NCBI GenBank assembly: GCA_910592345.1
Contig: CAJVPI010000115.1
Coordinates: forward strand, 1-52,479
Reading direction: 5' to 3'
DNA: 52,479 nt
Origin: Paraglomus brasilianum
Taxonomy: Eukaryota
In this document: positions 1 to 52,479 of the stretch, piece after piece
Layout of the letters: the number at the start of each line of letters is the position of its first letter
Numbering within the stretch: the stretch's first letter is position 1
Made by a program: the position numbers and the translations under genes
The notes under the pieces: model-generated
What the model saw: only the letters and a program-made list of their open reading frames with translations
What the model was told of the DNA's origin: nothing
Databases searched by the model: none

Positions 1-69
1 GGAAAATTTAAGGAGTTATTATTATGTACGTTTAGATGATACAACCGGTAGGATACTTTTGCACGTTAC

Positions 70-386
70 TGTAAAACAGTTCGAAAGATGATGAGCTGGG
101 CGCATGCTAGGTTTAAGAATCGATTGCTATCTAAAGCGGAAGAATTTGGTAAAATCGTAATAACATCTATATCTGAAGCATATACGAGTAAAACATGCAG
201 TCGTTGCGGATTTATTAGGAGGAATTTGGGTGGGAATAAAGTATTTGGGTGCGATGGGTGTGGACTTCAGATTAATAGAGAGCCCGGGGAGTTTTTCTCT
301 TGAAGTTTGCGTTCTTTTATTGTCTACACCTACGATTGAACGCTAAAGGTGTACCCCGGGCATTGCTTGATAGTTATGTAACATAA
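70..386 (+). pseudogene. Fanzor2/IS607-TnpB-like RNA-guided nuclease, disrupted C-terminal fragment
   Basis: KTVRKMMSWAHARF, RuvC-II SEAYTSKTC and zinc ribbon CSRC...CDGC are present. RuvC-III is broken after INR by a frameshifting deletion. ARGVFL and RALLDSYVT* continue in another frame, separated by a 57-bp insert (300-356). Confidence 0.85.
304..355 (-). mobile_element. Micro-insertion family copy 1 (longest, 52 bp), inserted in the Fanzor remnant
   Basis: agtttgcgttcttttattgt core plus a hairpin extension. Right flank ccgggcattgcttga (356-370); the left flank retains only cttga (299-303). Confidence 0.7.
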
Positions 387-572
387 TTATGCCAATTGAT
401 TGATGCACTTACGCAATGAATTTGATGAACACTTGCCGCAGTTGGTTTCACCAAGGTCCGACACAAAATTTCATGACGTTGTCAACATTCCGTAACCTTT
501 ACCTTCAAACACGCCACTGAAACTTTGACACTCATTTATCGCCGATTCTTCTATCTAACCATAAATCTTCTA

Positions 573-1605
573 ATGTCTTCGTATTTTGGTTTGTACTAAC
601 AAATTCAATCTTAATTTGTTTATCGTCGATAATTCTTATTTCATGTCAAATTTTTAAAAATATAAAGACGAAAAGGGCCTAGCTGACCCTGATCGTCAAG
701 AACGGAGAACGAGGCCTTCGGAGGATAATCCCGATGTATCTGTCTTCTTTGGATCTTCTCCGAGACAATCGCAGGCGGGGTCGTCGAGAGAACTTCCGGA
801 ATTGATTGATCAAATTTATGCTTTGGCTGGGTGAGATAATAAGGATGAAAAGTGGGTGGTGTAAAATGAGAGCGAGTGTGTATAATTGAACAAATTTACT
901 ATTGATGTAGATGCAATTTTAGCTGATTACGATGAATGATAATGTAGGCGATTTGGAATGCTCAGGGATCTCGTCACTGGAAGTGATAGTCAGCAGACAT
1001 TCTTGAACAACCTAATTACTCAACTATTGGAGGAAGCCGGTGACAGGTATGAGCGTATACGAAACAAAGGGAGTAAGCGAAATCATGCTATATCTGAATA
1101 AACGTTATTTTCGTTCCAGTTCAAAAGGTCCCCCGCCAGCAAGTAAAGCGTTCATAGAAAGTCTACCCGACGTTCCCAAAGCGCAAATTACGCCTGGTAA
1201 CGCCTGCAAAGCATGTTCTATAATTCATTGCAGCAATAATAATTAGCGTAACCTACTTCTTTGTTAGATGATTCCTGCATCGTCTGTGCTGAGAACTTTT
1301 CAGAGAGCAATAAAAGTGTGACTCGTCTTCCATGTGAGCATATGTTTGACAAAGAATGTATTATTCCTTGGCTTAAACTTGTAAGTTAACGTGTTTTCAC
1401 TATGCAACGGATGACCGTGGAGTGGCGTGATTAACATTGAGATTCACAGTAATCTAATTTACATCTTTAGCACAACACATGTCCCAGTTGCCGACATGAA
1501 GTCGATAGTGATGATCCTGCTTGGAAAAGAAGGAAGCAGCAAGAGGCAGAAGAAGAGCAAGAGGAAGAAGAAGAAGAAGAAGAATATGATTGGATGTATA
1601 TGTAG
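573..1605 (+). CDS. RING-finger E3 ubiquitin ligase, RNF181/YBR062C-like (spliced)
   Basis: MSSYF|D start, KGPPPASKAFIESLP, RING CIVC...LPCEHMFDKECIIPWLKL|HNTCPSCR, acidic tail ending YDWMYM*; GT-AG introns. Confidence 0.88.
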
Positions 1606-1755
1606 AAAACATAATGGATGAATAATAATTTTAAGGATGAAAGAGCATTTATAATGGTTCAATGAAGAAACAAGGAATGGATGACCAACTTATAAGATAT
1701 CTGACTAATGATATATTCATGAAATTGGATATTTAACTCGCCTACTGGACAAAAT

Positions 1756-4516
1756 CTATTTCAATGTCAAAGTTTTATTACTACCAAATCGTCGTAAAAT
1801 GTTTTCAAGTTTCAAAGTTAGCATCCAATCACCCGGGCTACGCCTTTTTTTACGCTTTACATGACAATCCTTCAGCTCATAAAACTTCTGCGCGCATGCC
1901 CTATCACTCCTCCCGGGAATAGTCTTAGCAATGGTTGCCCATTTTAACCCATGTTTTTCAATCCCCTCGAGCAACAGCTTCAACTCATCCATACCCCACG
2001 ACCCCTTCTTCAACCGAGGGTCAAGTGAAAACGACCATCGATGTCTACACTGGAACCTAGTCCTGCTGCCAATAGTATAAGCTATCTTTTGCCACATTCC
2101 AGGAGAACCCTTATATTTTTCGACGCCCTTTATCAACAACTCGTTCTCTTCTTGCGTCCAACGGCCAAGCGTCCTCTCCGAGAACGTCTCGTATGTCAGG
2201 CGATGCCATTTATCAAATAACTGCTTACGCCCTCGTGTAGGAAAATACCTCTGTACTATTAAAGACCAATTAATACCACCATTAGGACCACGTTCCGTGA
2301 CTTCAACAGCTTTTCGCAGAAGAGCAAGTTCGTATTGCGAGAATGGTTTACTTTTGCTGACAGGATTAAGCACTTCGTGCCAGCGATTTTTACATTGAAA
2401 TACAGTACGGCCTGGCAGACGTTGGGCAATAGTTGCCCAATCTATAGACGGATTACCGGAGAGTAAATTTTTCAGTATCTCGTCTTCAGCAACAGTCCAA
2501 GAAGACGGAGCGAAGCGGACACGATCCCATTGCGCGTGGCATTGAGATGGACTTCTTTCCTTGAAGGCAGCGGATATTTTTTCCCAATCTATGATTTTCC
2601 CCCTATACGTCTCTGCCATGGTACATAGCGTGTTTAGCTCTTCCTGTGACCAGTAAGACCGCTTGTTGTAGTACGTCTTTCCTCCCAAGTGGGAATTGTA
2701 TCCGATCACACGATCAGTCATCATAAACCTTCCTAACTCTCGTAAGTTGTTGGACATCGATTCGGAAGCATCAAGTCTCACCAACTTGGCATCACTCAAG
2801 CTTTTATAAAATCTCATACAATAGTTCTTGCAATCGTATGCCGATCTACGTGGCATTCCTTTTGTTACTTCATTCCAATCATCTCCATGATCGGCCACTC
2901 TTGTCCATAACACTTTTTGCTCCCTTGCGCTCCACTGAAGATCGTTCTTAGACGACGAATTATACGACAAGGTTAACCATCTAAAGAGACAGTCGATATC
3001 AGTTCTTCCAGTCAGTCCAGCAACAACAAGTTGCCAATTCATTCCGTATTTAGCAATTTGACGGAGCAGAATCTTATCTTCTTCTGATGTCCATTTGCGT
3101 CTTGCCGTATTGCGAGTGGAATTAGAAAAGTATCGATGTCTCACTTGGTATGTTTCAGCATTAGTTAGCTTGCTGGCAATAAGAGTCCATTTGTAACCGT
3201 GCAACATTACTTGCTCTCTTATGAAATCGTCTTCTTCTTTTGTCCATTGGCGAGGTTTGTGACGTGTCTTTTCATTCTTTCTACCACATATGCTTTTTAT
3301 TGCATCGAGTGGTACCGCAGGTACTTCTTTTGATATTTTCCCCAGATTATCGGCACCGTTTTGAATAATGCTGTTTATTACATCATTGAATTGTTCAAGT
3401 GAGAGGTCCTCGTTTATTAACAGAGGCTGAATGCGATTAAACCATCGAAAACGGACGGCCAAATGTGTTCTATGAGGGAAATACTCATCAGAAATCTCCC
3501 TCCACTTCCGACCGCGTTTTCGTATTACCTCAACTAAGATTTTGTCTTCCTCAATAGTCCAGCATCTGCTCTTAAATCTAGTCGCGTCTTTTCCAGCTTT
3601 AGAAGAAAACTTCTTGGTTTCTTCCTTATCACTTAGCATGACAGCATGTCTAGAACGCATGGATTTCCATTTCCGCAAGTACGCAGAGGTGGGGCTTTCT
3701 CGAGTCTTTCCTTGTTCAAGTGATAAATACTCATAGATCAACAGCGGTCGAATGCGATTAAACCATCGGTAACGAACAGCCACGTGCGTTCTACAGGGAA
3801 TATAGTCGTTTGAAATCTGCTTCCACTTCCTCCCATGCTTTTGCATTGCTTCTATTAATATTTTATCTTCCTCAGCAGTCCAATATCTACTTGATCTACT
3901 TATTCCTTGGGGAGTTTCGATCGGAAAGTTTATGAAGTCTGTTTCCGATCCTAACAAGTCCTTATCCTCAAATTGCAATGCTTTTAACTTTTCCAAATAC
4001 GGAGCAGGGCCATTTTCCCGAATATCATTCGCTATTTTATAGAATTGTTCGAGTGATACATTTTCTTTTATCAATTGGGGTTGAATATGATTAAACCATC
4101 GAAAGCGAATCCCCGAATATGTTCTATGAGGAATATGCTCCTCCGAAATTTGTTTCCACTCCCGACCTCGCATCCGTGCCGCTTCTATTAAAAGTTTATC
4201 TTCCTCGTCAGTCCAGTACTTATTTGTCAATCTAGCCAACTCTTTACTGTCTTTGGGAGGATAACCTTTAATCTCTAAAACGTTATCTTCAGGATGCAGA
4301 TATCTCCATCTCTGTAAACACATTCCAGAAGTACTTTCCGGAATACCTTCTGCTACTTTATCGAACGTTTTTGGTGATTTCCCATGAATTGCCACAAGTT
4401 GCTCCAGTATTGAGTCATTTTCTGGTTTCCATACAGTATCACATACACTTGATAAAAATCTCTTGCATCTTATTTGTCTCGGAAGCTGTAAGGCGCTTTT
4501 CAGCAAGCGATAACAT
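1756..4516 (-). CDS. Multi-repeat Myb/SANT protein (about 12 repeats), single long ORF; start uncertain
   Basis: 916-aa ORF with repeated WTxEED...W...RT...RW units. The ORF opens at TTG 4506; the nearest ATG (4516) is one base out of frame. Confidence 0.85.
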
Positions 4517-5594
4517 TTAGTACGATATTCGATAATAAAATAGTCACGCGTTAGTTTTCAATAACTCTACTATACCGCAAGTTATCATATAAAGGGAGCC
4601 GCATGAGGTTGGCGACTGTTAGTCCGACAAAATTTTTTGTAGAAGTTTAATTAGGCAAGTGTAACAGCCATAATGCGGAAAATACCCACAATAGCAATTA
4701 CCAACTTGGGAATCTTGTTTCCATGTTAGGGAAGAGAACTTCTTATTCTGGAAATGCGTTTAGAGACTTGCTAATTGTGACTTAAACAGGGTCGACCTAT
4801 GCAAATCGGCCTTGTTATTAATTGCTCGTGCGGGTTTTCCTGTAAACTCTAATGTAATAGTAATAGTAAAGTTTACCCCAACAGTTTGGTAGCAGGAGTG
4901 ATCATCATTTCACACTGATATGCTAACATGATTTCATTGTTCTCCCAGACTGCCAGAAGTTAAATAAAGTCCGCTCGTGATTTATTGGCGGGTGTTTAAT
5001 GATCATCTATTTATATTTACAGTCGATAGTACTAAGAAATACTTTAATTTGTTTTATCAATATCATAATCTTTTTCGAAGGATCGATAATTAATTCTATT
5101 TTTGTAATTACGCAAGTAAAACCCGCCTGGTGATTTCACCGGGTAGGGTATATGATAATTTATTTTTATTGAACAAATAACTATATATAGGATAAATAAT
5201 ATTATTACTACTAATACTACTACTATTTTCATCTTTAGAATTGTTACTATCAAGATCACTATCAATCTTTAAATCATCGTCTGAATCGAAATCAGCAGGA
5301 TTAGAATAAATTTTTAAATTTATGAGTAACGACACTCACTATTGAACTTGACCTAAAACGGAAGTAAAGTTGTTGGGCGTATAGGCTCATCGAGGTCTTT
5401 GTTACGCTTCAGTCCCAGAACAAGCGTTAAATGACAGAAGACTTTTAAGCCACTACGTGGTTGGCATACAAGCAGTGTGCACTATATGGAAATAAGGCTA
5501 GCCAATAGGACGAGAGGGTCAAAATCAATATGATTGGTTGGTTAAATTAGGTATAAAACTGAAATATTTAACGTTAAAGCACTTGGTTTATGTC

Positions 5595-6028
5595 TTGACA
5601 AGGAGAAAAAACGAATGGCGAACTTGCGTCGAAGTACGGAATCAAGGAAAAAACCGACCCTGCAGTCTTAATGAAGTTTTGCGTTCTTTATTTGTTCCTG
5701 CAGTCTTAATGGCAACGAATTCTAATGAATATACTGCTCAGTTGAAGCGTAATCGCCCTCTCAAAATACAAGATGTTGAACGTGCCTTGTGGAGTTGGGT
5801 CAAAGGTGCGTTATCCTCCAGTCTTGATATATGCTGACGACATTTATTGCAAGTCATTAGTGAACTTATAGCATAATTGTATAAAATAAATTTCGTGCTA
5901 TAATGGAATTGCACGTGCAATCATTAAGAAGTCCATTATAAGAAACCATACACGTTATTATGGACTCGTGTTATAATGGTGCTCATGGGCTATGCCCAAC
6001 TTTCTATTATAACGAGCTTTGACTGTTA
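5595..6028 (+). mobile_element. Decayed pogo/Tc5 transposon (CENP-B-type HTH remnant plus right terminal repeat)
   Basis: QLKRNRPLKIQDVERALWSWVKGALSSSLDI resembles the Tc5 DNA-binding domain. Repeated (g)ttataa(c/t)g subterminal motifs precede the end acgagctttgactgtta. Confidence 0.65.
5659..5711 (-). mobile_element. Micro-insertion family copy 2 with 15-bp TSD
   Basis: cctgcagtcttaatg (5659-5673) + aagttttgcgttctttatttgtt (5674-5696) + cctgcagtcttaatg (5697-5711). Confidence 0.9.
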
Positions 6029-6769
6029 TTGCTCTTTTCAGAATGAATCACCATCAAGAAAACACTGTCAACCAATAGAATTAGCTAACGGTGTGATACG
6101 TGTTACAATTGAGAATGGATACGTCTTATAGTCTTAGCATTGTTATATGTGTAAGGTTTGTCTCTCTTGTGGTATTGATAATTCTTCGTTTACATGTCAT
6201 TGTCCAAAAACGCAAAAACCAACAAAAAAGACTACGAGGGTCTTTTATAGTCGTATAGTATCCGCCAACACTCGACCTTCACAATTAGACCTTCTAGCAG
6301 GTGTCACAGTCTGTATCAAAGGCGTGCAAAACGAGAACAGCAAGTTTCTGTACAAAAACCGACAGCTCTCACAGATAATACTTCTCGCTGAAAGATGCCT
6401 CTACTTAATGATATGTTTTTACCATCTGATCCTATTACGCAAATCAATGCCTTGTTAGTGGTGGTGAACCCTTTTAACCACATGAATTTCCTGCTAGACA
6501 AAAAAGAAAGTGAAGTTGAAAGAGCATGAGTTTTTTGTCCTTACGATCGAATCATTCAACGCGACCTTGCTCATACCTTTTCAAATTCAGAAAAGGTGGT
6601 GGTGATTGGAAAGTGTTAAAAAAATAGAGAATAAATTATTGAAGCTTAGGTCAGAAATTACGGAAAAAGAACAAGAACGAGAAAAAACGCTATGCCCTTG
6701 TTACATACGCTCGATAAACCTACACACAAAACACAGATTAGTTACTTAAAAAGACAAAGACAATAATAC

Positions 6770-7152
6770 ATGGCGCGCTGTGGAGATAATCTTCCCAGTA
6801 AGTCTTCTCATCTCAGAAACCAACTCGTCTAAATACCAGTCCGCCTTCTGTTCGACTAAATACTTGAGAACCTTTAATATTAAGGAAAAATCATTATATA
6901 TATAATTATGTTCGATCGGTTGGCAACAAAGCCAATGTTATATACTTCCATGTCATTTGCATCAAACAATTTTCTTCTTCCTTTAGGGCCCACAAAGGAT
7001 TGTAGACACCCCCCTATACTAATACATTCTCAGGACCCTTCCGACAGTAGACCGAGAAACATGTAAGAGACTTCTTATCTTCTTGTTTGAATACTCGTCA
7101 TGATGCAGGTATACTATTCTCCAACGTAGGTCTTCGCTGATACTTTTGGCAT
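6770..7152 (-). pseudogene. Tc1/IS630-like transposase N-terminal HTH remnant with an intron
   Basis: Frameshifted translation ISEDLRWRIVYLHHDEYSNKKIRSLLHVSRSTVGRVLRMY...KGRRKLFDANDME|intron|VLKYLVEQKADWYLDELVSEMRRLTGK; no DDE domain follows. Confidence 0.7.
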
Positions 7153-8008
7153 TTTTCTATCAACAATAATAAATAATATCAAAAGAGAATTGTAAGTATT
7201 GCATACCCATTTCATACTAAGTGTGAACTCGAAACCTCATTTAATACTAAGTTACAATTGTTTCATAACCAGTTGTAATCTCATAATCGTCTTGTAATCG
7301 GTTGTAATTGCTGGTTTAACCACTCAACAAACTTTCTTTTCTTGCCTTGCGCTAAGTAAAGAGATAAAGTTGTATCAAGTAGGCTTGATAATCGCGGGCG
7401 CGTCCACGTATAAGCGCAAAAAAACGTAAACAGCCATAATAATAATAACGTTTAATTTTCCAAATATTTGTAAGTGTAAAATATAATGCAATTGTTTAAG
7501 TGGCTGGTGCTAAAAGCCTTTTTTTTCAAATTAAAGAAAAAATCAATTGTTATCAGATAGACACCACAAAGTCAATCCAATAACTATAATTCAATCGGAA
7601 AATAATACGCCACTTTTATCTACGTTTTTCAGTAATGTTGAAATAATTATTACTATACACATATTTCAAATAATAATTTGTGAAATTTACTTTTCGCGGA
7701 TAATCGCAGGCTCCCTTCATTGGACACTCAAATGGCTTCTCCCCATAAATAGAAATATTATGGACTGTACGACGTGTCGGTTTGTGCGACCTGGCAGGTA
7801 AATTCCTGATAATTTTGCGGGGACTATATAAAGTGACACTAACGGGTTTGCGGTTCAAAATTCTCCCATTGTTGAAATATGGTACTTGACTATTAAGGAA
7901 TGATGCATACAGACATTTAAATTTGTGTAAGCGCATGTCAATATATCATAAATAAAAAAAATAAAATTTCCAATTCCAAGAGTCATTTTAATTTGTTTTT
8001 CTTAAAAA

Positions 8009-10004
8009 ATGTTCGACAATCCAGATAATGTAGAAGAGAGGCTCCATGTAGAAGAAGAGGCGAAGGTACATAAATCGCATATGTTTAAGACTTGACGATA
8101 ATATGATAGGATATTTCAAACAATGTTACGTATTTTTTAAACGTATTAGCATTTTCGCAAAGTTCTCCAAACGTTTTCGCTCTACAAAACATCGGCTCTG
8201 ATGGCCAACAATCGTAGACGAAAGGACTATCATGCGCTTACAGAGAGACATAAGAATCTGATTCCTAATTATCTTAATCATTTGAATACAATCGACCGTG
8301 CCATAGGAAAAAACTATGCAGTAGTCAAGCAGATTATGACTAATGGACAGATGTTTTCGGATGGAAAAGTATGCCGTTTGAGATCTGGCTGATTCTTCTC
8401 CCCATACAAAGATTGACTAATATCCGTTTGCTAGGATAGCTCCCTTTTGCACACGCATACTAGCGAGCAGGATGAAAACACACAAGATGAAATAACCGAA
8501 TATGACTTCGACAAACTGCGTAGTACGATCAAGCAGTTTGTAAGAGACTGGTCTATTGAGGTATGGCGTGGTATGTTGAAATAAATATTGGCTGCTTTAT
8601 CGCTGTCTCTCAATCCAATTTTTGTATGTCAATTACTTGTGTACTTGATAGGGAAAACCCGAACGGGACGTAACTTATCAACCTGTATTACAAGAATTAC
8701 TTGAATACTACAAAGAGGTACCTTTATCAGAGAGGTAACGTTCTTATCACTATACAATATTTATATTACAAAGAGGTACCTTTATCAGAGAGGTAACGTT
8801 CTTATCACTATACAATATTTGTATTACTGTATAACACTAACTCTAAATTGTATTCCACTAGGGCTAAGATAAATGTATTGACACCGGGAGCTGGCTTGGG
8901 TAGATTAGCCTTTGACATTGCCAAGTCAGGTTGGTAATAGTAGTTCTTTGTTTACATATATCGATGAATAACAATTCCCACATTTTCTTTTGCTATGTAT
9001 AGGATTTAGCTGTCAAGGTAAATTAAACTTGCTATTACACAGGAAAGCAGACAGATGTGTTCTAATCAATATCTAATTTTAGGAAATGAATTTTCATTCT
9101 ACATGGTAATTTTTGATGACAATTCTTATAAATGAACGTCTGACTACCGTTATGACTGATGATATGATGGTTTTAGCTCTTGGCTTCTCATTTTATATTG
9201 AACAGGTAAAGGAGGGACTTGATTGATAAGCAGTGTAAATCGTATTGCTCACATGATGTTTTACAGGATCGAACGCATCCATCAGTATGAAATCTACCCG
9301 TTCATTCATTCTTTCTCAAATATTCCTTCTTTTGAGGAACAACTGAAGCCAATAAGTATACCCGATGTTTTGCCGAGTGAAATACCACAAGGAATAGACT
9401 TTTCAATGGTAGCTGGTGATTTTGTGGAAATATATGGAGACGACAGCCATAAGGGTAATATCAGTATCACACTACTAATTGTTATTATATAGAGCTAAAG
9501 ATTTTTCTTTTTTTTTTTTTGCAGGGACATGGAACTGTGTCATTACATGTTTCTTTATCGACACTGCAAAGAATATTATGGAGTATATTGAGATAATTTA
9601 TAACATTTTGAAGCCAGGCGGATTGTGGATAAACATTGGTAAGCGAGATACATATGCATCTGTTAAGTACAATAATGTTGGGGTTATATCCAATTGCTCG
9701 TCATTTGCAGGTCCATTACTGTATCACTATGAAAATATGCCTGGAGAAATGTCTATTGAATTGAGCTTAGAAGAAGTCAAAAACCTTGTCAGGAAGATTG
9801 GTTTTGTCATTAAGGTGATTAATCTTAACGGTTCATTCATGATATCAGTTTATTCATTATTTAGTAAGGTCGTGACTCCAGGTCGGTAATTCTCCTGTCT
9901 TCTATACACAGAAAGAGAAAACGATTCAGACTACGTATACAGCCAACCCAAATGGAATGCTGAAATATGTGTATGATTGTGCATTCTGGACATGCGTGAA
10001 GTAA
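8009..10004 (+). CDS. CARNMT1: Carnosine N-methyltransferase (N2227-like), many introns
   Basis: [71 protein letters not shown]; ends FWTCVK*. Confidence 0.93.
8709..8824 (+). repeat. 58-bp tandem duplication spanning an exon end and 5' splice site
   Basis: tacaaagaggtacctttatcagagaggtaacgttcttatcactatacaatatttrtat occurs twice (8709-8766, 8767-8824) with one mismatch. Confidence 0.95.
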
Positions 10005-10039
10005 ATGTCTTAATGCAGAGGCAAATATAATCCATAAAT

Positions 10040-12289
10040 TCAAGTAGCCATGTCAGGAGAACTTTTCGCGTTCTTACGCACAATCGCATCATTACAACCT
10101 AATTGTTTTAATTCTTCATCTGTATACCCTAATAAGTATAAGACATATTTCAGACTATGCTGATTTATGCGTGCTCTCGCCTACAAAAAAAATTGATCGT
10201 GACACATAAATAAGTGCTATTACAAAATTGTTGATTATCGCATTGCGTAGACTAAGTCTAACCTGTTCCTGAACTCTTGGTTTTGCATTAAATGCTATTC
10301 CAAGTCCTGCTCTTGCCAGCATCCAAAGATCGTTCGCTCCATCGCCAACAGCGATCACCTGATCAAGCGATACATTTTCCGCTTGGGAAATGACTTCAAG
10401 TAACTCGGCTTTGCGCTCACCGTCAACAATCGGTCCAAAGGTCTCGCCCGTAAGTGTTAGACCATCTTGGGATACCTTCAACTGTAGAGCGTATGAGCAT
10501 GACTTTTCCACCACTTGCAGGAGAGAGATATCAAGAATTTATAAATATTTTGAATCTGACCTGATTTGCAAATGCATAGTCTAAACCTAATTCTTGTTTA
10601 ACGTACTGGGCGAGCGGCATGAATCCACCTAATTTAGTGAAAAGATTATTAAAGCTACCCTTCGTTTCGATACATGAACCACATCTTGCAAGCCAAATGG
10701 TTACTAGCTTACCAGAGATCACCGCAAGTTTAAACCCAATCTTCTTTAATGCTTTGCATAAAGCATGGGCGCCCTTGGTAAATTGTAAGCCATCTCTGAC
10801 AGTGTCCAACACTCCTACTGGTGTTCCCTTTAAAAGAGCTACGCGACGTCGCAACGATTCTTTAAAGTCAATCTCTCCATTCATTGCACTATGAGTAATG
10901 CTCTGTGAAAAAATATATAATGTTAACAAACTTGATACTAATAATAGCAATATCCTATTCTTCAAATACACATGGAGCACATACAGCGACTTTATCTACC
11001 ACACCGGCAATTCTTGCAATTTCATCGATTACTTCCTGGCGAATGAGTGTCGAATCCATGTCAAAAACCACCAATCTCTTGTGTTTTCTGAACACGTCGT
11101 GTGGTTGCAGAGCAACATCCGTTCCATGACTAATGCTCAACTGAAACAAATCCTGTCTTAGGTTATCAATGTCGACCCCTATAGGCACAGATAATTCATA
11201 GTCTGCGCACGAAACTTTGCCTTCATTCAACCTCTTTAATTTTTCAACAGATATATTTTCCCTAAGTAGTAACTTAGTCCACTCATTAAGGAACTGGGCA
11301 GTCAGACCATTCCCATTCAACACTGTTGCAGTATACTTCATACGATTATCATATGGGGCATCCTCTATAGAATTTGGCAGCGTTTGTTCTTTGTCATGAA
11401 TGTCAAACGCAAGTATACCATCCCACTTCTGAGCAGATTTAGCAAGATCACGAAACAATTCGACACTATTCGAACGAAGAACAATCAAGACGCCAAACGT
11501 AACATTGTGGTATAATCGGGACAACATGAAATCTTCGATTTCGACACCGAATTTTGCCATGCTTTCCAATACGCACCCGATAACATCTGTCCCATGCGAT
11601 CCAGTCAATGATACAATAACCTTATGGTGAGGAAGAAGTGCAACTGACGGGAAGAGACTGTGATCTTTCGATGGCGCATACTTTCGCTTGGATAGGTTCG
11701 GGACTGTATTGTTGGATGTTACAGCAGATCCAGAAAATTTATCCATTAAGGTTTTTTTTAAAGTAGATAAATCCCCCATCTTTACAAACGGTAAGGAGGC
11801 AGTCCTATACAGGTATGCTTCACTTATATTCAATCCGGAATGTCGGTCGTGCTTCTTTAATATCTTCACGACACCCGTATAATTCAACAATGCGAAATTC
11901 TCCAACTGAACGATACCCTCCAGTGATTCATCAGCATCTTTCTGATTTAGGCCTTCTGGTTTTCCAACTGCTGCATCATACATTCGGAACAATTGTGAGC
12001 TCTGTTCCTCAAAAAAATCGGATACCTTTTGTACTTCAGCATCAAGAAATTCAAGGAATTTAGTAGTATTCACTTGTAATAAACCGAGACGTTCTGATAC
12101 TTTGTTAGCGAATGATGGTTGATTGGGTGGATTTGGTTTCCAGGTAAGTTGGGTCAGATCAAATGAGAGAGTGTTGGGGGTAACATTGGATTTTAGAAAC
12201 TTTTTGATTTGCTTATAATTGATGAATTGATCAGTCCACGCTTTGGGCAAGCGCGCTTTATTTTCTTGAAGAAATTTACCGAATTTCAT
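10040..12289 (-). CDS. SPX domain + ACT-like domains + HAD phosphoserine phosphatase (SerB-type) fusion
   Basis: MKFGK...INYKQIKK and LNYTGVVKILKKHDR (SPX); FDMDSTLIRQEVIDE, ISGGF and GDGANDLWML (PSP motifs). SPX and the catalytic motif I lie in the same exon. Confidence 0.93.
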
Positions 12290-12526
12290 TCTATAGAAAG
12301 GTGTTATAAAGTGTAGAATCCAGATGCAAATGAAGATACAAATAATAGTAAAATCCTTGTAACACTTGATGAGAATGCCTCTTTTTAACATTGCTTACTA
12401 AGGCGGAGTATTTTGGTCCTTTGTGTATCAAACATAGAGAAACAGCCGAAATGACAGACATTGTTTATACAAAATTAGTAGTAGTAATTACATAAAATCA
12501 ACCATAAACGATAAGATAGCCTGTAT

Positions 12527-12532
12527 CACGTG
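12527..12532. promoter_or_regulatory. CACGTG E-box (possible Pho4-type site) upstream of the SPX-PSP gene
   Basis: Exact CACGTG about 240 bp upstream of ATG 12289. The hexamer also occurs elsewhere in the window. Confidence 0.35.
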
Positions 12533-12967
12533 CGTATGAGTTAGGTATTCTCTATAAGAGCAAAATGGACTTGGCAAATTCACCGTTTTCACAATCAATT
12601 GAAGCGGGCTCATTCGATAAAAAGAAATTCATTAGACGATGCGTCGAATAATTGCCTTTTCTTAATAAATATATTTCGACTAGGAATTATTGTAATTCTA
12701 TTCTTATGTGTCGCAAGTGTGGCGGACACGGAAAAATAGCTCGATAAACATCAAACTTTATATTTGTAAATAGTTCCTTAATTGACGCGGGCATGTAAGC
12801 AAAACCGCGTTATAGTTGCATTAAAAATGTAATGATATCATAAACAAGAGTTCTTTCTATGTTCCTCCACATGATGTCTGGCTGTCTTTATTGTTTCTTT
12901 TGTAGGCCTGTTTGCAAACCGGGAGATGTAATACTGAGCCTAATGCCTGTTTAGATCGAGCGGCTAT

Positions 12968-13038
12968 TACAGTCAAACCTCATACCGAAATGTCGGGGGA
13001 GGTACGAGATACCTCTGTATAACTTACTTAGACTGTCA
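12968..13038. mobile_element. Short pogo-like MITE remnant
   Basis: tacagtcaaacctc...ttagactgtca imperfect terminal inverted repeats. Confidence 0.35.
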
Positions 13039-13140
13039 ACTAACTGTTGTTCAAATAATCTGTTTGTCATGTGATAAATAATCTACCGCACTACAATAAA
13101 CTTGGTTTATTCGCAGATCGCCTTTTGGGAAAAGACAGCA

Positions 13141-13492
13141 ATGTTATCAGCGTTTAAGCGAGCAACGACTCATTTCTTTCAACCTCGTACCATATTATCA
13201 CCATTTCCGAAGTAACTCATTTCTATATCTTAATTGTCATTTCCAACGTTTGCACAATAGCGCTAATCTGGCTACTTTTTATTCTCCTCTTCTCATCCAC
13301 ACTAGTTCATATCCGTCTCCTCAACACATATTTACAAATCAACTAAGATGGGTGACATATGGTAGAGAATACCAACCGAGTAATTTGGTCAGAAAGCGTA
13401 GACACGGGTTCTTGGCCCGAATGCGAAGCAGAGGAGGGAGGAAAATTATTATGAGACGAAGGTTAAAAGGAAGAAAGTTTCTGACACATTAG
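13141..13492 (+). CDS. MRPL34: Mitochondrial ribosomal protein L34 (bL34m)
   Basis: Presequence-like MLSAFKRAT exon, intron 13212-13260, [44 protein letters not shown]. Confidence 0.95.
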
Positions 13493-13735
13493 AGATTTAG
13501 CTGAAAGAATGAGCAAGCGTGAGGTATCAGAGTAAGTATTATATAATGTTTCTATATTTCTCGCGAGGCTTAGTTGGATTTGAATACACTGATAAGTCAC
13601 TATATGTCAATAGATCACATGTAGTCTTTATTATTATTATGCAACCCGAAAGAAACGCAACAAGCAGTTTCGATTTCGGATCCAATGAACTTTTTAATTT
13701 GGTGGATTTATTCGTGGATCGCATGTTCTCGTCAA

Positions 13736-14504
13736 TCAAACAGTATTTCTCAATACTAAACGTCGAATTGAAAGTGAAATCATTAGACACGATTATATTG
13801 AAGGTTTCTCTTCCAGGGAAACGTTTAATTATCAACTTACCTAGAATCACGGAATCACCTCTCAGGAACATTTTACTAATGAATCTATCCTTATTCACAG
13901 GCTTTGCTTTCTTCCCTTTCCCTGCTTTGGGTGTCTCGGTCCACATCTACAATAAAGGGCCACGTACATTCAACTCAACCGTCCTAACGATGTCATAATT
14001 ACGTATTGATATGCTCATACCTCTTTTACATTCTCCAACACCATGTTACAATGCCGATCAAATGCTTTAACTCTTGCAAGCAGTTTCCTGTTGTTTCTAC
14101 AGTTAATTAATATCTGAGTATTGTTCTTTACTGATTGCTGTAGAACTGATAATGGTCCTGTGTTGAATTCCATTTCTTCCAATTGATGGAGCTCTTCTTC
14201 TGTCATTTCAGATTTAGACTTTCCTGTTAGCGTACTAGAACAATAGGAAAGATAGCATAATAATTGTTTATGAAGAATACGTTATTGATTACTGCTTATA
14301 AAGTATGCGGTCTAAGTCTATAGACTATACAATAATCAGACTCTTGCAACATTTGTTAGAAATGAACATGGTGTACGTTTCATTCACTTAACAATGCGCG
14401 TCCATTAGCAACGAGTAACGAATACGTACACCCCCCAAAGATAAAGAAACATAGTAGTCAAGTTTACGACAACCATTTATAACGATTAATCCAACGAACC
14501 TCAT
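13736..14504 (-). CDS. SMD2: Small nuclear ribonucleoprotein Sm D2
   Basis: [10 protein letters not shown]...[31 protein letters not shown]...[17 protein letters not shown]. Probable 5-nt first coding exon ATGAG at 14504-14500. Confidence 0.95.
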
Positions 14505-14717
14505 CTTGGCGGATCTTTTGTAATGTTTTTTTTTATTCAAAGGTTAGTGCTTTTGGTGGAGAACGTGTTACACTCTTCAAGTAATTGCTGTCAAAAACCG
14601 AGACTGATAAATGTTCAACGACGATTATCACGTGACTCAAAATCAACCTTTAATATACTGCATTAATACCAAAAAGTTCCGCATTATACATTATACTTTT
14701 TGAACTCATAACAAGCA

Positions 14718-16728
14718 ATGGCACTTGAGGCAATAGACATGTTCCAAACTCAACTCGATGTGGCAATACAATCTTGCCTCAGTGAACCTAATCTAACAAT
14801 TCAGAAATTACAACAGCAATTGGGTCCTCTCTTTGCTGATAAATCAGATGCAAAGAAAACTCAGTTTGAAATAGTAATGGGGAAGCACATGTTGAGTCTA
14901 TTGGTACTAAAATACATTTAGAAGTCGACATTCAGCGGGTTATTATCTCGCATTGACGCTTAGTATGTTTAGGAATATGATGGTAATTCAGAAGAATATA
15001 TAATGGAAGCGAGAAAGCGGCTAGAGTTTATACTGTATTGCACGGATGAAGGTAGAGAAAGCTCCTTTGATGTTTGCTATTCTCTTTTATTGGGGTTTCT
15101 GATTATTTTTCTATAAAGGATATTGTGAGGAAGTGCTGCCGCTCGCTGCCTTTGAAGATCTTGTTGACTGGCAACCCATAGAAGTTTCCATGAAATTATT
15201 TGAATTTTTTGAGAAGCATAAAAGAAGATTGTTGAAGGTATATTAATACTAACAATTGACGACGTGGTAACGCGGTTTCATATGAGTATATCGCGTTATT
15301 GACTTCGTATTTGGCAACACACTTCTATTATAGGGACTAACGCCAAACAAAGGCAAGGGTCTTGTACTCCTCCGTCTATTCAACAACTTGATTCGCAGAG
15401 CACCCAAATCCAATTATAGTCATTTCAACGGCCGCGTTCTGATCTACCTTTCCAACGCGTTTCCTCTTTGTGAGCGCTCTGGTGTCAACCCCCGTGGTGA
15501 ATGTAATTCCGAAAACATAACTTTCTATGACGAAACTGACGATAATCAAGCTTGCAACACCTTCTGGAGTCTACAAAATCTCTTAAATAACCCAGTGAAA
15601 CTTGTCGAAAGCGGAGAAGTTGATAGAGCATTAGAGGACATGAGGGTAGTGGTGAATAAATTTGAAAGTGCCTGTGGAGAAGAGCGGATGGTTGAAGATG
15701 AGAGGATGAGCATGGAGTTGGATCGTGAAGAAGATGCAATGGACGTTGACACAGACAGGGAGAAAAGAAAACGAGATAAAGAGGAGGATGTCGTAGAGAA
15801 TGTTCCAGATAAAAAGCAGAAACTGAGCAATGACGATGAGGGGGAATATGAAAAAGAAGCGTATATGCATATTCCCAAGTATTTGCCGAGCGTCAAATTG
15901 TTTGAGCATGAGGTAAGTTGTTATGTCGAAAATTATAAATAATATTAAAGATCGTACTAATGTCTGTATTTGGCTGGGATTTAGATGAAAGATCCAGAAT
16001 TTCGAAAATTTATCCTAGTACAATTTCTTATTATCTTACAATACATCCGTGGCTGCTCATCCTCGGAACGCAAATTCCTCGAAGGAGCAAGAGCCCGGAT
16101 CCATCCTCGTATGATTCCGCTTTCTATGCCCTCAATTTCACCCAAACAGGAGGAAAGCATAGCAGAACTATGGACAAGCATTACAGCCCAACTGGAAAAT
16201 ATTCCTCCTCATGGTAAGGAATTTACAGAACGTATTTTACACACGTTATCTCGAGAAAAAGTATGGATCTATTGGAAATTTGCACAATATTGCCCGGACT
16301 TTTCGAAATCGCAACCAATTCCAGATTTATCTAAACAATCGGCAGAACGATCAGCACAGCTTTGTGCACCTTTGGGCGAATTACCAGATATTGACTGGGT
16401 TGTTAAAAGGAGAGAGATGAAGAACGCACACAAGGTAGTCAAAGTTCCGAGTTTGGAGGAATGTTATGAGGCTCTAAAGCATCATGAGTCAAATCAAGAA
16501 TATATTGTCAAGCGATGGCAAACAATCAGAGCAGCTACAAGAAATCACGTTTTACTCATACACAAAAAAATCGAGTTTGGAAAACCTGGTGATATGGATA
16601 GATTAATAGAGGCGGCGAACAAAAATCCAATAGGATCACTGGAAGGAGGAACTGACGAAGCACATACTGCAAGTGATCCGATAATTGCCAATGAAATGGG
16701 ATCACCTGAGCCTGAATTGGATGATTAG
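14718..16728 (+). CDS. THOC1: THO complex subunit 1 (Hpr1/THOC1)
   Basis: KGLVLLRLFNNLIRR, FNGRVLIYLSNAFPLCERSGVNPRG, PKYLPSVKLFEHE|MKDPEFRKFILVQFLI, LSREKVWIYWK. Confidence 0.9.
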
Positions 16729-16964
16729 TCTTGGTAAATGATAACCCGAGCCTGGCACCAAGAGAGAAATATATAGTATATTTAAATGTATCTGGGATCT
16801 GGTTAATTCCGTTTAAATAGTCATTATCTCGAAAGTTAATAACTTTGCGAGGATGTAGATAATAGACCTATCAGTGATCGAAAATAAAAAAAAAGAAATT
16901 TTAACTTACGCCCTGCAAATAGTAGACGAGCTCTCTGATAAAGTAATTAATTCCTTCCTCTGAT

Positions 16965-18270
16965 CTATTTACGCGATTTTGTTAACTCGGCTAGAATTCT
17001 ATCTGCCCCCTTTTCCGCCAAAGATTTCGCCACCTCTTGTCCCAGCTCAGTCGCCGCTTCAGTTCCGTCGCCGTCGATCTCCTTTGTCGCTTCACTAATT
17101 ACAACCTCCGATCCATCTAATCTTGCCACTAATCCTCTTAGCTTTAATATTTTTTTCTCATCTTGACCGTCTAGAAATTCGGTACTAACGCCTATTGGAA
17201 CACTACACCCTCCTTCGAGCATTCTCATAAGTGCACGTTCGGCAGTGCACCGTAGTCGAGTGTCGCGGTCATCAAGGACAGAGATCAATTGCAAAACATC
17301 TGCATCTTCCGCACGGCACTCAATCGCCAATGCACCCTGACCAACAGCGTGAAGAATGACGGACTCGGGAAGGATCTGCGTGATACGATCATCAAGCCCA
17401 AGACGGACGAGACCGGCTACCGCAAGAATTATAGCCGAATATGGGCCATCTGGGGCATCTAGTTTGGAAAGGCGAGTATTGCTGTTTGTAGAAGGCAAGC
17501 GAGAATTTCAAGGCGATGTATTAGTGAGTCAGTGCATGAAATTAAAGTACACGATTACATAATGGTATGTTGTCAAGATGAGAGACCATATATAAAGCTT
17601 TGGTATGACAACTAGTAGGTTAAAAGTACTTACAGATTCCCTCTCTGAATAATGAGTTTGAAATTAAGCCCAAGCAGTAATCAGATACACTGTAAAAAAT
17701 TAGTGCTCTTGTTCTGCTTCAACACCCACAGTGCAAATGCAACCGCCTCTCCATCAAGCTATATCTCGAATCACACATCACTATACAAACATATAATCAA
17801 TCAATCATACACACAACATTCTGAAACTCAAGATCCGGAAATGCCTTCTTCAACTGCGCGATGCGCCTCACGCTACTCGTTCCCACAACACTGCCTTTGG
17901 GTAGATCTTCCAATCCTTTCGCAGTCAATCCTTTTTTTATAACCAAGGCATCTTTAGGATTTTCTCTCATCAATATAGCCCCAATAGTCATACCATCTGG
18001 TAAATTAGTGGGCAAGTCTTTGAGACTATGAACTACAAAATCGACTACTTTGTCTTGCAAGGCAATTTCCAATTCTTTGGTAAATAACGACTTCTCGCCT
18101 ATTTGAAACAGTGGTTGGTTTAGAATATGATCTCCTACAGTGGTCATAGAAGTTATAGGAAAAGTGAGTGACGGATAGGCAGCGGCGAGTGCATCGTGCA
18201 CCTGCTGAGTTTGCACGAGGGCAAGTTGTGATTTACGGCTCCCAATAATGTAGGTTGTCTTGGTTGCCAT
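16965..18270 (-). CDS. HEM3: Porphobilinogen deaminase (hydroxymethylbilane synthase)
   Basis: [44 protein letters not shown] through an 11-nt exon (17634-17644), [10 protein letters not shown]. An alternative in-frame ATG lies at 18387. Confidence 0.96.
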
Positions 18271-18720
18271 TTTTTGAAATGCAAGGGGAAAAAAATCAAA
18301 AAGCTTGCAATTTATGTAGCAGAATTTTGTGGTACATACTAATACTGTCCAATTCGGTGTCAATACACGAGTAGGAGTAGAAGACATTGTTATTTAAAAG
18401 AGAATGTCTATGCTCTTTATTTTAGAAATAGTAATAGGACATTATAATTTTGTAGGCCAAAATTGGAGAATGTTCGAAAGCTGAAAATTGAATTTGCAGG
18501 AATGTCACTTTATTCTTGCATTATCCTGGTGCGGCTTGTAATTACACCTGATTCCGTTGCAATAAGGAAAAAGTGACTGTATACTGAAGATTCGAATAAC
18601 GATGCTCGATCAAAAGTCTCTTTTACTTTGGGTGAAATAAAATAGTTGATTTTGTGCCCAGAAGATAATAATACAAATAGACGTGGCGCTCTAACGGCTT
18701 TTAAACCCCCTGAAATTCTG

Positions 18721-18768
18721 TGTTCACATAACTGGAGTTTTGCGTTCCTTTATTGTTCACATATCTGG
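18721..18768 (-). mobile_element. Micro-insertion family copy 3 with 15-bp TSD
   Basis: tgttcacataactgg (18721-18735) + agttttgcgttcctttat (18736-18753) + tgttcacatatctgg (18754-18768; one mismatch). Confidence 0.88.
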
Positions 18769-18802
18769 CCTTGCTGCAAACATAATTAGTTAATTGTCTA
18801 CT

Positions 18803-21800
18803 ATGTATACTCTACTTCGAGCTTCGATGTTATTTTCAAGCTCTAACCGATATTATGCTAAAGGGAACTTTATTCGAAGTTACTCAAGCACAGGTAGGAT
18901 ACATGATTGTTTTATGGACAAATCGGTTGGTGTAATATAATAGCTCACAGAAATATCATCAAATAGTTGGTAAACCTCTATTCGATAAGATACTCATTGC
19001 CAACCGGTAGGAAAGCAATATCAGTATTACAATTCAGGTTGCAATATAAGTTTGTGAATACTGAATGTAATACGTTCGTCGCGTAGTGGCGAGATAGCAT
19101 GTCGCGTAATACGTACTGCGAAACGACTGGGCGTGAAGACAGTCTGTGTATATAGTGAAGCTGACAGAAATGCTCTTCACACAAAACTGGTAATAAATGT
19201 CAAATATTATGGTTGATTACTATTCGTGTAATTTCTGTTAATTGGGTCTCTTCTTTAGTCTGACGAAGCTTACTTGATAGGTCCAGCGCCTTCATCCGAA
19301 AGTTATTTAAATATTGATAAGATTATCGAAGTCGCTAGGCGCAGCGGGGCTCAGGTACAATCGATCGATTGTAGCACACTAATTAATAGAAAGAAACGTC
19401 AGATGATTTCTATATCTTGGTTCTACTAATTGATCTTTGTTAGTACTTTTTTGTTGTTGTTTAGGCCATTCATCCCGGATATGGATTTTTGTCTGAGAAC
19501 CCGACGTTCGCATCTCGCCTAGCTGAAGAAAAGATCATTTTTATAGGACCACCAGCATCTGCAATGATATCAATGGGATCAAAGAGGTATTTATTTGAGA
19601 TAGCAAGTATGGTTTGTGATATACCTTTAATGTCTACCCCGTTTTGTTTTCAACTAATTGCCCAGCCGTCGCTTATCATACCTAAATCTACATCTTTTCC
19701 GTCGCACATAATTAGCGAGTCCAAAGAAATAATGACTGCAGCTGGCGTACCTGTTGTCCCGGGATATCACGGCGCAAACCAAGAAATCTCCTTTCTCAAA
19801 TCCAAATCTCTCGAAATTGGTTACCCTATCCTAATTAAAGCCATTAAAGGAGGCGGAGGCAAGGGCATGCGAATAGTTTACGATCCATCCGATTTTGAGC
19901 TCCAACTAAACTCCTCTAAGCGTGAAGCAATGAACTCTTTCTCCGATGATCAAGTCTTACTCGAGAAGTACCTTCTCACACCTCGCCACGTTGAAGTACA
20001 AATATTCGCGGATACATATAATAATGTAGTGCATCTGTTCGAAAGAGACTGTTCTATACAGAGACGACATCAGAAAATCTTGGAAGAAGCTCCCGCGCCA
20101 ATGTTGGATGAAGCCATAAGAAATGAACTAGGAAGAAAAGCTGTAGCTGCAGCCAGGGCGGTCGGATACGTTGGTGCTGGGACAGTGGAGTTTATTATGG
20201 ACACTACAGATGGAAAGTTTTATTTCATGGAAATGAACACGAGGTTGCAGGTTGAACATCCAGTTACAGAGATGGTTACAGGGACTGATTTAGTGCAGTG
20301 GCAGTTCGAGGTAAAGGTTATGAAGAGAAGAGATAATTCGTGGAAGGCAAAGAATTGATGTGTTTCGGAATTAAAGACTCGGTTTATGGTGTTTAGGTTG
20401 CTGCAGGAAATTCTTTGCCTCTAAGTCAAGATCAAATTCAACTCGACGGGCATGCATTTGAAGCACGTATTTACGCTGAAAATCCTACCAAGTAATTATT
20501 GGATTATGTTTGTCGAATAATTAAGTCGCTTGTTTGCTCGTTACTCACTTTATTTTTTCAAACTTAGCAATTTCCTGCCGGATACTGGTACACTTCTTCA
20601 TCTTCGAACGCCTCAGCCCTCTACTACTGTCCGAATCGAAACCGGTTTTGATCAGGGTGACCAAGTTAATGTTTACTACGATCCGATGATAGCAAAGCTT
20701 GTTGTCAAAGGTGGTGATCGGGCGGAGGCGTTAAGAGCTTTGAGAAACGCGTTGGATGATTATGAGGTGTGTGAGAATATTGTAAAATTATTCTATTTAA
20801 ACTGATCAAGGAACTTGGGAGACAATTATTTTTTGGATTAGATTTTGTGTGAATATTGGAAGATGCTTAACCGAGTGTTTGAAAGAGACCTACAATTGTT
20901 ATAACAATTTTAATCATTTAGGTTGTTGGTTTGAATACCAATATCGAATTCTTAAAGCAAGTAGCTTCGCATTCCGCGTTTGTTGACGGTCAAGTGGAGA
21001 CTGGATTTATTGAAGTACGTTCTAATAACATTTGTACACTCTAATAAGTGTTTTGAGAAACTCTTAAATTGAATGTAGTATTATTCCAATAGAAACATAG
21101 AGAGGATTTATTCCAATCAGATCCAAATATTCCACCAGAATTAATCGCACAAGCTTCTCTGTCTATTGTCTTGTGTGAGCTAGGCAAAATACAGAATCAA
21201 GCTAGTAATAGTCTTGGTGTGATTAGTTTTTCTTTATACTCTTATTGTTGTCATAACAATGCACATTATAACATGACTATAATCTGTATTCTAAAGATTA
21301 CTTGTTTTTTACATAGATCCCTTCTCGCCATGGTCTTATCTTTCATCAACTCGGCTAAATTCAACTCACACGAGACAGATTATTCTCGGTGATAATAATA
21401 ATACGGAATTCAATACATATATAACGTTCAACAAAGATGGATCATACGACATTACAATAATGTCTGCATTGACTGATCCGGCAATTTTCAACAAGGTGAC
21501 AGCTACTTGGAATGAAACAGAACGTGAAATAATTGCAAATATTGGGGACAGGAGATTTAAAAGCCATGTAGTGTTTGATAAGCAGCAGAAAGTAGTTATT
21601 TTTGGAGAGGTAATGTCTGCAATACTTTTAGACATGGCTTTTTATTCTTGTTAACCATTCTCGTCTATATATAACAGGGTTTAAGGACCGTTTTAATGAT
21701 ACCTGAGCCTAACTATCTTCAGGAAACTGGAAGTGATACGGCAGGATCAGTTAAGACTCCTATGCCATGTAGAGTATCTCAGGTCAGTTTACTTGTTGGA

Positions 21801-22164
21801 ATGGTATACCGATTTTGTTAACAATTGGATAGTCAACCATAAATTGTACTTTTTAGATTCTTGTGGAATCTGGACAAACAGTTGAGAAAGGAACTCCACT
21901 GATAGTTCTGGAAGCCATGAAGATGGAGGTACGATTTATACTTTACTTACGAGCAATATGTACATCGAGAAGTGTTTCCTCAAAACTGGCTGGGGGTTAA
22001 AAACTACCAAGATGCACATCGGTATACACTACATATTCATAATTTCCATTCCTTTGTAGCATCTCATTAAATCTCCAGTCACTGGTACTATCGACAAGAT
22101 CTACTACAAAGTCGGAGATCTTGTTGAGGAGAATAAAAATCTACTAGGATTTGTTGAGAATTAG
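18803..22164 (+). CDS. MCCC1: Methylcrotonoyl-CoA carboxylase alpha (biotin-containing) subunit, mitochondrial
   Basis: [57 protein letters not shown], biotin site EAMKME; ends LLGFVEN*. Confidence 0.92.
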
Positions 22165-22446
22165 AGATAACAACCTATGGACGAGTAGATAAAGATAATG
22201 GTTGAAATACTGGTTATTAACGAGACGACAGCCGTGAACAGTATGATACTATGTACAGTTTCATACGATAATGTGACAACGTACATATTTAATTCTGTGT
22301 AGTCGATTTGTGGCCCTCTGGACCATTGGCGGAGGAACAACTTTTCTATAGATATACAGACTGGTATATATGTAATGCATCTATAATGAAGAAATGATAT
22401 TTCCGGAAAAAATACTGATTCATCGGTATCGATTTCTGTCGTGCTC

Positions 22447-22987
22447 TCATCCAATGAAATTTACAACGAAAAAATGTAAAAGAATTGAACAAAAAACAAA
22501 ATCGGCAAATGCCCTGAATTAACAGATAGAACTGGTTAAATCTACGCACATCATAATATATATCATTAAGAATAATGATTAAGTAGCCATACCTCTCAGG
22601 CGAAATGCCCTTAAACTCGCTCGTGTTCGCCTGATTCGTTTGTATTCTCAGGTTTGCTATACAACAAAAAGTCCAGCATTAAAAATTGTTTCTCGATAAT
22701 TAACAATCATACTATTCGCAAACATTGATCGATACGACTCTTATTCATACATTCGAACTCTGATTGCATGTTAACGTACCTGCTAATACAAAACTTCCAA
22801 CAGTTGAAATAAATCCAGCCAAGAATGCATTATACGGGAAAGTTCCGACAATCACGCAGTAAGCAAATTGAAACACTCCGGAGAATAATGTATAAACAAG
22901 ATAAATATCGATCAGTTTGAGACTCTGGGACGTTTCTTTGTTGTATTTCTTTACGAGTTTATCCGTTATTTGACTAAGAGCAGACAT
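22447..22987 (-). CDS. OST2: Oligosaccharyltransferase subunit OST2/DAD1
   Basis: LKLIDIYL...VGTFPYNAFLAGFISTVGSFVLA|ANLRIQ...ISPER|AFADF...VNFIG*. Confidence 0.96.
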
Positions 22988-23173
22988 TTTTGATGAAAGT
23001 CGCAATGAAAAGTATGTGGGATATTGAAAATGAATGGTAATTGGGTTACACGATTATGGCTAATGTCATGTACCATTTAGGATAACCTCGTTCTTAACTT
23101 TGGCCGAATCACACCACGCGGATTCCACCCACATTAGGTGCGAATACAGTCAAGCAACGACGACAGGGGAATT

Positions 23174-24118
23174 CTCAAGTTACGCTTCCACCTCCCAAGA
23201 CGTCTAGTTATGATAACTCTGTGTCTGGAATAAAATTACTTGCAGCCGAGTCTATCCTCACATCCAAGAACTCTTCCCACAAACCGCAAAATTTTCCGAA
23301 TAGTATAACTTTGATTATTCTTACTTGTAAAGTATAGTTGATGTCTTCATGTTCAGGAGAATATATACTACTGAAAGTCCCTCTACGGGTTGATCGCAAA
23401 GCGAAGCCTGATAAGAAGAAAGGATCTTAATTTTTTACGCGACCAGAGGATCATATCCCATAATTCGTTGCAAGAGAGGACGATAACAATTCATACCGTT
23501 CATTACATACTGTGATCGGTGACCGGGCAAAGTATCCCACCCATCTATATATACAGTGTTGCTCGAATATGTCTTTCAGTCTTGTATCTGCTTCCTCCTG
23601 AATGATGGGGATAAATTTTACAGTTTAGTGGTAGCGTGTTAAGTAATATACAGCTTTTTTGTTCATTGGGTACTTACCATCTTGCTTTCTTGTTGCATCC
23701 TAGGAATTATTCTCGGCGCCAGACGCTAATTGAATGCGTTGTAATCGTTGTTTATTGAGGAGCTTTACCATTAGAGGACTGATTCTTCTATTGTATGATC
23801 TCTACCAATCGCCTATTTCTCGTAATAATATAACCTCAGAATAAGTAGATTCGCAAGCTCCAAGTGATCGAATAGACGACTCATTCAGCGCCTAGCCCAC
23901 AGAAGAAGCGCACTGCCTACTAATTGACATTCTGAGGTTATGCCTCCGCCTCCTGTACGTCTGGTTATGATAACTGTGTCTGAAATAACTTACTCGCGGC
24001 AGTATCCTATCCCATCATCCGAGTCTTTCCCCGATGATTCGTAACGTTAGATCTCCACGTTTGTTGCAACATCTCAAGTTATGCTTCCATCTCCTATACG
24101 TCCGTATCATCACATCCA
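23174..24118. repeat. Three diverged direct repeats in a degenerate region
   Basis: ctcaagttacgcttccacctcc (23174), ctgaggttatgcctccgcctcc (about 23932), ctcaagttatgcttccatctcc (24073). The first two continue as gttatgataact..gtgtctg.aataa. Confidence 0.7.
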
Positions 24119-25663
24119 CGTTTGTTTCCTTCTAGATGTTCCGATACTAAAACAGGAACCCTTCTACGATGCAGTCTGTTGAGCGTGTTTTTACCGAAAA
24201 TCAGCTTGACAAACCGCTTCTATGATTTCATCTTGCAGAAGAATTTATGCGTATTAACCGCTATCTTTAACGTGGATTGTAAAGCCTAATGATACGTTCG
24301 AATAAGGATTCAATGTTTTGCGGATGATTACAATTATGATTGTAAAACCGCAACCTTTTTGCATTTGCTCGATTAAGCCAAGTCCCTTCTTGAAAGCCCG
24401 TATACAGCACAGAATTATCGAGCAACATATTTTTACGACCATAAACTCGATGTATGCGTTTTTCCATTATTTCGAAAGCATGTTGCATTACAGGAATCCT
24501 CCGTATGTATCGGTGGGAATAAAACTTTTCAGGCGATGTTGGTTGAAATCGTTATAATCGACATTATCATGATATCGAACTGTTTAAGGTACTTTATTTA
24601 CGATATTAACATGTTACATGATACTTTATTTACAATATTTAAATGACATTTACAAAATAAAACCTATCACTATAATTATGTGCGTATATATATCAGTGCT
24701 CTAACGAATAGAACACCATCATTGTCCGCAGCCACCACCGTATAGCCCACCACCACCCTAATCCCATTATTCAACCCAAGAAGAGACCATAAATGTCCTT
24801 TATTTCTCTGACATGTATTTTCACGCCAGAAAAGCCGGGGAAAGGGGAGACTAGCGCCTAACAGCACTAGTAGATTTTGCTCATAATTGTCAATGTTGGC
24901 ATTTGTCTACTCATGATAGTGCGCGCTGTCTCGGCCAAAGCATCTGTTTTTAGTCATCCGGCAGGGAAGAACTCTGCTTTCCCTCGTACCATCCGTTCCT
25001 CCTCCTCCATCGTCCTTACAGGTATGGGGGGACTTATCAGCTTGCAGTCCGCCTCCTTCGGTATTGTCGGTGGGATGGCAGCTTCGCAGGGGATGTATTG
25101 AGCGAGAGCCATTTCCCATTTTCTTCTTCTTTCGCCGGCGCCGCCGTAATGTTTCAACAATTCTTTATCCTTCTTTTGCCGTTCCGTCGTTTTCCCGGCT
25201 TACGAAGGTTGAGAGGAAACAATAATAACGTTGGGTATTCTTGAGTAGTATTCTTGGGTGGTATTCATGGACTTTAGTATTGGAATGGTCTCTTTCCGAA
25301 TCTCCGGTTTTAATATTAAAGTATTATATATTATATATCCTTTAAAGACAGCATATTCTGCTAATTTATGCTTCGATAAACTCGTTTTCTTCAATATAGA
25401 AGGCTGCCTCACATTGGAACAGAGTGGAGTTGCATGTAGTAATAGTAATAGATGATAAACAGGGTCCGAAATTTTTAACATCACTTCTTGAAGACATAAA
25501 TTTGCAGGAAATCGAAATTTGCCTTATTTGATATCAAGACTTTAGATTCTATCGATTACCCGTACCACATTGGTTCTAGTACCAGTACTGTGTGTACTAG
25601 CTCTAAAAAAGAAAGCTTGTGTACTTAGCATTCTTCATGGTACCGTAATAATAGTATTATTAT

Positions 25664-25760
25664 ATAGTCAGCCTCGATAAGTCGGTCCCTGGAGATGTCG
25701 GTTTTGGCTTAACTCGACCAAAAAAATTTTCATTATTTAAAAATTCTCGATAAGTTGGTC
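25664..25760. mobile_element. pogo-like terminal repeat/MITE remnant
   Basis: atagtcagcctcgataag end with the internal repeat ctcgataagt(c/t)ggtc; a similar end is seen near 49265-49447. Confidence 0.4.
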
Positions 25761-26696
25761 AACCTCTGTAAATTCGCGATAGAGGTAAAAGAAAAATAGC
25801 ATTTGAAATAGGAGGTTTTTTTGAGAGACGCGCAGAAAGAAGGGTATATAAACAAATTTCCAAGCCACACCCCGATATATACAGTGCCGACTCAAAAGTC
25901 ACGGGCCAGCCATAATGTTGGCACATTACTATTATAGCCAATGTTTTTACAAAATGTTATCTAAGCATAGAATTCTAAACTTACTTAGAGCATGTTTGCA
26001 TGCTATCGAAAATAGACAAATAAAATTTTACGACATGAACATTTAAAAAATAGTTTACTTAACAATTTACATTTATTATAAAATTTTGTGAACAGCTTCG
26101 TTAAAAATATTCATTCAGCATATATTCAAGCATAATTGTACAATTACAATACTCCAAACCCGAGTTCTAACATTATTTTAAAACAACGTAGAACGAAATT
26201 CAATCACCTTTTCCCGATTCTCATTTGTACGATTCCCATGTTTTCGACACCACTGCAATCAATCTTGTTTGTTGTTTGGTGATATAAACGGGTTTCTGCA
26301 GCAACCTGACTATTGTATCCTGCCTCATTGAGACAATTAGATTGAACAATCCTTTCAAGGTGGCTTTTGTTAAGACCCGATTCTCATTAATATGCCTATA
26401 CGCGGTAATAAAAATATTCGTTATGCAAATACAACTAAGAGGATACGTCGTCAATGGAATGCATATGATAAAAAAATTACGGGATATCAAATAAGAAAGA
26501 CGGAAGCAATGATAAAAATAATTTATTATTATTTTGCAACAAATTCGAATTCGCAATTACCCTAATCATAGTGCTTTAAACCCACGATTTTCAGGACCAT
26601 TCGGAACGGCCAATTTCAATTTTCTATTTGCATCTATAATTTGATATATCAGCTGATCACTTCCAAATCTCTCATCTATTGCTATTACTTTCTTTA

Positions 26697-29600
26697 ATGT
26701 TCCAACCACTTTCTCAAACACACGAGTCTTCTCCGCATTGTCAGACTGGGTTAGAGTTAACTGAATCCGACCTTGCGAATGGATGGAATCGACAGAATAC
26801 AAGCATTGCGCCCGACTTTTTGGAGAGATTTTACAAAAATTCGCGGTTACATCATTTGTCGACATGGCGGGCGGAGTTGAAACAAATGATAGCGAACAAT
26901 CAATCGACTTTTCGAGAAAGAAGAACAAAAAGAACAGATGATGAGGATCAAATTGTGATGTACGTATATTTGGCTGAAGAAACGTTGCACGAGTTTTTCA
27001 TTACAAGTAATGACTGACGACTTCATGATTGGTGTTTGGAAAATGACCCGTGATGAAGGCACGTTGATTTCGATGCATTCTTCGCCTCGGTCGGTTTGCT
27101 AGACCGTCCGCATTTAATAAATAGGCCGGTAACGTGAAATCTCATACCATTTATGATACGTAATATTCTTCAATAATTTTGAATTACTTATTATCGAAAT
27201 ACCAAAAGGTGGGTGTCTGTCATGCGAAAGGTACCTCAACTAAGATAGATTCCTCCAGCGAAATAGCCTCGGTTAATTATATTGCGCGGTCATATGGTAT
27301 CTCGAATGGGATGCAGTAAGTCTCTCAAAATTCAAATTATTGATGACTTTGATCACGATCATTTGTGAAATAATTACCCAAAATTTTTCACTTACAAGCG
27401 TTGGAGACGCGCAGAGATTATGTCCAAACTTGATTACGATTCCGTATGAATTTGAGAAGTATCACGCCGTGAGCCTTAGGTTCTATGAGATTCTAATAAA
27501 GTATGCCACAGAATTGCAGGCTCTCAGCATAGATGAGGCTTTGATAGAAGTCGGACGCACAGTCAGGGAGGACTATGGCGGAGATGCAGAGGAATTTGCC
27601 AGGCAGCTCAGAAAAGAGATTAAGAATGAGACTCGATGCGATGTAAGCATGGGTATTTCAAAGAATATCTTATTGGCAAGGTAAGTTTCGATGAGTTGTT
27701 TGCTAATCATGATTAACTTTTTGACGTCGAATTTGTATACATACGTGTTGACAGGATGGCCACAACCTATGCTAAACCACGCGGCCAATTTTATATAAAA
27801 GATGATTATATTGACGAATTTCTAGAGAATCAAAATGTTGACAGCCTACCGGGTGTAGGCTCGTCAATGGCGCAAAGACTAGGAGAAAAGGTAATTCGAC
27901 TGTTTATCATATTTCATGCTTATTCGCACATCTCACGTTAGAATCAACGCTTTTCTGTAGGGAGTAATCACAATAGCAGATCTTAAAAATTTAACTATGG
28001 GTGAATTGCAGGCAGAATTTGGACCCAAGGCCGGCAAAACGCTATACAATTTTGCCAGAGGAATAGATAAAAGGTCAATACAAGTAGATAGCCCTAGAAA
28101 AAGCGTTTCAGCCGAAGTTGCCTGGGGCGTGAGATTTGAAAATGATGAGCAGGTCGAGGTAAATTAATAAAAGCGATAGTGTAGATTTGCATGGTCTCGC
28201 GAATATTGTATTTTTACTAAATTTAAATTTGTTCACCAAATTTTAGAAATTTCTCCATGAACTATGTGAAGAAGCGGTTAAGCGGCTTAAGGACGTGAAG
28301 CTAAAAACTAAATCAGTAATGTTAAAGGTGATAAAAATTAATCCAATACAGCACGAGTAATCGTTTTGATAGATTTCTGTTTACCAAGTCTATAATTATA
28401 CCAGATCAAATTACGCAAGCCCGAAGCAGGAGCGCCACCAAAGTTACTTGGTTGTGGAGACTGTGATAATTTTTCGAAATCAAAAACTTTTGCCTATTAT
28501 ACAGATAGTTTTGAGCTTATCTGGAACGAATGTTTGGCATTACTAAAACAGTTTGGGTGCAGCTGTGTGGAAATCAGAGGTCGGTCTTGTCCGGTATGCC
28601 ATCTTAACTATATCAAAAAATCCCTGTGTACTAAGGTTGTTGCTGTTAATTAGGTATTGGTATACAATTACAAAAGCTTAATACCGAAACAGGAAAGGGG
28701 CACAAAAGTCTTTCAGGTGAGGACTTTTAGAATATTAGTGGTAATATCAAATCGCTTTTTTATAACATTACACAAATTTTGTCTGTAGACTATTATAAAT
28801 CAGCGGCTGATGCGGAAGGGAGAGAAGAGCAGCCAGCTGATTCAAATGATCAAAGCCAACAGTGCTATGATGAAAGCTTGATAGGCGATGAAGAGAGTCG
28901 CATGGACATCATTAGTAGCTCTCCAGATTTATCATCACCCTTTAATAATGGCGTTTGTGAGCCTTCCAGGAATTGTGAGCGCAATCAAGAAAGTATAGAA
29001 CGTAATGTGGATGAGAATCGATCACATACGTTACAACAACGACATCCGAGCTATAGCGAACCAGGGAATTCTGTTCCAATGTTTGTTCCTGTGAAAATGG
29101 AATTTGATGATGATAACATGATGCTTGGTGGAGAGTCGTCATGTTCACAAATGAGAAATGAAAGCGAGATGCTCAAGATGGAGGAAGGTAATGAACCTAT
29201 AGAGGTGGGGCCCTGCGTGCTTGGCTATTAGGAGAGGCAATATATGAATAGGATAAACATGTTCTAACAAAGATATGCCATGACGTCCCAACTAATACTC
29301 AATTTCTCCATATGATAAGACACTGAAATAGAACGCAACTCAATCATAGACAGGCCAAATGAGAGAGACTTACCGTGTCAAGAAACATGGAACGAGCTAC
29401 CCCACTCCCGCCTAATTACAGCAAATTACAAAGTATCTAAAAAGACTGTCAGCAAGAACAACCGTAGTAGGAAGAATACATTGCAGAAACCTCCGAGGCG
29501 GAAGAGTAAAATCGAGGACGAGAGCCGAGGGCTGAATTTGGATAAGAATGGTGAATTTGATCGGGATGTTTTTGATGCTCTCCCCAAAGGTAATTGGACC

Positions 29601-29834
29601 AATAACAAATAAGCGTGATGAACGCGCCAAGATCCGCCCAGTCGTTTTGTAATTTATACATTATTACTCATTCTCTCATTTACGTTCTTTCATCGATTGG
29701 TTATTATAGAGATTCAAAAAGAAATCATGATTGAATTTCGGTTTCATACTCCGCTGAGAAATTTGCGACCTATACATAAGAAAGTTAAAACCGAATCGGA
29801 TGAATTGACCAAGTATCCCAGTGGATGGTTGTAG
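26697..29834 (+). CDS. REV1: Rev1-type Y-family deoxycytidyl transferase; no BRCT or C-terminal domain seen
   Basis: N-digit FYKNSRLHHLSTW, HVDFDAFFASV, SIDEA, LPGVG, RKSVSAEVAWGVRF, GCGDCD, RGIGIQ, UBM DVFDALPK|EIQKEI, stop TAG 29832-29834. The 5' end is uncertain. Confidence 0.88.
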
Positions 29835-32191
29835 GGTATACGTACAACGATATCTTGGCAATTGAGTGATAGTGAATAAAATGTAGAACCTATTTTTGGC
29901 TAAAGCCATGTGTGTCCCAAATAAATTCTTTTGGGTTTGAACGAGGTATCAATTATACACCACAAAAATCCTAGTCTCTCAGTGGCATCATATCTTAACA
30001 CTCCTTTAATCATACAGTCAACTTTCTCCCAATAACAATTTTGGCATAGTACATGATTAAAGAGCAAAAGACATGACAGGTCACCATAATAATAATGTGT
30101 ATGTGTCTTGTTAGATTAAATTTTGCTTTTTCAAATTTTCTCCCATACAAATCGTCAGAAAAAAAAAGGAATTCCTTTTTGCCTTCTGTGAAATTTATGT
30201 TTCAAAATTATCGAGCTGGTTGCCCAATTATCCCCAACTTGGAACAATTATTAAAAGTGATTATTTCAGAATTGATACTATGCAGGAAACAAATAAGATT
30301 CAGTGACATATTATTCGCTCAATTTGGTTTTACTTCAGTTTTACCAAGAAAGGTGTTTATTTTAACCCAGCAAGGGAAAGCCAACTGTCTAACCGGAGAA
30401 CGTGATTAATCGCGTTACAATTGGAATGCAATTCAAGAATGTCGGACCAGTGTGAAGTTGTTACAGCAATAGTAGTATTAATTTATGACTTGTCATATCA
30501 CGAGGATTTGTCAACTGCCCCCAAAAAAGTAACAGCGGTAAGTTTTACATTGAAAAAAATTTTAGTTTCAAAAACTTCTGGTAAATTATCTTCCTGCAAC
30601 AAATTAAACTAATTCTGAGGGACATTTTTCAAGAACAAAGGACAATGAATTAAAAACAAACACCACGACTTTGATGTCTTTATTGATGACAAGCATTTGT
30701 GTTCAAATTGACTGGGGGATATTCTCAAAATTTAGCTCAAAACGTGATCTCTCGCGTCAATTAAGGCGTAGCTAAATTTGCAGGCGGCTCTTATACCTTC
30801 TACTTCCAAGGTATAAACTCTCATTCGAAATGTCGTGCTCTACTATCTAATTAAATAATAAAAATAATAATATTATTATTATCCGCTTAACTACTGCCTG
30901 TCGGCAATAGACACTTCCGTACAGCAACAACAACGCACAAGAATAAAACTACTCTTAGAAAAACAACTAATAATAATCTTTAATATTAATTGAAGAGTGT
31001 ATTAATTATAAAAATGCGATAAATTTCGACGCGTCTAATCACATACTCGTTCTTAGCCGCTCCTAGTGAATGAGTCCAATCAAAAATCGTAGGCAATAGT
31101 TTCACCATCGATCGTAGTATTTTATTTATAAGTTATTATTTGCTCAATAAACTATAGCAAATTTATATTACTATTTCAACACACTCTGGCGATGAAATTT
31201 TTATAAGCAGGGTTTTGGACCTGTCGGTGAAATGAAATGATTGCCTCCCCTTTCGGGATCTTAGAAGTCTCACAGTCTCTTCCGATTCTGTCCGAACATG
31301 GCTGACCAATTCATGTTGATATCACATTTCTGAAGCTTTAATAAGAAGTAGCAGCTCCAACAAATCATGATTCTATCGAAGGGAAGAGTAGGGAAACGAC
31401 AACCAAGGAATTAAAACAATTATCGTTATAATGTATAAATGGGATAATGATAATATGTTATAAATTAATTTAATTGGGTCAATTAAGGGACGTTATCAGC
31501 TTACCTGTTGATAATAAAGGCAAACAAATACTTAATTAACTTTTTAAATAAAATTGTCTAGTTTTTAGCTTTCTATTTCAAACGCGTATTTAATCATCTT
31601 ATATAACGCAGCTGTGTCGAAGTTATAGCTAAATATCTGTGTCCAAAGACTTTTATAACGCACTGTATAAAGAACTAATTGTTTATAGACCACACACACG
31701 CACCACAGAATCTAAGACCAATTGATCTACTTTTAGCAACGCTTATTATAATCATTTTATAATCAGCATATACTGTGATATCTGCCCGATCGAATATTTT
31801 CTGTAACACTGGAGTTACGCGGAAATTTACGTCATAATTAATATCAAGTCTGTTACTATATTCGTTTCTTGGTTCTTATTTTGATAAATTTCTTTTCTTT
31901 AAAAACACAAGGGGCGATTTTTTCTCCTTGCTCTTTTTTTAATAGTGCTGTAATTCTTTAGTTCCATGGTAAATCAGTTTCATATTAATACTAATGTTTT
32001 TATTATTATACTAATACAGAGATAATCTTATATTAATAATATTTATCCACAAGTAGTAATAGTAAAATTCACACCGAGTTAATTGTGACACTTCATATTA
32101 ATAAGGTTAGTACATTCCTCAGTTTGGAACGGCTTACCCCAAATGCCCACTAGAAGGGCGTTTAATCTCGCATATTCATATATTAATATCA

Positions 32192-33756
32192 ATGAAACCT
32201 GATCGACACAGAGAAGAAAATTCACGAAGATATCACGCTAAGCTTCGCTCACAAGGTGGAGAGGCAGCAAAGGAGGCACAAGAAAAGCGTAGAGAGCGTC
32301 AATTGAAAGCAAGAGGACGTAAGACAAGAGAATGTGAAAAAGAAGAAGAAGAAGAGGGGAAAGAAGAAGGAGCTAAGAACGTTGAGCGAGAAACATGTAT
32401 GTATCCATGATAAATAAAAGCTTTGATCGAATGTAGCTCAATTATGTATGTCCATATTGATAGCTGCGAAGCATGCCTATCGTCGAAGGAATCTTGGCAA
32501 TAATTTATATAGATATAGGGAGATATCTGATGGTATGAAGACGTAGAAAGGTATTTGCTTTCACTGTTCTTTGCATGCTTCATAACACACCAATTTGATT
32601 TCAAAGAGTCGGCCGGGGAAGATGACATTAATAAAAAGACAGCTGATTTCTTGACAATGATTACCAAGTCAGGCAGGCATTTACCCAATTAAAGTTGCAA
32701 CTTTAAGTGCGTTCACTGACTTTGCAAAGCTAAGATTCTTCTGCATTACAGATAATGAACCATACGATCCATCAACGTATTTTCAGTTTACGGAAGAAAA
32801 AGAATTTACTGAAGCTACTCAAAGTACTGATGAGGTACGGCTGATTTCAATCATTTTCTAATCACATCGTGAATAAATTAATAATTATAATCTGCAGGTT
32901 TACAACGATCTTGTGAACATTCGCTTGGATGATCTAGAGCTTTCGTTAAGCACTGTTTCGTTAGAAGACAGACTCAATTTGGGCAATGGTAGTCTTGGGG
33001 TATGTGTTTATATAAACGAAACTTTTTGACAAACGAAAACCCCCCAGCAAATAACAAGATTCTTGAAATTTATGAGAAAGGGGTTCAATGAGATGTTAAA
33101 CATTTTAGGACCAATAATGCCAAAATCGACAAGATCGGTTAAGGAAACCCTAACAAAGAAGTCCCAAAATGAAAATACAAACCGACCACCAATCCAGGCA
33201 AAAAAGCCACCGACGCGAGGTACTTATTTGCAAAGACACTAGTAATCTTTACGCTTGATATGTAATTAGTCCCCGCTTGATCTTGCAATTGGTTAAACAT
33301 TACCGATAATAAGGTGTTGACAAAGGCAGAACGTCAATACTATCTGGCGCGCCAGAGAATTTTATGCACCCCGCTGACAAGATTATGATCAAATCGCATT
33401 CTTAAGGTTTTACAGTATCACAATCTTCGAGGTTGGAATCTGCAAAGTCAACAACCCAGCCAACAATGGAAATCAAAGGCGAAGTTATTGATGACTTCTT
33501 AAAGTCACTAGATGAGAATGGTGTGTGCAAATACTAGGTTTAACTTTGCCATTGGTAATAACAAATGCTTATGTGTTTGTGTGTGTGTTTGTTTTTCTTT
33601 GTTTTTCTTTGTTTAGTTGTAACAGAAGCCACTCAACCTGCAAGGTCGCGAATAAGAAAACCATCGACTCCCAGTTCTTCAAGCACAACCATTAAGGATG
33701 GAGTGCCAAGCGTTAATGATATGGAAAAATTATTGGATGATATTTTAGGAGAATGA
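32192..33756 (+). CDS. Aven-like protein (spliced)
   Basis: Spliced translation gives YRRRNLGNNLYRY, ADFLTMI, STYFQFTEEKEF, VSLEDRLNL and C-terminal DMEKLLDDIL. The order matches Aven motifs recalled from memory. Confidence 0.6.
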
Positions 33757-34023
33757 ATACCTGCACTCATTACTATTATTGCATATCTATCACTTCCATA
33801 ATATTAACACAATCCTCCTGTCTTATTATAATCAATGTAATCCTTAAATTATAACCCCTTTTCCAATGTTGCTATTGTGATCATAATATTGATAATTCGT
33901 TACAAATCGTGCCTCGATCGAATCGGTTTATGCACTATACTTTGCTATCAAACCCTGATTCAAAGGATATATAAATCACTTTTTTCGCCTCGTCCATTGC
34001 ACCATACAATTTTATCTGACATA

Positions 34024-35019
34024 ATGTCTCATTTTCAAGATGCGAAAAATATTACAATAGTCGAAAACGATCTAACAACAAGCGTCTGGCAATCCGGCCG
34101 CCAAAGCATTACAATCGATTTCCGCTCAATTTTATACTTGCGTGTCTTATTTTCCGTATCTAGTTTCGAAGACTCCGATTTCGATTACGATAACATAGAT
34201 GATCAATATGGTACTTGTAAGTTCATCGAAAAGGATCCCGAGACTCGCTTGCTTTCAAATGAATCCGTTGAGGGTTCTGTGGTGGCTACCAACTCAAAGA
34301 CAAAGGATGGTCTGGCCAACAATAGCGGGTACGATGGAAATAGTGATAAAGAGGATGAAGGTTCAGAGCGTGAGGATGGTAGACAACGCGTGAACGAACA
34401 GCTTGAGAATGTTTCTACACGTCAAGCAAAGAGAAAAAGGAAAAAAGCTGGCGTTCAAATATCTGAAGACGCATCCGTTGTGTCAAGAACAAGTTCTATG
34501 CCACATTCTCTAGATGATCAAATGATTCCCGAGTCTATCTCATTTCTCAACGTGCGTGATTATCATGAGCTCTGTCTGCTGCTCAAAGGGATTGTTAACT
34601 GCACTCCGAAAGTACCTGCGGTGTTTCATATTGAAAAGAAAACACCAAAATCTGATATTCTTGAGCATCTGCAAATATATTATGATGATATGAAACAAAA
34701 AGATTCGCGTCGCAATTACTTCACCTCTGCTTTCAAATACGGATCTCTTGTCCGCTATCTATCACGCCACCCTGAACTGATTGACTACGAAGAGCAGAAA
34801 ATGTATCTAAAGACTTCTTACAGGTTGATGAAGAGGCAGGGTAAGCTTAGTGTTCGAGTATATGAATTATTTGGGATCCTTGGTGAACAATCATTGAAGA
34901 ATGTGACTGCAAACACTATGCTATATCTGGAGAAAATCACCAAACCTCAGTTTAAACAATTAATTAGATTTGTAAAGTCTGCGAAAAAAAAAGGCGACTC
35001 GACTCGCTATGAAAATTAA
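34024..35019 (+). CDS. Intronless hypothetical protein, possibly from a repeat- or TE-associated family
   Basis: Open frame of about 330 aa from ATG 34024: acidic linker, basic KRKRKK, helical C-terminus RVYELFGILGEQSL...LEKITKPQF. Confidence 0.6.
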   Translation: MSHFQDAKNITIVENDLTTSVWQSGRQSITIDFRSILYLRVLFSVSSFEDSDFDYDNIDDQYGTCKFIEKDPETRLLSNESVEGSVVATNSKTKDGLANNSGYDGNSDKEDEGSEREDGRQRVNEQLENVSTRQAKRKRKKAGVQISEDASVVSRTSSMPHSLDDQMIPESISFLNVRDYHELCLLLKGIVNCTPKVPAVFHIEKKTPKSDILEHLQIYYDDMKQKDSRRNYFTSAFKYGSLVRYLSRHPELIDYEEQKMYLKTSYRLMKRQGKLSVRVYELFGILGEQSLKNVTANTMLYLEKITKPQFKQLIRFVKSAKKKGDSTRYEN

Positions 35020-35312
35020 TTAGCAATGAAGAAAATGGTTTTTGTTTTTGGAAGGGCAGATTTGTGAAAATATATACACATGACATTGTATGACACGCAA
35101 ACGTCAATCAAATAAATGAGTGAAAATTTGAATGTAAATTACGATGATTTTATTAAATTGAATTTTTGACATTTTTGGGCGTTTGCTATAACTTACTTTT
35201 GATGATCAAACTATATAATCCAAACTACTACTAAAATAAATAATAGATGCCAAATAAAATTGCACACATGAATATACAAAATAGTGATCTCTTTCGATGT
35301 TTTAGTTGCTCA

Positions 35313-38300
35313 TCACCAATCTAACTTACTATCTCCACATCCACCACATGCAACTTCCTGACCAACTCTTTCAATAATGTTGATATTTTTCTCCTTCCTA
35401 ACATGATGCTTTTTAACCATCCACTTACTTGTACCAAGTAAGCCGTCCAACTCTTCCGTCGACGGAAGCAATAACCAAACGTGCTCACCCTCGATCTTTA
35501 TATCGAAAGTCATCAATTTCAAGTCTGGACCATCAGTCAGACAATCTCCAGTCTCGAGAGCATAGTTCTTCTTATGCATGGGACAACTCACTTTCAAAAC
35601 TCCATTCTCGTCATCCCCAACAATCCCCTGTGACAAGACAAATGCTCGCTTGTGTGGGCACATGTTTTGAGTTGCATACCACTTTGTCCTATTATGACTA
35701 TTAAAGATGGCTATTTGCACGTCTCCGTATTTAACAACATCTCCGGCATCTTCGGGGAACGAGTTAACGTGAGCAATCTTTATCCATGCCTTTCCTCCGT
35801 CAGGTGCACTTTCTGCGGCTATCCGTTCGGATTCTTCTGTTTTAGGGAATTCCTTGGGCCAATCAGCAGGACGGTTTTGACCGCGCTCGTCGACAAATTC
35901 AATAAGAGACTGGTTTTCGTCTGTATTGGTAAACTGTCGAAACTCGGCTCGTCGTTTAGGATCATGAACTACCGTCGCCCATTCACATTGGTATGTGTTG
36001 ATAAGACGCGCCATGTCCTCTTCTAGTTCTGCACAGATGCCCAGGTAATCATCTATTACGACTCTTCTTAAATACTAAATTTATGTAATGTGATTTCCGA
36101 ATGTTATTAGCAAATGTTGTTAGCAATACAAACGATTACAGCTTATCACGCATTATTTTTACAACATACATCAATCCCGCCTTCCATTTTCTCTAGCCAT
36201 CGTGCGGTACGCGTGAGTCGATCGGCCGTGTGTATGTAGTACATCAAAAATCTGTCCAAATACTTTATACACAATTCTTCTGAAATGTCTCTAGCCAAAA
36301 GTACGGCATGTTTAGGCTTTGCTCCACCATTTCCACAAACGTAGAGATTAAATCCCTTGTCTGTTGCAATCATGCCAAAGTCTTTCCCCTGTGCCTCGGC
36401 ACATTCTCGAATGCACCCAGAAACACCTCCTTTAAGTTTATGCGGTGACCTTATTCCCTTGTACCTGTTTTCGACCTTAATGGCAAACCCGACCGAATCC
36501 CCGATTCCATATCGGCACCAAGTCGATCCGACACACGATTTAACTGTTCGTAATGCCTTGCCATAAGCGTGACCAGATTCGAATCCAGAGTCAACCAGTT
36601 GTTCCCAGATATCCGGCAGGTCTTGTTTAGCAGCCCCGAAGAGGTCGACACGTTGTCCGCCAGTAATTTTGGTGTACAGATTGTATTTCTTGGCCACTTC
36701 TCCGAGAACAATGAGTTTCTCTGGTGTAATCTCTCCACCCGGCACGCGTGGTATTACCGAATAACTTCCTCCACGTTGAATATTAGCCAGGAATCGATCG
36801 TTCGTATCTTGTAAATTGGCATGATCGAGTATATGATCGTTCCATAAACTAGCCAATATGGATGCGATGGCTGGTTTGCATACTTCGCATCCATACGAGC
36901 CCTTTTTCCCAGCGGTATCAATAATCTCCCTAAAGGTTTTCAATTGCTTAATCTTGATAATCTGGAACAGTTCGACGCGCGTATAATTAAAGTGTGGACA
37001 GAGATTTTGGGTAACTTTGTGGCCGCATGCTTTCATTTCTGCCGCAAAAATTTCTTGGACATCTGGGAGACATCCGCCACAGCCGGTACCTGCTTTTGTG
37101 CACGATTTGACTTCACCTATGGAGCGGCAGCTGCCTGTTCGAACCGCTTCACGTATTTCGCCTTTTGAGATGTTGTTGCACGAACTTTAGTGAGTAATGC
37201 AATTTGGGAAGGAAGACTTCAGTTAGTCACGTGATTGATATTAAATCATCTTCCGCAAGTCAACAAACATATGGATCAGCCATCATCATACTTACCAAAC
37301 CTGAGCCTCATCTGGCAACTCGTCTGCCCCAGGTGCCTGCCCCGACTTGACTCCCAATATTAACTCTCCAGGAAGCATTGTCAATGGTTTCTTACTCTTC
37401 CACATAGCATGCAATTTGGCGTAATCGTCTGTATCTCCAACCATAATACCGCCCAACAGATGCTTTCCATCCTTACTAAACAAGTAGTTTTTATACACTG
37501 CACCAAATGGATCTTTATAAGTCAACGGCATAGCCACGTCCTCTTTCGCGAAATAATCACCAAAACTAGCAACATGCACACCCAAGAGTTTCAACTTGGA
37601 TGACAAGTCACCACCCTTGAACTTTCTATCTCTTGCCTGAGATGTCAAGTTAGCCGCTACGACATCCGCCATGTCATAACCAGGTGCTACCAATCCATAC
37701 ACGACTCCACGGTGTAAAGCGACTTCGCCTATAGCATAGACATGGGGATCGTTTGTCTGCAGCCGATCGTCAACTTGAATACCGCCACGTGGATGAGTAT
37801 CGATATTAGAAACTCGCGCGATATTGTCACGTGGTCGTATGCCAGCAGCAATGACAATGACTTGGAATTCATCAAAGTGATCGTTCTCGTATGTTATGCC
37901 AGTAACCTTGCCAGTTTCGTCGATTTCGATTTTTCGTGGGCTATTCTGGAGGACCTTTTTGATACCTATTTTCTCGATTTCGCGTTCGAGCATTAGACCA
38001 CCCTCATGATCTATTTGCCGCGATAACAAGTGAGGATTTCGTTCTATGATTGTTACTTCTAACCCCAGATCCATCAATGCTTTGGCGGCTTCAAGTCCCA
38101 GTAACCCTCCTCCGATGACTGCACCCTTTTTAGCATTTTTACACCAGCTAATAATATTGTCTAGATCATCAATGGTTCTGTAAACGAAACAACCTTTGGC
38201 TTCTTTGTTTGGAATGGGCGGGACAAATGGATCGGAGCCTGTGGCTATGATACACTTGTCATACTGGATCTCTCTACCGGATGATGAGATGACTGTTTTC

Positions 38301-38810
38301 GTAGACGTGGAGATGGAAGATGCCAGTTCTGATGTGTAGAGCGTGATTGAGTTGTTGGAATACCATTCGGGAGGCTGGAGAAGGAGACGAGTGGAAGAGC
38401 GGTGAGAGAAGTATTGGGTCAGCCCTACCCTGTTGTATGCGACTTTGTGGCAAAGGAAGGGGGTGGTTGATTATTAATCACATTTTATGAATCGTGCATA
38501 AAACCGCGTTCTTTTTTAAATATTGCTCGTTTCAATGTTAGTAATTACCTAAACTTTCTTCGCAGAAACTCACAACTTTGTATCTCTTTTTCGTATCATA
38601 CTTTAACAGCTTCTCAATAAACGACAGTCCCACCATTCCCAATCCAATCACGACAACTGTCTCTTTGTTCGTTAGTCCATTCGTAACTCCGTTTGTTAGT
38701 CCATTCGTAACTCCGTTTGTTAGTCCATCCGTAACTCCGTTTGTTAGTCCATTCGTAACTCCATTCGTAACTCCATTTGTTAGTCCATTCGTCAATCCAT
38801 TCGTTTCCAT
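35313..38810 (-). CDS. niiA: Assimilatory NAD(P)H nitrite reductase (NirB-like + C-terminal Rieske NirD-like), 3 introns
   Basis: GLGMVG FAD motif, GGGLLGLEAA, AGTGCGGC, KSCVGSTWCRYG, GVSGCIRECAEA, Rieske CPHK...CPMH. Confidence 0.97.
38667..38804 (-). repeat. 12-bp coding minisatellite encoding (TNG[L/V])x11
   Basis: METNGLTNGLTNGVTNGV... at the nitrite reductase N-terminus. Confidence 0.95.
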
Positions 38811-39850
38811 GTTGTCTGAGAGGTCGAATGCAATAATTCCGTTATATGAATGCTAGCACTAACAAACTGATTAGGATTGTGTATGATGCGATTGATTATA
38901 TGAGAGAATGATGAGTGGTGATGGATATGTGATAAATTATATCAATCACCACACAGCATATTACGTGCTGAAAGGGGGGGGGTACCTTTCAATACATACA
39001 GTATATACAATGTATTTAGTACCAGTGTAATGGTCATTGTTTACTTACTTACTTACACATGCCCATAACATGTGGCGCTCGTAAGCGCTTTGTTTACCAA
39101 ACAGCTATCTTTCAAACTAAGGTCTCACAACACTTAATTTTTAAGTATACTGATAAGCTTGTCCAATGTAGAAAAACTGCAATGTACACGCTTTATTTGT
39201 TACACAGTAACATTGATAACCATAACTTTGTTACACGGTATCATTAGTAACGATTAATTTGTTATCGGAACAAGTGATCTGCATGAGACAGCTGCATGAC
39301 AAGGGTAGAACAGGAAGAGGTTGCAGCATCCTCTACATTCTTGTCTTGTGATACTGACGGGTAGATTCTACGCTGAGGGCGTAAGTTCTTTGGAAGAGTC
39401 ACACAATAAAGATATACATCCGATAGGTTGATAGGTTGACCAAATACCCTAAAACGCAATGATAGTCTCTAAGCAATTTATTTCTCGTCTTCTTGTATTA
39501 TTGGTTTTATTGGTTCCAACCAACCCTTGGCGTATCTCATTCAAAGTGCAGATCATTGCCAAGTCTTATATCGTTATCGGATATTAATTATTCCAAGCAC
39601 TATGAAAAATTTGCTTGTAGTAAGTGATTAGAGCACATGTCAAAAGACTATGATTTGTTAGCATAATAAGAACGACCACGCTGATCCGTTGTGTTTTGAA
39701 TGTTCTTCATTTTATAATGGAAGCAATTGCAACGAATCAAGCCTTCAAACCATATATAGTTACACTAACGATTATATTAATATGCCCCTGTGCGACTGTT
39801 GTACAAATTGTTCTTTTTTGTTTCAAACTAAAACTATAATAAATGGTTCT

Positions 39851-39953
39851 CTTATCTGAAGATAAGAACACCCCAATTAGAAAAACTTGTTAGCGGAGGA
39901 TCTTCAACTTATCTATATCTGCAGATAGGATCGATATTAGCTTATCTATGATA
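39851..39953. promoter_or_regulatory. Cluster of GATA sites (AreA/Nit2-type) upstream of nitrite reductase
   Basis: Inverted pair cttatc-tgaa-gataag plus six more GATA/TATC cores in about 100 bp. Confidence 0.5.
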
Positions 39954-41505
39954 ATCGCAAGCGGGTTTTGGCGATCAATTTAGAAACATCCTTATTTATC
40001 GAAAATAAGTCGGGACAGAAAAAAAATTAAAGTTTGGTAACAAGCATTAAATTACCCTTAATATTTTCCGGAATAAATCGGCGATTCATGTATCCAAACG
40101 GGACGTTACGGAACGATAATGCACTATTTGCAACTTCATACGAACTAAGCAAAAAGATCTTAGGTAGAATATTGATCAAGTAAATTATAAGGGCAAATTC
40201 GCTCGGCGTTTTGACAATTTATTCGGTTGTAAAATTAGCATTAGTGATCTAGGGTACCAGAACCTTAATTAAAAAATAAAATAAAATATTTTCTCACAAT
40301 GCTCCGTTTCTGACGTACAATACAAAGTTTATGTTTAATTTGGTTCCGTCTGAGCTTCATAAATAACTCTGTTCGTATACCAGGACTTCTGTGAGTAAGG
40401 TCGTGTTACATCATAATTTTAATCGGGGCTGCAGTTCTCTGCCCGTACGACTTTGGGTAGCAATTTTCAGACCCAATGGACTCGTTGGGACGTACTGCGT
40501 GCGACTAGTAAAGGACAATGAATATCTTAACAAATTTACTGACTATTGTAATTTGTCAACTATTGGCCATACATTTTTAATTCCTATCGTTTATCAGTGT
40601 GTGTTACTTTCATGAGCACGATAAGGAAATGTCAAAGATATGTGTGGCTGCATATGCCTGTTTGTGGCTGTCAATACACGCTCGTATATCCAGAGTCTGT
40701 CTCCGATTTGTTCAATTTTTTGGTCTCTCCCAAAACGGAAATTCACGTACCGATATGTCAAGCAGTAACATGTGTTGTGTCGTCACATTTCGTAGTAGCA
40801 CAACTTTGGTGTTTCTCAACAATAATGCAATTTCGTTAGACCAAAATCTTAATCTGTTAATCGCCTTGACTCTTTAAGCATTTGTTTGCACAAAATAACA
40901 TATATATCCAAGTTTATTTAGCAGTGATAGAAACCGGGAACGCTTCCCTATCTCGAAGAGGCTTGCGACAATACATTGGCCCTTGAAAATTTTAATTAAT
41001 TTAGCTATCAGCTTTCCAATTCCGCCCCTCTCAGGTCTGTAAATTTGTGTCCATAACAGATAAATGCACTTCATCGTCAACCTATGTCCCTTCCCCATTT
41101 TCCCTTATCTCCCTCCAATGACATTAAGTCTACTCGATGATCGATTGCGTGCAGATCCTAATTGCCTAATAAATTCTCTGAATTGCAGATCTTCTTCTTA
41201 CGTACCGATAAAAGCGATAAATAACTTTAATTAGAATTAATTTAGTAACTAGAAACTTAATGAAACTCAATATGGTAATATTAACCCATTCATTTTTGAG
41301 CATGTGTTTATTTATATTGTGTATATTAATACTTAGTATAAAATTTTTTTACACTTTTACAATCGATTGATTAGACTAAACTAGAAGCAATCGCTGTATT
41401 TTCGAATAGTCATAATCCAATGCAATGATCCACAGAAATTACACCTTTCAATGACAGTATATACGATCTAGTTAGATATTATATGAATACAAGAAGACAG
41501 ATCGT

Positions 41506-43052
41506 CTATGACTTTCTAAATGAAGCCAATCTCATTCCATCAACTTTCAATGTGAAGGCGGTAAATGCAACCGTCATAACAACACATCCAATAACCATAA
41601 ATGCAGTTGGGGTATCTTCCGAGTATTTCTTAAAGATTATAGTAAATATTAAACCACCAATGTTGCCACCCGCTCCAACTAGACCAGAGATAGCACCAGA
41701 AACTGCTGGATTGACGAAGGGAACTATACCAAATGATGAACCACAGCCAGCCTATTGATATTAAGATAATGTTTGTAAGAAATCGATTGTATTGTAGCAA
41801 GAAAAGCAAAGAGTCTATACATCATATCAATGCAAAGCAATCGCTTCTTACTCACCTGAACAAAGTAGCTGAAAATAACCAACACGATAATAGCTCCAGT
41901 CAAGGTAGTAACAGCAAATTTAAAGAGAAACAGGAATAATCCTCCAAAGAACATAATCAAAAGCTGCACCAATAATCTTCCACGTATTCCCAGACGAGAA
42001 CTTGCAAAGTCAGATAGGAATCCCCCTGTAGCACGTGAGAAGAGATTCATCAATCCAAATAGAGATCCGATCAAACCCGCGGTCTTTTGGGTCAAGTGGA
42101 AGTGGTTGAAAAGAAAATCTGCAAGAACGTTGTCCACCGCTAGTTCTACGCCGAATGTGCAGGAATACATGACCATTAAAACCCACACATTGGGATTAGA
42201 TAGTGCAATGTAGAAAGCCCTAAGTTTAGAAGTAGGTGGGGCAGTGGCGGTACTTTGTTTGTTTGCCGGTTCAATCGTAGTTGCCTTCTTTTCCTTATCA
42301 ACATCTCCAGCATCGTGTACTTCAACTATTTTCTCTTCTTCTACGAGTTTTCCCCTGTTCTTCCATTTTCCTTCTGGACAATCATCCGTAAACAACAGAC
42401 AAGCTATACCAACGACAATCAAGAGACAGGCTGGTACAACTAGCGTCAGTCTCCAAGCGTCATGGGTGGACCTTCCTCCATCAACAAACCATTGCATGAT
42501 TACTGGCATGAGAAGGTACGTAATACCAGCTCCCATGTTACCCCATCCTCCAGCAATTGCGTTAGCACTGCCGACAACATTAGAGTCGAACATCTGCATT
42601 GTCCAGAATTGGCATGGAACAAATGTCGCTCCAAGAATACCGACGAAAAACCTTGCAATCATCAATCCCTCACGATCGTTTGCCAACCCGGTTAATCCGA
42701 CCGGAATAGAACCCACCAGAAGTAACGTTGCCATAACCTTTCTTGGACCGATAGCGTCACATAATGGACCAACAAGTATACGGAACGCAATGGTAGAGGA
42801 GACGGAAATAATGTTTGAATCATTGAATTGGAAAGGGTTTAACTTCAGGTCCTTTTTAATTGTTGGAGCTAAAGGAGCGACAGCAAACCACCCAGTGAAC
42901 GCGGTAAGAAATCCAAGCCATGCAAAGTGAAATGATCGCATGTGAGGGCGAGAGAATTTGATCAAATTGAGACGCTCCGCCTTTTGCGTGGCTGGGTTGG
43001 TCGGAAGTGGGTTTCTTGGGTTCCCAAACAGTTTTCCAAGTGCCTTTGACAT
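41506..43052 (-). CDS. nrtA: High-affinity nitrate transporter NRT2 (NNP family, MFS), 1 intron
   Basis: RPHMRSFHFAW, nitrate signature AGGWGNMG, FSRATGG, second signature SGLVGAGGNIGG; stop at 41506. Confidence 0.96.
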
Positions 43053-44219
43053 TTTTTCTTATTTTGTTGGTCCAGAAAAAGGAAAGGGTAGAGATGATTG
43101 GGGAAGAGAAGTAAAAAAAGAAAAGGTAATGATGAAGAACTTAAAAAGAAGTAATGATGTTTCGTATATTTTTATTCATAAATTCAATCGATTATTACAA
43201 GATTTTTTTTTATTGGATAAATCTTATAATATTCTCATGCGGTTTCTTATCGAACTATTGAAGCGTCAAAGAGCAGATGGAGTTCGAAAGCCGGCGGCTA
43301 ACGGGAGGAAATGGGTTGGACGCGACTTTAAAAAGAATTTACTTCTTGTGTGTAAGTATTCGGTTATACAACGGATTTACAGTATTAAATCAAGTGACTA
43401 TGTATTATCCTTATTATTATTTGTTTTGATGATATTTCTTGTTCTACACCGGATACTGACAGGACAATTGCCTATCAACATTTCACAGCAGCTGCAGTGC
43501 AATGTCATATCCATCATATGAGTGTTATTGGTTCTGTTTCATATGCTTGTCACACCGACGCCTATCAGACGAAGATCACTCAACTTCGTTTTCGTCAATT
43601 ATTACCATAAAAATTCTTATTGATATTAAACTAGTCGAAACACCGTTAAACTTATCAAATCATCGTGAATACGACTTTCTTATGGTACGTTATAATTTAT
43701 TACGACACGCGGATGTACGCCCAACAGTGTTACAATTCAGTTCTGCACTACACCCCCTCTTATCTCTCACGAGGTCTTTTTAATGCACCTGCATTCTTTA
43801 TTAAGTTGCAAAAAAAAAAAGAGAGAGAAGAAATCCATTCTGCAGGCAGTTTCCTTATTCGTTTTGTTTATGTTGTAATGCATTCAATCAAATTGGACCG
43901 TGTAATACATATAAAGATCACCCGCGTATATATTATGAATTCTAAAATCCACAATCACTCATTACGTGATGCACCGTTCATTCTGTCACAAAACGCCAAG
44001 ATAAACCGATTGGGGTGGTTTCCTAAATGAACAGAATAAATGAGATAAGCTAAATCCAGAATGGTGCATGATAGAACAGCTATCAAAGACTAATCAATGT
44101 CGATTTGGGAACTTTCAATCTGAAAGAACAATGTTCTATTAAATCCGCGTACCCGCTTATCAATCGCCAATCAACTTACTGAGTGTATTACAATCCAGTT
44201 TGCTAATTGTTGACCCTTG

Positions 44220-44272
44220 CCTTGTACTCTCCATAACTAATAAAGGAACGCAAAACTCCTTGTACTCTCCAT
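44220..44272 (+). mobile_element. Micro-insertion family copy 4 with perfect 15-bp TSD
   Basis: ccttgtactctccat (44220-44234) + aactaataaaggaacgcaaaact (44235-44257) + ccttgtactctccat (44258-44272). Confidence 0.92.
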
Positions 44273-44553
44273 TTCCACCCGGACATTAAACTTTTCACTT
44301 GTTGTCGATCCCGTCTGATCATTTCATATCATCCTTGCTCTATCTTCGTTATCAACTCACGTGTCAATACATTTAAATAGATTACATCCAATCTTGATTT
44401 CAGTCTTGCGAAAGCCCGCAAACTGGAATACCCTTGAATTATTTATTGCCATAGTCTTTTTGTAACGTAAATTATCTTGTCTTGCATTCTACAATATCTC
44501 TGCTACCAATATATCATATCATACACACACAACATTTGTAACTCTCGGAGCAA

Positions 44554-47249
44554 ATGGCAACAATTTCAACGCAACCGGCTGTCCCTTCTCCTCTATCTGC
44601 TAAACCAAACTTTCAACCGCAACATTATACAACTCCCTTATCTTCCCTACCATCAAAGAATCCCATATATGCTCGCTCAGTACCCATAACTGCGATCGAT
44701 CCTCGTGATGCCAATACTCCCGACAAATGGATTCCTCGACATCCTAATCTCGTCCGTCTTACCGGCAAGCACCCATTCAACTGCGAACCACCATTAACTC
44801 AATTAATGGATCAGGGTTTTCTTACTCCAAATTCACTACATTACGTACGCAATCACGGGCCAGTACCCAAGTTACAATGGGAGACCCATCGCTTGGTTGT
44901 TGAAGGGTAAGTATGAGAAGAGAATGTCTAGAAAAATATATCCGCGGGTACCCGTCACGTCGTTTATTCTAATCACGTGATCACTTCTTCTCTAGTTTTG
45001 TTAAAAAGACGCTAACTTTCTCTATGGACGAAATCACTGCAATGCCATCTCGCACAATTCCCGTAACGCTCGTATGCGCCGGAAACCGTCGGAAAGAACA
45101 AAACAGGGTCAAACAATCGATCGGTTTCAACTGGGGCGCAGCTGCAGTTTCAACGGCAATCTGGAAGGGTGTTCCTCTCCGGCACATTCTCAAACTTGCT
45201 GGTGTTTCGCTCGACGACGTCACTGCAGACTCCCCACGTTATGTCTGCTTCCACGGAGTCGATATTCTACCCAACGGATACTATGGAACTAGCTTGACGT
45301 TAGAATGGGCCATGAATGATGCCATGGACGTGATTTTAGCGTATGAGATGAATGGAGAAGAATTGTTACCTGATCATGGATACCCTTTGCGAGTCGTCAT
45401 ACCTGGAGCTATTGGTGGGCGGATGATTAAATGGTTGGGCAAAATCACGATTACCGATTGCGAGTCAGACAGTTATTATCATTACCACGATAACAGAGTA
45501 CTACCACCAAACGTCGATAACGAACGAGCAAACAAAGAAAACTGGTGGTATATCCCAGATTACATTATAAACGAACTGAACATCAACTCTGCAATTAGCA
45601 GTCCAGCCCATAATGAAAAAATTTACCTCTCATCCTTTGTCAACACATCCTCCTACAAACTCCGTGGGTACGCATATTCCGGCGGCGGTCGCAAAGTCAC
45701 CCGTGTAGAAATTTCGCTCGACCAAGGACAAACCTGGTTACTCACCTCTCTTACTCATCCCGAATTAACCCACCCCATGGTTCTCGCTCGTGGTCACAAC
45801 CCTGTTCGCAAACACTGGTGTTGGTGTTTTTGGGAGTTGGGCATTGACTTTATGTCATTGCTCAAATGTCAAGAGATATGGGTCAGAGCATGGGACGCTA
45901 CGCAGAATACTCAGCCGAGAGATTTGACATGGAACGTCATGGGAATGATGAATAACTGTTATTTCAGAGTCAAAGTGCACACAAAAATAGAGAATAGGGA
46001 TGTAGTGGTCTCGTTTGAGCATCCCACACTGCCAGGCAATCAGGTTGGCGGATGGATGAATAGAGGAGAGGATGCGGATACCAAAGAAGTAGAGAAAGTA
46101 AGCGTTATCAACGATACTAATGGAACCAATCAAGCGGGAAAAAACATTACAATGAGTGAAGTTGCAAAGCACGATAACGAAAGGGACTGTTGGATTGCTG
46201 TCGGTGGTAAAGTCTACGATTGCACCAAATTCTTGGATCAGCATCCTGGTGGAGCAGACAGTATTATTATAAACGCTGGGACCGATTGTACAGAAGAGTT
46301 TGATGCAATACATTCCAAAAAGGCGAGAAACATGCTATCAGACTACTATATTGGAAACCTAGAAAACGGAAATAACGTTCCATCCACAACCCCACTTGTT
46401 ACACCAAAGCCTGCTCCATTCATCCAGCCGTCTATTTCGGGCTCGACTGCTCTAAACCCGAGGCTCTGGCTTCCCTGTCCTCTGGTCTTTAAAACTCACC
46501 TCTCACATGACACCCGAATCTTTCGCTTTGCTCTGCCGTCAAAAGATCAAAAGCTTGGACTTCCGTCTGGAAATCACATATTCATTCGTGGATCGGTCGA
46601 TGGCAAAAATGTCATTCGAGCTTACACGCCAATTACGCGTCCTGACGACTGTCCTGGATATTTTGAACTATTGATAAAAGTATACTTTGCTAACGTCCAT
46701 CCTAGGTTTCCTAATGGTGGATTAATGACACAGCATTTGGAAAGGATGAAAATAGGAGAGACGATCGACATCAAAGGTCCGCTCGGTCAATATGTATACG
46801 TTGGTGGTGGAAAATACGAAACAAAAGAGGGCACCAGAGTATCTCGGAAGTCATGTAAAAAGATTGGAATGATAGCTGGTGGCTCTGGCATTACTCCTAT
46901 TTATCAAGTAATACACGCTATCATCAAAAACAAGGATGACAACACTCAAGTATCGCTGCTGTATGCAAACCGAACTGAGCAAGATATCCTGCTTCGAGAT
47001 GAATTGGATGACATCGCTAAAAAGCATAGTAATATCAAGGTGTGGTACACGGTAGATGTACCGCCTAGTGATTGGAAGTATAGCTCTGGGTATATAAGTG
47101 AGGATATGATACGTGACAATTTGTTTGCACCCGAGGATGGCGGACAAAGTATTGTGCTTATGTGTGGCCCGCCTCCAATGATTCAACGATGTTGTATTCC
47201 TAATCTGATAAAGATTGGATTCAAAGAGGATGAATATTTTGACTTTTGA
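44554..47249 (+). CDS. niaD: Assimilatory nitrate reductase (Moco, cytochrome b5 and FAD/NAD(P)H domains), 1 intron 44907-44995
   Basis: RLTGKHPFNCEP, LVCAGNRRKEQN, WNVMGMMNN, HPGG, RAYTP, AGGSGITP, CGPPPM. Confidence 0.98.
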
Positions 47250-47816
47250 AAAAGTTTAACGTCATGTTTATAATGCACCTTTTAAAAATAATTGTGAATG
47301 TATTGTATATTACTAAATAAAATCTGACTTCTGTTTTTTAATAATTTACGGATCTTGTATTTAATTACCATTTTTGCATTATAATTGATTCGTCAAAAAA
47401 CCGGCAACTGATCGAAACAAGAGATTAATTATTATCAGTAGTAGTACGTACGTATCATTGATGTCTAACGCGTAAAGAAACAGCGTGCAACAGTAATTTA
47501 ATATTGTTGTAATATAATAATACTTGGAAAAGACTTATGCTATTTGATATGTGTAATCAGCACAATTTACGGCGTTATCAAATACAATTGTCGCAAGTTT
47601 TTACATGTACGTTAAACTCTTGGCAGCAAATAACAATGTTCATGATAACAAATCCTACTTCGCACAGTCCATCTTTTAATTGGAGTAAGATTGGTTTGAC
47701 AAATAGAATTTATTTGCATGCACAAAAAATTCCATTACTACTTTAATTGATTACATCTTTATTTGGTTAAGAACTATAATTATTGTTAATATTAAAGCTA
47801 TCAAGTCGTAATCAAA

Positions 47817-49174
47817 TACAGTGGCGCCTCCGTAAGTGCACTTGGGACTCGGCATTTGTGTGCACTTGTAGAATAACGAATTAGAAAACCAGACAATGTT
47901 ACACTTTAGTAACTACTTTCTTTTTATTATCGAAAGAAAATATGTATTAATGTTAATTTGGCGCAGTAAATATTCTCTGTATTGAACAATTATTTATTGT
48001 ATTATTGGCATTTGTTTCTTTATCTCTTGTTCTGTTACTAACTCTGATTAAAATTTCGAGTAATTATACTATTTTAAGAAACATTTATGTGGCGATGCAG
48101 ATTTATAAGTAAACAAACATTGCGCCATTCCTATTTATATTTATTGTTGATTTAATTGGAATTTCACATGTGCACTTAGCTCTGAGAGTATGTTTTTTTA
48201 TGATATCTTGATAAGACTCCTTTCCCACGTACGATAAATAACTATTATTAACAATATCGGTTAATAATAACGACGTAATAAAAATAATATGTTTACCTTT
48301 CTATAAATAAATCTATTCCTTTGCTTATTGTGATTGTGAGAAAATTCAAGCGTGGCTATATTGATATATCATCTTCGATAAGCCCTGACTGGTAACTTTC
48401 GCTTTCAATTCTTCGATTTACACCTAGTGACAGCGTACCTTCAGATACATAATAGTCAACAAATACGTGTACTCTGTGAAAAGACTCAACCACACTCCCC
48501 CTCAACATTATTCTTACTTCATCTGTGAATGGATCGATCCAGATTAATCTATGTATGAAAAGAAGAAACGATTCAAGTTTCGAAACATACATAAAAAAAT
48601 GGTTGTTTTTTTCTCTCCAATGGTATTGATCTGAAGATTTGCTTAATTACGTCATCTATACTTACAGTCGATCCCTTCGGCATTTAGAGAACAATGCAAG
48701 TTGGTGTGCTATTATTATTAGTAAAGCAAGTACTCTTCGACGCAGTCCTTAATACATTTTTGCTTACCCGATTACAATTTATTAAAGCATTGATCTATAC
48801 TTGATTATTGTATTGCTTCAATCTTCCTTTCTCTAACATATTTCTCTAGAAACCCCATTTACTTTATAGCAATGTTTATGTTCTGTCCGATCTTTGCATT
48901 GAATTGAAATATGGCCTAGTCATCACTTGCATGGTACAAAATAACTCTTCCAATGGTCTTTTATTGGTAATAGTGATGATTTACTGACCGATTTTTATCT
49001 AACTTTACGCGACTGACAATACACGACCATTTGAATCGAATGTTGCAAATTCGTACCCAATTATAATTTTACCCGATACAATGTCTGCTTGCTAAATTCA
49101 TACTTAAGATCACGTGTGTGCATATCCGTTGTAACCTGCAGAATATAGAGTGTGCATTTAGAGAGTCGACTGTA
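47817..49174. mobile_element. Decayed Tc1/pogo-like DNA transposon (about 1.36 kb)
   Basis: Left end tacagtggcgcctccgtaagtgcac and right end gtgcatttagagagtcgactgta; TA flanks and recurring gtgca(c/t) subterminal motifs; no intact ORF. Confidence 0.45.
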
Positions 49175-49264
49175 TTTGGTAACCATTTGATCATATATAA
49201 CAATAATAATAATAAAAGACTGTTCTTCCGGCCCATCAGATCTTAATTAAGTTAATAAAACATG

Positions 49265-49447
49265 ATAGTCTGCTCGATAAAACAATTTCCAATTATAGAG
49301 ATTTACGCTATTTCTCTAATAAATCGCACAACATATTATAACATTATATCGCGAGGTTGATAATAATTCATTATACTCGACTTAGTTCCGGGAACATATT
49401 ACGCAACGTGCATCTTATCGGGGTTTACTATGTCGAGAATGACTATA
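49265..49447. mobile_element. pogo-like MITE remnant
   Basis: atagtctgctcgataa ... cttatcggggtttactat / tcgagaatgactata imperfect inverted ends. Confidence 0.35.
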
Positions 49448-51347
49448 TACCAAACCCATTCTTATCTTCATTGATGGAACATTATCTATAAGTTGAAGGA
49501 AAATAAATTTACTATTACTATATTTAATAATCTTTTAACAATAACGATCAAATCTTTATAGGTATAAGTACTTTTTCAAGTTGTATAGAACCGAGACACT
49601 TTGGTAAGAAATTTTTGCGATCCGTGACATGAGACCAAACGAAAACAAAAATATTTTTCCTTCTCCTTGTTTCGATGAACAAAACCCTCTGTTTTTTAAC
49701 TGTTTATGATATGTTGCTTTGTTTCTAGTTTTAACGCGCTATTAGTTACGACATTCTCTTTCCAGAGTCCACCCTCGATTTACGACCATATCTCGAGTTT
49801 TTTAATCGATTAGATTTATTACATAAACCATAATTAACAGCACAATCAATTTTTTGCTTTGTCATGATTAAATATATAAACTACTTGTATTAGATGTCTT
49901 TGTTAAACAACTTTTTTGGTTTCACTGTCTTTACTTGTTTGCTTTTTCATTTTATTCCTTTTTGATGTTGATGTATTTGTTGTTCGTTTTACTTGTTTTA
50001 ATGATGGTTTTTGTGTTGATTTTGTTCGTTTTTTTAATTTTTGTAACAAATATGAATTTGGTACTAGTTGAAGCCACTTATTAGTACGAGATATATATAT
50101 TTGAGATGGCAAAAGAAATAGAATCTTTGATAAAAAAAAAGATATTCTCTGAACATATCCTTTTCTAAATATAAAGGTAGTATCGAACAACAGCTACATT
50201 AATTCAGAGTATTAGTGAATCTTAGCACATATTTGAGGAAAGATCGAAGAAATTTCTTCAAAGAGACTTTCACATAATTGAATGGCGAACTCCTCGCCAT
50301 CTGATTGAGCAAAAAACAGTCGAAGTATTCCATTCAGTGTCTGTTGTCTGAGTACTAGACGCATGAAGGCAGTAATAACGTACGTTTATAATCGCTTCCT
50401 AAGGAGATGGACAAGTTACTCTTCGCGGCTTTCCAATTTGATTTCCAACTGGTTGGGTCATTTTTTTTCCACGTGGGCCAGTTGTTCGCTTTTTTTTTTT
50501 TTTTTAATTCTATAGTTTAACTTTTAAGCGGCTATTCTATGTGCAGCGAACAACTAAACAAAGGTTGAATCTTCAAACCAAATTTGTAGTTGTTTCTGTC
50601 GAGACATTCAACATGAACGTATTGAGTAATTAATTTATGCTTTTTTCGATTGTCTTTATTCTATGTTTGACATTTTCTAGAGCCTGTTGCCATAACGCGA
50701 TTACATAACTCTTGTTAGCCTATAATTTTTTAACGTTTGTCTTATCTCTTTGCTTAGCTTACATAATTTGAAAACTATTATCTTCCCACAATGCAAGCTG
50801 TTTTATCGGAGGGTCCTCAAAAGATGGCATTATTAATATAGTAATCTGAACATTGAAATTTATGTGCCGGTTTCCATCATTCATTAGGTCTCTTTTCAAC
50901 ACTACAGTAATAATGTATGCTAGTAATTGGAATAACAGTATTAGTTATATCTATCTATATGCTCCAATTTTGCGACCTGGCCAATACGTTGATGTGTTAG
51001 AAATGTATTTTCCGAATTCGCTCAATGTGTCGTCATGTACTTGAGTGTTTTCTCTTAGAGATTAAGATGTCATGTTGCACCATGACAATGCTGTGCTACA
51101 CAAGGCAGCAGTTGTTATTAATACCCATGTTGGGACCCAAGCTTTTTGGGGATATATCTGAGGTTAACTAAGGTATAGCGTTTCAATAGATATTATCATG
51201 TCTATCAGTGACGCTAAGCGCCGAATTATATTGCGCATGTATCTAATATCATTTTCCGTTGCAAATTCTCTTTGTTCTAAAAATTTCTTGGCCGTCGCAA
51301 GTACTTCTCTTCCTACCTTTATGGATATACTCGCTTCTTCCCCTTCA

Positions 51348-51350
<3 letters not shown>

Positions 51351-51385
<35 letters not shown>
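51351..51385 (+). repeat. 35-nt poly(A) run
   Basis: Homopolymer within degenerate coding-like sequence. Confidence 0.9.
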
Positions 51386-51387
<2 letters not shown>

Positions 51388-52186
51388 TGAGTGAGCAATG
51401 GCAAATGGTTTAACGCTAATAAGACTGATAGTTGGTTTGAACTTGGAAATTGCTGTCTTTTATTTATTTTCTGACTTAATGTATGTCCTGATTTACGGCC
51501 TGATTTATGTCTCGACGTTGAATTAGTGACTTGATTTGTTGAATTTGTGGCCTGATTTTGTGGCAGCTTTGTAATTTTTTTTTCATGTGTCTTTGACACT
51601 GGCTCTGCCCATCAATAAAGAAATGAATTTTTCATGTGTATACATATAGAATTGCAAATCATTAGCTATATTCTGTTTCCGAAATCGTACTAATTCCGTT
51701 TCGGATGTAATCCCAGTTCGAGTTGGGGTAATTTTTTGAGTGATATATGAGCGGGTATATAGGTGAGATGGGTGAGATCTGTTTTAACATATGGCAACTG
51801 AAAAAACACCTCCACCTCCAAGAGCGATGTCGAAGTATTCCAACTTGAAGCACTTTCCTTAAATTACCTATGAAGCCAAAATATTTCAGCAATTCCGGAT
51901 GGCGATCATATTCCAAAACTTTACCCATGTAAACTCTGCAATAAAGCCATACTTAATTTCCGATTCGAAGCATTTACAATACTTATACTACACCGTCTGT
52001 GTATCGAGAAGCATATTATGCAAGGAGGGGTGCGAAGACCTTTATGCCCAATCTGTAATTGGGATATCGAGATTAATAAAGAACTTGCCCTAGCTTTAGG
52101 TGTGTATCATACAGCGAGAGTATGATCCAACGGGTTAAATCTTTTACAGCATCGAGGATGATAATCGAAATAGAATCTTAGATTAG

Positions 52187-52246
52187 TGTAACCTAGACGT
52201 GTCAAATGTAACCTAGACGTGTCAAATGTAACGATGCAGTGTCAAA
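52187..52246. repeat. 20-bp tandem repeat (2 perfect copies + 1 diverged)
   Basis: tgtaacctagacgtgtcaaa x2, followed by tgtaacgatgcagtgtcaaa. Confidence 0.9.
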
Positions 52247-52479
52247 GGGTCGATCCGACCCCGTTATATCGAAATCCAGTGTCAGAATTAGTGGAACGAT
52301 AGAAGGTATATAAGCAGTTGTAGTTTTCCGCTCTGAACATAGTCTTAAGTCTTCAGTCTTCAGTCTATTTTATTTGTCCTTATAATCCTTGTAATTAGAA
52401 TACTCTTTGAATTCTAATAAATCTGTAATTAATATAAGTTGTTATTTTCGTTCATTCCCTGGTGAGTTTTATTCGATCG

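Follow-up and report, generated by a model that had tools for sequence, protein, structure and literature searches.

The question raised by this contig of Paraglomus brasilianum is how several very short, related inserts came to lie between direct repeats within a single stretch of 52,479 nucleotides (the whole of which we call the window). The first-pass annotation had placed four copies of one core there, and all four are present: allowing up to 3 mismatches, we found 4 core matches against 0.18 ± 0.44 expected (100 shuffles, none of which reached 4), with core ends at 304, 5675, and 18736 on the minus strand and at 44257 on the plus strand. A covariance model run without filters, whose training rows included copy 1, recovered the same four copies (all E ≤ 0.003) and gave no other window match below E 0.38. 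The copies, their flanking duplications, and the parts of copy 1 are as follows.

52..404, plus strand: host of copy 1, the decayed 3' end of a TnpB/Fanzor-like gene that occurs in many copies
299..303, no strand: 5-nt remnant arm of the copy 1 target-site duplication, probable, as read by eye
304..355, minus strand: copy 1, a whole unit of the 52-nt class, subfamily A, matching the L013 and L044 copies over 49 to 50 nt
309..343, minus strand: pseudoknot stem S2 of 6 bp, pairing 338-343 with 309-314, a prediction only
325..353, minus strand: stem S1 of 7 bp in the predicted fold of copy 1, pairing 347-353 with 325-331
356..370, no strand: intact 15-bp arm of the copy 1 duplication, supported by loose ends of host-repeat paralogs
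5659..5673, no strand: first arm of the copy 2 duplication, exact over 15 bp
5674..5696, minus strand: copy 2, a 3' stub of 22 nt with one further base at the junction, spanned gaplessly by an independent soil contig
5697..5711, no strand: second arm of the copy 2 duplication, exact
18721..18735, no strand: first arm of the copy 3 duplication, 1 mismatch in 15
18736..18753, minus strand: copy 3, an 18-nt 3' stub, with 3 further bases common to the duplication
18754..18768, no strand: second arm of the copy 3 duplication
44220..44234, no strand: first arm of the copy 4 duplication, exact over 15 bp
44235..44257, plus strand: copy 4, a 23-nt 3' stub, subfamily B
44258..44272, no strand: second arm of the copy 4 duplication, exact

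The inserts measure 51 (+1), 22 (+1), 18, and 23 nt in copies 1 to 4; copy 1 consists of 304-354 with an additional 5' G at 355 and is one A short in its 3' A-run. As had been proposed, three copies lie between 15-bp direct repeats (two exact, one with a single mismatch) and that of copy 1 is partial, the intact arm at 356-370 facing the 5-nt remnant at 299-303; most likely 10 internal bases of this duplication were deleted later, the host gene being in decay. The junctions adjoining the duplications read TCA, TCA, CCA, and CCT, in agreement with the earlier reading, and no 3'-truncated copy was found in the window.

Copy 1 interrupts the last codons of its TnpB/Fanzor-like host, and here an empty site with one target 15-mer could be recovered, for this copy only, from paralogs and protein relatives. 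In a read comparison covering window positions 100-6400, host-repeat paralogs in soil reads skip the insertion (X5 joint 281 to 371, at a depth of 48, which we do not equate with copy number), and two intact relatives of the host gene (P0123 and P0124, 80 to 87% identity) read in frame through the single 15-mer. Copy 2 is not an assembly artefact, since an independent soil contig (X7 record 31) reads across it without gaps, which disposes of the adapter or assembly error that had been named as a possible refutation; a separate joint in X7, from 5673 to 5773, has unknown letters between and does not establish an empty site for this copy. By eye, the frame around copy 2 resembles a pogo-type helix-turn-helix gene interrupted by 38 bp, and Pfam returned no match for either piece. 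Two of the window copies sit within transposon remnants, and copy 4 separates two divergently arranged genes, one for a nitrate transporter and one for nitrate reductase.

To the four copies in the window, a scan of metagenomes added 18 further loci, bearing out the claim of repeated insertion. The search pattern comprised 19 bases anchored on the 3' end, a design to which shorter or diverged copies are invisible and by which 3'-truncated copies are under-sampled; 28 of the 46 metagenome matches, together with 3 viral matches, had neither a further match nor a duplication and were discarded as chance; all but L014, which lay at an edge, were then used as a set of 30 controls. This yielded 25 independent copies, 24 of them scorable for duplication. 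A clear target-site duplication (at least 11 of 14 bases) flanks 17 of the 24, but 0 of the 30 chance motif matches, the highest of which reached 10 of 14; among 4000 random positions in the window the rate was 1.3%. Duplication length varies, mostly between 11 and 17 bp, and in these 17 copies mostly between 13 and 17. The family was found in three separately assembled metagenomes and in three soil runs; viral contigs contained only the 3 chance matches to the 3' motif and none to an internal motif, and 185,579 prokaryote genomes held no exact 19- or 21-base match. Density in the window is 76 copies per Mb (95% range, 21 to 195), a figure biased upward by the choice of this window for the family. 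At 3 of the 18 loci, copies stand head to tail with one duplication between them, and in two such arrays (L010 and L036) the neighboring copies are of different type.

The junction supports the bias of 2 to 3 nt noted at the outset: 15 of 25 copies read CCA there (background, 1.3%), and 20 of the 25 read CC (background, 3.6%). The CCA begins a pre-existing duplication arm at 10 of 16 sites, C is the first duplication base at 14 of 16, G occupies position +5 in 12 of 25 copies, and loose ends from the three soil runs show the identical junction. T occurs at 3 to 7 of 16 sites per position from -9 to -13, with no excess near -10. As a sign of junction bases templated by the RNA, mismatches between duplication arms were judged by eye: the right arm carried the consensus base in about 5 copies and the left arm in 2, a sample too small to settle the point. 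None of the 25 copies carries a poly(A) tail, consistent with the proposal of a non-polyadenylated RNA end. Linked internal changes divide the family into two subfamilies, A and B, with three mixed copies; two subfamilies had indeed been suspected from the window, but their supposed tie to TCA versus CC junctions is not supported, since junction type does not track subfamily.

The 25 copies fall into three classes, of 18 to 33 nt (11 copies), about 52 nt (10 copies, nine of 51 to 55 nt and one decayed), and about 68 nt (3 copies), with one more cut by a contig edge; none has 34 to 47 aligned bases. The 3' end is fixed and truncation is confined to the 5' side, as described earlier, but raggedness at the 5' end is limited: the 13 copies of at least 48 nt begin at two points only, the 68-nt start lies 16 nt beyond the 52-nt start and agrees within 1 nt among the three long copies (all damaged), and 0 of the 24 measurable copies pass it. 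The insert first reported as the one 52-bp copy has the size given, yet is a recurrent unit rather than an exception, and the reading of these inserts as merely variably truncated ends of something long finds no support, given that the 52- and 68-nt starts are fixed and nothing longer was found. In 26.9 kb of sequence upstream of 26 copies, the unit itself is the only shared element. Low-depth metagenome assembly disfavors long repeats, and long copies are perhaps undercounted.

The 52-nt unit can, in a model fold, form an H-type pseudoknot, and the interleaving of both stems was permitted in 0 of 3000 shuffles. Within S1, one pair differs on both sides between the subfamilies (G-C in 6 rows, A-U in 5), a single event that 47 to 53 of 500 shuffles equaled or beat; S2 shows no covariation, and the folding of two long copies, both with indels, is no better than that of shuffles (z of -1.0 and +0.4). 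The unit further carries an A-box-like motif at +9 and a B-box-like core downstream, a combination matched by 13 of 100,000 shuffles in a post hoc test; the final base of the B-box-like motif does not fit. The two boxes start 21 nt apart (measured in the unit without the internal duplication of L032), below the 31 to 93 nt given for box spacing in yeast tRNA genes, where box A begins at +8 of the mature tRNA (PMC4937561). A run of five T spans +5 to +9; five is the minimum reported there for a yeast polymerase III terminator, with stronger runs required in vivo (PMC4937561). The A-box-like stretch may be a structural by-product, because it is complementary to the 3' part of the unit (duplex of about -12 kcal/mol in L032). 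ARAGORN found no tRNA in 5 loci, Rfam returned no tRNA match at E ≤ 10, and nothing reached an Rfam gathering score in the window or among family copies. On anatomical grounds, three further candidates were set aside: a tRNA 3' half (its T-loop-like motif is too distant from the CCA), an HDV-like ribozyme (the inter-stem sequence is too short), and a Helitron end (duplications are present).

The duplications, the fixed 3' end, the 5'-side truncation, and the empty site of copy 1 together make it very likely that target-primed reverse transcription produced these insertions, as the first-pass annotation had supposed. The template was most likely a discrete, putative RNA of about 68 nt, a mini-SINE. 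The family itself is established, as are its duplications, one empty site, three length classes, the target beginning with CCA, and two subfamilies; with about even confidence we hold the full reading, in which the endonuclease and reverse transcriptase of a LINE-type element worked in trans on a discrete and putatively structured RNA of that size. The RNA would be transcribed from few master copies, perhaps through an A-box/B-box-like internal promoter; the enzyme would nick the target beside CCA(N)G, exposing a DNA end that would prime by pairing with a CCA located at the 3' terminus of the RNA or close to it. Copying may often stall at predicted stem S1, 22 nt in, leaving stubs of 18 to 33 nt; otherwise it would continue to the true start at 68 nt or, on an RNA that had been processed or trimmed, to a 52-nt end lying at the 5' base of S1. 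A second-strand cut about 15 bp away would create the duplication, and the finished insertion could restore a better priming site, so that new copies enter at the old junction and build arrays. Across the 18 loci and the non-genic parts of the window, 126 frames gave no Pfam match to a reverse transcriptase or endonuclease; LINE clades are reported in Rhizophagus irregularis (PMC11075540). A bolder version, which we consider unlikely, treats the family as a retroposon of 68 nt, complete in itself, with an RNA that is cut back to 52 nt and, as a pseudoknot, mimics a tRNA; a genuine 3' CCA would both recruit the reverse transcriptase and choose the target, each insertion becoming the preferred next site. 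Few retroposons described so far would be as small, and nature would thereby have supplied a minimal template for inserting genes by homology guidance and without a tail.

The main rival to a discrete RNA is that the inserts are 3'-tail stubs of an autonomous LINE lying outside the sampled sequence, which we regard as a serious but doubtful possibility. Reverse transcription, or 5'-to-3' decay of the bound mRNA, would on that account halt at stem bases and give the stereotyped 20, 52, and 68 nt with no separate promoter. All three 5' ends do coincide with stem bases, and AATAAA stands 13 nt before the fixed end, as though a polymerase II 3' end had been primed ahead of its poly(A) site. Stereotyped LINE stubs of 17 to 18 bases have reportedly been seen twice before, in protists, and L017 starts within the unit, like a contig broken by a repeat. 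The tails of "stringent" LINEs, moreover, often contain stem-loops (PMC3747384). What this account must accommodate is that longer copies stop at two points only, that no measurable copy extends beyond the 68-nt start, that the 46 metagenome matches include no contig of at least 1 kb with long common upstream sequence, and that loose ends at the 5' end of the unit, among the matches listed (24 of 177), agree at 54 to 64%, as unrelated flanks do.

Rather improbable, in our view, is that an undescribed host non-coding RNA, which may extend further, was copied by internal priming at CCA into tailless retropseudogenes. Mammals offer a precedent, as presented in PMC5322556, in tailless copies that are complete at the 5' end, carry duplications, and were primed internally; the junction bias extending to +5 could be RNA sequence past the apparent end, and the compensatory change in S1 suggests structure under selection. 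No Rfam family was matched at its gathering score, Paraglomus RNAs being uncatalogued there; four copies in 52 kb from one RNA, a sole priming site, and two subfamilies with mixed copies resemble a propagating element. A DNA-level process (a miniature DNA transposon, repair insertion, or slippage) or an amplification or assembly artefact, suggested by the tiny size of the element and the transposon remnants around two copies, is very improbable and already largely refuted, as terminal inverted repeats are absent, the ends are not complementary, duplications vary from 11 to 17 bp, truncation is one-sided, and the family recurs in three separate assemblies and three soil runs, with copy 2 crossed without a gap in one of the runs. 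Descent from a bacterial glutamine (glnA) riboswitch, the top Rfam match in three of the E-value scans (18 to 21 bits; E 0.007 to 1.1 by stretch), is barely credible: the score is well under the gathering value of 35, alignment is confined to the first helix and its flanks and omits both inner arms, no such match came from an intact subfamily A copy, and the 185,579 prokaryote genomes hold no exact 19- or 21-base match.

Paraglomus is described in PMC9453076 and PMC11952901 as repeat-poor with little recent transposition, yet this family is abundant in the window, at a size that repeat finders likely skip. So small a natural template makes the RNA structure needed by a non-LTR enzyme directly testable, and the family lets both the shortening of copies at fixed places and the choice between RNA-target pairing and nuclease preference be tested; those copies whose duplications are exact could help to tell strains apart in a fungus that grows only together with a plant. 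No such element was described in the literature searched by title or abstract start. Like 5'-truncated copies of L1-type LINEs, the family has a fixed 3' end, a variable 5' end, and duplications below 20 bp, but it lacks the poly(A) and TT|AAAA target of L1, using CCA instead, and its lengths cluster at three values, never above about 70 nt. RTE-clade LINEs and RTE-related SINEs, as characterized in PMC6007223, likewise link the first duplication base to the element 3' end and have a hairpin near it, whereas RTE duplications start with T and have a T-stretch near -10; ours start with C and show no T excess (16 sites), and our family has no microsatellite tail. Therian tailless retropseudogenes (as presented in PMC5322556) share the missing tail, the duplications, the proposed priming by RNA-target complementarity, and very short length; our family differs in having a single fixed 3' end, proposed priming at C-rich instead of A-rich sequence, its own subfamilies, and no known source RNA. 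The fungal SINEs listed in PMC5063351 span 140 to 900 bp, in contrast to a unit of 52 to 68 nt. Some fungal SINEs are paired with stringent LINEs through a shared structured 3' tail, Mg-SINE with MgL and SINE2-1_BG with Tad1 among those treated in PMC3747384. Unlike stringent-LINE SINEs, the family has boxes too close together, no terminal repeat or poly(A), and no partner LINE identified; like them, it is non-coding and flanked by duplications, with a fixed 3' end of predicted structure and, possibly, a tRNA-type head.

All four cores described in the first-pass annotation were recovered where it had placed them, compared with 0.18 expected in a search of the window allowing up to 3 mismatches, and the 15-bp direct repeats it reported are exact at copies 2 and 4 and carry one mismatch at copy 3. 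The insertions, and the host sequence of copy 1, are as follows.

52-404, + strand: host of copy 1, the degraded 3' terminus of a TnpB/Fanzor-like element present in very many copies
304-355, - strand: copy 1
5674-5696, - strand: copy 2
18736-18753, - strand: copy 3
44235-44257, + strand: copy 4

With a covariance model, these four remained the only clear copies in the window; its next match, at 43770-43838 (+ strand, E 0.38), is weak, has a T-run upstream, and could reflect either chance or an ancient copy that has decayed. A scan of the metagenome collection returned 46 loci matching an exact 19-base pattern, with genuine copies at 18: all 16 from one assembly, plus L015 (counted as real from its long match) and L026 (from 4 extra matching bases and a partial duplication) from two others. 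At the remaining 28 loci and in three viral hits, only the search pattern matches. This brings the total to 27 copies, window included, or 25 with the three-unit array at locus L044 counted once. The metagenome copies are of Paraglomus origin, because a protein encoded at locus L017 has as its best match, at 93% identity, the representative of a Paraglomus occultum cluster (the next best reaches 68%) and because soil run X5, which has a near-exact match to single-copy DNA of the window, contains a junction also present in L010.

At least 11 of 14 bases are duplicated without gaps in 17 of 24 scorable copies, versus none of the 30 control hits and 1.3% of positions drawn at random; in several of the other 7 the duplication is gapped or decayed, and none was seen at the first copy of L010. 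Immediately past the fixed end, 15 of 25 copies read CCA and 20 of 25 read CC (window background, 1.3% and 3.6%). The opposite arm, representing the preinsertion target, begins with CCA in 10 of 16, and G is enriched at position +5 (12/25; p ~0.001). The same junction occurs in the loose ends of 6 to 9 contigs per soil run in three soil runs, and 0 copies carry a poly(A) tail or terminal microsatellite.

The empty site foreseen for such insertions exists for copy 1, where host-repeat paralogs in X5 skip the insertion (joint from 281 to 371, depth 48). This host is a high-copy repeat that at 100-404 codes for the terminal part of a protein resembling TnpB/Fanzor (Pfam PF07282; E 2e-14), and loose ends at 404 suggest that the element's right end lies there; relatives occur in chytrids and other Glomeromycotina, the closest 80 to 90% identical. 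By eye, relatives at 80 to 87% identity stay in frame where the window frame breaks, and one relative, P0123, ends in RALLDGALVM, the coding expected from a single target 15-mer. On this evidence, the partial duplication of copy 1 is best explained by a later loss of 10 bases. An independent soil run supplied a 186-base contig that runs through copy 2 with no gap, and copy 2 is therefore no product of genome amplification or assembly. This copy splits a putative pogo-type transposase remnant (5602-5834 and 5797-6026) that has no Pfam match and adjoins another multicopy repeat. A transposon was also the target at L013, where the end of a frame for a Tc1-type transposase (PF01498) carries a full 52-nt copy (762-813).

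The freely ragged 5' end first proposed did not survive measurement, as the 52-nt class begins within ~2 bases of one point. Inserts fall at 18 to 33 nt (n = 11), 51 to 55 nt (n = 9, plus one decayed), and ~68 nt (n = 3: L015, L032, and the second of the L036 copies, all three bearing an internal indel), with one cut by a contig edge. Nine of 12 long copies fall in a 4-base window (p ~5e-7 under uniform truncation, a post hoc value for nonindependent copies of one master). The common start of the three longest lies 16 nt beyond the 52-nt start, and 26 copies compared over their upstream flanks have no other sequence in common there. Eight of the 11 stubs stop at 18 to 24 nt, the foot of a predicted stem; stubs shorter than the search pattern are invisible in the metagenome set, and the window holds no copies of 12 to 17 nt.

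Polar truncation, variable duplications, and the empty site make target-primed reverse transcription very probable across the three retroposition readings taken jointly. A search of 126 frames gave 0 hits to a responsible enzyme; Rhizophagus irregularis is reported to carry LINE clades (PMC11075540). We favor, at roughly an even chance, a discrete RNA of ~68 nt mobilized in trans, because both long forms occur in both subfamilies and nothing longer exists among 24 measurable copies. The latter also weighs against stubs of a LINE tail, a possible but distinctly less likely source, although long repeats drop out of short-read metagenome assemblies and stem bases coincide with all three 5' ends. 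Copying of a host RNA after internal priming is improbable.

Re-insertion at an old junction explains the arrays at L044 (three units, the same 16-mer between each) and at L010 and L036 (two units each, of unlike types, with one duplication-length spacer between), whereas slippage or unequal exchange could account for L044 only. The array rate of 3 in 18 is overstated, as two-copy loci are easier to find.

The 52-nt unit is predicted to form a 7-bp stem; four intact copies gave fold z values between -1.4 and -2.7. The two subfamilies differ at linked positions, and one stem pair is A-U in 5 rows and G-C in 6, a covariation that is a single event and fails to beat a shuffle control. Six loop bases can pair with the tail in a predicted H-type pseudoknot; none of 3,000 shuffles yielded the two stems together, and the second stem lacks covariation. 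In a predicted alternative, the 16-nt extension pairs with the 3' part of the unit as a long hairpin. The extension also carries a motif resembling an A box at +9, followed 21 nt later by a B-box-like core, both labeled by the consensus patterns of these boxes. The two may form an internal promoter; in yeast, box A has a similar place, +8 of the mature tRNA, but the boxes are spaced 31 to 93 nt and a run of five or six T can act as a terminator (PMC4937561). ARAGORN found no tRNA, and the sole Rfam match, a glutamine riboswitch, was rejected as subthreshold and confined to one helix. In the long form at L032 (1062-1090), a U-run, a 6- to 7-nt spacer, and the pseudoknot come in the order that ribosomal frameshift and read-through signals have; the likeness is probably coincidence.

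Copy 4 sits in the divergent promoter region of a nitrate assimilation cluster (35300-47250; nitrite reductase, transporter, and nitrate reductase), whose nitrite reductase frame starts with a 12-bp tandem repeat coding for (TNGL/V)n (38630-38809). A nitrate transporter of the window matches a protein of Paraglomus brasilianum, an arbuscular mycorrhizal fungus, at 100% identity. Elsewhere, the window holds a 933-aa open frame with ~11 Myb repeats and an internal ~320-bp block triplicated (1756-4557, - strand), a near-exact 58-bp tandem duplication (8705-8820), and a frame (10955-12394, - strand) joining SPX, ACT, and, by eye, phosphoserine-phosphatase-like parts, a putative phosphate-sensing fusion.

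A literature search, with Dfam, Repbase, and a curated arbuscular mycorrhizal fungal library outside the comparison, gave no published account of this element among the entries listed, nor is it mentioned in the available portions of PMC9453076 or PMC11952901. The RTE signature, as described in PMC6007223, is absent from its insertions. The fungal SINEs that PMC5063351 lists span 140 to 900 bp, and the element departs from SINE2 in size, box spacing, and tRNA homology; in its workings, it resembles a stringent SINE or a tailless retrocopy.

What the first reader, a model, noticed from the sequence alone, without database searches (positions are those of the whole stretch)
304..355. Longest copy can fold as an H-type pseudoknot, which may explain the ~22-nt size of the others
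Seen, minus strand: UACACCU (353-347) pairs with AGGUGUA (331-325). Loop GCGUUC (343-338) pairs with downstream GAACGC (314-309) across the A-rich linker GACAAUAAAA, followed by the tail AAACU. The first stem begins 21 nt from the fixed end, and the short copies are 18-23 nt long. Inference: reverse transcriptase starts at the 3' end and usually stalls at stem 1. Established: 3' pseudoknots occur in viral tRNA-like ends and in TnpB/Fanzor guide scaffolds just before the guide. An RT recognition signal and a guide-RNA-like scaffold are both candidates. This rests on one copy.
Basis: partly seen in the sequence, partly recalled or inferred. Interest (0 to 1): 0.8.

Follow-up and report, generated by a model that had tools for sequence, protein, structure and literature searches.

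The report
Structured LINE tail, fixed-length micro-insertions
The 52-base stretch is the tail end of a LINE jumping gene of a mycorrhizal fungus, pasted in many places as pieces of about 22, 52 or 67 bases whose start points fall on the edges of predicted RNA helices, which likely shows the folded RNA deciding where these insertions are cut short.

Summary
The pairings described at 304-355 are in the sequence. The stretch is not a free RNA or a Fanzor guide: it is the last 52 nt of an L1-clade LINE of Paraglomus, inserted antisense into a dead Fanzor gene. A metagenome scan gave 22 more long copies; one (L029) runs 1,138 nt upstream into an ORF2 C-terminus between 16-bp target-site duplications, and the window's own sample holds that LINE at about 98% identity. 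There is no poly(A); 17 of 18 target duplications begin CC(A/T). Stem 1 has one compensatory pair; the loop-tail helix shows no independent covariation (chance 0.08 given stem 1). In the full LINE an upstream strand pairs with the A-rich linker and competes with the pseudoknot. Insert lengths are quantised: about 22 nt (3' foot of stem 1), 50-53 nt (5' edge of stem 1; 15 of 21 copies of 41 nt or more) and about 67 nt (5' edge of the upstream helix). An RT stall at stem 1 can explain only the first class; pre-trimmed RNA templates fit the others better but are untested. New variant of a known kind.

The parts
304..355 (-). 52-nt insertion = 3' terminus of an L1-clade LINE (51 templated bases plus one extra G at the 5' junction)
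   Evidence: Identical but for one missing A to L036 copies and same family as the ends of L028/L029; absent from other Fanzor copies
347..353 (-). S1 5' strand
   Evidence: A-U to G-C two-sided change in 4 of 18 distinct rows
325..331 (-). S1 3' strand
338..343 (-). S2 5' strand in the S1 loop (can instead close a 3-bp hairpin with a UUCAAU loop)
   Evidence: no independent covariation
309..314 (-). S2 3' strand
315..324 (-). A-rich linker; in the full LINE it pairs with an upstream U-rich strand (helix P0) that this copy lacks
   Evidence: on L028, L029, L035, L024
356..370 (.). Intact 15-bp target-site copy on the element's 5' side
   Evidence: matches the empty site in other Fanzor copies (tables 5c and 7)
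299..303 (.). Remnant of the other target-site copy (10 of 15 bases deleted); duplication inferred from the empty site
94..385 (+). Host site: decayed multi-copy Fanzor/TnpB gene, C-terminal zinc-ribbon region, interrupted by the insertion
   Evidence: PF07282, E 1.1e-14 on 94-300; frames; other copies
5675..5696 (-). 22-nt copy starting exactly at the 3' foot of S1; duplications 5659-5674 and 5697-5712
18736..18753 (-). 18-nt copy; duplications 18721-18735 and 18754-18768
44235..44257 (+). 23-nt copy; duplications 44220-44234 and 44258-44272

Best explanation
The 52-mer and the 18-23-nt copies are 5'-truncated insertions of the 3' terminus of a tailless L1-clade LINE of Paraglomus, likely made by target-primed reverse transcription, in which the predicted stem-1 hairpin would be the signal that ORF2p binds and the 52-nt and 67-nt classes likely come from RNA templates already trimmed to helix edges. 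Steps. (1) Shown: LINE terminus, 13-17-bp duplications, no poly(A), duplications starting CC(A/T). (2) Inferred: the APE endonuclease nicks so that the primer ends in TGG, which may pair with a CCA just past the element's last fixed base; a second nick about 15 bp away makes the duplication. (3) Predicted: in the full transcript the upstream U-rich strand pairs with the A-rich linker (P0) and stacks under S1; once that strand is lost the loop can pair with the tail, so the pseudoknot is the fold of the 52-nt fragment, not of the full RNA. (4) Inferred: 5'-to-3' decay or a cut halts at the base of P0 (67 nt) or of S1 (52 nt), ORF2p copies the remnant, runs off its 5' end and jumps to the target overhang; repeating this at one nick gives element-duplication-element arrays.
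For: L029: ORF of 328 aa with zf-RVT (E 1.5e-7), 3' UTR, then the same 52 nt, all between perfect 16-bp repeats; L028 is a 193-196-nt truncation. The ORF is 50% identical to 1,115-1,119-aa APE-RT-zf-RVT proteins whose best solved relative is human L1 ORF2p (E 1e-93; R2 1e-44). The window's own sample holds the LINE: one contig matches L029 146-965 with 13 other letters and 13 gap bases. 14 CCA, 3 CCT, 1 TCA at the start of 18 duplicated sites against 2.3% background (two starts read by eye). Of 21 copies of 41 nt or more with a readable 5' side, 15 start 50-53 nt from the end, none at 41-49; best-case geometric truncation P 2e-9, or 6e-8 with the L036 array counted once. The 52-nt class occurs in every tail subfamily, so it recurs. 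Contigs of the window's sample and of two other studies start at the same edge with unlike flanks. S1: one two-sided change. P0: two-sided changes between subfamilies, fold -16 to -19 kcal/mol against about -11.7 for the pseudoknot and -10.4 for the plain hairpin. Arrays with the duplication between units at 5 of 20 loci and in the window's sample; L021 joins two different subfamilies. Human ORF2p is processive, jumps templates, and host cleavage is argued to cause truncation (PMC10830420, passages).
Against: No RNA data: no end, fold or trimming product was observed. S2 has no independent covariation and my search pattern fixed 10 of its 12 bases. The CCA lies in both target copies, so it cannot be assigned to the RNA. 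18 of the 20 loci come from one assembly, and assemblies collapse long copies, so class frequencies are biased. Only 3 or 4 copies define the 67-nt class (L035's duplication is inferred from 3 bases; L026 and L033's second copy are rearranged; L024's start is unknown) and 4 the 22-nt class. P0's four two-sided changes rest on one B-type row and shrink to one or two events under a one-base register shift. The depth step at the S1 edge (21x and 47x) is not a copy number and can be inflated by contig fragmentation. A 44%-identical LINE (L038) shows no such pseudoknot behind its ORF, though its 3' end could not be fixed.
Confidence: 0.58

Rival explanations
1. Same LINE tail, but truncation happens during or after copying: the RT stops at the foot of S1 (22 nt), and the cDNA, which folds the same hairpins, is released or joined to the target just where it completes S1 (52 nt) or P0 (67 nt).
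For: All three classes lie at helix boundaries that exist equally in the cDNA; 3 of 3 short window copies start at or within 4 nt of the S1 foot; needs no special RNA processing.
Against: At -52 and -67 the RNA ahead of the enzyme is predicted unpaired; mixed-subfamily arrays (L021) are simpler if the RT runs off true 5' ends; L1 ORF2p is processive (PMC10830420, passages).
Confidence: 0.25
2. One endonuclease acts at the P0/S1 junction: a cut on the 5' strand leaves 52 nt and a cut on the 3' strand leaves 22 nt (an RNase III-type enzyme, or RNase P and RNase Z reading S1 plus the UUCAAU hairpin as a tRNA minihelix).
For: Positions -52 and -22 face each other across the base of S1; the predicted fold is 7 bp, 3-nt bulge, 3 bp and a T-loop-like hexaloop.
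Against: The T-like stem has 3 bp, not 5, and the loop 6 nt, not 7; ARAGORN finds nothing in 5 of 5 loci; the 67-nt class is unexplained; short copies spread over 18-32 nt. Minimal substrates of RNase P and Z are recalled, not checked.
Confidence: 0.1
3. The 52-mer is an independent SINE-like family transcribed from its own master copies, so the shared 5' end is inherited.
For: High abundance, sharp 5' end, a partial B-box-like word in the loop.
Against: 52-nt copies carry the diagnostic bases of each LINE subfamily, which would need several separate births at the same base; no tRNA, 5S or 7SL head.
Confidence: 0.05
4. The pseudoknot is a TnpB/Fanzor guide scaffold.
For: It lies at the 3' end of a Fanzor remnant; such RNAs have a pseudoknot next to the guide (PMC10711439, passages).
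Against: Antisense to the gene; absent from other Fanzor copies; found at 20 other loci as a LINE terminus with duplications.
Confidence: 0.01

Closest known systems
5'-truncated insertions of L1-clade (APE-RT-zf-RVT) non-LTR retrotransposons
   Same: ORF2 domain order, 13-17-bp duplications, fixed 3' end, 5' truncation, occasional extra bases at the 5' junction
   Different: No poly(A); target starts CC(A/T), not an A run (the L1 TTTT/AA target is recalled); lengths quantised at about 22, 52 and 67 nt; frequent arrays with the duplication between units
'Stringent' LINE 3' stem-loops: UnaL2, ZfL2-1/ZfL2-2 (PMC4176376) and the maize/sorghum ME1 L1 lineage hairpin (PMC3747384); passages read
   Same: Conserved terminal hairpin with compensatory stem changes and an invariant loop, kept across diverged subfamilies
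   Different: No terminal microsatellite or poly(A); a loop-tail helix and a competing upstream helix; ORF2p binding not tested here
Class 3 exoribonuclease-resistant RNAs of plant viruses (PMC11702639, one 10,000-character part and passages; PMC6299227, passages)
   Same: About 54 nt, stem-loop with a bulge on the 5' side, pseudoknot between apical loop and 3' end, open/closed switch, 5' end at a helix base
   Different: No AGY motif before the 3' pseudoknot strand, no L2B-type loop sequence, no Rfam match; Xrn1 resistance untested
Tailless retropseudogenes (PMC5322556, search listing only) and CCA-ended retroplasmid or viral tRNA-like ends (recalled)
   Same: No A tail; priming possibly by pairing of the target with the RNA's last bases
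   Different: Template is the LINE's own tail; no cloverleaf; CCA is 6 nt beyond S2 and cannot be assigned to the RNA

Membership tests
L1-clade non-LTR retrotransposon | ORF2 with APE endonuclease, RT and C-terminal zinc-binding region | tested here: met
   zf-RVT in L029 itself; APE and RT seen only in 45-50% identical full-length relatives, not in the exact element
L1-clade non-LTR retrotransposon | RT closer to L1 than to other clades | tested here: inconclusive
   Best solved relative human L1 ORF2p, E 1e-93 against 1e-44 for R2; no tree with named clade references was built, so L1 proper against Tx1 is open
L1-clade non-LTR retrotransposon | Variable target-site duplications of about 7-20 bp, fixed 3' end, 5' truncation | tested here: met
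L1-clade non-LTR retrotransposon | 3' poly(A) tail (usual, not universal) | tested here: not met
   0 of 23 long copies and 0 of 3 short window copies carry one
Stringent-type LINE 3' signal | Conserved terminal stem-loop with compensatory changes | tested here: met
   S1; terminal block kept by subfamilies whose UTRs differ
Stringent-type LINE 3' signal | Required for ORF2p binding and retrotransposition | not testable with these tools
   needs binding and transposition assays
H-type pseudoknot | Two interleaved helices with compatible loops | tested here: met
   7 bp and 6 bp, loops 3, 6 and 10 nt
H-type pseudoknot | Covariation in both helices | tested here: inconclusive
   S1 yes; S2 varies only at one CpG pair (G-C 11, G-U 3, A-U 2, unpaired 2 of 18) and was fixed by the search pattern
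Class 3 xrRNA | P1, 5' bulge, P2, loop-to-3'-end pseudoknot | tested here: met
   P0, GCAAG bulge, S1, S2 as predicted
Class 3 xrRNA | AGY motif before the 3' pseudoknot strand and conserved L2B loop | tested here: not met
   read by eye from alignment A3 against PMC11702639
Class 3 xrRNA | Blocks Xrn1 | not testable with these tools
   needs an in vitro assay
TnpB/Fanzor guide RNA | Part of the transposon's right end, same strand as the nuclease gene | tested here: not met
   antisense, and absent from other copies
tRNA-like 3' end | Cloverleaf or acceptor plus T arm ending in the RNA's own CCA | tested here: not met
   ARAGORN 0 genes in 5 of 5 loci; Rfam none
HDV-like ribozyme | P3/L3, P1.1 and catalytic C in a nested double pseudoknot (recalled) | tested here: not met
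   only 6 nt lie between S2 and the S1 3' strand; no Rfam match

The most novel reading that the evidence does not exclude
The LINE's 3' end is a two-state RNA switch: a long hairpin in the mRNA that refolds, as 5'-to-3' decay removes its outer strand, into an exonuclease-blocking pseudoknot. This would be an xrRNA-like element in a retrotransposon, yielding a 52-nt, ORF2p-bound, CCA-primed micro-retroposon that is written thousands of times into a 'repeat-poor' genome, often serially at one nick, and would show directly that RNA decay sets LINE 5' truncation points.
Probability: 0.25. Interest if true: 0.82.

Novelty: new variant of a known kind. Interest (0 to 1): 0.56.

Why it matters
Why LINE insertions are 5' truncated is stated to be poorly understood (PMC10830420, passage). 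Here truncation points pile up within a few bases at the edges of predicted helices in a 70-nt RNA, so RT stalling and prior RNA trimming make different, cheaply testable predictions. A tailless L1-clade element with a CC(A/T) target and a compact 3' signal is also an unusual RT substrate. Four copies in 52 kb suggest a few thousand per genome if the window is typical, in a genus reported as TE-poor (6.8-8.1%, PMC11952901, passage); inserts of this size are probably missed by repeat annotation (inference).

Tried and rejected
No whole genome is held, so no genome-wide count or truncation plot. Viral-contig scan with a looser pattern: 17 of 17 hits lack S1 and look like chance matches in other sequence. 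ORF2 searches of viral contigs: none confirmed. Prokaryote-genome scan: 1 locus (L038), a 44%-identical LINE with a frameshift in a chimeric-looking contig, without the motif. Rfam: nothing in the window at gathering score, one chance hit outside the element, nothing on the L029 tail. No RNA holder listed by the run search. I first read the flanking GCCCGGGG/CCCCGGGC as terminal inverted repeats of a small MITE (fold z -4.2); rejected, both are Fanzor coding sequence at the empty site. Telomerase-type repeats, HDV-like ribozyme and preQ1 resemblance were considered from memory and dropped. Ten literature searches listed no paper on this element, on Paraglomus LINE tails or on an xrRNA in a retrotransposon; the library lacks most subscription journals and Repbase was not available, so this does not show absence from print. 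Supplements of the AMF TE paper (its consensus library) were not opened and may hold this LINE.

Full report
Observation. The two helices, the linker and the tail are at the stated coordinates on the minus strand. ViennaRNA predicts S1 plus a 3-bp inner hairpin (-10.4 kcal/mol, z -1.8). The full H-type pattern arose in 5 of 20,000 shuffles of the 52-mer, but two chance patterns of that geometry exist elsewhere in the window, and given S1 a 6-bp loop-tail helix has probability 0.076. The three short copies (5675-5696 minus, 18736-18753 minus, 44235-44257 plus) each lie between 15-16-bp direct repeats; the same scan found none in 10 of 10 shuffled windows.

Setting. The window is a Paraglomus brasilianum contig (nitrate reductase 100% identical). 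Bases 94-300 encode a TnpB/Fanzor zinc ribbon. Contigs of the window's own sample and of two other studies show other Fanzor copies running through this site without the 52-mer, which fixes the insertion at 304-355, antisense to the gene, with an intact target copy at 356-370 and a mostly deleted one at 299-303. This removes the guide-RNA reading.

What it is. One scan of metagenome contigs, with a pattern that fixed most of S2 and the tail but left S1 free, gave 20 loci with 22 long copies, 18 loci from one assembly. L029 carries 1,138 nt between perfect 16-bp repeats: the end of an ORF with a zf-RVT domain, an AT-rich UTR and the same 52 nt. L028 is a 193-196-nt truncation. The ORF is 50% identical over 310 residues to 1,115-1,119-aa APE-RT-zf-RVT proteins; a profile of 13 such proteins matches human L1 ORF2p best. 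The window's own sample holds this LINE at about 98% identity, and further subfamilies that share only a short UTR block and the terminal block. So the finding is the 3' terminus of an L1-clade LINE. That the metagenome loci come from Paraglomus or a close relative is inferred from this identity.

Ends and target. No copy has a poly(A). Duplications are 13-17 bp. At 18 sites with a readable 5' copy (14 loci, 4 in the window), 14 begin CCA, 3 CCT and 1 TCA, against 2.3% CC(A/T) in the window (L026 and L027 read by eye). Bases upstream of the site are not conserved. Because CCA is in both target copies, it cannot be assigned to the RNA.

Structure. On 21 of the 23 long copies (L026 and the first L033 copy left out for internal duplications) S1 is 94% paired with one A-U to G-C change in 4 of 18 distinct rows; S2 is 98% paired but varies only at one CpG pair, in the manner of CpG decay, and the pattern fixed the rest. 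The rival inner hairpin is 91% paired. Copies that reach further show a new helix, P0: the U-rich strand 15 nt upstream of S1 pairs with the A-rich linker and with the first base of the S2 3' strand. Between subfamilies it shows four two-sided changes as aligned, from one B-type row, and one or two events under a shifted register. P0 plus S1 folds at -16 to -19 kcal/mol; a rough estimate for the pseudoknot with recalled loop penalties is -11.7. The pseudoknot is therefore predicted only once the P0 strand is gone, and then only narrowly over the plain hairpin; in L037 a nested fold scores better (-12.8 against -11.5).

Lengths. Of the 23 copies of 41 nt or more, 15 start 50-53 nt from the end between duplications (L037 read as 52 with one mismatch in its repeat; the window copy by its empty site), one more starts there without a findable duplication, two are cut by contig ends at -52 and -50, three include the P0 strand (two start at its edge, L024 unknown) and two are long. 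None starts at 41-49. Under the most favourable geometric truncation the chance of 15 of 21 in that 4-nt window is 2e-9, or 6e-8 with the L036 triple counted once. A rearranged second copy in L033 also starts at the P0 edge, -67. Shorter pieces are 18, 22, 23, about 22, about 28 and 32 nt. Loose ends in laid contigs cluster at the same S1 edge with unlike flanks. Summed depth rises 21-fold and 47-fold at that edge, but the tool warns that this is no copy number, and I give it little weight. Long copies are under-counted in assemblies; the gaps at 41-49 and 54-63 are not affected by that.

Arrays. Five of 20 loci hold two or three copies with the target repeat between them (L021, L023, L031, L033, L036), and the window's sample shows such a joint (table 5c). 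L021 joins two different subfamilies, L023 probably, L033 is unclear; L036 could be slippage. Copying the target overhang leaves the new strand ending as the first primer did, so a second short template can be taken at the same nick. Human ORF2p makes such template jumps (PMC10830420, passages).

Mechanism. The terminus most likely works like the stem-loop signals of stringent LINEs (PMC4176376, PMC3747384, passages). It does not fit the 52-nt and 67-nt classes, which begin at the 5' edges of S1 and P0. I favour templates trimmed to those edges before copying, with cDNA-hairpin-guided joining as the main rival and a single cut at the P0/S1 junction as a lesser one. The layout resembles class 3 xrRNAs (about 54 nt, loop-to-3'-end pseudoknot, stop at a helix base, refolding during decay; PMC11702639 and PMC6299227) but lacks their conserved motifs, so it may work like one and is not a member.

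Novelty. LINE tails with hairpins and very short truncations are known in kind. A tailless, CC(A/T)-targeting L1-clade element with three helix-bound length classes and serial arrays was not listed in ten searches of the held library. Two unchecked notes of this scan describe ultra-short A-tailed LINE ends with fixed starts in other eukaryotes; they are leads only. Papers on Paraglomus were seen as passages (PMC9453076, PMC11952901), the Fanzor paper as passages (PMC10711439). Verdict: real, explained in kind, with an open and testable mechanism; interest 0.56.

Noticed in passing
window 1-385: Decayed Fanzor/TnpB copy with stops and several 8-10-base deletions relative to other copies in the same sample, where the family is high-copy.
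   Followed up: partly
window 29307-29355: Possible old, degenerate short copy (about 17 nt) after a CCA-starting stretch that weakly repeats downstream; below the scan threshold.
   Followed up: partly
window 35313-47249: Nitrate assimilation cluster (nitrite reductase, MFS transporter, nitrate reductase); the 23-nt copy sits between the divergent transporter and reductase genes.
   Followed up: no
window 372-389 and L029:1113-1126: The same short palindrome-like AT-rich word follows the Fanzor stop region and lies in the conserved block of the LINE 3' UTR; may be chance.
   Followed up: no
L029:1085-1125: A block just after the ORF2 stop is conserved among LINE subfamilies whose ORFs and UTRs otherwise diverge; a second RNA signal is possible.
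   Followed up: no
window 7208-7252: A 15-nt unrelated insert between 15-bp near-identical repeats that also begin near a CA/CCA-like start; perhaps a product of another tiny template.
   Followed up: no
window 1756-4506: 916-aa ORF with 11 Myb repeats.
   Followed up: no
window 8705-8820 and 38630-38809: A 58-bp tandem duplication and a 12-bp minisatellite.
   Followed up: no
L038:1-4600: A eukaryotic-type LINE ORF2 at the end of a contig labelled as a bacterial genome, with an abrupt GC shift; likely a chimeric contig.
   Followed up: partly
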